Origin: Ruditapes philippinarum
Lineage: Eukaryota
Length of the DNA stretch: 64,000 nucleotides
Assembly: GCF_026571515.1 (NCBI RefSeq)
Contig: NW_026859228.1
Coordinates: 248,001 to 312,000 of the forward strand
Direction: 5' to 3'
Part shown: piece after piece, positions 1-64,000 of the stretch
Position numbering within the stretch: the stretch's first letter is position 1
Layout of the letters: each line of letters starts with the position of its first letter
Notes under the pieces: model-generated
Seen by the model: only the letters and a program-made list of their open reading frames with translations
What the model was told of the DNA's origin: nothing
The model's database searches: none
Position numbers and translations under genes: made by a program

Positions 1-1279
1 TTAGTTGCCATGGTGTTTATGGCATATTTTTGTTGTTTGTTGATATTTATCTATGAAAATTTGTGAAAATGTTTAAATTATATGGGTTTATAACATATTA
101 AAATATCAAATTCGTACCTGTTTTATTTAGCTTTTAATCAATATTGTCACAGAATATTGGGACAACCCTCGTATGTAAATATTGGGTGCTTTAGTTTACG
201 TGTTTTCTGATACTGATTAGATTGTGTGTGAAGTTAATATTGTTGGATGAATGTTTGTAGTTTATACTGTATCTTAGAGTTGTAAAAATATTCATTTTTG
301 TGTTCTTCATGTTGTGGTGATTTTATTGTTTTGTTTGATCATAAGTTGTTTAGAGCTTGGGCTCGCTAGGTGTCTAGTATTGTTTCGTATAAAAGACGTA
401 TACGTGAAAAAGGTTTTCGTATAAGTGTTTGTTAAATGACGTGTGTTTGTTTTGGGTGTAAATAATGATCAGAGTTCTTTGTTTTGGGTGTAAATAATAA
501 TCAGAGTTTGTTGTTTAAATGTATATATGGATTTGAGATAGAAAAAGATAAAATACCTAAAAAAATAATGTTAACTAAACAATTACATGCTAGTTTTCCA
601 ACTGAGAATATTTCAATTTTATGTCAGGCGGTGCTGCCCAGCCCCCATATCTTGGAAATTGGTTCTAGTATTTATTGCTAAATCTTTCCATAGATTAGAT
701 AACATCAAGGCAGCCATTCCTCCTGACAATTACTCATATGAAATATCATGCTACTAGGACAACATTCAACAGCTTAAATATGAAATTTCAGCAGATTATA
801 AGTATGGACAAATTTTATTCTCGTTTCGCTTTGTTTTAATGACCTATTAAATGACTATAATTAAACAAAAAAGTGTTGTATTGATATGAAGAAATGATTG
901 ATAAATTATTATAAATAATGGATTATTGTAAATAATGCTATTTTCATGTGTAAATAATGAGTAACATTGACAAACTATAGTATTGTACACTGTGTAAATT
1001 CTGATATTACAGAAAAATGTACAAATAGACAAATAGATGTTTGTCATTTCACATTTACAGAAATAGGATAGATTTATAATTCCTATTCCTGGCATAGTAG
1101 GAAGAATAATATACATAGCTAGTGTTGGACACACTTTACAAGACTAATAGCCATTTAAGTAAAAATACACTGAAATTTTTGTGTTACCAATACACCAACC
1201 AAGTCACTTCAAACTAGCAACGATTCTGCACACTTTGTGTGTTTTCGTGCAAATGTGTCTGACCTACACATTGACTTAC

Positions 1280-1375
1280 TCAATGTACTTTCTTCAGATA
1301 GTAACTAAGGGTCACCAGGGGGTTTTGAAGGACTTCTTGATGCCCGCAATCTCTTTCGAGATTCCTGGTTTGATT
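1280..1375 (-). pseudogene. Copy of the 96-nt exon with an in-frame TAG (cassette of the preceding unit)
   Basis: Homologous to 31144-31239; splice sites retained; CCT TAG in frame. Confidence 0.55.
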
Positions 1376-4199
1376 CTAACAGAAACAATAATGTACCAAA
1401 ATGTTAAAAATAATCAAAGCTAAATAAGATTCTTAATCAATGAAAAATTCTTAAAATATAGTTGACATTCATGTTTCTGAAATTTAATATATAGTTATGT
1501 ATGACATTCTAATACAGAACAGTACATGTACAGTGCTTTTTGTTTCATTACTTTTTAGAAAGTCAAAAAGTCAAATCTGTTTAAAGTTATTTACCTGAAA
1601 AAAAATATTCTTTACATATGAAAATATTTAGTTTCTAGATGTATTACTTTGTATTATTTAAAATAAATCCCCCCAACTAGTAGTAAAACATTTATGTATT
1701 ATGCCAAAACGTAAAGAAAGAAAACACTGCTATGTCTACAGATATCAGAGATTGAGTCAAAAAGTCTTTAACACTGAATAATCACAAATATTTCAAGCAG
1801 CATGCGATATAATGTATGCAACAGGCATCATGCAAATGTTCTGTTTCCAGACAAAGCAGGAGGAAACATTTTAAAGTCCTGTACAATGAACGATTTCATG
1901 GTAGACACAAATGAGGTTGTTCTTTACAAAAACTTAACAACAACAAAAGCAACAAACAAACATAAAACAACAAAAAACGTATCTTTATTGTCAACATTCT
2001 AAAGTAAGATGATAATCTTATATAATTGTGTAAATGAGCAAGTTATCTTCATATAAGTATAGTTCAATTTTTTTTTTTTTGCTTTCTTCTCAGCGGAATT
2101 ATTAAAGTTTCGGAACTTATCCAGTTTGTTCCAAATGAACTTTAGGGGAAACATTTTAGTAACAGATCTTTTAAAAAAAAACTATGATCAGAGGAAACGT
2201 AAATTTGTTTTTTCTATAGAACAAAACAACACATTTGTTTATTATGTAACATTCCTAAATGCATGCTCGTATTATATATTCCATTTTATATGTACAATGT
2301 TGTGTACGATGTTTACAAATATGTGAATATATGTAATAGCTATACTGTCATTTTCCATACATTTCACATGACTTTAAATATCCCAACAATTTCGAAAGTT
2401 GCTCTTGCGAAACTATATATCAAAATTGCTATTCAAACTAAGACTGATCGTTTAACACGTATTTGTTTACAGTTGCTCTTTAAACTGGTCAGATACACAT
2501 ATGATTCAACAAAGAAAAGTTATGAAAACTTATTTGGATACAAATGTTAAATCCATTTTTGAAGTTTATTACTATCTACAGTAGATAAAAGGATTCTGGT
2601 GTGTAACAAAGAAAGTGACTATCTCCCGACACTGTTGAGCAGCTTAAAAGACGTAACATTTCGGACCAGAGACAGCAAATACGTTTTATCCTTAAGCATA
2701 CTGCGATAGAGAACATGAATTGTACGCTAGTTGTTGAATAGAAAAGGAAATATTGAAAACTGATATTTTAAATATCAATGTGAAATGAACTTAAATGATA
2801 GACAGGCATGTTTGGTCATTCAACTTTTTTGTCATCTAAGATTAATATAGTGGAACTATACACATAAAATAAGACCATTCACACGATATGACGTTGTAGC
2901 AACAATAAAAGTCTTCAAACAAATTTTCTATGAAGTTGTATCACTAGAGATTTTGCTGAAATCTTGCGAAAGTTGTTTAATGTCTTAACTCTCAAACATT
3001 TGTAACCGAATCTGATTAGCCTTTGCCACGACTATAGTGCCAGGCCAGCCTATGTGTAGTATTACCAGGATCAACACTGTCGATAGCTCATCTTTTAAGC
3101 CCATAACACTTTAAAAGGACTGTTCCAAATTCAAAGCGAGGGAAATCTACAGTAATTTAGCAGGTAAAGGCCATATTACCTAAAACCTCAATCTATTGAA
3201 CTAAATGCTAAAGTGGTCATCAAACGACTATATCCTATGCCATTTTAAAATTTTAGACCAAATTGTGCTATTGTTACCATGCATAATTTGCGTTCTGAAA
3301 TGTAAGGCTCCTGTACTGACCACAAGAAATCCTCCTATCATTTTAGCTGTAATTCTGAAATTAACTGGTTGGCAAAGTAAGCGACCATCTTGCATGGTAA
3401 TAATATAATCTTAGGTTAACAAAAGACATAATTAATGCATAATTTACAATAACCTTACATGAATAACATTTCATTGACTGGCTATAACTTTATTTCTATG
3501 AATAGATTATCTTCAAATTAAGATACAGCAATATTTAAAACACGATCTTTAAAATAAAACTAGGTTTGATAATGACTCATAAATGATCTTTGTTGGTGCC
3601 TCAAACTAGATGAACTCAAATTTGTTCAATGAAAATAAACATGAATGTATGGAATTGCCTTTTTATTTATTATCTATTTTATGTCAAGAAATTTAAATTT
3701 ATAGTCGACCGTAAATGCTTTGCCTTAAGCGCTCGTCTGCATTCTTTCAATTTTGTTGATTATATTGAAGAAATTTATATCAAAGCGATAAAACTACAAC
3801 ATATTCTTATGTTACTTTACACTAACGTACGTCACGATATATTCCCTTTAATTGCCCCATGCCATTTAGCAACGCAAAATTGGTAAAAGAGAAAATTCTT
3901 TAATTAAAGAACGTCTTTAAAATCTGTACTACTGTCAGAATGACCAAAGGTCAGTTATTACTAGAACACCATTGATTGAATATACATAAGTTTTATTCTA
4001 ACCACTAAAACATATGTTAACATGTTAAAGCATTCTCAGAAAGACAAGTTTACGCTGAGTTAAACCAACGTGACTAGAGAGCATATCATATTACACAATA
4101 CAATATTTATTTTAAATCTGCATGTCTCCAGATAAGCCAAAATATTTATAAAAATTCAAACTTGAAAAAAATGTACTTAAATCTTAAAAAAAGCAAAAA

Positions 4200-7100
4200 G
4201 AGTTCACACTATAGGTTACACAAAGTGCACTACTAATGCACTAGATGTGCACTATTAGTGCACTTTAAAGTGCACCCGATGTGCACTACTAGTGCACTTC
4301 ATAAGTGCACTTTGTAGTGCACATGACCTATTATATGTATTAAGCAGTTACCTTTTATTTCAATGAATAGCAATTTGACTTTTACAAAAAGGTAGATAAA
4401 TATAGATATTTGTATAATAGTTTTTCATAATAAATTTGAAGTTGTGAATATTGTGTTTTGTTAAATATGACGAAAAATGTTAAAACAATAATTTTTCAAA
4501 ATCATTAATTTTACTGATTTTGTACTTTAAAACTCAATTGTTAGAATAAGTAAATATAAAAAATTATAACTTTAATCTTGATAAGTGCATAAATAAACAA
4601 AATTAATTGATATTTAATATGATTCTATTTCATTATAATCTAGTAATGAAATTTGAAACATTGAAATGCTAATTAAACAAAATTCAGTCAGGTTTTTTTT
4701 CAGTTTTTTATTTATTTATTTTTGAAATTATACAAATTAGTTATTTTTTATCTTAACTTATGGTTGTTTAAGTTAAAGGTTATGAGTTTAAGCATTAATA
4801 GCATTTAATACATTAAAGAATTAATATGTTTATAATTGGCCTAAATTTTGTCAATTTTGTCTCATTTATAATCTCTCTTACCTTCTCAAACTAAGATATA
4901 TCTAAGATTAATATAAATGATATATATTATTCTATATATAATGGTGGTGTGTATGAAATGTGGATTAAGTATTGATATGTGTGGATTAAGTATTGATATG
5001 TACCTGTGGGACACTAGTATACTTAAACTGGCATGTATATTAACAAAAAGATTAGAAAATCTTTCAATTCCATTGTTTGAGATGTCACCAATCTTTTTTC
5101 TTTTTTTATGCATTGTTACATAATTATACAATATGATATTTTTTTATGAGTTTATTATAAAATGCAAAAATATTTCAGTTTTTTTTTTCTTTTTGTACTA
5201 CTTGTAATGAAATTATTGCACCATCATCCAAAGAATACAGAATTTACATTGCCTACTTATATATATCATCTGCCTTAATTTTGTTATTTACCCTGAGGGG
5301 CTCTCTTTCCAACAGGATACTATATTAAAACACCAATACACAGCATGACTTTCGACACTTGTTCTCATGTATGATATGATATTTTATATAAAAAAACAAA
5401 TCTGCATTGAAGTGAAAAGGAAGTTGCAAGAGTTTTATAATCATGTATTTAAATATTTTCTTTAAAATATATTATCTTCTAAATGTGTTAAAACTGACAA
5501 GGCAAATTTGTCAAATCTATAATAGAAATAATTTACATTTCCCAGTTCAGAAACTAAAAGATGCTGCAAATTTTAATGCAGAATGGCGAGTAATGTGGAT
5601 AAATATTGATATCAGGTCTTCCTAGAATAGTTAACACTGATATTGATTTTAAACCATTTTTTATGATAAGATTAGAAAATTCCACTTCAAAGACAATAAT
5701 GACAATAATATCTATCATGCGTCTATGCCATAATGATTATTTTTTACATTTGATTATACAAAAATTACAGTCATTTATCTATGTCTAACATGTATTTTGG
5801 GGAAAAACTGGAAATTTTCAATAAATATTGCATACATCTGCATTTTTGTTATTTACCCTGAGGCCCTCTTATCTGCAGGAGACCAGTATAATGAAAACAG
5901 TCGCTCTCAGAAAAATACAAATACACAACATAATATCACAGTGTATGGATTGTTTTAAATCAATGAAAATCTCTTTCAATCTTGAACATGAGGAATTGCC
6001 TCTTTAGTTATATATTATTATGTAGAATGGCAAGAAATGTGGATAAATGGATAAATAAAGAAAATTCCGCTTGAGAGACAATAATATCTAATATGCATTT
6101 ATGCCATTATGATTATTTTTTGTATATTTGATTATACAAAAATTATGGTCATTTATCTATATGACTAACTAGCTTGAGTTCCAACGCCTAATGAATCCCG
6201 GGCTTATGTTTCACATGCATTTTGAGAAAACCAGGGAATTTCAATGCATACTTATAATCTGCAAAATTGACTGTTCTTTGTTATTTACCCTGAGGCCCTC
6301 TTATCAGCAGGAGAGTGGTATAATGAAAACAGTCCCTCTCAGAAAATACCAATACACAGCATGACTTGAGATTTTCCTCTTCAATAAAAGTATTCCCTTT
6401 ATACATTAAATTTTTAATATTGAAATCATGAATAAAGTTATCAAATTTATTTATTTTATGGATAATATTTTAATTATTTATATCTTTAAAACATATGCAA
6501 GCATTACACAGTTGAATACTAAATTATCACAGTATATTGATTGTTTTAAAATTAATGTATTAATATTCTCTTTCAATATTGAACATGAGGAATTGTCTCT
6601 AAGTTATTATTATAAAAAATAATATTTTAGCTTAAATATAAACCCTTTTTCTTGATTACTGATTGTTTGAGCTTATGAAAAAAAGTTTATGTTGTTACAA
6701 ACTTAATTATTTGGGCCAGAATTATCACATTGATTTTCCCATTTGTACACTAAAAAATTGAAATACATGGCCATTAAAAATAAAAGCATTAAAAATACTT
6801 ATTTAATTATCCATTACGGAGCATATTTAAATTTTACTTTATTAATTATATACATTTGATTTTAAGGGGTATTTTTTTACACTTACAGTTAAATGCTGGT
6901 TAGTAAAAATATGATAACAATAAATAAAAACAAATTTATTTTAAGCTTTAACATGATCACCTAAAATGTTAAAACTGCTGATTTTAACATTAACTTACTC
7001 ATATTCATGAATAGGGCATTCCCAAAGTTTTTTTTCTTACAGCAGCTAAACAATGGATGTCCCCTGTCACTTGATATGCAATAATCCAATAAACCATTTA

Positions 7101-7225
7101 GGTGTCACCTTCCCTGACCAGCCTGGTCATATGGTCTAGTGCACTAGAAGTGCACACGGTGTGCACTTCTAGTTCAGCTCTAGTGCACTAGAAGTGCACA
7201 AGGATGGGAGGTATAGTGTGAACTC
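4200..7225. mobile_element. About 3-kb non-autonomous DNA transposon with 14-bp perfect TIRs
   Basis: GAGTTCACACTATA (4200-4213) and TATAGTGTGAACTC (7212-7225); subterminal clusters of GTGCAC palindromes; three internal direct repeats (ttgttatttaccctgagg at about 5281, 5846, 6278); absent from the paralogous site at about 44430. Confidence 0.8.
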
Positions 7226-7550
7226 AACTGTAAAAGTATAAATTTCCATGTTATGTGAGTTAAATTACTGTTTTTGCAGTATTTTTCACCATATTTTTAC
7301 TGCGTTACTAACTCAGTAAAGGATATTTTTTGAACATTTTTTGTTTGAAATGTGTAACTTATTTTTTTTGTTCACTTCCCAATATTTTACATGTTAATAC
7401 ATTTTCAAAGTTTTCGTGAAAATTAGCATGACTATGTAGGCGTGCTGCTTTAAAATAAGATAGATAATGCAACGCAAAGAGTGTTTTGCAAAGAGTGCAT
7501 TCCCCTGTTAAGTTTATTTGAACTTCCGCTTGCAAAGTCCAATATTAGCC

Positions 7551-7689
7551 TAGTCAAAATATATTGACGTGCCAAAGCTTGATTCTGAGATATTTTCGTT
7601 CTGGGACAGACTCTCGCTTTAGAGGCGAGATATTGCCCAGACACGAAAATAGCACAATATATTGTCGCGCAGTACAATTAGTTGGACTA
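7551..7689. mobile_element. 139-bp hairpin MITE with 10-bp TSD aatattagcc
   Basis: TSD at 7541-7550 and 7690-7699; termini TAGTC and GACTA; internal imperfect palindrome; empty site at about 44771. Confidence 0.8.
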
Positions 7690-8489
7690 AATATTAGCCT
7701 AATTATTACAAGGTAAGAAATATAAGAATATATATGTTATAGCAAATTAAATTTCATAAGTATGCTAACAAAAATAATTTAAGTACATGTTATTGTCGTC
7801 ATAAGGATAAAAAGGTATAATTTGCTTCATTTTTATATTTTTTTTTCTGAAATCATAAAGCATGTCGAAGTTAACATCGAAGCAAATTAACAACGTGCGA
7901 AATTTTGCTAATTGTGATAAATGTTTGTTAATTTGCTAAAGAAGTATTAAACAAGTCACGTGACAATAATATTTTACTTTACACTGATATAAACTCCTAT
8001 GCATTGGTCTCCCTTTGCTTCGCTATAGAGCGTAGCCAGTAAAAAATCACTGTGAGGAGTTTGACAATGATAATTTTATGTTGCAACTAAAACATTTGCC
8101 AATCGGAAAACAAAATATAAGATTTTTAACTTTTTTTATTCTTTGTTTATGAAATTAACAAAACTCATGGTATTTTTGTTTGAGGGATAGTTAAAAGATA
8201 CTATACCTTTTATTTAAACATAAAAGAACCGTACAAAATTAAACTATAGATTTGACATGTTAAGTACTCTTCACCAGTATTTTCCCTTTACCTCCAAACA
8301 ATTGGTTAAGAGATTAAATCTCTTTGGCATCTTATGTCAGTTCTTTTAATGATGGTATTACATGCAATTAGTTAAATATTGACGGAAAGTGAATTCTTAT
8401 TTGAAAATAATATATAGCACCCTCCACAAATTGCTCTTTCTTTTTATTTGATAAAAATTCAATCAAAATGATACTCTGCACATCGGTCG

Positions 8490-11170
8490 ATTGCTTAACT
8501 ACCGTTCAAGTTCTTTGAAGTAACGGTAGTATATATAAGCACGTTATCGGCGTGGTACTAAGACCTTTCACCAAGGGCTTACCTCCCAGGACCTTCTAAT
8601 TACTACACAAATATACTTCAACTGATTCATTATACATGTCAATACAAAATCAAACAACTCTTACACAAAAGATTTATGATACAATTAAGAACTGATCCTT
8701 CAGATTCGATAAATTCAGACAAATACTAGTAGAAGGGGAAACAACTTAGCCCGCTACCCGGAACTTACAATTGAATTAATGAATTAATTAATGAATTTAA
8801 AAACGAAGAAAGTGTTAGCCAATCATCACATATAAAATGGCAAAGTAACAAAAGTCATGAGTTAATATCAATTTAGACATATTTTGATATAAAATGAATC
8901 AAAATATTATAATTATACAGGTCTCGACACTAACTTTTTCAGCAGGTGGTATGCCGGACCACTGGATCCAAAATTCAGGTGGTCCTTTCTGAACACAGGT
9001 GGTCCATCTTTTTTTTTACTCATTTGTTTTTAAGGAAACTTCAGATTTAGAAAAACTACACTTAAAATTGGTAACAGAGACATACTTATTATTAGATTTA
9101 TAACAACTGAAGAAAACATGTATTTTTTCTATTTCAATCTTACGATCGTAGATCAGATAGTAAGTCATTGTAATCCTATTTAGTATTTATTATCTCATTG
9201 AAAAATACATGACAATACTCATACTTCGGTTAAGTGACTTCCATTTGTGAATGACTTATTTCCTTACTGTTATTCAAATACTCATTGCTGTTTCCTGGTA
9301 CATCTTATAAGAAAAATAATTGCTTTTTATAGATTAACATTTTTAATTAAACTATTAAGTTATTATAATCTTGTCTTTGAAACAATGAAATATTAATGAT
9401 AAACAGAAACATTCCTACATTATAATTGAGCTTATCTTCCTCACAGATTTATTATACATGCTTGTTTGTTGAAATTTATTTATTTCTGACAAAGTATTTA
9501 TAACCTTTTAAAGTACTTTAAATAAGACAAAAATGGATCTCTGATCGTTCAAAAAAGTAGCCAAAGATTACTTGATATTTAATTTTTCCTTTGCCTTTGT
9601 TTGCATCATTATTCATGTGTTTATCCGATATCCCATAGTGATACAATGTTATAAATTCAATGCAGTACTAGAGACATTTGAATGAATTTTATACTTTAAT
9701 TATTAAAATAATTTTCTACTTTTTTTAACTACACTGTAATAAAAAGTTATGGATGTCCTAAGATCTTTTGAACTAATGAGATGAATGAACATATACCTGT
9801 ACATCGGAGAAATGGTTTTAAACAACAATTATAGAACACGTTTTTCGACCAAATAACCATTCTCCCAGGTAAGCCCTGCACCATTTGAAAAATTCAAGTG
9901 GTCTAACAGACCAGTTGTCTGTAAAATTAGGTGGTCCTTGCCAAAATCAGGTGGTCACGGACCAATGGACCACCGCTTATGACGAGGCCTGATTATATAT
10001 ACAGCATATTTTGAATATGTTATCTTAAAACATCAGTGCTATATTTCAGTTTTCTTATGAAGTAAACTTAAAGCAACTTTTTGCAACATCTTAAGCATTC
10101 TTATTAGGTCATAATTACTAGATAAAGGAATAAATTGGACATTTCTTGGAATTATCTTTTACATGTATAAACACATTAAATTTATCTTTATGACCTTGAA
10201 CACTTTTTAATGTCACAAGGTAACAAAGGAATTGAGGTAAAAGCAAACAGTAATGAAACACTTTTTATTTAAAATTCTAATCCTATTGTACGCAGCCGGT
10301 ACCGTTATAATAGCAGAGTATACAAATTCTCTTAAAAAGCACTAAACGATTACAATTACTATTGTAAGGATAAAAGCTAGAAAAAATACAGAAAAAACTA
10401 TATTTGGCACACAAAAAATACTTCAATATTCTATTTTCATTTGAAATACATACTTCTTAAGAACAATTACCAGAACTAGGAAAATACCTTACTCTTTATA
10501 CTATATGGCAAGCTAGGTGTTACCTTAACGAAATAACAAACAAATCAAGAATGATATCCTTCTCGAACGAACTTGTAACCTAGAAAAAATACGAAATTAT
10601 CATTACTCTGTTACGAAGCTATGCTTTATTCAAATAACTTTAAATTTAATCAAATTTTTCAACTCAAGACTTCTTGTTTTTAATGAGAAATTCCGACTAA
10701 ATGGGGCTCTCAATGGGGAAAACAGATTTTATTATTTACGTTAATATTATGGAAAGTTCCTTTTAACTTGTTTTTAGCATAAAATAAAAAAAAATTGTTT
10801 GTTTGTTGTGTAAGATGTAATTTTATTTCATCTCATTAAATATCCTCTATAAAATTTTGGACATCAAACCATAAATTACCAGTTGAATCTAGCGGATGAA
10901 AAATCAGACGCATTGAATACAGTGAAAGAAAATGTTTAAAATGTCACTCCGATATAGGAGATGAGTTTCATATCCTTCTTCAATGTAAATATTAAAAGCA
11001 TATATAAATATAAAAAAAATATCTAAAACTATTCCATTATGAAAGACCAAATATATTCAAATTATTTGAGCTAATAAACACCGTCGATGAGACAAAATCT
11101 TCTATGACTTTATAATCTAATATCAGTTATCATTAAATTAACTTGAGATTAAGATAATAGTAAATTTAAT
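8490..11170 (+). mobile_element. Internally deleted copy of the same LINE insertion upstream of copy 1
   Basis: 8560-8770 matches 45815-46030; 8790-8900 matches 46760-46870; 10180-11160 matches parts of 47680-48630. Confidence 0.75.
8918..9991. mobile_element. hAT-like non-autonomous element (about 1.07 kb) nested in a LINE remnant
   Basis: Imperfect TIR CAGGTCTCGACA and TGACGAGGCCTG; subterminal GGTGGTC/GGACCA repeats at both ends; flanked by attata; no clean 8-bp TSD. Confidence 0.7.
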
Positions 11171-12373
11171 AAACCATTGTCAATTGTCATTACTAAAGTA
11201 ATATTGCATTGAATATTTGTTTAGATAATAGATATATTTTATCGCGCCTTTCCATAACTTTACCGTGGAGTGTGCCCGTGAACAAGACATCCTATTGGTG
11301 TGATGATAAGATAGTCAATATCAAAAGTTACAATATAATTTTAAAATCTAAAGTTTATGAATATTTATAGATTCTAGAATAAACCTGTAAAAACAATGAA
11401 TTCTACAATTAATATGTACGGCTGTACGGCAGAAATTGAGTAAACTGATTATGTGTTAAACGTAAAGTATGTATTTATTTACGGTGCATACACCGTGTCT
11501 TTCCATATATGGTAATTCCTCGTGTTTTTAATGGTTATAGTTTTGGCGGTAATTATGCACGATTTTACGTGTAAGTTGATAAAATATAGTCATTCGAGGC
11601 ATTACGTTCACGCCGTCCATTTGTGAAATTTCTTTAAATATAATTTTCATATATTACGAAATATCATGAATAAATTTATGTATTTAACATTGCCTTAAAC
11701 AGATTTTTGATATCTTGTTTTATCTATTTCAGGGAAAATATCAATGTCATGTTTTGATTTAATCTGAACTTAATGCATTTCATATAATTAATGGTTTTTT
11801 ATTAGACTCAAAATTGGGGATTTGTCAGATAGGCGATTGAAGCAGCCGCTGATCTAGAGCTTTGGAGCTTCCTACCTCCCCCTCCCAAGACGGAGTAGGG
11901 TTGGGTAGCCCGCTCGCAGCATTTCTGACTTTGGCTTTTTCCAATTATATTATATTTGTTAATTCTACCTGCGATTGATTAAAAATAGTATTTCTTAGAA
12001 ATCGAATTTCATTAGGTTTGTTTGGTTGGATCGGAGAGCAGAGCACGAAAATTTTAGAAGTACACTTGCAGGTTTTCTTCAAGTATTGATCAATGGAGTT
12101 GTTTCTTTTGTTTCCTGTAAATCTTTTGACAAATAAACGGGACGGCTTAACGGCATGCCCTCTAACCTTGTTTTATGTTATGTTTTTCTTTAAAGCTGCT
12201 TGAATGCAGGTGTATGTTGGAGGATAATAAATCATTTATGCTCGTTTGAGAGCATCGAATAAGAGCATAAAATAGGTTATTCTCATACAATGTATATAAG
12301 ATTACAATTTATGTGATTTTGAAACAAATATCAATATAAATAAATACTTTTTATGTAATATTTTAAGGCTGGT

Positions 12374-14105
12374 ATGGAGGTCCCTTGGAAATTAGATCTA
12401 GGAGCTGTAAGTGCCGAAGACTCGACATTAGTATGCCTCCCGTGTGATATTGATGGTTTGAAGGAACCTGCTTATGGCTTCTGCCAGGACTGCCAAGAGC
12501 ACTTATGTGAAACATGCTTCAAACACCATAGACGGCCACGCCAAATGAGAAATCATGTCCTTGTTGAAAAAGAATACATGCCAAAGACCCAGGTAAATGC
12601 ACCTACAACATCTGAAGATATGGAAGATTTTTGGACGAAACACCAAGACAAACCACTAGAATTCTATTGTAGGGATCACACATCTGTGGCTTGTTATGTG
12701 TGCGTTACATTAGAACATAAACAGTGTAACGTGGACTATATTCCTGATGTTTCTGGAAACCTGTCTGATGAGATGGCTGATATATTAGAACAAATGGAAT
12801 CGTTGATAACGAAATGTAAATCAAACATAGAATATGCTTGCAAAGCTGCGCAACATCTAGACCAAAGTCATGCAAAAGTTGTTGAAGATATCAAAGTCTT
12901 CAGGAAAGAGATAAATAAATGTTTGGACAGAATGGAAACCAGAATATTAAATGAAGCTGACACAATTGTAAAAGAAGCAAAATGTAAACAGGAACTCATA
13001 TTAAATGCTTGTTTAGAGATAACGGAAGAACTTGAATGTTCACATGCGTTGTTAAGGTCATTTAAAGAAGAGATCAAGCAAACTAAGCGTTTTATTAAGA
13101 TTAAAAACATTAGAAAAAGTCTGCCAATATTGACAGATAAGGAAAAGACTGTATTGCATGCAAATACAGCGAACGATTGTGTTCAATTTACCCGCAACGC
13201 AAGCATTATAGATTTTCTGAAGACTGAGAATAACTATGGAACATTGTCAACATTTGTGCAACCATACCCAGAAAGAGCAATAGATTTACAATATATAGAT
13301 ACAATAGACATGAAACAGACATCAGACAAAGAAAAATGTAACATTACCGGTATGGTTTTGATTGCTCCTACAAAAATGGTTGTTGCTGATAACAGTAACA
13401 AAAAATATAAAACTGATCGACGTTCAGAAAAATGTAATTGTAACTGTGGTAGAGATGTCTTCACGTCCGTTGGATATTATAACTCTTCCAGAAAAAAAGC
13501 TTGCTTTAACTTTGTATGGTGAAACAATTGTTCAGATATGGTCTTATTCTGATGCAAAACTTTCATTAGATCAGTGTATAGATGTAAGAGAATCGTGCAA
13601 TGGTGTTGCTTATAGCCAGGATAAATTGGTTGTCTCTTGCAAAAAATCAAAGAAAATAATCATTTTGAATTTTCAAGGAGAAATTCTCGAAGTTCTTGGT
13701 TCTCCTACTTTATTCTATGGGCCTGTCAGAATTTTCATCAGAAGGGATGAAACGTTTATATATGTATCGGATGGGGTTTGGAGACAAAATAGCAAGGTTT
13801 TGAAAATTGATTGGAAAGGAAATGTCAAAACCATTTTTGAAGACCCAAGATATAATATTCCTTACGGTCAACAACAATTAGAAGATGAGACTATACTGGT
13901 ATGTTACAAAGACAGTAACACTATTCTGAGACTGTCAAGCAGCTTAAAGAGATGTGATATTATTGGACTAGAGAAAGCAAATATTTATTTTCCAACAGCT
14001 TTAACATACTGTGACAGAGAACAAAAACTGTATGTTAGTTGTTCATCCGATATAGGGTCACCGCAGGCTGATACTGTTAAAGTATTCCATGTAAAGTGGA
14101 TATAA
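12374..14105 (+). pseudogene. TRIM-like gene copy 1 (subtype A), frameshifted
   Basis: ORFs 12374-13522 and 13362-14105 join into the full paralog if one extra A is removed from the A-run near 13400-13405. The first Cys of B-box2 is Trp (FWTKH; the other copies have FC or YC). The frameshift could be a homopolymer error. Confidence 0.85.
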
Positions 14106-16201
14106 TCATTACAAAGAAAGAAATATGTGGTCATCAATCTATGTATAAAATTGATAATTTCTTTAGTTTGTTTTCTTCATATACTTTATGGATATACTGA
14201 TATTTAATTGCACAGCTCAAGGGTTTAATGATCTGCAGAGAGTCACTGAGTTGAAGGAAACTGCCAAAATAACCTTAGAATATATATAATAATAACTCTA
14301 TAAGATATTTATGCTGTTGAACACTATAATTGCAAAATTAATTGGCCATTTCCTTATATGTCCCCCTTCGCTAGGTTTATATGCCGTGTCAGAGACTGTT
14401 CATTATGAAAATCTTCCAAAAACCTAAAAAGACAAGTCAGTTGTGTAATAATTGTGTAGATCTCGAATCAGAGCTACTCCATGTTATGCTCAAATGACCA
14501 ATGAGAGCCAAATAAATTGTGAAAAAGCCTGTCATTTTAACGTATGAAATGAATCATAAAAAGTTAAAATTTCTGTGCTCAAATACTGATATGGTTAGAA
14601 AAACAGAAAATATATGTTGTAATATGTTGAAAACTAGAAACAATGCTTTGTAATGTAAATCTACTTAATGTTTTGAATTATGTATATATGTTGAACTTTA
14701 TATTGTACAGTGTACGCTTTTACCTATTACTGAATGTTTTAATTTTGTATTAGAGTCTGAATTCTTCAATCAATCATTTAGGTTTTACTAACTTAGAAAT
14801 TCCTTGCTAATCCGTTTGCTAAAATTCCTTAGTGATAATACATAGTTTATGGTGCTTTTAACTCTTGTGCATCTTGTTCTGCTTTTTTCAAAATCATGTC
14901 TCATTTTATCTTTTCATCTATCACTTAACCCTAGTAATATCATACAGTGGCTGTCAAAATTAACAAGGAATGTCTTACCATTATTTTGAGGATTATACAT
15001 GTATGTAAGAACGAGACAGTCTGAACATAATACATATATATAAGCACAATGTAGTCTCTTACAATTCTACCCTAGCATGGATTTTTGCAAAGTATATACA
15101 TGTAAATAAATGTCATGTTATGAGGTGATGCATTGTGCTCTGGTGAGAGTTTAATAAAAATATAAATAAATACACTATTGTTTTAATGACCATGAATATG
15201 CCTTTTAAATTGTTCCTAGAGATGAAATAATCTCAAATTCCATGTTTCTCATGGACATACTTATTACTTAAATAAACCATCATCACCATTGTCACATTTG
15301 ACTTCCAGTTTTCATAAATCTAAGATTCTTGTCTCTTGTCAACTTTGTGTTAATAATCAATTGTTTGTACGGTGCTGATACATTTCCTTCCACAGGCAAT
15401 ATATAAGACATCTGCATTCTCTAGTTTTCTTGTGGAAGAAAATTTAGTGTATCATGGCCCTTGTGACCTCGAACATCAATCGATCATCAACCGACAACAC
15501 CCTTAGCAGATTAATCGATGAAGTTCCAACTACTCTTCTGAGTTATGATTCGTGGCCAATGTAAGGTTCCTTTTCATCTTATGCGGCATTAAATACATGT
15601 GTACACGTTCTATCACATTATGAATACGGGTACGATGAAGACAATAAGCTTACTTGAATTGAATGTTATAATGTTTTTCATCTTCACGGGACACTATGAC
15701 TGTAAAGCAACCTATTAATATTCCAGTAGTAAATACATACGGCATTCAAGAAAAAAGGTTCCTATCAAAAGGAAAAACTTTTCAATCATTTTGTTTATCC
15801 CTGTGTGTGAGTTAAGATTGAATGCTTCACAAAAAAGTCATTTTGTCATTACATAATCAATGTTCAAGAACAACATAAAATACAAGTGTGATTGTTAATC
15901 GATTTATTCCATAAATCTTCATGATACTATGTGATTGTAACTCTCTTGATAAAATTATTTTTGAGACAACTGGAATAAAGTCATGAATAATATGTTACGT
16001 AGAATCATTTTTAATATTGAAAATAAATAATATCACAGTTTTTCACTTTGTATTAATATGGTTTTGCATCACATCTATGTTAAGTCTTAAACATCCCATT
16101 GTTCATGTAGAATGACATAACATTCATCTTGAAAATAGAATGTTTGAAGTATCACAGTATTAGGTCAAGATGACGAAGGTCTTTTAAAATGTCATCAAAG
16201 G

Positions 16202-18281
16202 TTCAGGTTGAAGAGGTGGTCTATTGGTATCATTTCGAATTATTTCATCAAATACAAACTCCATTTTGTCTATATCATCTCCTACTATTGCATATGTCTG
16301 GGGGGGGGGGGAAAGAAAAACAAATAATTACATTTCATTTACAATGTTAACCATTTACAAATTGTAATTGTAAGTTGTAATTATCAGTCTATGTTTAAAT
16401 GATCAGCTGAGCTCATAGAGGCAAAAGATTATCCATGCAAAAGTTTTAATCTTTTTGTCTGGCACAATTAGACTGTATAAATGTTGATTGTTAAATGCAG
16501 GTGTCTAGCCACTAATAAAGTTGTTTGCTATAAGACCATATGATCTGTTTCACCTAAACCAAAAGAAACAAACTTAAAATTACCTGTGCAAAAGTTTTCT
16601 CCTTATATTTTCTGTCAATGATGTTTCCCTGTCCCCTAAACTACCCGCAGTTTTACCAAGGCTAGGTGGGCCTCTAGAGGCAGGAGTCGCACTTTGTTTA
16701 CCAGACTTCATATCTACTTTTGTAGACTGAAAAGAATGTATACTAAAAATGTTGATCTTTATACTTAATAAGAAATTTTTGATAAAAACAAATATTTTAT
16801 GAGAAATATACTTTGATTAATAGATGACATCAAAATCTGTCAACATGTACTTCGGCCTTTATTTTTTGTAATAATATGATAACAGCGGGGGACCGGACCT
16901 TTTTCCAAAACAACATTAAACTTAAGTTTGTAATTCATTCATTTGTGTAAATACAAGTAAAGAAATAATCTTTAAAATCTTGGATAGAAAAAATGTAATC
17001 TTTATACTACTAAAACTGAAAGAATTAGTTTTTGCCACCAGTATAAGTCGAGCAAATATGCACATCTGTGATTTCACACAAGACTCTATACTACTGACTG
17101 ATCAACTGTGAAAATTTTCTCTGAATATCCCCAAAAATTGACAAATGACAGTTCAAATATTGAAAGTAGTGCAGGTAATTTTTGTAAGAAATGCAGTACG
17201 CTAAATGTTAATAATACCTCTTTTGAAACTTTCCTCCTTTGTCTTTATCTTTAGCTGGTGTAGGAGATTTATTATCAGGTTTTTTGCGGCTTTTTCATCG
17301 CCTGTTCCACTCTTACGTCATTTACCATCACCTACAAAATAAACAAACTATATTTCTTAAACAATCATGTATCATAATTATGATTCTAATATTTCTTAAA
17401 CACATTGAAATATTTCCTTAAATCATATTCTTCTGCAAAATTCATAATTTAGGTCAATAACAGATAATGGTGATCAGTCTATAAAAACTACCACTTTTAT
17501 TGGTCAATTTTTAAATATTTTCTAGAACAACAACTAATCAGATGTTGAAGTTTTAGACTGGTCGCCAAATATCTGGAAAAAAAATGAAAATTTTACACAT
17601 TTACTAAATATAAAAAAAATAGATTTTTTCTAAATGATATAATAATGTTTACATTATTTTTGGTGACTATAATAATTATGTAATGGGACAAAATGTTTCA
17701 ATATATATTAAATAAAATAAATAATGATGATAAATGAGAAGGAATAAGTGAAATTCCTAAAATATGAGAACAATATCATGGAATATAAATAATGCTCTAG
17801 CTATTATTGTACAGGATCAAAATAATGGAGTAAAATATGAATACTTGAATGATATGGAACAGGTGTTTTTCTAATATACAAACATGTTAATATCACTTTT
17901 AAACAAAACACATGAACAAAATTACATAAAGTTAGCAAAGACAACTTCACATGTCTATAAAAAGTGTGTCTTACTTCTTGAAAATAATTTTTGTTCTTTG
18001 AAAATTTTTGGTTTTATTCCAATAAGTGAAGTAAATGCAATATGTAGAAAAAAAAGAAAACAAATGTTCGGCAGATTTAATTAGTAAAGAATTTTAAAAA
18101 GCCTTTTTATCACTTCAAACTAGCAACGTTTCTGCACACTTTGTGTGTTTGTGTGCATATGTGTCTCATCTACACATTGTTTTACTTAATGTACTATCTT
18201 TAGATAGTAATTTAGGGTTACTAGGAGGTTTTAAAGAGGTTCTAGATGCCCGCCATCTCTCACGAGATTCCTGTTTTGATT
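16202..18281 (-). pseudogene. Decayed MYCBPAP-like exon cassette (unit 1)
   Basis: Terminal exon 16202-16297 has TAA changed to GAA. Penultimate exon 16584-16726 has a 52-nt deletion. The Lys-rich exon at about 17218-17331 has a TGA and indels. The 96-nt exon 18186-18281 is open. Confidence 0.75.
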
Positions 18282-21200
18282 CTAACAAATAAAAATAATG
18301 TACCAAAATATTAAAAAATAATCAAAGCTAAGTAAGCTTCTTAATCTATGAAATATTCTTAAAATATAGTTGATATTCATATTTCTGAATATTGATATGA
18401 AATTATGTTTTCATGCTCAACTAACATTCAAATACACAACAGTACGTGTACAGTGTTTTTGTTTCTTTTCTCTTTTAGAAAGTCAAAATAATCATATCTG
18501 TGAAAAGTTAGTTGTCTGACAAAAATCTCTTCTCTGCATATGAAAATTTATCGTTTACAGATGTATAATTATTTACTATTTCAAATAAAACCCTCAACTA
18601 GTAGGGAGACCTTTATGTATTATGCAAAAACAAACAAATAAAAAAAACACTGCTATTTCTTAAACACTGAATAATCAAAAATATTCAAGCAGCATGCAGC
18701 ATAATGTGTGCAACAGGCATCATGCAAATGTTCTGTTTCCAGACAAAGCAGAAGGAAACATTTTAATGTCTTGTACAATTTTCATGATAGAAACAACTGC
18801 GGTTGTTCTTTACAAAGATTAACAACAAAAAACAACATAAAACCACAACAAAAGTATCTTTATTGCGAACATTCTAAAGTTAGATGAAACTTTTATATAC
18901 TTGTGTAAATGAGCAAGTTATCTTCACATAAGGATATAAGTTTCGGAACTTATCCACCATTCTTTCACAAAAGAGCATTTAATCAAAATGAATTTTGGGT
19001 AAAAAATAGTAACAGATCGTTTTATTTCTTACAAAAACTGTGATCAAAGGATTCTCAAATACATACTTTTATATATTCCATTTTTATATGTTGTGTACAA
19101 TGTTTTAAAATATGTGAATATATGTAATAGCTAGCTTACACAATATTGTCATTTTCCATACATTTCACATGACTCTAAAGATCCCAATAATTTTTAAAGT
19201 TGCTTTTGAGAAACAATATATCAAAATTGCAATTCAAACTAACACTGGCCATTTGACACATATTTGTTTATAGTTGCTCTGAAAAGTGAGCAGTTACATT
19301 CAAGAAAACTGATTGCGAAAAACAATAAACCCATTACCAGTTTATAAGGTTTCTAATTGTCTACAGCAGACATAAGGATTCTTGTTTGTAACAAAGGAAG
19401 TGACGATATCCTGAGACTGTTAAGCAGCTTAAAACATATGACATTTTGGACCAACGAGAGCAAATATTTATAACCTTTAAGCATACTGTGATATAGAACA
19501 TAAATTTATGCTATTTGCTAAATGGAAAAAGAAATATGATAGGCTAATATTACATAGGGATGTGTCGTCATTAATTTTTTTATCAACTGAGATATCGGTT
19601 ATAAAATAAGACGAGTCACACGAATAAAATAAGCTGATTCACACGATATGACATTGTAGCGACTGATTATCTTTATTTGCTGACATTATCCACATGCTTT
19701 ATTATTATCAATACTTTTATTGAAGACTAAATAAAATCTTTACCTCGACTGTCACAATTTCCTCACAGTTTTCATTACTTCTAAAATATATTATGCTACC
19801 CCAATTTTGTGTTTAGAATCAACGTTCAGAAAAGTGATTTCAAAGACTATTACATTCTTTTTCGTAGATTCTTTTTTATTTTACATGTCTATCTTGATAA
19901 GTTTCAAATATGTGGACAACATCGACATTATGTCGTAACGCATCTTAAATAGAAGCATGTCTAATAAAATAGATCTGACAGAGAGAGTTTTATTCTTAAG
20001 ATTTTGATCCCGTAAACTGATGAAAGGATGGAAATTATAGAAATGTTTAAAAAGACATTCAGCCTTTATTCAATTATAATATTGACCATGAACTTGTGTC
20101 ATGTTTATAAATATCTTCATGCACATGTTCGCTGGTTAGTTCTGTTGCAGAGAAGCTGTTCGAAAGACCTCTCAGAACTTCTAGATTTAGGTTACGCTTT
20201 TTATTACTTGGGGACCATACGCCGCTTTTCATGGAATGGCACTACTGTGTCACATTGAAGGTTCCATGATAACCGCCGTATGAACACATCTGCGGATGTT
20301 TCTAAATTCAAAATTTTACTATTTCATGTTTAAATGTTGAATTCTGCTTAAGCCGGTGCTAGGGGCGTGGACGGTAACTTGCACTTACCAGTACCGTCCA
20401 TGAACAGGCTCAATCAAAGCCTGCCAAATTTTACAATTTTATCGTGTTGGGCGTTCTTCAGGGATTCTGTTTTTCTCTATTTTATTTGGTAGAAACAAAT
20501 TCGGAAATGTGTACCATTTTGTCCCGTTTTTCGTGAAACCCGACCAAAAAAACGTATGCTTTCCGTGCAAAATGAGAATGAGGAATAAGTAAAAAGAGAA
20601 AGTTTTGGCTAAAGCGAATGAGGCAAAAGAGATCTTAGTTTAATCATTTGAGCACAAATAACTTTTGAAATGTACATTCAGTAAGGCAACTTTTCTCTCA
20701 TCATTGAACACACAACGTCTTCTGTTTAAAGAAACATGTACCATTGACATTGAATCAGTTACACCCAAAATCAATAAAGGTCCACAGTGAGCTACAGGCA
20801 AATTTTCTGTGAAGTTTGATCACTATAGATATTGCTGTTATCAAGTAGTTTTATGTCTTAACTCTCAACATTCTGTAACAGAAAGTAATTAGCCTTTGTC
20901 ACCTTTACAGTGCCGGGCCATTCTCTGTGTAGTCTAACCAGGCATTACGCTGTTGGTAGAACATTTCTTGTACTCTGCTTTTGAGGTCCCCTAAACTTTA
21001 AATGGACTGTTCAAAATTCAAAGCGAAGGAAATATTGTTAGTCAATGAGCAGGCTAATGGTTGAGGTCATATTTACCTGGAAGCTCAATCCTTTGAACTA
21101 AAATGCAAAATTGGACAACAACTAGCTATATTCTAGGTCGTTTGATTATTTTTATTGAATCTGTTCTTCAGTTATCTTACACATCTGTACGTTCTGAAAT

Positions 21201-22279
21201 GGCCATTGATTGGTTCCGTACTGGCCACAAAGAATCATTTAAAATATGCTCCTAAAAACACTAAAATTATTAGATAAAAATTAAGATATGAAATCATTTT
21301 AGCTGTAATTCTGAAACTAATTGGTTAACTCAATCTTAAAGTGAGTGACAATCTTAGATTGAAATAATATTGTATTTTGTTAAGAAAAGACATTATGAAT
21401 GCATGATTTATATCAACCTTACGTGAAAAATAATATTTACTTAACTATAACTTTATTTTTATGACTAGATTATCTTCAAACTAAAGGTACAACAACTTTT
21501 TAGACACGATCTTTAAAAGATAAAACTGGACCTTATATTAACTCATGAATTATCACCCGATGATGCCTCAAACTAGATTAAATCACGTGTGTTCAATAAA
21601 CAGAATCAAGCTTGCTTGATACTGCCTTATTATTTCTTCTCTATTAAGTTTAAGTAAAAAACAAATGAATTCACTGTTGAACAAGGGAGTGCAAAGTTAT
21701 ATTGGTATACCAGCGCTTGTCTGTCTTGATTATATTGCAGAGGATACAACTACAACATATTCTTTATTCTTTACGATAAATCCCCTTATATTACACCATA
21801 TCATATACCAAAGGCAAAATCTGTGAATAAGATTATTATTCTAGTAAAATCGTTCGTAATCAGTAAATTAGGTATTACCAGATGAGCCAAAATATTTCAA
21901 GAAATTCAATCTTTAGAAATATATATGAAGATCTTAAGAAAAGTAAAAATATTCAATATCTAATGAATTATTTAAATGTTATGTGCGATTGACAACAATC
22001 ACTGTAGTTCTACTGCGTTACTAACGCAGTAAGAGGCATGTATGTATATTTTGACCTCTGGATTGTGAGTGCCGTTTGCAATGTGCAAATTTCTTTCTTT
22101 GTTCGCTTCATGATATTTTAATTTTAAATGCATTTTCAAAATTTTCATGAAAATTAGCATCAATTAGGAGGTAGGCTTGCTTTAACATATGAAAAACCTT
22201 TAGAAACATATTATTATGTCAACATGAAAGTAAAAAGGGAATGCACTCTTATTGAAACATATCATACCAACCATATTTA

Positions 22280-22351
22280 CGTAAGAGTACATTCCCTTTT
22301 CACGTTCTTTTGAACTTCCGCGTTCCAAAGTCCAAATGTTTAGATTACAAG
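22280..22351 (+). promoter_or_regulatory. Putative non-coding first exon and promoter of TRIM-like copy 2 (donor GT at 22352)
   Basis: TTACAAG|GTRAG donor conserved upstream of copies 1, 2, 4 and 5 (GT at 7713, 22352, 44794, 56568), each preceded by an ETS-like ACTTCCG. It would pair with the AG acceptor just before each ATG. The exon start is a guess. Confidence 0.55.
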
Positions 22352-23753
22352 GTAAGCAAATTTAGAATATTAAATCTAATATTCACCTAAGAATAAAATC
22401 ATATTTCGTACGTATGCAAACAAAAGGGACTTTAGTACATAATGTATTTTTCGTCCTAAAAATAAAATAGTATATTTCAAGTTTTCACAACAATATCACA
22501 ACTTTTTGTTTTGTTTCAATTTTATTTTTCATTTTTCTAAATCATAAACATATCGTGGTAAAAATATAAGAAATTTTGTTAATTGTGATACATGTTTGTA
22601 AATATGCTTTATAAATATCAAACAAGTAACGTGACAATTAATGAATATTTTACTTACTTACGTACACTGATAATCTTATCAGGTGACTAAATATTTACCA
22701 AACGACCAGAGGGTAAACAAGATTTCTACCTTTATTTTTATTTTCTTGTGTAGGAAATAAAAAGCACACATGGTATCTTTGTTTGAAGGATAGTTACATG
22801 ATATGCTCTCTTTAATTAAAATATAAATAACCTTTCAAAATTAAACATTATGTGTGACAGTCTATATACTCTTCATTATTGTATTTTTAACCTTTACCTC
22901 TAGACAACCGGGATATCGTTACTTGAAGTCAGTACCTATCGATTTACGATTTGATCACTTAAAATATTGAGTTGACAATTTGTGCACCATATTTCTACAG
23001 TATCGACCCAATTTGTTTTGTCTTAAACTGATTGCATGCTACTGATTAAATATTATCTAATTGTTGTTATTTCTGAAAGTAAATACTTGTTGAAAACAAA
23101 TAGCACCCTTTACAATTTTTTTTTTTCATAAGAATTCATTTCAATAAAAATGATAGCAAATATCTCTCGGAAGACAGTGCCCAGGCCTTTCAAGCAGATA
23201 TTAATAGAAATAAATTGTATAAAATTTTATGTAAAAAATGACAAAGTTATTTATCTAATATGTATACTAATACGAAGAGTCTTAAAGTTATTACAAATAA
23301 ACCTGATTTTTCATATATGTGTATAGACAATTTTAATTAGTTAGTGTTAATTTCATCTTCAAATTATGCACGAACGGAAGTCGACATGGCTTTCTTTTGG
23401 GTGACCCCCAATTATTTTCTCTTACTTTAAGATCATGATAGATTAAAATGAATTCGATATGCGATTATATTCTGCTATATGTAACACTAGCATACGCCTT
23501 TAATTGAAATACAAGTAGAAAAACTAACATATAAAGTTTTAGAATTAAAGTATAAATTTATAATATTTTACTTATCAGGTCAAATATTTTAAAAGGGTAT
23601 TTCTGAAAATATGCCAGTAATTTGATTGCCCATCAGAAATTGATACTAGTGTTTTAAATGTAAATGGATCGGTCGAATTCCATGTAATTAACATCATAAT
23701 TGATATGATTTTGAAAAAAAAATTCTTCACATATCATATTTTTTCAGACAGGA

Positions 23754-25484
23754 ATGGAGGTTCCTGGTAAATTAGGTCTAGGAGATCTCAATGATGATGA
23801 CTCGAAATTAATATGTCTTCCATGTGACAGTGATGGTTTGAAGGAACATGCTTATGGCTTCTGCCAGGACTGCCAGGAGCATCTATGTGAAACATGCTAC
23901 AAACATCATAGACGCGCTCGTCCATTTAAAAACCATGTACTCATTGACAAAGAATCAATGCCAAAGACCCGGGTTAATGCACCTACAAAATCTGAGGATA
24001 CGGCCGACTTTTGCACGAAACACCAAGATAAACCATTAGAATTCTATTGTAGGGATCACACATCTGTGGCTTGTTATGTGTGCGTTACATTAGAACATAA
24101 ACAGTGTAAGGTGGACTATATTCCTGATGTTTCTGAAAACCTGTCTGATGAGATGACAGATATATTAGAACAAATGGAAACATTGATAACAAAATGTAAA
24201 TCGAACGTAGAATATGTTAGCAAAGCTGCGCAAAATCTAGACCAGAGTCATGCTAAAGTTGTTGAAGATATCAAAGCCTTCAGGAAAGAAATAAATGAAT
24301 GTTTGGACAGAATGGAAACCCAGATATTTAAAGAAGCTGACACAATTTTAAAAAGTGCAAAATGTAAACAGGAAACCGTATTAAATGCTTGCTTAGAGAT
24401 ACGTGAAGAACTTGAATGTTCACATTCGTTGTTAAGATCATTACAAGAACAGAACAAGCAAAATAAGCTTTTTATGGAGATTAAAAACGTCGGAAAACGT
24501 CTACCGATACTGACAGATAAGGAAAAGAACGTTTTGCATGCAAATACAGCAAATGATTGTGTTCAATTTACCCGCAACACAAGCATTATAGATTTTCTTA
24601 GGACTGACAAAAATTATTGGACATTGTCAACATTTGTACATCCATGCCCAGATAGAGCAATAGATTTACAATATATAGATACAATAGACGTGAAAATGAA
24701 ATCAGAGAAAGAGAAAAGTAACATTACTGGTATGGTAATGATTGCTCCTACAAAAATTGTTGTTTCCGATAACACTAACAAAAATATAAAACTGATTGAC
24801 ATTGAGAAAAAAGTAGTTGTGGCAGAGGTAAAAATGTTTTCAGGTCCCTCAGATGTTATAACTCTTCCAGACAAAAAGCTTGCTGTAGCTTTTTTCAATG
24901 AAATGTTTGTTCAGATAATGTCTTATTCTGACGCGAAACTGTCATTAGATCAACGTATAGATGTAAAAGAAAAGTGCAACGGTGTAGCTTATAGTCAGGA
25001 TAAATTGGTTGTCTCTTACAATAAATCAAAGAAAATAATCATTTTGAATCTTCAAGGAGAAATTCTCAATGTTCTTGGTTCTCCTGCTATATTCTATGGG
25101 CCTATCAGAGTTTTGTTCAGCAAGGATGAAACGTTTATATATGTATCAGATACAGATGGGAGTCAAAATAGTAAGGTTTTGAAAATGGATTGGAAAGGAA
25201 ATATTAAAACCGTTTTTGAAGAACAAACGTATAAATTTCCTTACGGTCAACAACAATTAGAAGATGAGACTATACTAGTGTGCTACAGAGGCAGTAACAC
25301 TATTCTGAGACTGTCAAGCAGCTTTAAGAAATGCGATATTATTGGACTAGAGAGAGCAAATATTTATTTTCCAAAAGCTGTAACATACTGCGACAAAGAA
25401 CAAAAACTGTACGTAAGTTGTTCATTAGAGAAAGAAGACTGGCGGGCTGATATTGTGAAAGTATTCCATGTTAAATGGATATAA
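23754..25484 (+). CDS. RING-less TRIM-like protein, 576 aa (B-box1, B-box2, coiled coil, NHL-like beta-propeller); copy 2 (subtype B)
   Basis: Intact ORF. B-box1 pattern CLPC..FCQDCQEHLCETCYKHH..H; B-box2 pattern CTKH..LEFYCRDH..ACYVCVTLEHKQC; helical middle region; propeller-type repeats (ITGMVMI..VVSDNTNKNIK, GPIRV..IYVSD, FPYG, FPKAV). Splice acceptor ttttttcag just before the ATG. Confidence 0.93.
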   Translation: MEVPGKLGLGDLNDDDSKLICLPCDSDGLKEHAYGFCQDCQEHLCETCYKHHRRARPFKNHVLIDKESMPKTRVNAPTKSEDTADFCTKHQDKPLEFYCRDHTSVACYVCVTLEHKQCKVDYIPDVSENLSDEMTDILEQMETLITKCKSNVEYVSKAAQNLDQSHAKVVEDIKAFRKEINECLDRMETQIFKEADTILKSAKCKQETVLNACLEIREELECSHSLLRSLQEQNKQNKLFMEIKNVGKRLPILTDKEKNVLHANTANDCVQFTRNTSIIDFLRTDKNYWTLSTFVHPCPDRAIDLQYIDTIDVKMKSEKEKSNITGMVMIAPTKIVVSDNTNKNIKLIDIEKKVVVAEVKMFSGPSDVITLPDKKLAVAFFNEMFVQIMSYSDAKLSLDQRIDVKEKCNGVAYSQDKLVVSYNKSKKIIILNLQGEILNVLGSPAIFYGPIRVLFSKDETFIYVSDTDGSQNSKVLKMDWKGNIKTVFEEQTYKFPYGQQQLEDETILVCYRGSNTILRLSSSFKKCDIIGLERANIYFPKAVTYCDKEQKLYVSCSLEKEDWRADIVKVFHVKWI

Positions 25485-25772
25485 ATATAACAAAGAAATA
25501 TGTCGTCATCAAAAAACTGACATTTTCTTTTCTTAGAAAACTGATACGTGATAAATAAGAGGAGTGTTCATACAGTAGGACCTTGCAGGACCAGATTATG
25601 TTAAGTAGGGAACAATAGCTTTCATGCATCAATTTGGCGAGTCATAGAGCAATGAGATTTTTACTTGGCTCGGGCCAGTACACTATAAATGTATCTGTAC
25701 TAGGTGAAATAGGGTAGAATCATTTTTGTTGGAAAACTTTTTGTAATCATTAAAGTTGTTGTTTAAATTATG

Positions 25773-25972
25773 GTTTGGTTTAAACATATTTATTGAAGCT
25801 CGATTGCAAAACAAGTTCTTGCAACTTATATTATTCACTTTCGAGTCCGCTTCCTGGAACCAACCAGTACTGGTGTCATATGAAGAAACATGGTCGTGAT
25901 CAGAGTAGGGCTCGAACCCATGATCTCTGTGTTGAGAGGCAAACATCTTAACCACTAGGCCACCGCTCCCCC
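25773..25972 (-). mobile_element. tRNA-derived SINE (probably Meta/MESC type) with 10-bp TSD ttaaattatg
   Basis: On the - strand: A-box TGGCCTAGTGG, B-box GGTTCGAGCC, core CCAGGAAGCGGACTCGA, tail AAACCAAAC. TSD at 25763-25772 and 25973-25982. Confidence 0.9.
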
Positions 25973-26113
25973 TTAAATTATGATGAATATAGTGTAAATA
26001 AATGTATATTTGCATGGGCTGTGGATAAAGGAAACACTAGATGTAGAAACTGGTTTCTCCACTTTGTGTTTACAATCTGAACAGTGCTCTGGTCTGAACA
26101 GTGCTGGTGTATT

Positions 26114-26771
26114 TGTTATGTATGCAACATATTACATGTATATAATTTATATCTGACCAGTTGGTATTTCCAATATTATCATTGTTCTATTTTTAGAACA
26201 TAAACTACATGTATGTACTAGAACTTTCTTAACTGTTGTAGAAAACTCATGCATTATAATTAGATAGAAATTTCCGGAATGATCTTTATTGTTGAAGTTG
26301 CTAGATTATGATTTATGTAGAAAATGGAAGACTATTCTAGAAACTTCTTAGCTTAATATAAATAGGAGACATTTTTTCTTTCGTATTACCTTTTAAGTCA
26401 TCAGTGATCTTTTAAGTCATCAGTTACCTTTTAAGACATCAATATATTTGGATTATTATTCAACTTGGAAATTAAGTGATTTATTGGAGCTTGGATTATT
26501 TTAAAATAGTTAAAATTATTCTTGTGGATTTTATTGTGGGAATTTATTCTAAAGTGTTCTTGGATTTAACTTGGATTTAACTGTGCTATTCAAAAAGGGA
26601 TCATTCCAGGATCAGACTAGACATTTGAATTTTACATTTATATTTGGACTTCAGGTATTTGTACACATAATTTGTTGTTTTAATTTTCTTTAATAATTTT
26701 TCTGTAATAAATTTGTTATTGTTACAAGTTTGTTGCTGGCTTTTCTTTCTCGTTACGCCTGGCTCGTAACA
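26114..26771 (+). mobile_element. Solo LTR, 658 bp, Gypsy-like 4-bp TSD
   Basis: Termini TGTTATG...CGTAACA; TSD tatt on both sides; internal TATAAATA (about 26357) and AATAAA (about 26706); empty site in unit 5 at about 60335-60350. Confidence 0.85.
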
Positions 26772-27361
26772 TATTATATTTCCACGGACAATATATCCAT
26801 TCTGCTTTCTCTAGTTTTCTTGTTAAAATAACTGTATGAAGACTCTTGTGACCTCAAATCTCAATGGCAACACCTTAAGCAGTTGAATCATTGAAGTTGC
26901 AACTGCTCTCTAGATGGGCTATGATGGGTGCTCAATCACACAAAAAAATGTCTTTTTGTCATCACATTTTTATGAAAACATAATCAATGTCCAAGAACAA
27001 CATAAAAGATATAAGTTTGATTCTTAATAAATTTTATTTCATAAATTATCATGAATATATATAATTGCCAACTTTTTCCATTCATAACTCCCTAGATAAA
27101 ATCACTTTTGAGACAACTGGACTCCAATTCAGTCATAAATTACATGCTTGTGTTACAATTATTTTTTTAAATAAATACATTGAAAATAAATAATATCACA
27201 GTTTTTCACTTTGTATTAATATGGTTATGCATTACATCTATGTTAAGTCTAAAACTTTTCATTGTTCATGTAGGACGACATAACTTCGTTTTGAAATTTA
27301 AAATGTTTGAAATATCACAGTCAGTTAAGATGATGAAGGTCTTTTAAAACGTCTTTAAGGG

Positions 27362-27457
27362 TTAAGGTTGAAGAGGTGGTCTATTGGTATCATTTCGAAT
27401 TATTTCATCAAATACAAACTCCATTTTATCTATAGCATCTCCCACTATTGCATATGT
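27362..27457 (-). CDS. MYCBPAP: MYCBPAP-like gene, terminal coding exon (cassette of unit 2): TYAIVGDAIDKMEFVFDEIIRNDTNRPPLQP*
   Basis: Polypyrimidine tract and AG acceptor at 27459-27458, phase 0, 96 nt to TAA. Joined to the preceding exon it reads EDPIIDRKYKEKIFAQTYAIVGDAIDKMEFVFDEI, which resembles the MYCBPAP C-terminal helix as I recall it (not database-checked). Confidence 0.65.
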   Translation of the reverse strand, partial: TYAIVGDAIDKMEFVFDEIIRNDTNRPPLQP

Positions 27458-28001
27458 CTGAAAAAAAAGAAAAATGAAAAACAAATAATTACATTTCATA
27501 TGCAATGTTAATCATTTATAAATGCTGTAATTATCAGTCAATGTGTAAATGGCCAGCTGAGCTCAAACAGGCAAGAGATTATCCATACAAAAATCTTAAC
27601 CTTTTTGTCTGACACAATTAGACTTTATAAATGTTGATGGTAAAATGCAGGTAAACAATACTTGTTTTGATACAAATCCGCTTCCAATATATATCATAAT
27701 CTACCTTTGAATTAATGAGCAGAACAAAACAAAATTGCAAGTTTTAAGCTAAATGTGAACATTTTAATGTTAACAAAATGTGTTGAGTTGCATTTTAATG
27801 TTAACAAAATGAGTCTGGTTGCATAATAAAATGCAAGTAAATGTAATTCCGATATAGGGAATAGCTTAAGTACTGAAAATTATCAAGCATTGTACAATTG
27901 GGCACCTGAGGTGTCTATCCACTAATAATGCTGGAAATTCGCCATATGAACTTTACAATATCTATGTGACATGAAACCAAAACAAACAAACTTGAAATTA
28001 C

Positions 28002-28196
28002 CTGTGCAAAGATTTTCTCCTTATATTTTCTGTCAATGATGGGATCTTCATGGGCCAGTGAAGTTTGCATCATACTGGTTGGTGAGCCCGTTCTTTCCCT
28101 GTCCCCTAAACTACCCGCAGTTTTACCACGGCTAGGTGGGCCTCTAGAGGCAGGAGTCGCACTTTGTTTACCAGACTTCATATCTACTTTTGTAGA
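28002..28196 (-). CDS. MYCBPAP: MYCBPAP-like penultimate exon (unit 2): STKVDMKSGKQ...KEKIFAQ
   Basis: 195 nt, open, bounded by ttttttttag and CAG|gtaatt, phase 0-0; conserved in four units. Confidence 0.7.
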
Positions 28197-28656
28197 CTAA
28201 AAAAAACGTATACAAAAAAATGTTGATATTTTTACTTAATAAGAAATTTTTGATAAAAACAGATACTTTTATCAGTTGTATGAGAAATATATTTTGATAA
28301 ATAGATGACATCAAAATCTGTCAACATGTTCTTCGGCCATTTTTGTAATAATATGATAATAGCATTGGACCGGAGCTTTCTTTTCAAAATAACATCAAAC
28401 TTTAGTTTTAAATTCATTCATTTGTGTAAATACAAGTAAAAAAAATAATCTTTAGAATCTTGGATTGAAAATGTTTAACCCTTAATTTTGGGAAACTGAA
28501 AGGAACAAGTTTTTGCCACCAGTATAAAGTCAAGCAATTATTCAAATTTTTACAGTCACACCAGGCTCAATACTGCTGGCTGATCAACCTAGAAATTTTA
28601 TATGAATATCCCAGAAATTGACAAAGAACAGTTCAAACAATGAATCATAATAATAC

Positions 28657-28772
28657 CTCTTTTGAAACTTTTCCTCCTTTGTCTTTATCTTTAGCTGGTG
28701 TAGGGGCTTTCTTATCAGGTGCTTTTGCGGCTCCTTTATCCCCTGTTCCACTCTTACGTCCTTTACCATCAC
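28657..28772 (-). CDS. MYCBPAP: MYCBPAP-like Lys/Gly-rich exon (unit 2): DGKGRKSGTGDKGAAKAPDKKAPTPAKDKDKGGKVSKE
   Basis: 116 nt, bounded by ttttgtag and GAG|gtatta, phase 1-0, compatible with the next exon. Confidence 0.65.
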
Positions 28773-30244
28773 CTACAAAATAAACAAATTATATTTCTTT
28801 AACAATCACGTATCATATGATTTTATTATTTCTTATACACATCAAAATAGTTCCATAAATCATATTCTTCTGCAAAATTCATAATCTAGTCAAATAACAG
28901 ATAAGGGTGATCAGTCTATGAAAACTAACACTTTCATTGGTCAATTTTTAAATATTTTCTAGAGTAACAACCAATCAGATTTTGAAGTTTTTGACTGGTT
29001 GCTAAATATCTGTTTTTCGTCTTACTTACAGTGACTTTCTATTCTCTCTATTTTTGTCTCTTCATTTAAATGCAAGAAAAAAATGAAAATGTTACACATT
29101 TACTAAATATAAAAAGAATAGATTCTCTTAATTATATGAATGTTTACATTATTTTTGACGACTTTGATAATGGAAAAAAATGTTTAAATATTTATTAACA
29201 AATGATCTTAAATGAGAAGGAATAAGTGAAATACTTAAAATATGAGAACAATATCATGGGATATAAATACTGCTCTAGCTATTATTATACAGGATCAAAA
29301 TAATAGAGTAAAATATGAATAATTGAATGATATGGAACAGGGGTTTTCTAATATACAAACATGTTAAGATCACTTTAAACAAAACACATGAACAAAATAA
29401 CATAATGTTAGCAAAGACAACTTCACATGTCTATAAATTGTTTGTCTTACCTTTTGAAAATAATTTTCGTTTTTAAAATCTTTGGTCTTGTATCAATAAA
29501 GTGCAGTTAAAGCAATATATAGAAAAAAAGAAAACTAGATGTTCGGCAGATTTATTTAGTAAATTTTTTTTAAAAGCCTTAGATATAAAAATGAGACTTG
29601 CACTAAGTTACTATAGATGCTGCAGTCAAAGTCAACCCTTCTTGCAAAAAAACAGCCATACTTGATTTTGAAATGGTTATTTGAAGACAAATTTCTTCGA
29701 AATAAAATATACGGTACATGTATACATGTGGTAATGAAAACTTCAACATTAAACCAACAAACACAGGGCGAACAAGGTATATTGGATAGGTTGCAGTAAA
29801 ACTTACTACTCCCGGTACTTTATCTGACAATCCTTGCCCAACTGTAAAAACCCAACAAACACAAAACATTCAAAGCTTTCAGGGGAAGCAACTGAGACTA
29901 AGTAACAATGCAAAAGGGAGACTACTTCTAGTTAACGACCTAAATGTTTGTAATGCAATAAAATACAAATAAATGTAGAATGATATGTACTGCTTTGTTT
30001 TTAAAATAATTTAGAAATAGCAAAGAAAAAACTTTGATCAAACATGATGTTTTTACTTAAGCATTTATCAAGAGTTAGTGACCTTGCTATTTTAATGAGG
30101 TTCTGGGTTATGATGGTTCTTTGGTAAAAAGTAAGTAAAGTAAGATGCTATTTGAAATGTAATTACTCATATGAGTACAGACAGATTTTATTCCCTTGTT
30201 TCACTTTTAGTTAATGACCTATTTAATGACTATAATTAAACAAA

Positions 30245-30700
30245 CAAGAGCTGTCGGTAGGACAGCAACGCTCGACTAGTCTTAGTGCTTGATAGTAAAA
30301 GAGCCTTGATAATGTAAAATTTTCTGAGTTTATAACAAAAGGACAGAATTTTTCTTTAAAATCCATGTTACAGTTATAGGCCATAGAGAGAGTATTATAT
30401 TATGCTCTCAAAAAAGAGTATAAAATTTCAAACTTGTTTCAATAGAATATGAAAATATCTGAGGTGGTATGCAAACCTAAATGAAAATTCTAAGTTGAAA
30501 AAGGGGCATAATTCTGTCAACAGGTTGGGATCAAGATGGTGAACAAGTGTGCAAAGTTTCAAAGCCATATGTCAATACACTTTAAAAATATTTGAGGTAT
30601 TAGAAAAACTTTAACATGAAGTGGTTACGCCGACACCGACGCCGATGCTCGGGTGACTACAATAGCTCTACTTATTCTTATCAAATAGTCGAGCTAAAAA
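30245..30700. mobile_element. Non-autonomous Helentron/HINE-like mollusc repeat (second copy at 41025-41462)
   Basis: Begins aacaagagctgtc; subterminal inverted motif GCTCGACTA/TAGTCGAGC; (gacgcc)n microrepeat; inserted in an A-run; empty site at about 860-875. Confidence 0.65.
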
Positions 30701-31143
30701 TTGTTGTAAGGATATGAAGAAATGATGGATAAATTATGATAAATAATGAATTATTATAAATAATGCTATAATCCTGTGTAAATAATGAGTATTATTTGCA
30801 AACTAGAATAATATGCTGTGTAAATGCTGCTATTACAAAGAAAAATGCAAGTGTATAGACACAACGATACGTTTGTCATGACATAGTTACAGAAATGAGA
30901 TATATTTATAATTTCCTATTCCTGGCATAGTATGAAGAATAATATACATAGCTAGTGTTGGACATACGCCTCCAATCCATCAATAATAATAGACATGATC
31001 ACAACTTCACAAGGGTAAAAGACATGAAAATAACAATACATTTTGTGTAACCCATACACCAACCAAGTCACTTCAAACTAGCAACGTTTCTGCACACTTT
31101 GTGTGTTTGTGTGCAAATGTGTCTGATCTACACATTGGCTTAC

Positions 31144-31239
31144 TCAATGTTCTATCTTCAGATAGTAATTTAGGGTTACTAGGGGGTTTGGAAGGGGTTC
31201 TAGATGCCCGTCTACTCTCACGAGATTCCTGTTTTGATT
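31144..31239 (-). CDS. Upstream 96-nt symmetric exon of the same - strand gene (unit 2): SKQESRESRRASRTPSKPPSNPKLLSEDRTL
   Basis: Bounded by ttctgttag and gtaagc, phase 1-1, open. Homologues of the same length at 1280-1375 (TAG), 18186-18281 (open) and 41907-42002 (TAG). Confidence 0.55.
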   Translation of the reverse strand, partial: NQNRNLVRVDGHLEPLPNPLVTLNYYLKIEH

Positions 31240-32630
31240 CTAACAGAAAAAATAATGTACCAAATATTAAAAAGTAATCAAAGCTAAATAAGATTCTTAA
31301 TCAATGAAGCATTCTTAAAATATAGTTGACATTCATGATATAAAGTGATGTTCTAATGCTCAAAATGACATTCAAATACACAACAGTACATGTACACTGT
31401 TTGTGTTTCTTTTCTTTTTAGAAAGTCAAAAAGTCAAATCTTTTAAAAGTTCGTTGCCTGCAAAAAATAATCTTTGCGTATGAAAATATTTAGTTTCTAG
31501 ATGTATTACTTTGTACTATTTTAAATAAATCCCTCACCTAGTAGTGAGAATGTATTATGCCGAAAAGTAAAGAAAGAAAGCACTGCTATATCTACACAGA
31601 TATCAGAGATTGAGTTAAAAGGTCTTATACACTGAATAATCACAAATATTTCAAGCAGCATGCAACATAATGAATGCAACAGGCATCATGTGAATGTTCT
31701 GTTTCCAGACAAAGCAGGAGGAAATATTTTAATGTCTTGTACAATTAACGATTTCATGCTAGACACAAATGAGGTTGTTCTTTCTAAACTTAACAACAAC
31801 AAAAAAAACATAAAACAACAAAAAACTTATCTTTATTGCTAACATTCTAATGTAAGATGATAATCTTATATAATTGTGTAAATGAGCAAGTTATCTTCTC
31901 ATAATGGTAAAAGTTTCGGTATTTATTCACTATACTTTCACAAAATAGCATTTGATCCAAATGAACTTTGGGAAAAAATAATAACAGATCGTTTCATTTC
32001 TTACCAACTGTGATCAGAGGAAGCGTAAAGTTTTTTTCTATAAAACAACACAACACATTTGTTTATTATGTAACATTTTTAAATACATGTTGTTTTATAT
32101 TCCATTTTTATATGTACAATGTTGTGTACAATGTTTACAAATATGTGAATGGCTAGCATATAAACTACTGTAATTTGTCCATTCATTTGACTTGACTCTA
32201 AAGATCCGAATAATTTCTAAAGTTGCTCTTGAGAAACAATATATCAAAATTGCAATTCAAACTAATACTGGGCATTTGACACATATTTGTTTACAGTTGC
32301 TCTAAAAAGTGAGCAGTTACATTTAAGAAAACTGATTGGGCAAAACAATAAATTCATTACCAGTATATAAGGTTTATTACTGTCAACAGCAGACAAACGG
32401 ATTCTTGTCTGTAACAAAGGAAGTGGCGATATCCTAAGACTGTTAGGCAGCTTAAAACATATGACATTTTTGGACCAACGAGAGCAAATATTATAACCTT
32501 TGAGCATACTGTGATAGAGAATATAAATTTTCGCTATTTGCTCAATGGAAAAAGAAATATAATAGGCTAATATTTTCTAAATATCAGTGTGAACTTAACT
32601 AGAATGATACATAGGGATATGTCGTAATTA

Positions 32631-33315
32631 AACAAGATATGTTTGTAAAACATGTATGCCCCCTATCAGCAGCCAATAAGTCATGTGATAAGGTTATTAT
32701 GCATGACATCTGACCCAGTGATCAAACAATTAATAAGGGTTATCAAGTATCTACTGGTCATGACCTTAACCTTGACCCCTTGACCCAAAACTCAATAGGG
32801 GTCATTTGCTGGTCATGGCCAATCATCATACAAAGTTTGAAGTTCCTAGGCCTAAGCGTTTTTAGTTAATTGATCGGAAACCATTTTTACCTACAAGCTC
32901 AATGTGACCTTGACCTTTGACCCCTTGACCCCAAAATCAATAGGTCATCTGCTGGTCATGACCAATCACCATGCCAAGTTTGAAGTTCCTAGGCCGAAGC
33001 GTTCTTTAGTTATTGATCAGAAACCGTTTTTACTTACAATGTCAATGTGACCTTGTCCTTTGACCCCTTGATCCCAAAACTCAATAGGGGTAATCTGCTG
33101 GTCATGACCAATCACCATACCAAGTTTGAAGTTCCTAGGCCTAAGCGTTCTTAAGTTATTGATCAGAAACCGTTTTTACTTACAAGGTCAATGTGACCTT
33201 GACCTTTGACCCCTTGACCCAAAACTCAATAGGGGTCATCTGCTGGTCACGACCAATCATCATACAAATTTTGAAGTTCCTAGGCCTAAGCGTTTTTAGT
33301 TAATTGATCGGAAAT
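32631..33315. repeat. Truncated HINE-like element carrying about 4 tandem 145-bp satellite monomers
   Basis: gttcctagg recurs with spacings 143, 146 and 145 bp; tgaccttgacctttgacc motif typical of molluscan satellite-bearing elements; absent from the paralogs at about 19570 and 54085. Confidence 0.85.
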
Positions 33316-33735
33316 TCAAACAAGTAACGTGACAATGAATATTTTACTTACGTACACTGATAATCTTATCAGGTGACTAAATATTTACCAAACGACCAGA
33401 GGGTAAACAAGATTTCTACCTTTATTTTTATTTTCTTGTATAAAAAATACATTCTGCTTTATGTAACACTAGCATACGCCTTTAATTGAAATACAAGTAG
33501 AAAAACTAACATATAAAGTTTTAGAATTAAAGTATAAATTTATAATATTTTACTTATCAGGTCAAATATTTTTAAAAGGGTATTTCTGAAAATATGCCAG
33601 TAATTTGATTGCCCGTCAGAAATTGATACTAGTGTTTTAAATGTAAATGGATCGGTCGAATTCCATGTATTTAACATCATAATTGATAAGATTTTGAAAA
33701 AAAATTCTTCACATATCATATTTTTTCAGACAGGA

Positions 33736-35434
33736 ATGGAGGTTCCTGGTAAATTAGGTCTAGGAGATCTAAATGATGATGACTCGACATTAATATGTCT
33801 TCCATGTGATATTGATGGTTTGAAGGAACCTGCTTATGGCTTCTGTCAGGACTGCCAGGAGCATCTATGTGAAACGTGCTACAAACATCATAGACGTGCA
33901 CGTCCATTTAAAAACCATGTACTCATTGACAAAGAACCCATGCCAAAGACCAGGGTAAATGCAGCAACAACATCTGAGGATACAGCCGACTATTGCACGA
34001 AACACCAAGACAAACCACTAGAATTTTATTGTAGGGATCACACATCTGTGGCTTGTTATGTGTGCGTTACATTAGAACACAAACAGTGTAAGGTGGACTA
34101 TATTCCTGATGTTTCTGGAAACCTGTCTAACGAGATGACAGATATATTAGAACAAATGCAAGTATTGAAGCAAAGCTTCACAAGAACTAGACCAGAGTCA
34201 TGCCAAAGTTGTTGAAGATATCAAAGTCTTTAGGAAAGAGATAAATGAATGTTTGGACAGAATGGAAACCAGAATATTAAAGGAAGCTGACACAATTGTA
34301 AAAGAAGCAAAGGGTAAACAGGAAACCATAAAAGCTGCTTCTTTAGAGATAACTGAAGAACTTGAATGTTCACATTCATTGTTAAGATCATTAAAAGAAC
34401 AGAACAAGCAAACTAAGCTTTTTATCGAGATTAAAAACGTCAGAAAAAGTCTGCCAATACTGACAGATAAGGAAAAGAACGTATTGCGTGCAAATACAAC
34501 AAACAAATATATTCAATTTACCCGCAACACAAGCATTATAGATTTTCTTAAGACTGATAATAATTATGGAACATTGTCAACATTTGTACAGCCGTGCCCA
34601 GATAGTGTAGTAGATTTACAATATATAGATACAATAGACATGAAACAGACATCAGAAAATGAAAAATGTAACATTACTGGAATAATAATGATTGCTCCTA
34701 CGAAAATGGTTGTTTCTGAAAGCAGTAACAGAAATATAAAACTGATCGACGTTGAGAAAAATGTAGTTGTAACAGAGGTAAAGATGTGTTCACGTCCGTT
34801 GGATGTTATAACTCTTCCAGAAAAAAAACTTGCTGTAACTTTGGCCGATGAAATGTTTCTTCAGATATTGTCTTATTCTGACGCGAAACTTTCATTAGAT
34901 CAACGTATAGATGTAGGAGAAAAGTGCGCTGGTGTTGCTTATGGCCAGAATAAATTGGTTATCTCTAGTCGGGCTTCAAAGAAAATAATCATAATGAATC
35001 TTAAAGGAGAAATTCTCAATGTTCTTGGTTCTCTTGCTATATTCTATGGGCCTATTAGAGTTTTGATAGGCAAGGATGAAACGTTTATATATGTATCGGA
35101 TACAGATTGGAGTCAAAGTAGTAAGGTTTTGAAAATGGATTGGAAAGGAAATGTTAAAAGCGTTTTTGAAGACCAAAGTCACAAATTTCCGTACGGTCAA
35201 CAACAATTAGAAGATAAGACTATACTGGTATGTTACAGTGAAAGTAACACTATTCTGAGACTGTCAAGCAGCTTAAAGAAATGTGATATTATTGGGCTAG
35301 AGAAAGCAAATATTTATTTTCCAAAAGCTGTAACATACTGCGACAGAGAACAAAAACTGTGCGTAAGTTGTTCATCAGAGAAAGATGACTGGCGGGCTGA
35401 TATTGTGAAAGTGTTCCATGTTAAATGGAAATAA
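33736..35434 (+). pseudogene. TRIM-like gene copy 3 (subtype B), frameshifted and lacking the putative first exon
   Basis: A 60-nt segment of copy 2 is replaced by 28 nt at about 34159-34186 (net -32 nt), splitting the gene into ORFs 33736-34215 and 34253-35434. About 3 kb of upstream sequence, including the conserved donor site, is deleted. Confidence 0.85.
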
Positions 35435-35739
35435 ATATTACAAAGGAATATGTCGTCATCAAAAAAGTCTCTTTATATAACTGACATTGTCTTTTCTTCG
35501 TAAACTGATACGTGATGGATAAAAGATGAGTGTTCATACAGTAAGACCTTGCAGGACCAGATTATCTTAAGTAGGGAACAATAGCTTTCATGCATCAATT
35601 TGGCGAGTCACAGAGCAATGAGATTATTACTTGGCTCGGGACAGTTCTGATTCAACACAATCTGTATAAGGTGAAATAGGGTAGAATCATTTTTGATGGA
35701 AAACTTTTTGTAAACATTTAAGTTGTTGTTTAAATTATG

Positions 35740-35939
35740 GTTTGGTTTAAACATATTTATTTACGCTCGATTGCGAAACAAGCTCTTGCAACTTATATTA
35801 ATCACTTTCGAATCCGCTTCCTGGAACAAACCATTACTGGCGTCATATGAAGAAACATGGTCGTGACCCGAGTAGGGCTCGAACCCATGATCTCTGGGTT
35901 GAGAGGCAGACACTCTAACCACTAGGCCACCGCTCCCCC
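35740..35939 (-). mobile_element. tRNA-derived SINE, same insertion duplicated with the unit
   Basis: Same A/B boxes, TSD and position about 300 bp after the TRIM stop. Confidence 0.9.
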
Positions 35940-36105
35940 TTAAATTATGATGATTATAGAGTAAATAAATGTATATTTGCACAGGCTGTGGATAAAGGAA
36001 ATACTAGATGTAGAAATTGGTATCTTATTGAATAGTTAAATTCGTTAAGACTAAACATGAACTCTCAATAACCGTTTTTACGCAAGGAATTAGTACAATT
36101 TACTG

Positions 36106-36429
36106 ATGTTTTATTGGAATGCCATACAGCTGACTGATGTGAATGGATGTCGCCTTAATAAGCTTGGGATATATAGAACTTTCAAACATTTTTATGCTGT
36201 TGAACACTATTGCAAAATTATTTTTTTCCATTTTCGTCATATATCTCCCTTCTCTAAGTTTAGTTGCGGTGAGGCACAAATTAGGCCAGACATTGGGAGA
36301 TATAAAAAATCATCTTCCAGAAACATAAAAGCATGTCAGTTGTGTGATAATTGTGTTGAATCAGAGCTGATCCACGTTGTGCTAAAATGCTTAATGTGTG
36401 TTAGGGAGAGTCAAATAACGTTTCATTAA
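36106..36429 (+). mobile_element. 3' fragment of a LINE (post-RT C-terminal zinc motif); homologues at 51589-51900 and about 14270-14500
   Basis: KLGIYRTFK...SKFSCG..IRPDIGRY...CQLC.NCVESE.IHVVLKC matches the EtGRy..CxxC..EdE.H....C tail of invertebrate LINE ORF2. Confidence 0.7.
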
Positions 36430-38105
36430 CCTGTAATGTCAACTGTAATTTTAATGTGTTAAATGTTTTAGAAAAAAATAAAAATTTTGATATGGTTAGA
36501 AAAACACCTGTTGTAATACATGTATGTTAAAAAACAAGAAACAATGCTCTATACAATTTGTTTTCTTAATGTTTTGAATTTTGTATATATGTTGAACTTT
36601 ACATTATACAGTGTAAGTTTTTAGCTATTACTAAATGTTTTAATTTTGTATAAAGTCTGAACTCTTATCAGCCGTTAAGTTTTTACTATGTCAGAAATGC
36701 CAATTTGTTTGCTACTAGTCCTAAGTAATGATACATATTTTATGGTGCTTATTACCCTATTGCATCTAGTGATTTTATTTTTTTTTTCCAAATCAATTCC
36801 AATTTTATCTTTTCATTCATTTTTATTTTAATTAACTTATAAGTAAATACTGTAAATATAATGAAGTGGCTCTCTAAAACTAGCAAGGCATTTTTACCTT
36901 TATTGTGAGGATTATGTGTAGGAATGTGAAAGTCGGGACATAATACTTAATTATATTATTAGTCTCTAACAATCTACCCTACAATGGCTTTGAGCATACA
37001 TGTATATAAATTTTATGTATTAATGTGATGAATTGTATTATGAAGAGACTTGAATAAAAGATAAATAATTAAATGTTTAATGACCAAGCTTATGTCTTTT
37101 TGTTATCATGTTTAGTGGTGAAATGCTCTCGAATATCGAGTCTCTCATTGACATATACAAACCATGATCATGATAGTCACATTTGACTTGAAGTTTTCTC
37201 TTACATTTTTCTCCACTTTGTGTCTATAATCTGAACAGTGCTCTGGTTTGAACAGTGCTGATGTATTCTTTTCCCCACGGACAATATATCCCTTAAAAGA
37301 GACGTCTGCATTCTTTAGTTTTCTTGGTAAAATAACTGTATGAAGGCTCTTGTGACCTCGAATCTCAAGGCAACACTTTAAGCAGTTAAATCATTCAAGT
37401 TCCAACAGCTCTCTAGATGGGCTATGATGGGTGGTCATTGCAAGGTTCCTTTCCATCAGATGTGATATTAAATACATGTGAACGCGGTCTGTCACACTAT
37501 AAATAAGGTACGCTGGACAACATTAAGCTTACTTGAAATGACTGTTATAATGTTTTTCATCTTCAAAGGACACAAATGCTGTAAAACAAAATTTAAATAT
37601 TCCAGCATTAAGTAAATGTTAAAAATCAGCTTTCTATCACAAACAAAAACATTTTAATTATTTTGTTTACCTCTGTTGGTTAAGATACAATGCTTCACAA
37701 AAAAGTCTTTTTGTCATCACATTTTGCTGAATCAAGAACAACATAAAAAATAAAAGTTTGATTGTTAATAAATTTTATTTCATAAATCATCATGATAATA
37801 TATAATTGCCAATTGTTTCCAATAATAACTCCATGGATAATATCATATTCAAGACAACTGGACTCGAGTCCAGTCATAAATTACATGCTTGTGTTACAAT
37901 TATTTTTTTTAATAAGTACATTGAAAATAAATAATATCACAGTTTTTCACTTTGTATTAATATGGTTATGCATTACATCTATGTTAAGTCTATAACTTTT
38001 CATTGTTCATGTAGGACGACATGACTTCGTCTTGAAATTTAAAATGTTTGAAGTTTCACAGTATTGAGTAAAGATGATGAAGGTCTTTTAAAACCGCTTT
38101 AAGGG

Positions 38106-38201
38106 TTAAGGTTGAAGAGGTGGTCTATTGGTATCATTTCGAATTATTTCATCAAACACAAACTCCATTTTGTCTATAGCATCTCCCACTATTGCATATG
38201 T
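38106..38201 (-). CDS. MYCBPAP: MYCBPAP-like terminal coding exon (cassette of unit 3)
   Basis: Same peptide as 27362-27457 with 2 synonymous differences; acceptor intact. Confidence 0.65.
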   Translation of the reverse strand, partial: TYAIVGDAIDKMEFVFDEIIRNDTNRPPLQP

Positions 38202-38763
38202 CTAAAAAAGATAAAAAAAAATTATTACATTTCATATACAATGTTTTATCATTTACAAATCTTGTAATTATCAGTCAATGTGTAAATAATCAGCTGAGCT
38301 CATACAGGCAAGAGCTAGATTATCCATACAAAAATCTTAATATTTTTGTTTGACACAATTAGACTGTATAAATGTTGATGGTTAAATGCAGGTAAACAAT
38401 ACTTGTTTTGATACAAATCCTCTTCCAATATACATTGTATATTATAATCTACCTTTGACTTATTAAAAAGGCAGAACAAAACAAAGTTGCAAGTTTTAAG
38501 CTAAATGTCAACATTTTAATGTTAACAAAAACTGTCTGGTTGCATAATCAAAGGCAAGTAAATGTTATTCCTATATCGTGAACAGCTTAAGTACTGAAAA
38601 TTACCAAGCGTACAGATGGTAGGTGGTTTTACTAAGGCAATTACACCTGCCTTGTACAATTGGGCACCTGAGGTGTCTATCCACTAATAATGCTGGAAAT
38701 TTGCCATATGAACTTTACAATAACTATGTGACATGAAACCAAAACAAACAATCTTCAAATTAC

Positions 38764-38958
38764 CTGTGCAAAGATTTTCTCCTTATATTTTCTGTCAATG
38801 ATGGGATCTTCATGTGCCAGTGAAGTTTGCATCATACTGGTTGGTGAGCCCGTTCTTTCCCTGTCCCCTAAACTACCCGCAGTTTTACCACGGCTAGGTG
38901 GGCCTCTAGAGGCAGGAGTCGCACTTTGTTTACCTGATTTCATATCTACTTTTGTAGA
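38764..38958 (-). CDS. MYCBPAP: MYCBPAP-like penultimate exon (unit 3)
   Basis: 195 nt; same peptide as 28002-28196 with 3 synonymous differences; AG and GT intact. Confidence 0.7.
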
Positions 38959-39431
38959 CTGAAAAGAATGTAAACAAAAAAAATGTTGATCTTTTTACTT
39001 AGTAAGAAATTTTTGAAAAAACAGATACTTTATGAGAAATATACTTTGATTAATAGATGACATCAAAATCTGTCAACATGTACTTCGGCCTTTATTTTCT
39101 GTAATAATATGATAACAGCAGTGGACGGGGGCTTTTTTTCAAAATGATATCAAACTTTAGTTTTTAATTCATTCATTTGTGTAAATACAAGTAAAAGAAT
39201 AATCTTTAGAATCTTGGATAGTAAAGTTGTAATCCTTATACTGCTAAAACTGAAAGGAACAAGTTTTTGCCACCAGTATAAAGTCAAGCAGTCACTCTAG
39301 GCTCTATACTACTGGCTGATCAACTGTGAAATTTTCCTGAATATCCCCAAAAATTGACAAATGACAGTTCAAACAATGAAAAGAAGGACAAGTCATTTCT
39401 GTAGGAAATGCAGTATGCTTAATGTTAATAC

Positions 39432-39547
39432 CTCTTTTGAAACTTTTCCCCCTTTGTCTTTATCTTTAGCTGGTGTAGGGGCTTTCTTATCAGGCGCTTT
39501 AGCGGCTCCTTTATCACCTGTTCCACTCTTACGTCCTTTACCATCAC
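39432..39547 (-). CDS. MYCBPAP: MYCBPAP-like Lys/Gly-rich exon (unit 3)
   Basis: 116 nt; same peptide as 28657-28772 with 4 synonymous differences; AG and GT intact. Confidence 0.65.
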
Positions 39548-40589
39548 CTACAAAATAAACAAATTATATTTCTTAAACATACATGTATCATGATTTTATT
39601 ATTTCTTAAACACATCAAAACAGTTCCTTAAATCATATTCTTCTGCAAAATTCATAATTTAGTCAAATAACAGATAATGGTGATCAGTCTATGAAAACTA
39701 CCACTTTCATTGGCCAATTTTTAAATATTTTCTAGAGTAATTACCAATCAGATGCTGAAGTTTTAGACTGGTCACCTAAGATCTGATATTTTGTCTTACT
39801 TACAGAGACTGTCCATTCTCTCTATTTTTGTCTCTTCATTTAATGCAAGAAAAACACAACATGAAAATGTTACACATTAACTAAATATGAAAGAATAGAT
39901 TTTATCCAAATTATATGACGTTTTACATTATATTTAGTGACTATGATACATAATGGGAAAAAATGTTTCAATATTTATTAACAAATGATGATAAATGAGA
40001 AGGAATAAGTGAAATACTTAAAATATGAGAACAATATCATGGGATATAAATACTGCTCTAGTTATTATTATACAGGATCAAAATAATGGAGTAAAATATG
40101 AATAATTGAATGATCTGGAACAGGTGTTTTCTAATATACAAACATGTTAATATCACTATAAACAAAACACATGAACAAAATAACATAAAGTTAGAAAAGA
40201 CAACTTCACATGCCTATAAATTGTTTGTCTTACATTTTGAAAATAATTTTCGTTTTTAAAATCTTTGGTTTTGTATCAATAAAGTGCAGTTAAAGCAATA
40301 TATAGAAAAAAATGAAAACTAGATGTTCGGCAGATTTATTTAGTAAATTTTTTTTAAAAGCCTTAGATATAAAAATGAGACTTGCACTAAGTTACTATAG
40401 ATGCTGCAGTCAAAAGTCAACCTTCTTGCAAATAACAGCCAATACTTGATTTTGAAATGGTTATTTGAAGACAAATGTTCTTCGAAATAAATATACGGTA
40501 CATGTATACATGTGTAATGAAAACTTCAACATTAAACCAACAAACACAGGGCGAACAAGGTATATTGGATAGGTTGCAGTAAAACTTAC

Positions 40590-40625
40590 TACTTCCAGGT
40601 ACTTTATCTGACAATCCTTGCCTAA
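40590..40625 (-). CDS. Candidate 36-nt microexon (RQGLSDKVPGS) of the - strand gene
   Basis: Bounded by tttttacag and gtaagt, phase 1-1. The paralog at 29807-29841 is 35 nt. Confidence 0.45.
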
Positions 40626-43600
40626 CTGTAAAAACCAACAACACAAAACATTCAAAGCTTTCAGGGGAAGCAACTGAGACTAAGTAACAATGCAAAAGGG
40701 AGACTACTTCTAGTTAACGACCTAAATGTTTGTAATGCAATAAAACACAAATAAATGTAGAATGATATGTACTGCTTTGTTTTTAAAATAATTTGGAAAT
40801 AGCAAAGAAAAAACTTTGATCAAACATGATGTTTTTACTTAAGCATTTATCAAGAGTTAGTGACCTTGCTATTTTAATAAGGTTCTGGGTTATGATGGCT
40901 CTGTGGTAAAAAGTAAGTAAAGTAAGATGATATTTGAAATGTAATTACTCATATGAGTACAGACAGATTTTATTCCCTTGTTTCACTTTGAGTTAATGAC
41001 CTATTAAATGACTATAATCAAACAAACAAGAGCTGTCGTTAGGACTATTCTTAGTGCTTGATAGTAAAAAAAGCCTTGATAATGTAAAATTTTCTGAGTT
41101 TATAACAAAAGGACAAATTATTCTTTAAATCCATGTTAGGGTTATATGCCATAGAGAGAGTATTATATTATGCTCTCTTAGAAGAGTATAAAATTTCAAC
41201 TTGTTTCAATAGAATATGAAAATATCTGAGGTGGTATGCAAACCTAAATGAAAACCTAGTTGAAAAAGGGGCAAAATTCTGTCTACAGGTTGGGATCATG
41301 ATGGTGAACAAGTGTGCAAAGTTTCAAAGCCATATGTCAATACACTTTAAAAATATTTGAGGTATTAGAAAAACTTTAACACAAGTGGTTACGCCGACAC
41401 CGACGCCGATGCTCGGGTAACTACAATAGCTCTACTTATTCTTATCAAATAGTTGAGCTAAAAATTGTTGTAAGGATATGAAGAAATGATGGATAAATTA
41501 TGATAAATAATGAATTATTATAAATAATGCTTTAATCCTGTATAAATAATGAGTATCATTTGCAAACTAGAATAATATGCTGTGTAAATGCTGCTATTAC
41601 AAAGAAAAATGCAAGTGTATAGACACAACGATACGTTTGTCATTACATAGTTACAGAAATGAGATATATTTATAATTTCCTATTCCTGGCATAGTATGAA
41701 GAGTAATATACATAGCTAGTGTTGGACATACGCCTCAATCCATCAATAATAACAGACATGACCACAACTTCACAAGGGTAAAAGGCATTTAAATAACAAT
41801 ACATTTTGTGTAACCCATACACCAACCAAGTCACTTCAAACTAGCAACGTTTCTGCACACTATGTGTGTTTGTGTGCAAATGTGTCTGACCTACACATTG
41901 ACTTACTCAATGTACTATCTTCTGATAGTAATTTAGGGTTACTAGGGGGTTTTGAAGGGGTTCTAGATGCCCGTCTGCTCTAACGAGATTCCTGTTTTGA
42001 TTCTAACAGAAACAATAATGTACCAAAATATTAAAAAATAATCAAAGCTAAATCAATGAAAAATTCTTAAAATATAGTTGAAATTCATGCTTTTTAAATT
42101 TGATATAAAGTTATGTTCTAATGATAAAAATGACATTCAAATACACAACAGTACATGTTCAGTGTTTTTGTTTCTTTACTTTTTAAAAAGTCAAAAAGTC
42201 AAATCTGTTAAAAGTTCGTTGCCTGAAAAAAATATATTATTTGCATATGAAAAAATTTCTAGATATATAACTTTGTATTATTTTAAATAAATCTCTCAAC
42301 TAGTAGTGAGACATTTATGTATTATGACGAAAAGAGAGAAAGCACTGCTGTATCTACACAGATATCAGAGATTTAGGTAAAATGTTTCCAACACTGAATA
42401 ATCACAATTATTTCAAGCAGCGTGCAACATAATGAATGCAACAGGCATCATGCAAATGTTCTGTTTCCAGACAAAGCAGGAGGAAACATTTTAAAATCTT
42501 GTACAATAAACGTTTTCATGCTAGACACAAATGAGTTTGTTCTTTACAAAACTTTAACAACAAAAAAAAAACAAATAAACATAAAACAACAAGAAACGTA
42601 TCTTTATTGCCAACATTCTAAAGTAAGATGATAATTTTATATAATTGTGTAAATGAGCAAGTTATCTTCATATAAGTATAGTTCAATTTTTTTTGCTTTC
42701 TTTCAGCAGAATTATTAAAGTTTCGGAACTTATCCAGTTTGTTCCAAATAAACTTTAGGGGAAACATTTTAGTAACAGATCTTTTAAAAAAACTATGATC
42801 AGAGGAAACGTAAAGTTGTTTTTTCTATAGAACAAAAACAACACATTTGTTTATTATGTAACATTCCTAAATGCATGCTCGTATTATATATTTATATATT
42901 TAATATGTACAATGCTGTGTACAATGTTTACAAATATGTGAATATATGTAATAGCTATACTGTCATTTACCATACATTTCACATGACTTTAAAGATCCCA
43001 ACAATTTCTAAAGTTGCTCTTGCGAAACTATATATCAAAATTGCTATTCAAACCAAGACTAATCGTTTAACACGTATTTGTTTACAGTTGCTCTTTAAAC
43101 TGGTCAGATGCACATATGATTCAACAAAGAAAAGTTATGAAAACTTATTTGGATACAAATGTTAAATCCATTTTTTTGAAGTTTATTACTATCTACAGTA
43201 GATAAAAGGATTCTGGTGTGTAACAAAGAAAGTGACTATCTCCCGACACTGTTGAGCAGCTTAAAAGACGTATCATTTAGGACCAGAGACAGCAAATACG
43301 TTTTATCCTTAAGCATACTGCGATAGAGAACATGAACTGTACGCTAGTTGTTGAATAGAAAAGGAAATATTGAAAACTGACATTTTAAATATCAATGTGA
43401 AATGAACTTAAATGATAGACAGGCATGTTTGGCCATTAAACTTTTTTGTCATCTAAGATTAATATAGTGAAACTATACACATAAAATAAGACCATTCACA
43501 CGATATGACGTTGTAGCAACAATAAAAGTCTTCAAACAAATTTTCTATGAAGTTGTATTACTAGAGATTTTGCTGTTATCAAGAAATCTTGCGGAAGTAG

Positions 43601-45779
43601 TTCTGTAACCGAAACTAATTAGCCTTTGCCCCGATTATAGTGCCAGGCCAGCCTATGTCTTTTCTGACCAGGCTCAACACTGTCGATAGCTCATTTTTTT
43701 ACTTTGTTTTTGAAGCCCATAAAACTTTAAAAGGACTGTTCCAAATTCAAAGCGAAGGAAATCTACAGAAATTTAGCAGGTAAAGGCCATAATACCTAAA
43801 ACCTCAATCTATTGAACTAAATGCTAAAGTGGTTTAGCTAAAATGCTAAATTTAAATTCATAGTCTACCATAAATGCTTTGTCTTTAGCGCTCGTTTGCA
43901 TTCTAAAACTTTGTTGATTACATTGAAGAAATTTAAATCAAAGCGATAAATCTACAATATATTTTATGATACTTTACAGTAACGTACATCACAATTTATT
44001 CCCTTTAAGTGTGCTAAGTCATTTAGCAACGCGAAATCTGTGAAAGAGAAAATTCTTCAATTAAAGATTTTATGCATCACTCGAACACATTATATTATGT
44101 TTTTTATAAAATATTAAACATCTTTAAAACTTTTCTACTGTCTTAATGACCGAAGGTCAGTTATTACTAGAAAACCATTGATTGAATATACATAATTTTT
44201 ATTCTAACCAGTAAAACATATGTTTACATGTTAAAGCATTCTCAGAGAGACAAGTCTACACTGAGTTAAACCTACATGACTATTGAGAGAATATCATATA
44301 ACACAACATAAACAAGATTTTGTATTTATAAAAGGCCTTTTTATTTTAATGCTGCATGCCTTCAGATAAGCCAAAATATTTTTAAAAAATCAAACTTAAA
44401 CTGAAACTGAAATTTTAAGAAAAACAAAAAGATTAAAGATAAAAGTATTAATTTCTATGTTATGTGAGTTAATTTACTGTTTTGCAGTATTTTTCACCAT
44501 ATTTCTACTACGTTACTATTAAACACAGTAAAGGCTATTTTTGCACATTTTACCCTTTTTGTAACATACATGGGTTATATTTGCCGTTTGCAATGTGTAA
44601 CTTATTTTCTTTGTTCACTTAACAATATTTTACTTCTTAATTCATTTTTGTTTTCGTGAAAATTAGCATGAATCTGGAGGCGTGCCACTTTAAAATAAGA
44701 TAGACAATGCAACGTTCAATAAGAGTGCTTCCCCTGTCAAGTTTATTTAAACTTCCGCGTTCCAAAGTAAAATATTCACCTATTTATTACAAGGTAAGAA
44801 ATTTAAATTGATTTAAATTAATATTATATCAAATCAAATTTTACAAGTATGCCAACACGATTTATTTTAGTAGATAATGTTATTGTCGTCATAATGATAA
44901 AAAGGTATATTTTAAATTTTTCAAAACAAGTCAAATACCTAAACTTTTTGTTTGTTTCTTTTTTATATTTTCATTTTTATCTTCCTAAATCATAAAGCAT
45001 AAGATGAAAATCAAAGCAAACAATTAACAATATGCGAAATTTTACTAATTGTGTTAAATGTTTGTATGTTTGCCAAATAAAATATTAAACAAGTCACGTG
45101 ACACTAAATATTTTACTTAAGTATTATGATATAAATTCATACGCATTGGTCTCCCTTTGCTTCGCTATATAGCGTATTAGCGTAGCAGGTAAAAATCACT
45201 GTGAGGCGTTTGACAATGATAATCTAATCAGTTAACAAAAACATTTGCCGAAAGACCAATCGGTAAACAAAATATTAGATTTTTAACTTGTTTCATTTTC
45301 TTGTTTATGAAATAAACAAACAGTCAATGGATCTCTGTTTGAAGGATACTTAAATGATATTCTCTCTTTAATCAAAATATAAAATAACCGTACAAAATTA
45401 AATTTTAAGGACTCTTTACCAGTATTTTCCCTTTACCTCCAGACAACTGGTATAGAGTTTAAATCTTTTTGATATTTGATGTCAGTATGAAACGGGTTAC
45501 GACTGAATATTGTCTAAATATTGAGTTATCTAATGAATTATGATGCAATACATTTGAATTTTGTCTAAATATTGAGTAAGCTAATGATTCAACACATTCT
45601 ATCTCACAGTAAATACAACCAAAGTGTTTTCTTAAAATGATGGTATTACATGTACATGGTTAAATACTGTCGAAAAGTGAATTCTTATTTGAAACTAATA
45701 GCACCCTCCACAAATTTCTCTATCTTTTTTATTTGATAAGAATTCAATAAAAATGATACTCTGCACATCGGCCGTTTGT

Positions 45780-48650
45780 TTTACTACGGGCCACGTTCTT
45801 TAATATACAGTCACAGGCTAAGACCTTTCACCAGGGGCTTACCTCCTAGGACCTTCTATACTACCCAAATATACTTCAACTTATTTATGATACATGTCAA
45901 TACAAAATCAAATAATTCTAACACAAAAAATATTTATGATACAATTAATCACTGGTCCTTCTAATTCGATACATTCAGACAAATACTAGTAGAAGGGGAA
46001 ACAACTTAGCCCGCTATCCGGAACTTACACTTGGATCACTGAATGAGTTTGGACTGAAACCTCGCATTAAATACCCAAAAGTAGTGAATATGATAAATAA
46101 TTTTGATATCTTTTGTTTTACTGAAACAAAGCTGAACGACACTGATGTTATATCTTTACGAAACTATGAGTTTATTTCTTAACCAAGAGAACAATCTTCG
46201 CGGAATAGGTGTATTTGTACACAATAATGTTTGTCGTTACTGTAGAAAGTGATTGTGAGTACATTTTGTGGATAAAAATAATCAAAGATATTTTATGTTT
46301 AGATGAAGACCTTCTTTTCACTATTATGTATGTTTTGCCTGAACAATCATTGTTTTACAATACTGCTTTATTATCACTTATGGAGCAAGAAATTGTTCAA
46401 AATTGTAGCTTACATAATTATGTTTTCTTGACTGGCGATGCAAATGCACATACAGGAACGTTACCCGATGACCTAGAAAATGACACGTTTTTAGCAAAAA
46501 AAGAGGTTCTCGCACGATAAAAAGAAAAATCAAACAGGACTAAAATTAATAAACATTTGTAATTTGTTCATATGTAATGGCAGAAAAGGAAAAGATGCCA
46601 ACATTGGCAAATGTACTTTTCGCAACGTTTCGGTAACTGACTATTGTATTTCAAGTGTTTATTACAAAAAATCTCGATTTTGAAATCATCGAAGTAGACA
46701 GTCTGTGTATTCCTAGGGTATTATCAATAAACTTAAATATTATGAAAAATGTGCGAATAAATGAATTTAAAAACAAAGAAAGCGTTCCGCCAAGCATCAC
46801 TTATAAAATGGTAAAGTAACAAAAGTCATGAATTTATATCGAATTTAGACAATTCTGATATGAATGAAATAAATATTTTTAGAAAACTGTACAGCCGACA
46901 ACACCAAATTTTTTTTTAAAAATATGGTATCTGAAAACATCAATGCTGTATTTCCGTTTTTTTTGGGGTTAAAAATTTTCACTCAAAGTCACATCTCAAT
47001 TATAATAACCTGTGTCTGAAACAAAAAAGAGGGAAAAAAACACGAAACGAATTGTGATTCGGCCCTATATGTAGGAACGCTTGCATAAAATACAATTTAG
47101 CTCGAAAACGGAATAATAAATGGAGATCAGACATTTATAGATTAAACCTAAAGGCATCTAGCAAAAATTACAAAAAAATGTAATGAATACGAGTTGAATA
47201 CGTAGCTTCACCATGAAAAATACCCCCTCCCCTCTATATGATATTTATGATAACTTCAAAAATATTAATTTGTCTGCCGAAAATGAGGCTAACGAATTGC
47301 CGCCAAATTTCGTATTAAATGACGTTGATGAAATTCTAAATATGCTAATAACAAAGGAAGAAATTGAAAAAGAAAAAGATCTAAAATCAAACACTGGCAA
47401 ACCCCCATCAGAAGACATAATATTTAATGAATATCTAAAAAGCTCAAAATGTTTAATGATACCTATCTATGAATTGTTTTTTAATAAAGTTTTAGATGCA
47501 GGAAATTTGCCTGACAGCTAGCTTGTAGGTACAATTAAACCGGTTTTTAAAAATAAAGGTAATCATGTATAATCATATTAAATCGTTTATATCAATAAAT
47601 AATTCAGCATTTTTACAAGCGAAAAAGGCTTCGCCAAGGGGATCATTTGATCATTTATCTTCCCTGATAATTAGTTTTTATCTTAATGACCTTTAACATT
47701 TTTGAATGTCACGCGGTAATGAAGTAATTGAGGTAAAAGCTAACAGTAATGAAACACACGTTCTTTTATCTATATATCTATTGAAAGTTCTAATTATTGT
47801 ACGCAGACGATACTTTTAAAAATTCTCAACGAATTCAATAACCATTGTAAGTACTGAAAGCTAAAAATAATACAGAAAAAATGATATGAAATTTGGCACA
47901 CAAAAAATCGTCAATACTCTTTTCTCATTGGAAATACATACTTCTTAAGAACAATCACCAAAACTAGAAAAAGTACCCCATTCTTTATACTATATATCGA
48001 GCAAACTTGTAACCCATAAAAATACAAAATTAGCATAACCCTGTTACGTGATGCTTTATTCAAATACTTTTAAATTATTTTAATTATTTAAATGGATGAA
48101 ACAAAATAATAACAATACTGGCTACTCTTACCTGCGGCTACAACAAAAATCTTTGTCGAGCAATAACACAGTGAAAACGATCAAGCAAACTTTAGCTAAT
48201 CAATTTCTCTAAAAGTGGTCATCAGATTTGACAATATCAAATAAAGGTAAAAAAATATGCTGTTTTTAAAAAGGAATTTAAATTTAAAAACTACTTAAAG
48301 AAATTACCACGATATAAAGGAAATAAGATTCATAAATTTAGGACATCAAACTATAAATTACCAGTTGAAACCGTGCGATCGAAAACCAGACGCATTGAAT
48401 ACATGCAGTGAAAGAAAATGCTTAAATGCCTCTCGGATATAGTAGATGAGTTCCATACCCTTACTCAATGTAAATATTATGAGGACCCCAGAATAAATAT
48501 CTAAAATTATTCCATTATGAAAGACCAAATATAATCAAATATTTTGAGCTAATGAACACCGTCGATGAGACAACTCATCTATGACTTTATAATCTAATAT
48601 CAGTTATCCTTAACTCAACTTGAGATTAAGATAAATTCAATAAACCTACC
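45780..48650 (+). mobile_element. Decayed non-LTR retrotransposon (APE endonuclease plus RT) in the putative 5' intron of copy 4
   Basis: Broken-frame motifs: LGSLN.FGLK..., FDIFCFTETK, VFLTGDANAHTG, ITKEEIEK..D.IFNEYLK..LFFNKVLDAG.LP..IKPVFKNKG, YADD (tacgcagacgat about 47800), and a C-terminal KLPVET..C..C..DEFH..QC. Boundaries approximate. Confidence 0.85.
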
Positions 48651-49031
48651 GGTATGTCAATTGTCATAATTAAAATAATATTTGATTGACTATTTGTTAA
48701 GATCATAGATACATTTTATCGCGCCTTTCCATAACTTTACCATGGAGTGTGTCCGTGAACCAAACATACTATTGGTGTGATGATGAATATTAAAAGTTAC
48801 AATATAAATTTAAAATCTAAAGTTTATGAATATTTATACAGTAAAACAGAAAACAATGAATTCTTCAATTGATATGTACGGTTGTTAAGCAGGAACTGAA
48901 TAAACTGATAAAGTGTTAAACGCAAAGTAATAGGTTTATCTCATCCCATGTATATAAGACAACAATTTAAATGATTTAGAAATAAATATCAATATAAATG
49001 AAGAACTTATATTTTATATTTTTAGGCTGGG

Positions 49032-50921
49032 ATGGAGGTCCCAGGGAAATTAGATCTAGGAGCTCTAAGTGCCGAAAACTTAACATTAGTATGTCTCCCG
49101 TGTGATAATGATGGTTTGAAGGAACCAGCTTATGGCTTCTGCCAGGACTGCCAAGAGCACCTATGTGAAACATGCTTTAAACATCACAGACGGCCACGCC
49201 CAATGAGAAATCATGTCCTTATTGACAAAGAATTCATGCCAAAGACTCAGGTAAATGCACCTACAGCATCTGAGGATACGGCCGACTTTTGCAAGAAACA
49301 CCAAGACAAACCACTAGAATTCTATTGTAGGGATCACACATCTGTGGCTTGTTATGTGTGCGTTACACTAGAACATAAGCAGTGTAGGGTGGACTATATT
49401 CCTGATGTTTCTGGAAACTTGTCTGACGAGATGACTGTTATATTGGAACAAATGGAATCGTTGATTACAAAATGTAAATCAAACATAGAATATGTTAGCA
49501 AAGCTGCGCAAAATCTAGACCTTAGTCATGCTAAAGTTGTTGAAGATATCAAAGTCTTCAGGAAAGAAATAAATGAATGTTTGGACAGAATCGGAACAAG
49601 CATATTAAAAGAAGCTGACACAATTGTAAAAATTGCAAAATGTAAACAGGAAACCGTAAAAGCTGCTTGCTTAGAGATAAATGAAGAGCTTGAATGTTCA
49701 CGTTCGTTGTTAAGTTCATTAAAAGAACAGAACAAGCAAAATAAGTTTTTTATTGAAATGAAAAACGCTGAAAAATGTCTTCCAATACTGACAGATAAGG
49801 AAAAGAACGTATTGCATGCAAATACAGCAAACGATTGTATTCAATTTACCTGTAACGCAAGCATTATAGATTTTCTGAAGACTGAGAAAAGTTATGGAAC
49901 ATTGTCAACATTTGTACAGCCGTGCCAAGATAGAGCAATAGAATTACAATATATAGAAACAATAGACATGAAACTGAATTCAGAGAAAGAAAAAAGTAAC
50001 ATTACTGGTCTGGTAATGATTGCTCCTACGAAAATGGTTGTTTCTGATAACAGTAACGAAAAAAATATAAAACTAATTGACGTTGAGAAAAAAGAGGTTG
50101 TAACAGAGGTAAAGATGTCTTCAATGCCACTTGATGTTATAACTTTTCCAGAAAAAAAGCTTGCTGTAACTTTAAAAGGTGAAACGTTTGTTCAGATATT
50201 GTCTTATTCTGACGCGAAACTTTCATTAGATCAACGTATAGATGTACGAGAAAAGTGTAATGGTGTTGCTTATAGCCAGGATAAATTGGTTGTCACTTGC
50301 CAAATATCAAAGAAAATAATCATTATCAATCTTGAAGGAGATATTCTCAATGTTCTTGGTTCTCCTGCTATATTCTATGGGCCTATGAGAGTTTTTATCA
50401 GCAAGGATGAAACGTTCATATATGTATCGGATAGAGATTGGAGACAAAATAGCAAGTTTTTGAAAATTGATTGGAAAGGAAATTGTTAAAACCGTTTTTG
50501 TAAGTTAATCTTAATTGTATCACTTGAAAATTTTATCGACATATAGAGGAGTTTTTAAATTTTACAGCAAATCTATATGGAAGATAGAGACTATAATAAT
50601 TTGCACTGATTTATTGTTACAGAGACCAGTGGATACAGAAATAAGTGAGACATGTCAAGCCTAGACTTAAAGAAATGGATGTGGTAAGTTTGATTGGACA
50701 AACAAGACTGAGATGAGGAGCTAACAGTCTCATTTTCGGACAATGGATTCAATAGGAGGAGAAAAAAGGCTGTAACACTATGACTTGTGACAGAGACGAA
50801 AAGAATAGTACTGCATATGCGGTCTGTTCAGAAACTCAGAACCACCAGAGTAACACAAGAAGATCTGGAGAGGAGAGGGCTGATATTGTGAAAGTATTCC
50901 ATGTTAAATGAGGATATATAA
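49032..50921 (+). pseudogene. TRIM-like gene copy 4 (subtype A 5' end); 3' end garbled, possibly intact in the real genome
   Basis: Clean 485-aa ORF to 50489. The stretch 50490-50920 follows the paralog 3' end but is riddled with small insertions; the 3' flank after it is clean again. Confidence 0.75.
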
Positions 50922-51217
50922 ATATTACAAAGGAATATGTCGTCCTATCTTAAAAAAAACTGACATTGTCTTTTCTTCGTAAACTGATACGTGATAAATA
51001 AAGATGAGGTGTTCATAAAGTAGGACCTTGCAGGACCAGGTTATGTTAAGTAGGGAACAATAGCTTTCATGCATCAATTTGGCGAGTCATAGAGCAATGA
51101 GATTTTTACTTTGCTCGGCCAGTACACTCTAAATGTATATGTACAAGGTGAAATAAGGTAGAATCATTTTTGTTGGAAAACTTTTTGTTATCATTAAAGT
51201 TGATGTTTTAAATTATT

Positions 51218-51417
51218 GTTTGGTTTAAACATTTTTATCTAAGCTCGATTGCAAAACAAGTTCTTGCAACTTATATTAATCACTTTCGAGTCCGCTTCCT
51301 GGAACCAACCAGTACTGGTGTCATAAGAAGAAACTTGGTTGTGACTCGATTAGGGCTCGAACCAATGATCCATGGGTTGAAAGACAGACACCTTAACCAC
51401 TAGGCCACCGCTCCCCC
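51218..51417 (-). mobile_element. tRNA-derived SINE, same insertion
   Basis: Homologous to 25773-25972 with the same flanks. Confidence 0.88.
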
Positions 51418-54400
51418 TTAAATTATGATGATTATAGAGTAAATAAATGTATATTTGCATGGGCCGTGGATAATGGAAATACTTGATGTACAAATTGATA
51501 TTTTATTGCAGAGAATAGTTAAATTCGCTAAGACTAAACATGAACTCTCAATAACCGTTTTAACGCAAGGAATTAGAACAATTTACTGATGTTTTATTTG
51601 AATGTCATGCAGCCCACTGATGTGAATGGATGTCACCTTAATAAGCTTGGGGTATATAGAACTTTCAAACATTCTTATGCTATTGAACACTATTGCAAAA
51701 TTATTTTTTCCATTTTCGTCATGATATATCTCCCTTCTCTAAGTTTAGTTGCAGTGTGGCGCCAATTAGGCCATAGATTGGGAGATATAAAAAAATCTTC
51801 CAGAAACATAAAAGCATGTCAGTTGTGTGATAATTGTGTTGAATCAGAGCTGCTCCATGTTATGCTTAAATGTCTTATTATGTTAGGGAGAAACAAATAA
51901 TGTTTCATTAACCTGTAATGTCAACTGTAATTTTAATGTGTTAAATGTTTCAGAAAAAAATAATAAAAATTTTGATATGGTTAGAAAAACACCTGTTGTA
52001 ATATGTTGAAAACTAGAAACAATGCTCTATACAATTTGTCTACTTAATGTTTTGAATTTTGTATATATGTTGAACTCTACATTGTACAGTGTAAGTTTTT
52101 AGCTATTACTATATGTTTTAATTTTGTATATAGTCTGAATTATCAGTCGTTAAGGATTTACTATGTTAGAAATTCCTTGTTAATCTGTTTGTTACTAGTC
52201 CTAAGCGATGATACATATTTTATGGGGCTTATTACCCTAATGCATCTAGTGATTATTTTCCAAATCAAATCCAATTTTATCTTTCATTCATTTCTATTTT
52301 AACTAACTTATAAGATTACACTGGAAATATAATAAAGTTGCTGTCTAAAATTAGCAAGGAAAATGCCTAACCTTTATTGTGAGGATTATGTGTAGGAATG
52401 TGAAAGTCTGGACATAATACCTAATTATATAAATAGTCTTTTACAATTCTACCCCACAATGGCTTTGCGCGATGTATATATATATGTATATGTAATTTTA
52501 TGTATTGATGTGATTAATTGTATAATGATGATATTTGAATGAAAGATAAATAAATAAATGTTAAAGACCAAGCTTATGTCTTTTTAATCATGTTTAGTGG
52601 TGAAATGCTCTCGAATATCGTGTCTCTCATTGACATATTCAATGAAACCATAATCACGATAGTCACCTTTGACTTGCAGTTTTCTCTTACATTTTCTCCA
52701 CTTTGTGTACAGTGCTCTGGTCTGAACAGTGCTTATGTATTCTATTTCCACAGACAATAATTATATCCCTTAAAGACGTCTGCTTTCTCTAGTTTTCTTG
52801 TTAAAATAACTGTATGAAGACTCTTGTGACCTCGAATCTCAATGGCGACACCTTGAGCAGTTGAATTATTGAAGTTCCAACTGCTCTCTAGATGGGCTAT
52901 GATGGGGGTTATTGCAAGGTTCGTTTTCATCAGATGTGGCATTAAACACATGTTTACGCGGTCTGTCACACTATAAATAAGGGCACGCTGGACAACATTA
53001 AGCTTACTTGAATTGACTGTTATAATGTTTTTCATCTTCAAAAGACACAAATGCTGTAAAACAAAATTTAAATATTTCAGCAGTTATTAAATGTTAAATC
53101 TCAGCTTTCTATCAAAAACAAAAACATTTCAATTATTATGTTTACCTCTGTTGGTTTAGGTACAATGCTGCACAAAAAAGTCTTTTTGTCATCACATTTG
53201 TATGTAAACATAAACAATCCTAGACACAAATGAGGTTGTTCTTAACAAAAACTTAACAACAAAAAAAAACCATAAAACAACAAAAAACGTATCTTTATTC
53301 CTAACATTCTAATGTAAGGTGATAATATTATATAATTGTGTAAATGAGCAAAGTTAATCTTCACATAACGGTAAAAGTTTCGGAATTTATTCACTATACT
53401 TTCACAAAATAGCATTTGATCCAAATGAACTTAGGGAAAAAATAGTAAACAGATCGTTTCATTTCTTACAAACTGTGATCAGAGGAAGCGTAAAGTTTTT
53501 TTTCTATAGAACAACACAAACACATTTGTTTTTGTATGTCACTTCTTAAATATATGGTGTTTTATATGTACAATGTTGTGTACAATGTTTACAAATATGT
53601 GAATGGCTAGCATATAAAATACTGTAATTTGTCTTTCATATGACTTGACTCTAAAGATCCGAATAATTTCTAAAGTTTGCTCTTGAGAAAACAATATATC
53701 AAAATTGCAATTCAAACTAATACTGGCCATTTGACACATATTTGTTTACAGTTGCTCTAAAAAGTGAGCAGTTACATTTAAGAAAACTGATTGGGCAAAA
53801 CAATAAATCCATTACCAGTATATAAGGTTTATTACTGTTAACAGCAGACAAACGGATTATTGTCTGTAACAAAGGAAGTGACGATATCCTGAAACTGTTA
53901 AGCAGCTTAAAACATATGACATTTTTGGACCAACGAGAGCAAATATTTATAACCTTTAAGCATAATGTGATAGAGAAACATAATTTTACGCTATTTGCTC
54001 AATAGAAAAAGAAATATGATAGGCTAATATTTTCTAAATATCAGTGTGAACTAAACTAGAATGATACATAGGGATATGTCGTAATTGAAAAAAGCTCTAT
54101 CATCCGAGATACCGGTAATTAAATAAGTCGATTCACACGAATTAATGACATTGTATCGACTATTTATCAATATTTGTTGACATTATCCACATGCTTTATT
54201 ATTCTCATTAGTTTTATTGAATTGCGAGTATCTTATTCACAGACTAAAAAGAACCTTTATCGCGACTGTCACAATTTCCTTACAGTTTTCATAACTTCTA
54301 AAAGATTTTATATTTCCCAACTTCGTGGTTAGAATCAACGTTCAGAAAAGTGCTTATTTCAAAGACCAATACACTCTTTTTCGTAGATTCTGTTTTCTTT

Positions 54401-57400
54401 TACATGTTTATCTTAATAAGTTTCAAATATGTGGACAACCTCAACATCGACATTATGTCGTAACGCTTCTTAAATAGCCGCATGTCTAATAAAAGAGAGT
54501 TTTATTCTTAAGGTTTTGATCCCATATCTTCATTTTTTGAAACTGATGAAAGGATGGAATTAATAGAAATGTTTGAAAAGACATTCAATCTTTATACTTT
54601 TTTAATATTGGCCATGAACTTGTGTCATGTTTCTGCACAGGTTAGTTCCGTTGCAGAAAAGCTTTCAGAAGTTTTAGATTTAGGTTTATTTGGTGGAAAC
54701 AAATTCGGAAATATGTACCATTTTGTCCCGTTTACCGTGAAACCGTATGCTTTCCATGCAAAATGAGAAAACGAGAAAAAAGTGAAAAGAGAAGGTTTTG
54801 GCTATAGCGGATGAGGCAAAAGAGAATTTGAGTTTACTCATTTGAGCACAAATGACTTTTGAAATGTACATCGAGTAAAGCAACTTGTCTCTCATTATAG
54901 TACACACAACGTTTTATCGTTTAAAGGAACATGTACCATTGAAATTGAATCAATTACAATCAAAACCAATAAAGGTATTCGGTAGGTCACAGGCAAATTT
55001 TCTTTGAAGTTTGATCACTTTAGATATTGCTATTATTGGAGTAGTTTTATGTCTTAACCTTCTGTAACTGAAAGTAATGAGCCTTTGCCGCCTTTACAGG
55101 ACCAGGCAAGCTTCTGTTTAGTCTGACCTGGCTCTACCCTGTTGGTAGTTTAATTTTTGTACTCTGATTTTGAAGTCCCCTAAACTTTAACTGACTGTTC
55201 CAAATTCAAAGCAGTGGAATTCTTTTAAAGTCATTGATTGGTGGTTAAGACCAATTTTACATGGACACTAAAATGCAAAATTGGGCAACAACTACATAAT
55301 TATATTCTATGTCGTTTAATTATTTTAAATGAATCTGTTCTTTACTTATCTTGCATATCTTTACGTTCTGAAATGGTCATTGATAGGTTCCGTACTGTCT
55401 ACAATGAATCGTTCTGTACTACGCTCGTAAAAAGTATAATTATTAGATAAAAATTAAGATATGAAACCATTTTAGCTGTAATTTTGGAAGTAATTGGTTG
55501 ACTCAATCACAAAGAGAGCGACCATCTTGAATGGTAATAATATTGTATTTTGTTAAGAAAAGACATTATGAATGCACAATTTATATCAACGTTACATGAA
55601 TAATAATATCTAACTGACTATAACTTTATTGTTATGACTAGATTATCTTCAAACTAAAGCTTTTAACAACTTTTAAGACACAATCTTTAAAAGATAAATA
55701 TTGTCCTTTATATTAATTTACTCATAAATTATCTCCCGCTGATGCCTCAAACTAGATAAAATCACGTGTGTTCAATAAAAATAATCATGATTGTATGAAG
55801 CTGCCTTATTATTTCTTCTCTATTAAATTCAATTAAGTAAAAAAATGAATTCATTGTTGAACAAGGGAGTGCAACTATACATGTTTAAAGTTATATTGGT
55901 ATACCAGCGCTTGTCTGCCTTGATTATATTGCAGACGATACAACTACAACATATTCTTTATTCTTTAACTTCACCATTATATTCACCCTTATATTGCACT
56001 ATATCATATACAAAAGGCAAAATCTGTGAATAAGATTATTGTTCTAGTAAAATCGTTCGTAATCAGTAAATTAGGTATTACCAGATGAGCCAAAATATTT
56101 CAAGAAATTCAATCTTTAGAAATATATATGAAGATCTTAAGAAAAGTAAAAATATTCAATATCTAATTAATTATTTAAATGTTATGTGCGATTGATAACA
56201 ATAACTGCATTTCTACTGCGTTACTAACGCAGTAAGAGGCATGTATGTATATTTTGACCTCTGGATTGTGAGTGCCGTTTGCAATGTGCAAATTTCTTTC
56301 TTTGTTCGCTTCATAATATTTTAATTTTAAATGTATTTTCAAAATGTTCATGAAAATTAGCATCAATTAGGAGGTATGCTTGCTTTAACATATGAAACAC
56401 CTTTAGAAACATATTATTATGTCAACAATATAAAGTTAAGAGAAAGTAAAAAGGGAATGCACTCTTATTACCAACCATATTTACGTAAGAGTACATTCCC
56501 TTTTCACGTTCTTTTGAACTTCCGCGTTCCAAAGTCCAAAGGTTTTTAGCAGTGTTTAGATTACAAGGTGAGCAAATTTAGAATATTAAATCTAATATTC
56601 ATCTAAGAATAAAATCATATATCGTACGTATGCAAACAAAAGGGACTTTAGTACATAATGTATTTTTCGTCCTAAAAATAAAATAGTATATTTCAAGTTT
56701 TCACAACAATATCACATAGATCTACCACAACTTTTTGTTTTGTTTCAATTTTATTTTTTATTTTTCTAAATCATAAACATATCGAGGTAAAAATAAAAGA
56801 AAATTAACAATATGCGAAATTTTGTTAATTGTGATACATGTTTGTAAATATGCTTTATAAATATCAAACAAGTAACGTGACGATGAATATTTTACTTACG
56901 TACACTGATAATCTTATCAGGTGACTAAATATTTATCAAACGACCAGAGGGTAAACAAGATGTCTACCTTTATTTTTATTTTCTTGTGTAGGAAATAAAA
57001 AGCACTCATGGTATCTTTGTTTGAAGGATAGTTACATGATATGCTCTCTTTAATTAAAATATAAATAACCGTTCACATTATGTGTGACAGTCTATATACT
57101 CTTCATTATTGTATTTTTTACCTTTACCTCTAGACAACCGGGATATCGTTATTTGAAGTCAGTACCCATCGATTTACGATTTGATCACCTAAAACATTGA
57201 GTTGACAATTTGTGCACCATATTTCTACAGTATCGACCCAATTTGTTTTGTCTTAAACTGATTGCATGCTACTGATTAAATATTATCTAATTGTTGTTAT
57301 TTCTGAAAGTAAATACTTGTTGAAAACAAATAGCACCCTTTACAAATTTTTGTTTCATAAGAATTCATTTCAATAAAAATGATAGCAAATATCTCTCGGA

Positions 57401-57981
57401 AGACAGTGCCCAGGCCTTTCAAGCAGATATTAATAGAATATATTGTATAAATTTTATGTAAAAAATGACAAAGTTATTTATCTAATATGTATACTAATAC
57501 AAAGAGTCTTAAAGTTATTACAAATAAACCTGATTTTTCATATACGTGTATAGACAATTTTAATTAGTTAGTGTTAATTTCATCTTCAAATTATGCACGA
57601 ACGGAAGTCGACATGGCTTTCTTTTGGGTGACCCCCAATTATTTTCTCTTACTTTAAGATCATGATAGATTAAAATGAATTCGATATGCGATTACATTCT
57701 GCTTTATGTAACACTAGCATACGCCTTTAATTGAAATACAAGTAGAAAAACTAACATATAAAGTTTTAGAATTAAAGTATAAATTGATAATATTACTTTA
57801 TCAGGTCAAATATTTTTAAAAGGGTATTTCTGAAAATATGCCAGTAATTTGATTGCCCGTCAGAAATTGATACTAGTGTTTTAAATGTAAATGGATCGGT
57901 CGAATTCCATGTATTTAACATCAAAATTGATATGATTTTGAAAAAATAATTCTTCACATATCATATTTTTTTCAGACAGGA

Positions 57982-59712
57982 ATGGAGGTTCCTGGTAAAT
58001 TAGGTCTAGGAGATCTAAATGATGATGACTCGACATTAATATGTCTTCCATGTGACAGTGATGGTTTGAAGGAACCTGCTTATGGCTTCTGTCAGGACTG
58101 CCAGGAGCATCTATGTGAAACGTGCTACAAACATCATAGACGTGCACGTCCATTTAAAAACCATGTACTCATTGACAAAGAATCCATGCCAAAGACCAGG
58201 GTAAATGCAGCAACAACATCTGAGGATACGGCCGACTATTGCACGAAACACCAAGACAAACCACTAGAATTTTATTGTAGGGATCACACATCTGTGGCTT
58301 GTTATGTGTGCGTTACATTAGAACACAAACAGTGTAAGGTGGACTATATTCCTGATGTTTCTGGAAACCTGTCAGATGAGATGGCCGATATATTAGAACA
58401 AATGGAATCGTTGATTAAAAAATGTAAATCAAACAAAGAATATGCTTGCAAAGCTGCGCAACATCTAGACCAAAGTCATGCAAAAGTTGTTGAAGATATC
58501 AAAGTCTTCAGGAAAGAGATAAATGAATGTTTGGACAGAATGGAAACCAGAATATTAAAGGAAGCTGACACAATTGTAAAACAAGCAAAATGTAAACAGG
58601 AAACCGTATTAAATGCTTGTTTAGAGATAACGGAAGAACTTGAATGTTCACATTCATTGTTAAGGTCATTTAAAGAACAAAACAAGCAAAATAAGCTTTT
58701 TATCGAGATAAAAAACGTCGGAAAAAGTCTGCCGATATTGATAAATAAGGAAAAGAATGTATTGGATGCAAATACAACAAACGAATGTATTCAATTTACC
58801 CGCAGCACAAGCCTTATAGATTTTCTTAAGACTGTGAATAATTATGGAATATTGTCAACATTTGTACAGCCGTGTCAAGATAGAGCAATAGATTTACAAC
58901 ATATAGAAACAATAGACATGAAACAGACATCAGAAAAAGAAAAATGTAACATTACTGGTATGGTTATGATTGCTCCTACGAAAATGGTTGTTGCTGATAA
59001 CATAAACAAAAACGTAAAACTGATCGACGTTGAGAAAAACGAGGTTGTAACAGAGGTAAAGATGTCTTCACATCCGTTGGATGTTATAACTCTTCCAGAT
59101 AAAAAGCTTGCTGTAACTTTGTTGGATGAAACGTTTGTTCATATATTGTCTTATTGTGACGCGAAACTTTCATTAGTTCAACGTATAGATGTCAGAGAAA
59201 AGTGTCATGGTGTTGCTTATGGCCAGGATAAATTGGTTGTATCTTGCAATAAATCAAAGAAAATAATCATTTTGAATCTTCAAGGAGAAATTCTCGATGT
59301 TCTTGGTTTTCCTGCTATCTTCTATGGGCCTCGCAGAGTTTTGATCAGCAAGGATGAAACGTTCATATATGTATCGGATACAGATGGGAGTCAAAATAGT
59401 AAGGTTTTGAAAATGGATTGGAAAGGAAATATTAAAACCGTTTTTGAAGAACAAAGTTATAAATTTCCTTACGGCCAACAACAATTAGAAGATGACACTA
59501 TACTAGTGTGCTACAGACACAGTAACACTATTCTGAGACTGTCAAGCAGCTTAAAGAAATGCGATATTATTGGACTAGAGAGAGCAAATATTTATTTTCC
59601 AAAAGCTGTAACATACTGCGACAAAGAACAAAAACTGTACGTAAGTTGTTCATCAGAGAAAGAAGACTGGCGGGCTGATATTGTGAAAGTATTCCATGTT
59701 AAATGGATATAA
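57982..59712 (+). CDS. RING-less TRIM-like protein, 576 aa; copy 5 (subtype B)
   Basis: Intact ORF colinear with copy 2. Same B-box1, B-box2, coiled coil and propeller architecture; acceptor tttttttcag before ACAGGAATG. Confidence 0.93.
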   Translation: MEVPGKLGLGDLNDDDSTLICLPCDSDGLKEPAYGFCQDCQEHLCETCYKHHRRARPFKNHVLIDKESMPKTRVNAATTSEDTADYCTKHQDKPLEFYCRDHTSVACYVCVTLEHKQCKVDYIPDVSGNLSDEMADILEQMESLIKKCKSNKEYACKAAQHLDQSHAKVVEDIKVFRKEINECLDRMETRILKEADTIVKQAKCKQETVLNACLEITEELECSHSLLRSFKEQNKQNKLFIEIKNVGKSLPILINKEKNVLDANTTNECIQFTRSTSLIDFLKTVNNYGILSTFVQPCQDRAIDLQHIETIDMKQTSEKEKCNITGMVMIAPTKMVVADNINKNVKLIDVEKNEVVTEVKMSSHPLDVITLPDKKLAVTLLDETFVHILSYCDAKLSLVQRIDVREKCHGVAYGQDKLVVSCNKSKKIIILNLQGEILDVLGFPAIFYGPRRVLISKDETFIYVSDTDGSQNSKVLKMDWKGNIKTVFEEQSYKFPYGQQQLEDDTILVCYRHSNTILRLSSSLKKCDIIGLERANIYFPKAVTYCDKEQKLYVSCSSEKEDWRADIVKVFHVKWI

Positions 59713-60001
59713 ATATTACAAAGGAATATGTCGTTATCAAAAAACTGACATTGTCTTTTCTTCGTAAACTGATACGTGATAAATAAAGATGAGTGTTCAT
59801 ACAGTAGGACCTTGCAGGACCAGGTTATGTTAAGTAGGGAACAATAGCTTTCATGCATCAATTTGGCGAGTCATAGAGCAATGAGATTTTTACTTGGCTT
59901 GGGCCAGTACACTATAAATGTATCTGTACAAGGTGAAATAGGGTAGAATCATTTTTGTTGGAAAACTTTTTGTAATCATTAAAGATGTTGTTTAAATTAT
60001 G

Positions 60002-60201
60002 GTTTGGTTTAAACATATTTATTGAAGCTCGATTGCGAAACAAGTTCTTGCAACTTATATTAATCACTTTCGAGTCCGCTTCCTGGAACCAACCAGTACT
60101 GGTGTCATATGAAGAAACATGGTCGTGACCAGAGTAGGGCTAGAACCCATGATCTCTGTGTTGAGAGGCAAACACCTTAACCACTAGGCCACCGCTCCCC
60201 C
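60002..60201 (-). mobile_element. tRNA-derived SINE, same insertion
   Basis: Homologous to 25773-25972 with the same TSD. Confidence 0.9.
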
Positions 60202-60915
60202 TTAAATTATGATGAATATAGTGTGAATAAATGTATATTTGCATGGGCTGTGGATAAAGGAAATACTAGATGTAGAAACTGGTTTCTCCACTTTGTGTTT
60301 ACAATCTGAACAGTGCTCTGGTCTGAACAGTGCTGGTGTATTCTATTTCCACGGACAATATATCCATTCTGCATTATCTAGTTTTCTTGGTAAAATAACT
60401 GTATGAAGGCTCTTGTGACCTCAAATCTCAATGGCAACACCTTAAGCAGTTGAATCATTGAAGTTGCAACTGCTCTCTAGATGGGCTATGATGGGTGCTC
60501 AATCACACAAAAAAAGTCTTTTTGTCATCACATTTTTATGAAAACATAATCAATGTTCAATAACAACATAAAATATATAAGTTTGATTCTTAATAAATTT
60601 TATTTCATAATTCATGAATATATAAACTGTTTCCATTCATAACTCCCTGGGTAAAATCACTTTTGAGACAACTGGACTCAAGTTCAGTCATAAATTACAT
60701 GCTCGTGTTACAATTATTTTTTTAAATTAATACATTGAAAATAAATAATATCACAGTTTTTTCACTTTGTATTAATATGGTTATGCATTACATCTATGTT
60801 AAGTCTTACTTTTCATTGTTCATGTAGGACGACATAACTTCGTCTTGAAATTTAAAATGTTTGAAATATCACAGTCAGTAAAGATGATGAAGGTCTTTTA
60901 AAACGTTTTTAAGGG

Positions 60916-61755
60916 TTAAGGTTGAAGAGTTGGTCCATTGGTGTCATTTCGAATTATTTCATCAAATACAAACTCCATTTTGTCTATAGCATCTCCCACT
61001 ATTGCATATGTCTGAAAAAAAAGAAAAATGAAAAACAAATAATTACATTCCATATATACAATGTTAATCATTTACAAATGTTGTAGTTATCAGTCAATGT
61101 GTAAATGATCAGCTGAGCTCATACAGGCAAGAGATTATCCATACAAAAATCTTAACCTTTTTGTCTGACACAATTAGACTGTATAAATGTTGATGTTTAA
61201 ATGCAGGTAAACAATACTTGTTTTGATACAAATCTTCTTCATATATATATCATAATCTACCTTTAACTTAATGAGCAAAACAAAACAAAGTTGCTAGTTT
61301 AAAGCTAAATGTGAACATTTTAATGTTAACAAAATGTGTCTGGTTGCATAATAAAATGCAAGTAAATGTAATTCCTATATCAGGAAGCTGAAGTACTGAA
61401 CATAATCGAGCCTACAGATTGTAGGTGGTTTTACGTAGACACCTAGTACGCTTGACTTGTACATCTGGACACCTGAGATGTCTAGCCACTAATAAAGTTG
61501 GAAATTTGCTATAAGGCCATATGATCTGTGTCACCTAAACCAAAAGAAACTTAAAATTACCTGTGCAAAGATTTTCTCCTTATATTTTCTGTCAATGATG
61601 GGATCTTCATGGGCCAGTGAAGTTTGCATCATACTGGTTGGTGAGCCCGTTCTTTCCCTATCCCCTAAACTACCCGCAGTTTTACCACTGCTAGGTCGGC
61701 CTCTAGATGCAGGAGTCGCACTTTGTTTATCATACTTCATATCTACTTTTGTAGA
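60916..61755 (-). pseudogene. Truncated MYCBPAP-like exon cassette (unit 5)
   Basis: Exons 60916-61011 and 61561-61755 are open but carry several nonsynonymous changes (MKYDKQ, GRPSSG). Upstream exons are removed by a deletion near 62125. Confidence 0.7.
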
Positions 61756-63230
61756 CTGAAAAGAATGTATACAAAAAAATGTTGATATTTTTACTTAATA
61801 CGTATTATTTTTTTGTAATAATATGTTAATAGCATTGGACCAGAGCTTTCTTTTCAAACTTTAGTTTTTGTGTAGAGAAATAATCTTTAGAATCTTTGAT
61901 TGAAAAGTTGTAATCCTTATACTGCTGGAACTGAAAGCGACATGTTTTTGCCACAAGTATAAGTCAAGCAATTATGCACATCTGTGCTGTCACTCTAGGC
62001 TCTGCTGACTGATCAACTGTGAAATTTTATCTGAATATCCCAAAATTGAAAAAGGAGAGTTCAAACAATAAACGTAGGACTGGACATTTTTTAGCAGAAT
62101 AAGAAAGAGAATAAGAAATGCAGTATTAATTATTTTAGATCAAATTGTGCTATCTTGCATAATTTGCGTTCTGAAATGGTCATTATATCCTTCTTGTACT
62201 GACCACAAAGAATTATTCTATTGTAAAAAGTAAAAAAAGGAAAGAAAAAATAGATATGAAGTTATTTAAGCTGTAATGATGAGACTAATTGGTTGACAAA
62301 GTAGCAACCATCTTGAGTGGTAATAATATTGTTTTAGGTTAAGAAAAGACATAATGAATACATAATTTACAAAAATAATTTACCCCAAACCAATATTCTT
62401 TGTTTGTTTGAAGCTGTTGCATAATACATTATCATACATAATTGTTATACATATTATATGAAAATTGAATGAATGTTTAAATATAATGTATATTGTAATT
62501 ATATAAAAAATATTATTATAGATGATGATTTAAATATTATGTAGATATCATGTAAGGTATCAGAGGGATGACCCCGACCCTCTCATACCTATTACGGGGT
62601 AAATAAACGGGGTTACCCAGTTGGGGCCTCAAAAAAAAATTACAAAAAACTTAATGAATATTTTTCATTAACTGGCTATATATATAACTTTATTTCTATA
62701 AAGAGATTGTCTTCAAACTTAAATACAACAAATTAAGCTAGGTTTGATAATGGCTCATAAATAATCTTCCGCTGATGCCTCAAACTAGCTGAACTCATAT
62801 TTGTTCAACGAAAATATACATGATTGTATGGAACTGCCTTTTAATTAACTATTTTATGTCAAGAAAATTAAATTAATAGTCGACCATAAATGCTTTGGCT
62901 AATATACTAGTGCTCGTCAGCATTCTTTCAAGACTGTTGATTATATTGAATAAATATAAATCAAAGCGATAAAACTACCACATATTCTTATGTTACTTAA
63001 CAGTAACGTCACGATTTATTCCCTTCAATTGCGCCAAGCCATTAAGCAACGCAAAATCTGTGAAAGAGAAAATTCTTCAATTAAAGATTTTATGCATCAC
63101 TCGAACTCAATATATTATGTTTTTCATAAAATATATAAAAAGAACCTTTAAAACTGTACTACTGTCTGAATGACCGAAGGTCAGTTATTACTAGAACACC
63201 ATTGAATGAATATACATAAGTTTTATTCTA

Positions 63231-63382
63231 TAGGGTTAACGCACGTTTTTCCGTGTTATAACGTCTGCAGAGTCCCGAGGAACGGTTGGTGCCCGAGCCC
63301 GGTAGGGCGAGGGCTCCAACAGTTCCGAGGGACTCTGCAGACGTTATAACACGAAATAAACGTGCGTTGACGATATTATAGC
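63231..63382. repeat. Long hairpin (about 60-bp arms) at the left end of an unclassified insertion running to the window end
   Basis: aacgcacgttt..cgtgttataacgtctgcagagtccc pairs with gggactctgcagacgttataacacg..aaacgtgcgtt; homology to 3960-4000 stops at 63230. Confidence 0.75.
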
Positions 63383-63938
63383 ATAAAATTTTAAAACAGA
63401 TTCATGATGTATATTATATATAAAACACAAACATTAAATCCTTGTGCTTGAACGGTATTTATCCAACTCTACATGTTTTACGTATGCGTTTTATTTTATC
63501 CGGGGCCAACAACTTGAGAACCGAACGAAATTTCGAATTTTAATTGATTTAACAAAGTTTAACTTTAGAGATATATTAACTTAAGAAAGACATAACATTA
63601 CTCTACCAAAGACAAAACAGGCGCCTCAGACATTCCTAGAATAATTACAGATTGGCGGTAGGAAAAAGATCAGTGACATCAAATTCAATTTCAGAATCGT
63701 TTTTTTAAGCACGAGTTTACAAAAAATCAGGCATAAAACATTATTCTCTCAAAGAAACATACAGAACATTTATCAATATAAACGTCAATAAAACAACGTT
63801 TTCTTATATTCATTTTGTGCTTTCCATTTTTGTAAGTTAATCGGGGGATTAAACTGAATGACAGATTCTATTTGTTTACATTGACAACTGTCCGTTTCTA
63901 AGAAAGGGCGACAACCAAGATAAGCGGCGAGGTAATGT

Positions 63939-64000
63939 AACGATTCGCCACACTAACGATTCGCCACATAACGATTCGACACAGAGTAATAACGATTCGC
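63939..64000 (+). repeat. Short tandem repeat aacgattcgccaca, about 4 copies, cut off by the window edge
   Basis: Directly visible; probably subterminal repeats of a DNA transposon. Confidence 0.6.

What the first reader, a model, noticed from the sequence alone, without database searches (positions are those of the whole stretch)
12374..59712. Tandem array of RING-less TRIM-like genes with an invariant B-box and a hypervariable propeller face: candidate diversified immune sensor locus
Seen: the B-box2 segment HQDKPLEFYCRDHTSVACYVCVTLEHKQC is identical in all five copies. In the propeller the same few positions change radically between copies 1/2/3/4/5: S[R/G/R/M/H]P; [YG/FN/AD/KG/LD]E; C[N/N/A/N/H]G; [KK/NK/RA/QI/NK]SKK; GP[V/I/I/M/R]R; D[GVW/TDG/TDW/RDW/TDG]; CY[KD/RG/SE/-/RH]SN. 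Known: in NHL-type propellers (TRIM71, Brat) the residues around the P-x-G turn and after the second strand form the ligand/RNA-binding top face, and bivalves have expanded B-box/TRIM-like families. Inference: the scaffold is constant and the binding surface is diversifying, as in pathogen-recognition or antiviral restriction factors. Lacking a RING, they may act as swappable adaptors.
Basis: partly seen in the sequence, partly recalled or inferred. Interest (0 to 1): 0.82.

Follow-up and report, generated by a model that had tools for sequence, protein, structure and literature searches.

The report
Diversifying RING-less TRIM-NHL gene array in clam
A Manila clam locus carries five tandem copies (two intact, three broken) of an intronless Brat-like B-box/coiled-coil/NHL-propeller gene. 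Its zinc-finger scaffold is conserved, while a few residues on the ligand-binding face of the propeller evolve under positive selection, as expected of a pathogen-recognition or other arms-race repertoire.

Summary
Five direct tandem copies of a 576-aa single-exon gene lie at 12374-59712.

The genome is Ruditapes philippinarum. The window is part of an array of at least 15 copies on one contig, within a very large family.

The protein has B-box1, B-box2, a coiled coil and a six-bladed NHL propeller (TM 0.75-0.82 to TRIM2, Brat and Mei-P26). It has no RING, which is the Brat architecture.

My own codon site models, checked against IQ-TREE, reject neutrality on nine intact paralogs (M1a/M2a 2dlnL 64; M8a/M8 59). 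The signal is absent from the B-boxes and survives blade-by-blade trees, although recombination is detected. All seven sites with posterior above 0.95 lie in loops that by definition form the NHL top, ligand-binding face. Two other clades on other contigs repeat the pattern.

First readers of this scan flagged similar arrays elsewhere in this genome.

The parts
12374..14105 (+). Copy 1. A 1-nt insertion in an A-run near 13400 shifts the frame. Both halves are otherwise open (ORFs 12374-13522 and 13362-14105).
   Evidence: no stop codon in the frame-corrected reading
23754..25484 (+). Copy 2, an intact 576-aa gene. B-box1 is about 23814-23939, B-box2 about 24006-24107, the coiled coil about 24141-24548 and the NHL propeller about 24660-25478.
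33736..35434 (+). Copy 3, disrupted by a 32-bp deletion after about 34168 at the start of the coiled coil. The downstream frame is open.
49032..50500 (+). Copy 4. It has an in-frame GAA insertion, a 1-nt T insertion near 50483 and a stop at 50489. Homology to the other copies ends at 50500 and resumes in the 3' flank at 50877, so the last ~93 codons are lost.
57982..59712 (+). Copy 5, an intact 576-aa gene, 87% identical to copy 2.
24021..24107 (+). The B-box2 core (residues 90-118 of copy 2). It is identical at the protein level in all five copies, with six silently varying codons.
24843..25445 (+). Span of copy 2 that holds the positively selected top-face codons: 364, 366, 423, 451, 469, 563 and 564, plus 381 at lower posterior.
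23694..23753 (+). A polypyrimidine tract and cag (acceptor-like) lie immediately upstream of the ATG. This suggests a separate 5'UTR exon. The same context occurs in copies 3 and 5, with tag/aag variants in copies 1 and 4.
   Evidence: sequence only; no RNA evidence

Best explanation
The locus is a birth-and-death tandem array of intronless, cytosolic, RING-less TRIM-NHL genes in the Manila clam. The architecture is Brat-like: B-box1, B-box2, coiled coil and a six-bladed NHL propeller.

Shown here:
- The zinc-finger and coiled-coil scaffold is under purifying selection.
- A few positions at the start of strand a and in the b-c loops of blades 2, 3, 4 and 6, all on the top (ligand-binding) face, are under recurrent diversifying selection.
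- Copies are gained by segmental duplication, exchange sequence by recombination or gene conversion, and are lost by recent frameshifts and deletions.

Inferred:
- Each paralog dimerises through its coiled coil and presents propellers with a paralog-specific binding surface.
- The moving target is most likely a pathogen-derived molecule, either viral or parasite RNA or protein, so the array would serve as a repertoire of intracellular sensors or restriction factors.
- Without a RING, they would act by sequestration or Brat-like translational repression, or by recruiting an E3 in trans, rather than by their own ubiquitin ligase activity.
For: Architecture and homology:
- Pfam, PDB profile, AF2 model and Foldseek results.
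- No RING-pattern ORF in the window. RefSeq models of sister copies have the same ~576-aa length.

Array and family:
- At least 15 copies on contig C7715, and 76 scored genome hits out of 2365 first-look candidates.

Selection:
- Nei-Gojobori omega is 0.19 in the B-boxes, 0.45 in the coiled coil and 0.55 in the propeller.
- My codon ML reproduces the IQ-TREE M0 lnL.
- M1a/M2a 2dlnL=64, M7/M8=77, M8a/M8=58.7, with omega about 5-6 for about 2.5% of codons.
- With segment-specific trees the signal is 0 in the B-boxes, 6.7 in the coiled coil, and 46.5 and 26.8 in the two propeller halves.
- With blade-by-blade trees the sum is 68.9 at 14 df (p=3e-9), and the same sites are recovered.
- At the seven sites the pooled synonymous rate is normal (0.90) while the non-synonymous rate is 6.6.

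Location:
- 7/7 sites with posterior above 0.95 lie in bd-ba or bb-bc elements, against 0/159 elsewhere (Fisher p=0.002).
- Those loops define the top surface, which is the RNA-binding platform of Brat (PMC4015489).

Replication:
- Clades B and C on other contigs also show positive selection. Across clades, 15/15 sites above 0.95 are on the top face (binomial p=2e-6).

Context:
- TRIM2/3/71-like transcripts track disease tolerance or resistance in oysters (PMC9892467).
- A B-box orthogroup is expanded in bivalves (PMC8382680).
Against: - No expression, induction or ligand data could be obtained.
- Recombination among paralogs is significant (PHI-like p=0.0005) and can inflate site-model tests.
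- Per-site tests with free synonymous rates are underpowered. Only residue 451 reaches p<0.001 and residue 513 p=0.02.
- Tree-free cross-clade pN/pS at the hot positions is only 0.9-1.3.
- The top loops as a class have omega 0.90, so much of the variability is relaxed constraint.
- The net charge of the top-face elements is only -1 to +5, not the strongly basic surface of the RNA-binding TRIM-NHLs, so the kind of ligand is open.
- Three of the five window copies are broken.
- Posteriors are naive empirical Bayes, from 6-9 sequences per clade.
- The top or bottom assignment comes from the strand order of a predicted model, not from coordinates.
Confidence: 0.55

Rival explanations
1. The paralogs are diversified post-transcriptional regulators of endogenous or transposon RNAs. 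They would be Brat/LIN-41-like repressors whose top face tracks fast-evolving genomic parasites or lineage-specific mRNA targets, not pathogens.
For: The architecture is exactly that of Brat, and the selected face is the one Brat and LIN-41 use for RNA. The N-terminal half is most similar to TRIM28, a transposon-silencing cofactor. The intergenic units are full of repeats.
Against: The top face is not clearly electropositive. Nothing here links these genes to transposons. Known TRIM-NHL regulators are single-copy and conserved.
Confidence: 0.2
2. There is no adaptive diversification. Recently duplicated, partly redundant copies drift under relaxed constraint on exposed loops, and the omega>1 class is an artefact of gene conversion, multi-nucleotide changes and small samples.
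For: Recombination is detected. The top loops as a class have omega 0.90. Cross-clade tree-free pN/pS is about 1. Per-site tests are mostly non-significant. About half of the array copies carry stops or frameshifts.
Against: M8a, which allows a neutral class, is rejected at 2dlnL=58.7. The signal persists with separate trees for each ~40-codon blade. The bottom loops, equally exposed, have omega 0.45 and no selected sites. The synonymous rate at the hot codons is normal. Two other clades repeat the pattern. Even the disrupted copies evolved at omega 0.51, significantly below 1.
Confidence: 0.12
3. The paralogs are diversified protein-protein adaptors for a non-immune cellular process, such as stress proteostasis or cytoskeletal or vesicle regulation as for TRIM2/TRIM3, sub-functionalised among tissues.
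For: NHL propellers also bind proteins. The top-face charge is weak and aromatic residues are frequent there. TRIM2/3 are the closest structural matches.
Against: Sub-functionalisation predicts purifying selection after divergence. It does not predict recurrent replacement at the same few positions in three clades.
Confidence: 0.13

Closest known systems
Drosophila Brat (Brain tumor) and other TRIM-NHL proteins (TRIM2, TRIM3, TRIM71/LIN-41, Mei-P26; Marin's subfamily C, PMC3503706)
   Same: Like Brat, it has B-box1, B-box2, a coiled coil and a six-bladed NHL propeller, with no RING. The propeller superposes at TM 0.75-0.82. A family profile hits Brat NHL at 1e-5 and the TRIM3 B-box/coiled coil at 2e-6. 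The variable sites lie on the face that Brat uses for RNA.
   Different: The known members are single-copy, conserved developmental regulators with a basic top face. Here there are tens to hundreds of lineage-specific, intronless, tandem paralogs with positive selection on that face and only a weakly charged surface. There is no filamin domain.
TRIM5alpha/TRIM22 of primates and finTRIMs of fish (class IV TRIM with B30.2/SPRY)
   Same: These are tandemly duplicated TRIM genes with a conserved B-box/coiled-coil scaffold and positively selected surface loops of the C-terminal recognition domain. They show birth-and-death evolution with pseudogenes (PMC3845644; the finTRIM comparison rests on my own knowledge).
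   Different: Their recognition domain is B30.2/SPRY, not NHL, and they carry a RING and act as E3 ligases. In primates the NHL-bearing TRIM2 showed no selected site inside a known domain.
TRIM28/TIF1-beta B-box/coiled-coil module
   Same: It is the best sequence match for residues 3-224 (E=2e-15), covering B-box1, B-box2 and the start of the coiled coil.
   Different: TRIM28 has a RING and a PHD-bromodomain C-terminus and no propeller.
Bivalve TRIM-like and B-box expansions described in comparative genomics and transcriptomics
   Same: An expanded B-box orthogroup is reported in bivalves (PMC8382680). TRIM2/3/45/71-like transcripts are associated with Perkinsus, OsHV-1 and Bonamia tolerance in oysters (PMC9892467). 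RefSeq names sister copies 'TRIM71-like', 'TRIM45-like' or 'uncharacterized'.
   Different: In the papers I could search, none reports site-level diversifying selection focused on the NHL top face, or this venerid-specific array.

Membership tests
TRIM/RBCC family (canonical) | N-terminal RING finger | tested here: not met
   No Pfam RING hit. No RING-consensus ORF in any frame of the window. The ORFs start at MEVPGK, 20 residues before B-box1, and RefSeq sister models have the same length. An upstream coding exon cannot be fully excluded without RNA data.
TRIM/RBCC family (canonical) | B-box1 and B-box2 zinc fingers | tested here: met
   PF00643 scores above its cut-off at residues 85-116, and PF22586 matches residues 21-62. 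The family profile matches TRIM28 B-box1 (6o5k, 6e-7) and B-box1/2 plus coiled coil (6h3a, 2e-15). The Cys and His ligands are invariant in 21 paralogs.
TRIM/RBCC family (canonical) | Coiled coil following the B-boxes | tested here: met
   The AF2 model has helices at 130-232 and 236-265. Sequence matches extend into the coiled coils of TRIM28, TRIM3, TRIM25 and TRIM72. Dimerisation itself was not tested.
TRIM-NHL subfamily (class VII / Marin subfamily C, Brat-like) | C-terminal six-bladed NHL beta-propeller | tested here: met
   The model has 24 strands in six four-stranded blades, with pLDDT about 90 and N-terminal strand closure. Foldseek matches TRIM2 NHL at TMt 0.80-0.82, Brat at 0.75-0.77 and Mei-P26 at 0.78. 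The profile hits Brat NHL at 1e-5. PF01436 hits 3 of 21 paralogs but not copy 2 itself.
TRIM-NHL subfamily (class VII / Marin subfamily C, Brat-like) | Electropositive top surface that binds RNA | tested here: inconclusive
   The net charge of residues in top-face elements is -1 to +5 across nine paralogs. No coordinates were available for an electrostatic calculation, and RNA binding cannot be tested here.
Diversifying immune-receptor-like gene families (TRIM5/finTRIM type) | A class of codons with omega>1, concentrated on the recognition surface | tested here: met
   LRTs; location. Caveats come from recombination and low per-site power.
Diversifying immune-receptor-like gene families (TRIM5/finTRIM type) | Expression in immune tissues, or induction or restriction activity on infection | not testable with these tools
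Only indirect literature from oysters is available.

The most novel reading that the evidence does not exclude
Venerid clams have built a large intracellular recognition repertoire on the NHL propeller rather than on SPRY, LRR or Ig domains. Each RING-less, Brat-like paralog would use a positively selected top face to bind a different viral or parasite RNA or protein. It would then silence that target by Brat-type translational repression or sequestration. This would be an RNA-binding-protein-based antiviral system analogous to, but independent of, vertebrate TRIM5 and finTRIM.
Probability: 0.2. Interest if true: 0.85.

Novelty: new variant of a known kind. Interest (0 to 1): 0.62.

Why it matters
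Bivalves lack adaptive immunity and rely on expanded innate gene families. TRIM-like genes are among the most expanded and the most often differentially expressed in disease-resistant oysters and clams, yet their recognition logic is unknown.

This work shows that positive selection is focused on the ligand face of an NHL propeller, repeatedly in several clades. That turns a vague 'TRIM expansion' into a testable model. It names which residues to swap, which paralogs to compare and which surface to probe for ligands.

It would also extend the TRIM5-type arms-race pattern to a different recognition fold, and to proteins without their own E3 ligase domain.

Tried and rejected
No RNA or read evidence was obtained, and the copy 1 frameshift could not be checked against reads.
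The array on C7715 is therefore described only from the hit table and the loci already fetched.
- Per-site FEL-type tests with free synonymous rates had too little power with nine sequences. Only residues 451 and 513 reach p<0.05 among top-face sites, so I do not claim site-by-site significance.
- Hypermutation at the hot codons is rejected. The pooled synonymous rate there is 0.90 of the gene average.
- Old, decaying pseudogenes as the source of the variability are rejected. Terminal branches of copies 1, 3 and 4 have omega 0.51, significantly below 1.
- A shared frameshift between copy 1 and the 382-aa paralog L014 is rejected. L014 lacks the extra A.
- Other genes in the intergenic units: six ORFs of 101-110 aa gave no Pfam hit.
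- The 'hidden antisense gene' of note s1-803892: a tblastx comparison of the duplicated blocks 26939-32633 and 37696-43441 found no conserved stop-free ORF of 45 aa or more, and only one 33-aa HSP at 70% identity plus two at 42-47%.
- Literature: four searches found no paper on NHL-face positive selection in molluscan TRIM-like genes. The library lacks most subscription journals, so this is weak evidence of novelty.
- The costly representative-protein search, the complex prediction and the atlas search were not used. The family was already placed by Pfam, the PDB profile and the fold search.


Full report
**What is in the window**

ORF listing and tblastn with the intact protein find five + strand copies of one gene at these positions:
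- Copy 1: 12374-14105
- Copy 2: 23754-25484
- Copy 3: 33736-35434
- Copy 4: 49032-50500
- Copy 5: 57982-59712

A self-comparison of the window shows these are not just repeated genes. They are direct segmental repeat units of 9-15 kb whose non-coding flanks are also 85-90% identical. The window has no N.

Copies 2 and 5 are intact 576-aa single-exon ORFs. The other three are disrupted:
- Copy 1 has one extra A in an A-run near 13400. Both halves are otherwise open, so a homopolymer assembly error cannot be excluded.
- Copy 3 has a 32-bp deletion after about 34168.
- Copy 4 has a 1-nt insertion near 50483. Its last ~93 codons are replaced by about 376 bp of unrelated sequence, and homology resumes in the 3' flank at 50877.

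In a frame-corrected alignment, the 29-residue B-box2 stretch at residues 90-118 is identical in all five copies. Six of its codons differ silently. This points to purifying selection on the protein rather than recent homogenisation of the DNA.

**Source and size of the family**

A search of the window's own assembly places the window at C7715:248001-312000 in a 1.4-Gb genome. It finds about 15 copies on the + strand of this contig between about 140 and 320 kb, roughly half of them with stops or frameshifts. It scored 76 hits at E<1e-93 out of 2365 first-look candidates.

The word-based protein search names the sister copies as Ruditapes philippinarum RefSeq proteins. They are labelled 'uncharacterized', 'TRIM71-like', 'TRIM45-like' or 'TRIM33-like'. 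The nearest relatives outside the species are Mercenaria proteins at 51% identity or less. The array is therefore a venerid-lineage expansion.

Two other first-reader notes of this scan (s1-810581 and s1-794088) flagged similar arrays on other pieces of this genome.

**What the protein is**

- Pfam finds B-box2 above its cut-off and a B-box1-type finger at residues 21-62.
- A profile of 21 paralogs matches the TRIM28 B-box1/B-box2/coiled-coil module (2e-15), TRIM3 (2e-6) and the Brat NHL domain (1e-5).
- The NHL repeat model PF01436 hits 3 of the 21 paralogs.
- An AlphaFold2 model built on that alignment has a long helical hairpin at 130-265 and a C-terminal domain with pLDDT about 90. That domain has 24 strands in six four-stranded blades, closed by the N-terminal strand 303-312.
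- Foldseek against the PDB matches the TRIM2, Brat and Mei-P26 NHL propellers at target TM 0.75-0.82.
- No RING is present. Pfam finds none, no RING-consensus ORF occurs in any frame of the window, and an acceptor-like ttttcag lies directly before the ATG, suggesting only a 5'UTR exon upstream.

The architecture is that of Drosophila Brat, a RING-less TRIM-NHL (listed in parentheses in Marin's subfamily C).

**Is the propeller face diversifying?**

Pairwise Nei-Gojobori omega on nine intact paralogs of this clade is 0.19 in the B-boxes, 0.45 in the coiled coil and 0.55 in the propeller.

PAML and HyPhy are not installed, so I wrote Goldman-Yang site models. My M0 likelihood reproduces IQ-TREE's GY+F3X4 value to the second decimal (-8770.01). 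With all branch lengths optimised:

| Comparison | 2dlnL |
|---|---|
| M1a vs M2a | 64.0 |
| M7 vs M8 | 77.4 |
| M8a vs M8 | 58.7 |

About 2.5% of codons fall in a class with omega about 5-6.

Sites with naive empirical Bayes posterior above 0.95 are 364, 366, 423, 451, 469, 563 and 564. Residues 381, 354 and 201 are near 0.9.

**Robustness**

A PHI-like four-gamete test shows recombination or gene conversion among the paralogs (p=0.0005), and segment trees disagree. A single tree could therefore inflate the tests. I refitted with separate trees.

Four segments:

| Segment | M1a/M2a 2dlnL |
|---|---|
| B-boxes | 0.0 |
| Coiled coil | 6.7 |
| Propeller, first half | 46.5 |
| Propeller, second half | 26.8 |

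Seven pieces of about 40 codons, blade by blade:
- Blades 2, 3, 4 and 6 are individually significant (2dlnL 12.5-23.4).
- The sum is 68.9 on 14 df (p=3e-9).
- The same sites reappear.

Other checks:
- Pooled over the seven sites, the synonymous rate is 0.90 of the gene average and the non-synonymous rate is 6.6. Local hypermutation is therefore not the cause.
- Per-site tests with a free synonymous rate are underpowered with nine sequences. Only residue 451 reaches p<0.001 and residue 513 p=0.02.
- As a class, the top loops have omega 0.90, against 0.35-0.45 for the bottom loops and strands.

The honest summary is a mostly relaxed top face with a few positions above 1.

**Where the sites lie**

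The strand order of the model, together with the NHL consensus (P-x-G entering strand a, V-x-D ending strand b), assigns each blade's strands a to d.

[quoted passage not shown] They also show that the top surface is Brat's RNA-binding platform (PMC4015489).

- All seven sites above 0.95 lie in top-face loops or within two residues of them, and none lies among the 159 other propeller residues (Fisher p=0.002; against the bottom face alone p=0.016).
- Mean posterior omega is 1.02 in the top loops and 0.42 in the bottom loops.
- I could not compute distances, because the tool returns no coordinates.

**Independent replication**

Two other clades of the family lie on other contigs and are about 50% identical to this one. 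I analysed them the same way.

| Clade | M1a/M2a 2dlnL | M8a/M8 2dlnL | Candidate sites |
|---|---|---|---|
| C | 46.2 | 48.8 | ten of eleven in top-face elements, one in the inter-B-box linker |
| B | 7.0 | 7.7 | four, all in top loops |

- Across the three clades, 15 of 15 sites above 0.95 and 22 of 23 above 0.8 are on the top face, against 42% expected (binomial p=2e-6 and 6e-8).
- The same loops recur: d1-a2, b2-c2, b4-c4, d4-a5 and b6-c6.
- In a tree-free cross-validation, sites chosen in the other clades show pN/pS 0.9-1.3 in the test clade, against 0.50-0.57 for the rest of the propeller.

**The disrupted copies**

In a two-ratio branch model, the terminal branches of copies 1, 3 and 4 have omega 0.51. 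This is not different from the background of 0.39 (p=0.07) and is clearly below 1 (p=7e-6). These copies were functional until recently. That fits birth-and-death turnover, or an assembly error in the case of copy 1.

**Interpretation**

Shown:
- A tandem, recombining, turning-over array of Brat-like RING-less TRIM-NHL genes.
- A conserved zinc-finger and coiled-coil scaffold.
- Recurrent positive selection at a few positions of the top face of the propeller.

Inferred:
- The paralogs differ in ligand specificity and are chasing a fast-evolving target.
- A pathogen-derived ligand is the most economical reading. This is the pattern of TRIM5-type factors, and TRIM2/3/71-like transcripts track disease tolerance in oysters.
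- However, nothing here shows expression, induction or binding.
- The weak net charge of the top-face elements (-1 to +5) leaves RNA versus protein open.

Rivals:
- Diversified regulators of endogenous or transposon RNAs.
- Non-immune protein adaptors.
- Relaxed constraint with an inflated test. The last is disfavoured by the M8a rejection, the blade-wise trees, the contrast with the equally exposed bottom face, and the replication.

**Novelty**

TRIM-like and B-box expansions in bivalves are known, and RefSeq already models the sister genes. The new element is the site-level result on the NHL top face in a RING-less family. In primates, positive selection in TRIMs sits in B30.2 domains, and the NHL-bearing TRIM2 shows none inside its domains. 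I found no paper reporting this for molluscs, but the library is incomplete. I class it as a new variant of a known kind.

**Limits**

There is therefore no RNA or read evidence and no full map of the array.
- The site models are my own implementation, validated only at M0.
- Posteriors are naive empirical Bayes.
- The top or bottom assignment rests on a predicted structure.

Noticed in passing
window 2489-2776 and 43277-43393 (+): Degenerate fragments of a distant propeller C-terminus (35% and 46% identity to residues 465-570 and 530-570 of copy 2) lie inside the repeated intergenic block. The ancestral repeat unit may already have carried a relic of an older paralog.
   Followed up: partly
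window 32761-33314: A 146-bp tandem repeat, 3.8 copies at 90% match, lies about 400 bp upstream of copy 3. It is not seen upstream of the other copies.
   Followed up: no
window 36106-36429 and 51589-51900 (+): Paralogous ORFs of 107 and 103 aa lie downstream of copies 3 and 4. They carry a Cys-rich motif (C-x2-C ... H ... C) and have no Pfam hit. They may be a relic of a mobile element.
   Followed up: partly
window 44000-48900: The unit between copies 3 and 4 is about 5 kb longer than the others. It holds ORFs at 46209-46520 and 47213-47521 with no Pfam hit, probably an insertion of a degraded mobile element.
   Followed up: partly
window 26939-32633 versus 37696-43441: Note s1-803892 proposes a hidden antisense gene with duplicated 3' exon cassettes here. 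A tblastx comparison of the two blocks found no conserved stop-free ORF of 45 aa or more, and only one 33-aa minus-strand HSP at 70% identity (28444-28542 / 39198-39296) plus two weaker HSPs at 42-47%.
   Followed up: partly
copy 2 residues 201, 210, 213 (window about 24354-24392): Three positions in the coiled coil have raised posterior omega (0.73-0.90), and the coiled-coil segment alone gives M1a/M2a 2dlnL=6.7, p=0.035. This recalls the coiled-coil selection seen in TRIM5 and TRIM25, but it is marginal here.
   Followed up: partly
upstream of each ATG (e.g. window 23694-23753): An acceptor-like polypyrimidine tract and cag/tag lie 6 nt before the start codon in all five copies. This suggests that the whole CDS is one exon preceded by a spliced 5'UTR exon.
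   Followed up: no

What the first reader, a model, noticed from the sequence alone, without database searches (positions are those of the whole stretch)
16202..61755. The antisense exons resemble the MYCBPAP C-terminus, so part of the TRIM array may be nested in its intron
Seen: the spliced peptide is a Lys/Gly/Asp-rich tract followed by EDPIIDRKYKEKIFAQTYAIVGDAIDKMEFVFDEI..stop. From memory, vertebrate MYCBPAP ends with a Lys-rich tract and a DP....KY...L.......L......L....DEL helix. I found no upstream exons of the gene here, so the gene body should lie beyond 64000. The cassettes closest to that side are broken (unit 5) or deleted (unit 4). If no intact cassette lies further right, the last functional exons are at 27-42 kb and TRIM copies 4 and 5 (perhaps 3) sit antisense inside an intron of a conserved cilia/sperm gene.
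Basis: partly seen in the sequence, partly recalled or inferred. Interest (0 to 1): 0.7.

Follow-up and report, generated by a model that had tools for sequence, protein, structure and literature searches.

The report
Gene tail copied with neighbouring array
In a clam genome, the last four exons of the cilia gene MYCBPAP are repeated along with a neighbouring array of TRIM-like genes, but an intact copy of the gene's end lies beyond the whole array, so the TRIM genes are likely ordinary downstream neighbours and not nested in its intron.

Summary
The homology is right; the nesting is not supported. The antisense exons are the MYCBPAP C-terminus: 88% identical to Mercenaria MYCBPAP, and the final helix aligns to mouse MYCBPAP. 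An intact four-exon tail with canonical splice sites lies 15-20 kb beyond the window's right edge, right of the last TRIM-like gene (stops 7.2 kb apart, tail to tail), directly after three single-copy MYCBPAP exons. The gene body lies on contig C15316, which overlaps that end and carries its own tail. In one RNA-guessed assembly a spliced contig matches this tail's exon e1 with 0 of 116 differences; the intact inner copies differ at 4, 4 and 5. A second assembly fits no copy exactly. The six inner tails are likely passengers of tandem duplication of a TRIM + tail unit. Three stay nearly intact (20 synonymous, 1 non-synonymous change); intronic mosaic tracts suggest sequence exchange with the functional tail as the cause. 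Their use as alternative ends is not excluded (about 10%).

The parts
60916..61755 (-). tail copy U309: e2 (61561-61755) and e3 (60916-61011) only; e1 and eA deleted. The intact parent tail lies outside the window, at contig C7715 326957-332421 (15-20 kb beyond position 64000), followed by three single-copy exons at 335.2-337.2 kb
   Evidence: parent tail:
57931..59712 (+). B-box TRIM-like gene, open frame 593 aa stop to stop; one more intact copy lies outside the window at contig 318046-319791, the last of the array
52906..53217 (.). junction where the tail cassette of the 49-54 kb unit is deleted
49026..50489 (+). TRIM-like copy, truncated at 487 aa
38106..42002 (-). tail copy U287: eA 41907-42002 (in-frame stop), e1 39432-39547, e2 38764-38958, e3 38106-38201; e1-e3 differ from the parent by 9 synonymous and 0 non-synonymous changes
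33604..35434 (+). TRIM-like copy split by a frameshift
27362..31239 (-). tail copy U276: eA 31144-31239, e1 28657-28772, e2 28002-28196, e3 27362-27457; intact; e1-e3 5 synonymous, 0 non-synonymous changes; annotated as stand-alone LOC132755695
23715..25484 (+). B-box TRIM-like gene, open frame 589 aa stop to stop
16202..18281 (-). tail copy U265, decayed: eA 18186-18281, e1 17218-17331 (2 indels, stop), e2 16584-16726 (52-nt deletion), e3 16202-16297 (stop lost)
12359..14105 (+). TRIM-like copy split by a frameshift
1280..1375 (-). decayed eA of tail copy U244 (its e1-e3 lie left of the window)

Best explanation
The antisense exons are six extra copies of the last exons of MYCBPAP, likely carried along as passengers when a unit made of one TRIM-like gene and the facing 3' end of MYCBPAP was tandemly duplicated, while the intact tail to the right of the array likely ends the working gene. 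Shown: tail-to-tail layout, a common break in homology at about contig 333.0 kb just upstream of exon eA, single-copy exons beyond it, decay of three copies. Inferred: unequal crossing-over built the array; later ectopic recombination or gene conversion swaps tracts between the working tail and the copies, which keeps some promoterless copies free of amino-acid changes and makes the working tail itself a patchwork.
For: Intact parent tail right of all 15 TRIM-like copies and colinear with the single-copy exons. The overlapping contig C15316 holds the full gene with eA and e3 in the same position and no TRIM in 1-70 kb. X3 spliced contig: e1 0 of 116 differences from the parent, e2 1 of 195, GT-AG joint; inner copies differ at 4, 4, 5 sites in e1. 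Both listed spliced contigs end exactly at the first base of e1, as expected if several upstream exons join there (inference). 14 of 14 RNA-guessed holder rows share 0.27-0.32 of the parent's words, against 0.28 computed for the parent's spliced product and at most 0.17 for any one inner copy (weak, only 2 of the 14 were laid). Exchange: the parent is 0-5% from U287 over 500 bp of intron but 19-30% just beside it, and 0-2% from U207 in 7 of 9 windows across e2-intron-e3; block trees pair the parent with U287, U276 and U207 in turn. U207 joins a decayed eA (14 changes, stop) to parent-like e1-e3.
Against: U287, U276 and U207 show 0, 0 and 1 non-synonymous changes where about 15, 6 and 10 would be expected from their non-coding divergence if neutral (rough Poisson estimate), which selection on the copies would also explain. 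The X4 spliced contig differs from the parent at 4 sites in e1, and the two listed are alleles of the window copies; raw reads in X23/X24 carry one of those alleles in 10 of 10 reads, though no spliced read was listed there. The joint from the single-copy exons to e1 was not observed, as those exons were outside the laid stretch. No reads were laid on the inner copies. e1 and e2 on C15316 are too degraded to compare.
Confidence: 0.85

Rival explanations
1. Alternative 3' ends: MYCBPAP normally ends at the right-hand tail, but some transcripts skip it and splice to an intact inner tail (window 38-42 kb or 27-31 kb), so several TRIM genes sit in a facultative intron and the inner tails are kept by selection.
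For: 20 synonymous against 1 non-synonymous change in three inner copies, with splice sites and stop kept; X4 contig carries two variants found in the window copies.
Against: It needs read-through of an intact tail with poly(A) signals and an intron of over 40 kb; the product would be the same protein; X4's difference counts (4 in e1, 2 in e2) fit neither U276 (4, 0) nor U287 (5, 3), and U207 (4, 2) lacks one listed variant; intronic mosaic tracts explain the conservation without selection on the copies.
Confidence: 0.09
2. One reading: the only working tail lies at window 27-42 kb and TRIM copies 3-5 are nested in a constitutive intron.
For: The two cassettes nearest the right edge of the window are indeed broken or deleted.
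Against: An intact tail lies further right and a spliced contig matches its e1 exactly.
Confidence: 0.02
3. The array is partly an assembly artefact in which different haplotypes of one or a few units were joined in tandem.
For: The assembly holds both haplotypes here (C15316 and C7130 match the two ends of the young array) and no further young units were found on other contigs; allelic tails would show only synonymous changes.
Against: Six inner units break from the parent at the same place (about 333.0 kb) and continue with sequence shared among units; their non-coding divergence (8.6-18.5%) exceeds that between the two haplotypes in clean stretches (4.0-4.6%); 10 young TRIM copies are too many for two alleles. 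Read depth was not tested.
Confidence: 0.04

Closest known systems
MYCBPAP / FAP147 (Pfam PF14646), C2a projection of the ciliary central apparatus
   Same: The tail is the C-terminus of the clam orthologue: the clam and Mercenaria proteins score 410-422 bits on PF14646, and the Mercenaria one matches mouse 9ijj_v at E 2.4e-122 and FAP147 at 1.4e-13; function from the abstract of PMC13345628.
   Different: The window copies hold only the last 2-4 exons, lack the PF14646 domain and any upstream exon, and so are gene fragments.
Partial gene duplication within tandem or segmental duplicates, with gene conversion (reviewed in PMC3449122; human cases in PMC6169893; both seen as search listing and abstract start only)
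   Same: A duplication unit that cuts through a neighbouring gene leaves 5'-truncated copies; conversion homogenises them (general knowledge).
   Different: Here the same tail is copied at least six times, and the exchange appears to reach the working tail of a conserved single-copy gene.
Lineage-specific TRIM expansions (fish finTRIM PMC2657112, primate TRIM clusters PMC3228819; listing only)
   Same: Tandem, fast-turnover array with intact and broken copies.
   Different: These clam genes have B-boxes but no RING hit in Pfam; the C-terminal region gave an NHL hit in 1 of the 3 database proteins scanned.

Membership tests
MYCBPAP orthologue (parent gene) | PF14646 domain above the curated cut-off | tested here: met
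   P0016 410.5 bits, cut-off 24.5; exons on C15316
MYCBPAP orthologue (parent gene) | C-terminal DP....KY helix shared with vertebrates | tested here: met
   P0010 aligns to 9ijj_v 743-918, E 0.001, the only hit at E up to 10
MYCBPAP orthologue (parent gene) | Localisation to the C2a projection | not testable with these tools
   inferred from mouse (PMC13345628 abstract)
Nested gene (TRIM inside a host intron) | No intact terminal exons of the host between the gene body and the nested gene | tested here: not met
   intact tail at contig 326957-332421, between the gene body and every TRIM copy
Nested gene (TRIM inside a host intron) | Host transcripts splice across the nested gene | tested here: inconclusive
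   X3 matches the parent e1; X4 fits no copy exactly; the joint to single-copy exons was outside the laid stretch
Partial duplicate (passenger) of a neighbouring gene | Copies lack the 5' part and share one breakpoint | tested here: met
   homology to the parent stops at about 333.03 kb in the six units that reach that far; upstream exons single-copy
Partial duplicate (passenger) of a neighbouring gene | Copies are not under selection of their own | tested here: inconclusive
   3 of 6 decayed; 3 of 6 have fewer amino-acid changes than neutral, with mosaic tracts
TRIM (RING-B-box-coiled coil) | B-box | tested here: met
   PF00643 above cut-off in 3 of 3 array frames
TRIM (RING-B-box-coiled coil) | RING finger | tested here: not met
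   no RING family hit at E up to 0.01; upstream exons were not looked for, so 'TRIM-like'

The most novel reading that the evidence does not exclude
The intact inner tails are working alternative 3' ends of MYCBPAP, so a conserved cilia gene can splice across several antisense TRIM-like genes, and the array acts as a reservoir of interchangeable tails that both serve and overwrite the gene's end.
Probability: 0.1. Interest if true: 0.6.

Novelty: new member of a known kind. Interest (0 to 1): 0.22.

Why it matters
As it stands this is an ordinary outcome of tandem duplication and a trap for annotation: the database lists one inner copy as a separate uncharacterised gene and splits MYCBPAP over two contigs. 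The one point of interest is that the working end of a conserved ciliary gene appears to exchange sequence with its copies in a fast-changing array, a small natural case for measuring conversion under purifying selection. If the inner tails were used as alternative ends it would be an unusual gene layout.

Tried and rejected
Raw RNA runs X23 and X24 (4-5% of each read) gave up to about 12x depth on exon bins and up to about 6x on repeat-free intron bins, on both strands, with no spliced read listed at e1-e2: not informative on expression. No RNA holder listed on record; X1-X14 are guesses. A sequence join between C7130 and C15316, which would imply a one-unit haplotype, was looked for and gave only a weak alignment of about 130 bases: undecided. 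The C15316 tail as a source of allelic variants: e1 and e2 too degraded. Synteny: the 3 Mercenaria hits among 50 TRIM-like relatives lie on scaffolds of 91.3 and 97.8 Mb, Mercenaria MYCBPAP on one of 81.9 Mb; weak, and no relative's genome could be read. Paper searches: MYCBPAP + bivalve 0 papers; TRIM + bivalve + expansion + NHL + B-box 1 unrelated paper. Earlier findings near this place: none. No fold or complex prediction was run, as it would not bear on the layout.

Full report
Observation. The window is C7715:248001-312000 of a 337,378-bp contig. It holds five plus-strand B-box TRIM-like frames, two open over 589-593 aa and three split or truncated, in tandem units about 70-90% alike. On the minus strand lie four copies of a small exon cassette. 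I call the exons eA (96 nt, optional in the database isoforms), e1 (116), e2 (195) and e3 (96, with stop).

Identity. Exon e2 alone retrieved 9 proteins among 37 candidates, among them MYCBP-associated protein-like of Mercenaria at 88% identity and models labelled Ruditapes philippinarum on a contig of this length. Their C-termini continue with e3. The Mercenaria protein matches the MYCBP-associated protein chain 9ijj_v (E 2.4e-122; I take it as mouse from the sperm central-apparatus structure listed, not from the call itself) and FAP147. The 220-aa tail model aligns to that chain's C-terminus, EDPIIDRKYKEKIFAQTY against DPLVMEKYTQRLHAEVY, through to DEI/DEL. MYCBPAP is a C2a projection protein whose loss gives ciliary disease in mice (PMC13345628, abstract and outline only).

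Layout. The genome search found 7 copies of e2, all on C7715, one of them right of the window. Over the whole contig there are 15 TRIM-like copies between 140 and 320 kb, 5 older and 10 younger. The right-hand tail (326957-332421) has AG/GT sites at every exon and an open frame. Its stop is 7166 bp from the stop of the last TRIM copy, facing it. Upstream of it lie three exons found once each on the contig (about 335.2, 336.3 and 337.1 kb); then the contig ends. The PF14646 domain is on C15316, where the gene runs from 55.8 kb down to 3.3 kb. C15316:1-15 kb is colinear with C7715:320-337 kb at 4.0-4.6% difference in clean stretches, so it is likely the other haplotype; it has eA and e3 in the same position, and no TRIM hit in 1-70 kb. 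The six inner units that reach that far lose homology to the parent at about 333.03 kb.

Expression. The laid stretch covered e3 to eA and 2.5 kb beyond, but not the single-copy exons. Two RNA-guessed assemblies each gave a contig with the e1-e2 joint (444 skipped, GT-AG). In X3, e1 has 0 differences from the parent and e2 has 1; the intact inner copies differ in e1 at 5 (U287), 4 (U276) and 4 (U207) sites. In X4, e1 has 4 differences and e2 has 2; the two listed are shared by U276 and U287, but the counts fit neither, and U207 lacks one of them, so I read X4 as an allele not in this assembly, without proof of which locus it belongs to. The tables were cut (953 differences and 503 joints not shown). 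The two raw runs showed no listed spliced read and low, unstranded depth; 10 of 10 reads at one e1 site carried the non-parent allele, which unspliced reads from several copies would give. The word shares (0.27-0.32 in 14 of 14 RNA-guessed holders) fit the parent's spliced product (0.28) better than any inner copy (0.05-0.17) or all pooled (0.205), but unspliced inner copies together would reach 0.48, so this is weak.

Why some copies are intact. U265, U244 and U309 carry frameshifts, deletions or many amino-acid changes. U287, U276 and U207 have 9, 5 and 6 synonymous and 0, 0 and 1 non-synonymous changes over 134 codons, with 14%, 8.6% and 11% non-coding divergence. Neutral decay would give about 15, 6 and 10 (after subtracting allelic divergence; rough). 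Either the copies are used or their exons were recently taken from working alleles. The second has direct support: near-identity with the parent runs through introns in tracts that switch partner (U287 upstream of e1, U276 in the e1-e2 intron and UTR, U207 across e2-e3), and trees of these blocks disagree, with support 0.96-1.0 in three of four blocks. Direction of exchange is not shown, and it does not exclude use of the copies.

Mechanism. A TRIM-like gene came to face the 3' end of MYCBPAP; a duplication with one end inside a late MYCBPAP intron created a TRIM + tail unit; unequal crossing-over multiplied it; copies without promoter or gene body decay unless refreshed. The layout and decay are shown; the history is inferred. 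Whether the adjacency exists in other clams was not testable; the 3 Mercenaria TRIM-like hits are on other scaffolds than MYCBPAP.

Comparison and novelty. This works like known partial duplicates in tandem or segmental duplications (papers seen as listings only). My search found no paper on MYCBPAP in bivalves. It is a new instance of a known kind. No supplements were read. Verdict: homology confirmed, nesting not supported, interest low; the alternative-ends reading stays open at about 10%.

Noticed in passing
contig C7715 about 320.9-325.9 kb (L001-L002), right of the window: A DIRS-like retrotransposon: 1056-aa open frame with reverse transcriptase and RNase H, an overlapping tyrosine-recombinase frame, and inverted terminal and internal repeats. 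It sits between the last TRIM copy and the MYCBPAP stop and is absent from C15316 and from the inner units, so it is likely a recent, polymorphic insertion. 'DIRS' is my recalled name for this layout.
   Followed up: partly
contigs C7130 (L039-L041) and C15316:1-3300: They match the left and right ends of the young TRIM array; C7130 has one older and one young TRIM and no tail copy. The second haplotype may have far fewer units (copy-number variation) or be unassembled in between.
   Followed up: partly
contig C377 77392-77580 (L023): A second weak PF14646 match, 38% identical to MYCBPAP residues 623-685; probably a related domain in another gene.
   Followed up: partly
C15316 about 4000-5250 and 1-800: Sequence with many apparent homopolymer errors garbles MYCBPAP e1 and e2, which would explain why the database model there is partial.
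   Followed up: no
contig C7715 190.9-191.3 kb and 231.5-235.2 kb: Older remnants of the tail (an e3 fragment; pieces around eA and upstream of e1), so more than six copies once existed.
   Followed up: no
L025 2971-5130 (intron between eA and e1 of the parent): A tandem-like repeat of about 165 bp period with depth of several hundred to thousands in RNA runs on both strands; absent from U276, U287 and C15316.
   Followed up: no
window 2489-2776, 43197-43366, 53862-54098: Short decayed fragments of a TRIM-like 3' end inside the spacers of the units.
   Followed up: no

What the first reader, a model, noticed from the sequence alone, without database searches (positions are those of the whole stretch)
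27362..39547. Two duplicated 3' exon cassettes of a hidden antisense gene differ by 9 synonymous and 0 nonsynonymous changes
Seen: three phase-compatible exons on the - strand (116 + 195 + 96 nt) occur in unit 2 (27362-28772) and unit 3 (38106-39547). By manual comparison they differ at 4 + 3 + 2 sites, all silent, with all splice sites intact, while their introns carry many substitutions and indels. The same cassette in units 1 and 5 is decayed. Inference: both cassettes were under purifying selection for most of their divergence. They may be redundant alternative last-exon sets of one gene (same protein, different 3' UTR) interleaved with the TRIM genes. Alternatives are two alleles joined by unequal crossover, or an uncollapsed haplotype.
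Basis: partly seen in the sequence, partly recalled or inferred. Interest (0 to 1): 0.8.

Follow-up and report, generated by a model that had tools for sequence, protein, structure and literature searches.

The report
Duplicated end-exons of clam MYCBPAP gene
The two "hidden" exon sets are tandem copies of the last three coding exons of the Manila clam's ciliary MYCBPAP/FAP147 gene, copied along with neighbouring TRIM-NHL genes. Selection still preserves them, so they look like interchangeable working gene ends, not dead fragments.

Summary
On the minus strand, exons of 116, 195 and 96 nt occur at 28772-28657, 28196-28002 and 27457-27362, and again at 39547-39432, 38958-38764 and 38201-38106. 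They differ at 4+3+2 sites, all at third codon positions and all silent. Synonymous divergence is 0.10, the same as the introns (0.085-0.14). Nonsynonymous divergence is 0 of 312 sites (P about 1e-6).

The gene is not unknown. RefSeq for Ruditapes philippinarum annotates it as LOC132755708 and LOC132755695, both "uncharacterized". I identify it as the C-terminal end of the MYCBPAP/FAP147 orthologue, a protein of the C2a projection in the ciliary central apparatus.

Its upstream exons are single-copy on this contig and lie about 47-60 kb upstream of the two cassettes, at the contig end. The contig holds seven cassette copies. Four are intact (14 silent changes against 1 replacement) and three are decayed.

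RNA contigs confirm the splice junctions. One animal expresses a unit-2-type cassette and another a c7/unit-3-type cassette. RefSeq isoforms come in four pairs with identical proteins.

The rivals are unit-internal promoters and cassette swapping by unequal crossover. Interest is moderate.

The parts
28657..28772 (-). Unit 2 exon A (116 nt, starts in phase 1; encodes DGKGRK...KVSKE)
   Evidence: Spliced to exon B in run X1 (joint 28196|28657, depth 264, 0 differences from unit 2).
28002..28196 (-). Unit 2 exon B (195 nt, 65 codons; holds the conserved AHEDPxxDxKYKEK motif)
   Evidence: Joint 27457|28002 in runs X1 and X3. Exon-only homologues at 63-78% identity on other sequence-database contigs whose source organisms are not given.
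27362..27457 (-). Unit 2 exon C (96 nt, 31 codons plus TAA)
27020..27361 (-). Unit 2 3' UTR, with AATAAA beginning at 27038 on the minus strand
   Evidence: RNA contigs cover 27130-27443. Poly(A) signal found. Homology with unit 3 ends near 26940-26990.
39432..39547 (-). Unit 3 exon A (4 silent differences from unit 2)
38764..38958 (-). Unit 3 exon B (3 silent differences from unit 2)
38106..38201 (-). Unit 3 exon C (2 silent differences from unit 2)
31144..31239 (-). Unit 2 copy of alternative exon Y (96 nt, phase 1-1, open frame). It is used in RefSeq LOC132755695.
   Evidence: P0019 contains its translation. The c7 copy of Y is in RefSeq isoforms X1/X2 (P0020). RNA depth here is only about 9.
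41907..42002 (-). Unit 3 copy of exon Y, carrying an in-frame TAG
29807..29841 (-). Unit 2 copy of alternative micro-exon Z. It is 35 nt instead of 36, which shifts the frame if the exon is included. This may be an assembly indel.
   Evidence: The 36-nt form is joined to exon A in run X3 (joint 28772|about 29807, depth 106).
40590..40625 (-). Unit 3 copy of micro-exon Z (36 nt, open frame)
31610..31745 (-). Locus-specific conserved block. It contains ATTTGCAT and the ATG (MPVAF...) that RefSeq uses as the first exon of LOC132755695. I treat it as a candidate internal promoter or first exon.
   Evidence: Alignment A1. Eight copies, all in this locus. P0019 N-terminus. No RNA was laid here in the four runs.
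16202..17331 (-). Unit 1 cassette, decayed: stop and frameshift in exon A, 52-nt deletion in exon B, stop codon lost in exon C
60916..61755 (-). Unit 5 cassette, decayed: exon A absent, six replacement differences in exons B and C
23754..25484 (+). Intact single-exon TRIM-like gene of unit 2 (576 aa), convergent with the unit 2 cassette. The unit 3 counterpart (33694-35434) is split by a frameshift.

Best explanation
The cassettes are tandem copies of the last three coding exons, stop codon and 3' UTR/poly(A) signal of the Manila clam (Ruditapes philippinarum) orthologue of MYCBPAP/FAP147. In mouse and Chlamydomonas this protein belongs to the C2a projection of the ciliary and sperm central apparatus.

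The ancestral gene end lay tail-to-tail with a single-exon TRIM-like gene. Repeated tandem duplication of [TRIM + gene end] produced at least seven cassette copies on this contig.

The upstream coding exons on this contig exist once only, upstream of the whole array. The MYCBPAP domain exons lie on a second contig, whose first 15 kb is about 4% diverged from the end of this one.

Four cassettes (c0, unit 2, unit 3 and the proximal c7) are kept intact by purifying selection. The most likely reason is that they still act as working, interchangeable 3' ends. The phase-1 donors of the single-copy upstream exons would splice to exon A of one cassette or another, giving the same protein with a different 3' UTR.

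Shown here: the exon structure, splicing of A-B-C, the selection signal, the single-copy upstream exons, and expression of different cassette types in different animals. Inferred: long-range splicing to the distal cassettes (units 2 and 3), and the identity of the two cassettes behind the RefSeq isoform pairs.
For: Selection:
- Unit 2 against unit 3 gives 9 synonymous and 0 nonsynonymous differences, with pS 0.10 equal to intron divergence of 0.085-0.142.
- Across the four intact copies there are 14 silent changes and 1 replacement (P about 9e-9).
- Decayed copies show silent:replacement ratios of 3:12 and 4:6.

Gene identity:
- RefSeq proteins of LOC132755708 and LOC132755695 lie on a 337378-bp contig, the same length as C7715.
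- P0020 residues 6-208 align to residues 743-918 of the 932-aa MYCBPAP chain 9ijj_v (E=0.001), with conserved blocks at both ends.
- PF14646 (MYCBPAP) exons lie in colinear order upstream of a second copy of exons 1-3/Y/Z/C on C15316.
- Function comes from PMC13345628 and PMC12297659.

Single-copy upstream exons.

Splicing: joints 27457|28002, 28196|28657 and 28772|Z, all GT..AG on the minus strand, are seen in RNA contigs.

Use of distal cassettes:
- Run X1 has a single unbranched exon A+B unitig that is identical to unit 2 in exon A. Unit 2 exon A differs at 4-5 sites from every other intact copy.
- The same run has unit-2-type intron just upstream of exon A, yet depth of only 0-30 over Y, Z and the block exon against about 264 over exon A.
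- Run X3 carries c7/unit-3-type variants.
- Eight RefSeq isoforms form four pairs with identical sequence.
- Unit 3 cannot start translation on its own, because of the TAG in Y.
Against: - No read, contig or annotation table that I could inspect joins an upstream exon to exon A of unit 2 or unit 3.
- The meaning of the RefSeq 'identical pairs' is inferred from naming practice recalled from memory. It could also arise from multi-mapped junction reads, since the first 28 nt of exon A are identical in all copies.
- RefSeq models unit 2 as a separate gene with its own first exon.
- A proximal cassette with its own poly(A) signal should out-compete distal ones, yet run X1 shows only a unit-2-type exon A. 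That fits a structural haplotype in which a unit-2-type cassette is proximal better than it fits alternative splicing.
- SNP-based copy assignment across individuals is weak. The 3' UTR in X1 matches no reference copy exactly.
- Continuity between C15316 and C7715 is inferred.
Confidence: 0.55

Rival explanations
1. Each intact cassette belongs to an independent short gene. It would be driven by the conserved block that was duplicated with it (an internal promoter of the ancestral gene) and would make a stand-alone MYCBPAP C-terminal fragment of about 190 aa, as in RefSeq LOC132755695.
For: P0019 (LOC132755695) starts MPVAF in the block, reads through an extended unit-2 Y exon and continues into A-B-C. 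The block is locus-specific and present in every unit. Unit 2 Y is open.
Against: The MPVAF reading frame is open only in unit 2. The c7 copy reaches a stop soon after the block, unit 3 has a 1-nt shift plus a TAG in Y, and c0 has a TAA in Y. This cannot explain selection on unit 3 or c0. The modelled N-terminus (FDYFLIFGTLFFLLE) translates a polypyrimidine tract. In runs X1 and X3 the block has depth 0 and Y about 9-22, against 217-264 for exons A and B. No in-frame ATG exists in Z, Y or exon A.
Confidence: 0.15
2. Only the cassette nearest the gene body is used in any one chromosome. Frequent unequal crossover and gene conversion between cassettes reshuffle which type sits there. Each cassette lineage is therefore regularly exposed to selection as the working end in some haplotypes.
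For: Nearest-neighbour relations are mosaic, with c7 as the hub. Upstream of exon A, unit 3 is closest to c7 (3%). In intron A-B, unit 2 is closest to c7 (6%). In intron B-C, c0 is closest to c7 (4.7%). In the 3' UTR, unit 2 is closest to c7 (2.5%). Run X1 expresses only a unit-2-type exon A and run X3 only c7/unit-3-type flanks, as if different animals had different proximal cassettes. No public run holds more than 27% of the sampled words of the unit 2 stretch, which suggests strong structural or sequence polymorphism.
Against: Cassette lineages have stayed distinct to dS 0.06-0.13, with intron divergence to match. That implies long independent histories, not constant homogenisation. Distal copies that were never exposed should decay, as units 1 and 5 and c1 did. 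The RefSeq identical-protein pairs come from a single assembly. This explanation is not exclusive of the best one.
Confidence: 0.2
3. Assembly artefact: units 2 and 3 are two haplotypes, or mis-joined reads, of one real unit, so the two cassettes are alleles.
For: The assembly has unpolished, homopolymer-noisy patches (C15316 4300-5200; a c7 intron). Contig ends overlap without being merged. Bivalve genomes are highly heterozygous.
Against: Units 2 and 3 differ by 8-14% in introns with many indels. Their TRIM genes are 80-92% identical in protein, with one intact and one frameshifted. They sit in a ten-unit array with seven cassette copies of graded decay. The unit-2-specific intron and exon A are reproduced almost exactly in an independent run. 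Alleles would still need purifying selection to explain 9:0.
Confidence: 0.05

Closest known systems
MYCBPAP / FAP147 (Pfam PF14646; C2a projection of the ciliary central apparatus; PDB 9IJJ chain v)
   Same: The RefSeq protein built from these exons aligns to the last 190 or so residues of mouse MYCBPAP. Conserved blocks occur at both ends: QKP..LY..QL..ID..V.QS..R..GLP.K, and DP...KY.....A..YA. PF14646 exons lie directly upstream, in order and on the same strand, on contig C15316.
   Different: RefSeq does not name it MYCBPAP, because the contig break cuts the gene. In this clam the terminal exons are present in at least seven copies, four of them intact. I know of no such arrangement reported for MYCBPAP, though I ran no dedicated literature search for one.
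Alternative last exons and tandemly duplicated exon clusters (mutually exclusive cassettes such as those of Dscam1 or myosin heavy chain; this comparison is from my own knowledge, not a tool result)
   Same: Phase-compatible duplicated exon sets lie downstream of shared single-copy exons. Each set has an acceptor, a stop codon and a poly(A) signal.
   Different: The cassettes encode identical protein, so they add no protein diversity. They lie 10-125 kb apart and are interleaved with opposite-strand TRIM genes. They arose as passengers of a neighbouring gene's amplification. Use of the distal sets is not yet shown.
Partial gene duplicates or unprocessed pseudogene fragments in segmental duplications
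   Same: The origin is the same: a gene's 3' end copied together with a neighbouring gene. Three of the seven copies (c1, unit 1, unit 5) behave exactly like such fragments.
   Different: Four copies show dN/dS near 0 over dS of about 0.06-0.13, which a dead fragment would not.
RefSeq models LOC132755708 (isoforms X1-X8) and LOC132755695 of Ruditapes philippinarum
   Same: They use these very exons. The translations of exons A, B and C are identical to residues in P0015, P0017, P0018, P0019 and P0020.
   Different: They are annotated as 'uncharacterized', and the 'start' lies 242 bp from the contig end. The duplication, the selection signal and the MYCBPAP identity are not part of the annotation.

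Membership tests
MYCBPAP/FAP147 orthologue (3' end) | Sequence similarity of the encoded C-terminus to the MYCBPAP C-terminal region | tested here: met
   phmmer of P0020 against PDB: 9ijj_v MYCBPAP, E=0.001, query 6-208 against chain 743-918 of 932. The domain i-Evalue is 0.13, so the match is modest on its own.
MYCBPAP/FAP147 orthologue (3' end) | PF14646 domain exons upstream on the same strand of the same gene | tested here: inconclusive
   PF14646 positions 25-421 are found in colinear order on C15316 (27.6 kb down to 16.4 kb, minus strand). They lie directly upstream of a copy of exons 1-3, Y, Z and C that is about 4% diverged from the end of C7715. On C7715 itself the contig ends 242 bp upstream of exon 1, so linkage to the window's array is inferred.
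MYCBPAP/FAP147 orthologue (3' end) | A transcript running from PF14646 exons into exons A-C | not testable with these tools
Alternative terminal-exon cassettes of one gene | Shared upstream exons are single-copy and lie upstream of all cassettes | tested here: met
   tblastn of P0015, P0017 and P0020 finds exons 1, 2, the 30-nt alternative exon and exon 3 only at C7715 334.6-337.1 kb. An own-genome search finds exon 2 only there and on C15316.
Alternative terminal-exon cassettes of one gene | Each cassette has an intact acceptor, phase compatibility, a stop codon and a poly(A) signal | tested here: met
   Exon 2, exon 3, Y and Z all end in phase 1, and exon A starts in phase 1.
Alternative terminal-exon cassettes of one gene | Transcripts join the shared upstream exons to more than one cassette | tested here: inconclusive
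   The support is indirect. RefSeq has four pairs of identical proteins under different isoform names. In run X1 a unit-2-type exon A has depth 264, with no matching depth on any upstream exon inside unit 2. No junction was seen directly.
Independent tandem paralogue genes | Each copy has its own promoter, start codon and complete ORF | tested here: not met
   Unit 3 has a TAG in Y and no copy of exons 1-3. c0 has a TAA in Y and lacks Z. Only unit 2 has an open frame from a local ATG, and that frame is not conserved in other units.
Pseudogenised duplicate fragments | Relaxed constraint (dN/dS near 1) and disabling mutations | tested here: not met
   Not met for units 2 and 3, c0 and c7: 14 silent changes against 1 replacement, with no indels. 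Met for c1, unit 1 and unit 5.
Haplotig or assembly duplication | Half read depth and no spanning long reads | not tested
The indirect evidence is against this reading.

The most novel reading that the evidence does not exclude
One ciliary structural gene (MYCBPAP) routinely ends in any of up to four synonymous terminal cassettes spread over about 125 kb. Its primary transcripts would then run antisense through several TRIM-NHL genes. This would link expression of a cilia/sperm gene to transcriptional interference with, or co-regulation of, a candidate immune-receptor array, and that link would keep the redundant cassettes under selection.
Probability: 0.12. Interest if true: 0.7.

Novelty: new variant of a known kind. 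Interest (0 to 1): 0.42.

Why it matters
Dead-on-arrival partial duplicates are the normal fate of gene ends caught in a neighbour's tandem amplification. Here four copies of a terminal exon set stay protein-identical across about 10% neutral divergence. Either redundant terminal cassettes are really used, or unequal crossover keeps cycling them into use. Both cases give a clean natural system for asking how selection acts on redundant gene ends.

There is also a practical point. Two "uncharacterized" RefSeq loci turn out to be the 3' end of a conserved cilia/sperm-motility gene that the annotation splits at a contig break. Anyone annotating the clam's TRIM-NHL arrays should expect these interleaved exons on the opposite strand.

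Tried and rejected
- Pfam on single exons found nothing.
- An HMMER search of 1.84 billion representatives, and a word-indexed search with exon B, found only unspliced exon-plus-intron ORFs. The RefSeq proteins surfaced only through a cluster-member look-up.
- I first tried to find a start codon inside the unit: an upstream extension of Y, the conserved block, and the region before exon A. No ORF was conserved between units, so I rejected a self-contained gene for unit 3 and c0.
- I considered that exon conservation was due to gene conversion from the functional c7 copy alone. I rejected this because exon synonymous divergence equals intron divergence while replacements are absent. About 15-20 replacements would be expected on a neutral unit 3 lineage.
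- I first read the C15316 cassette as biologically decayed in exons A and B. Inspection showed homopolymer-inflated, unpolished sequence, so I treat it as assembly noise.
- Assigning expressed transcripts to reference copies by SNPs in exon C and the 3' UTR failed. The allele in run X1 matches no reference copy.
Full-length searches used only RefSeq proteins returned by the tools.
- The search of earlier findings gave nothing near this place.


Full report
**1. The observation**

The window is an AT-rich tandem array (about 30% GC) with units of roughly 9-15 kb. Each unit carries a single-exon TRIM-like ORF on the plus strand.

- Unit 2: exon A 28772-28657 (116 nt), exon B 28196-28002 (195 nt), exon C 27457-27362 (96 nt, ending in TAA).
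- Unit 3: 39547-39432, 38958-38764 and 38201-38106.

The first 2 nt of exon A complete a codon. The two translations are identical. The 4+3+2 differences are all at third codon positions and all synonymous. All acceptors and donors are canonical.

By Nei-Gojobori, S=89.7, N=312.3, sd=9 and nd=0, giving pS=0.100. The probability that 9 of 9 changes are silent under neutrality is about 1.4e-6.

Substitution divergence in the two cassette introns is 8.1% and 12.6%, and in the 3' flank 8.6%, with many indels. Synonymous sites have therefore diverged like neutral DNA while replacement sites have not moved at all.

One caveat: divergence along the unit is mosaic. The non-exonic 2 kb upstream (29171-31270) is only 3-4% diverged.

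**2. Splicing is real**

I laid two sets of transcriptome-like contigs (X1, X3) and two raw RNA-seq runs (X21, X23) on 27000-32700.
- Both contig runs show the joint 27457|28002.
- X1 shows 28196|28657 as a 311-nt contig that is exactly exon A plus exon B.
- X3 shows exon A joined to an upstream 36-nt micro-exon, which I call Z (29841-29807 in unit 2).
- All skipped segments are CT..AC on the plus strand, that is GT..AG on the minus strand.
- Exon depth is 170-350 against 0-30 in introns, so these runs do contain spliced RNA.
- The two raw runs had too few reads here to add anything.

**3. The array is larger than the window**

The window is C7715:248001-312000 of a 1.4-Gb assembly. Exon B occurs seven times in the genome, all on this contig. 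I fetched 188-337 kb of the contig and mapped every exon.
- Intact cassettes: c0 (204.9-207.6 kb, one E-to-K replacement), unit 2, unit 3, and c7 (326.9-328.4 kb).
- Decayed cassettes: c1, unit 1 and unit 5. These show frameshifts, a 52-nt deletion, a lost exon A, a lost stop codon and many replacements.
- Among the four intact copies there are at least 14 silent changes and 1 replacement (P about 9e-9).
- The decayed copies show silent:replacement ratios of 3:12 and 4:6 against unit 2.
- Ten TRIM copies alternate with the cassettes, convergent with them.

**4. What the gene is**

Single exons hit no Pfam family. In the large protein libraries they hit only unspliced exon-plus-intron ORFs from other database contigs whose source organisms the tools did not give, at 63-78% identity. 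These share the conserved motif AHEDPxxDxKYKEKxxAQ.

A cluster look-up then showed that one such ORF clusters with RefSeq proteins of Ruditapes philippinarum, encoded on a contig of exactly 337378 bp, the length of C7715. The RefSeq models are:
- LOC132755708 isoforms X1/X2 (220 aa), X3/X4 (205 aa), X5/X6 (198 aa) and X7/X8 (188 aa).
- LOC132755695 (188 aa).

So the gene is annotated, not hidden, although it is labelled "uncharacterized".

Mapping those proteins back to the contig places the exons as follows:
- Exon 1 (MSFIPQKP...) at 337136-337083.
- Exon 2 at 336384-336277.
- Two alternative phase-1/1 exons at about 335.17 kb and 334.6 kb.
- The c7 copy of a 96-nt exon I had predicted (Y; 31239-31144 in unit 2).
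- Then exons A, B and C.

The 220-aa protein aligns to residues 743-918 of the 932-aa MYCBP-associated protein in the mouse sperm central-apparatus structure 9IJJ. The E-value is 0.001, with recognisable blocks at both ends.

Independently, exons matching Pfam PF14646 (MYCBPAP) lie in colinear order on contig C15316 (27.6 kb down to 16.4 kb, minus strand). They sit immediately upstream of a second copy of exons 1-3, Y, Z and C.

The first 15 kb of C15316 parallels C7715 322-337 kb, with about 4% substitutions. It is either the other haplotype or an unmerged overlap. Its exon A and B region is homopolymer-noisy, unpolished sequence, not biological decay.

I conclude that the exons are the 3' end of the clam MYCBPAP/FAP147 orthologue. 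RefSeq truncates the gene because C7715 ends 242 bp upstream of "exon 1". In mouse and Chlamydomonas, MYCBPAP/FAP147 is a component of the C2a projection of the ciliary central apparatus (PMC13345628, PMC12297659).

**5. How the duplicated cassettes can be under selection**

The duplication unit includes:
- a locus-specific conserved block (31610-31745 in unit 2; eight copies, all in this locus);
- the alternative exons Y and Z;
- exons A to C;
- the 3' UTR with AATAAA;
- the convergent TRIM gene.

On this contig the upstream coding exons are not duplicated.

In the distal units the alternative exons are damaged while A to C are perfect:
- Unit 3 Y has an in-frame TAG.
- c0 Y has a TAA, and c0 lacks Z.
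- Unit 2 Z is 35 nt instead of 36, which may be an assembly indel.

No in-frame ATG exists in Z, Y or exon A. The only local start is the one RefSeq uses for LOC132755695, MPVAF... in the block, read through a polypyrimidine tract into Y. That frame is open only in unit 2.

Selection on unit 3 and c0 therefore cannot come from self-contained genes. It also cannot come from passive gene conversion by c7. Exon synonymous divergence equals intron divergence, yet none of the 15-20 replacements expected on a neutral lineage are present.

That leaves use of the distal cassettes together with the single-copy upstream exons.

Evidence for this:
- All upstream donors are phase 1, matching exon A.
- The RefSeq isoforms form four pairs with identical proteins but different isoform names. 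By NCBI naming practice, which I recall from memory and did not check, this implies different CDS coordinates with the same translation. In this locus only duplicate cassettes can give that result.
- In run X1 the only exon A present is identical to the unit 2 sequence, which differs at 4-5 sites from every other intact copy. It comes with unit-2-type intron just upstream, at depth about 264. Y, Z and the block exon within unit 2 have depth 0-30. Its partner exon must therefore lie outside the unit.
- Run X3, from another study, carries c7/unit-3-type variants instead.

Evidence against, or open points:
- I saw no junction directly.
- Multi-mapping could create the RefSeq pairs, because the first 28 nt of exon A are identical in all copies.
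- A single cassette type per animal fits a structural polymorphism at least as well. Unequal crossover would put different cassette types next to the gene body in different haplotypes.
- The mosaic nearest-neighbour pattern, with c7 as the hub, shows that such exchanges have happened.
- The 3' UTR in X1 matches no reference copy exactly.
- No public run holds more than 27% of the sampled words of the unit 2 stretch.

**6. Verdict**

- Purifying selection on both cassettes, and on two more outside the window, is firmly supported.
- The gene is already annotated. I identify it as the MYCBPAP 3' end.
- A cassette-swapping haplotype model (about 0.2) and unit-internal promoters (about 0.15) are live rivals and not mutually exclusive. 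An assembly artefact is unlikely (about 0.05) but was not tested by depth.
- This is a new variant of known phenomena (partial gene duplication and alternative last exons). Interest is moderate.

**7. Limits**

Full-length queries were RefSeq proteins returned by the tools.

Noticed in passing
window 31610-31745 (copies at 42372-42507, 18658-18779 and 1752-1887; also C7715 332831-332975 and C15316 7461-7600): A 136-nt block with a near-invariant core containing the octamer ATTTGCAT. It occurs eight times in the genome and only in this locus. RefSeq places the first exon and ATG of LOC132755695 here, but no RNA was laid on it in four runs.
   Followed up: partly
window 28934-28978, minus strand, about 170 nt upstream of exon A: Two CCAAT-type boxes (CTGATTGGTT and GACCAATGA) about 35 bp apart, with a TATTTAAAA between them. 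They are conserved in units 2 and 3, c7 and c0. This may be an intronic promoter or enhancer.
   Followed up: no
window 30240-30700 and 32630-32700: Repeat segments with very high RNA depth (tens of thousands in contig runs, hundreds of reads in the raw runs) and many internal rearranged joints. They look like a highly expressed interspersed repeat sitting in the gene's intron.
   Followed up: no
L024 (C15316) 4300-5200; L015 about 6700-6900 (c7 intron): Patches of homopolymer-inflated, apparently unpolished consensus in the assembly. These can mimic pseudogenisation: exons A and B of the C15316 cassette look 'decayed' only because of this noise.
   Followed up: partly
window 32761-33314: A tandem repeat of about 143 bp (88-95% identity between copies), just upstream of the unit 3 TRIM gene.
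   Followed up: no
window 12374-14105, 23754-25484, 33694-35434, 49032-50489 and 57982-59712 (plus strand): Five TRIM-like single-exon genes. Only units 2 and 5 are intact (576 aa). Units 1 and 3 are frameshifted and unit 4 is truncated. TRIM integrity and cassette integrity are uncoupled: unit 3 has a broken TRIM and an intact cassette, while unit 5 has an intact TRIM and a decayed cassette.
   Followed up: partly
proteins P0003 and P0011-P0014 (ENA contigs of 0.3-3.3 Mb): Five exon B ORFs in one 90%-identity cluster share an identical or near-identical exon but have different intron read-through tails, on five different large contigs of unstated origin. This could mean multiple cassette copies in another genome, or several assemblies of one locus.
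   Followed up: no
G000:C377:77404-77604 (+): A further single-exon match to PF14646 (30.9 bits) on another contig. It may be a second MYCBPAP fragment or a paralogue.
   Followed up: no
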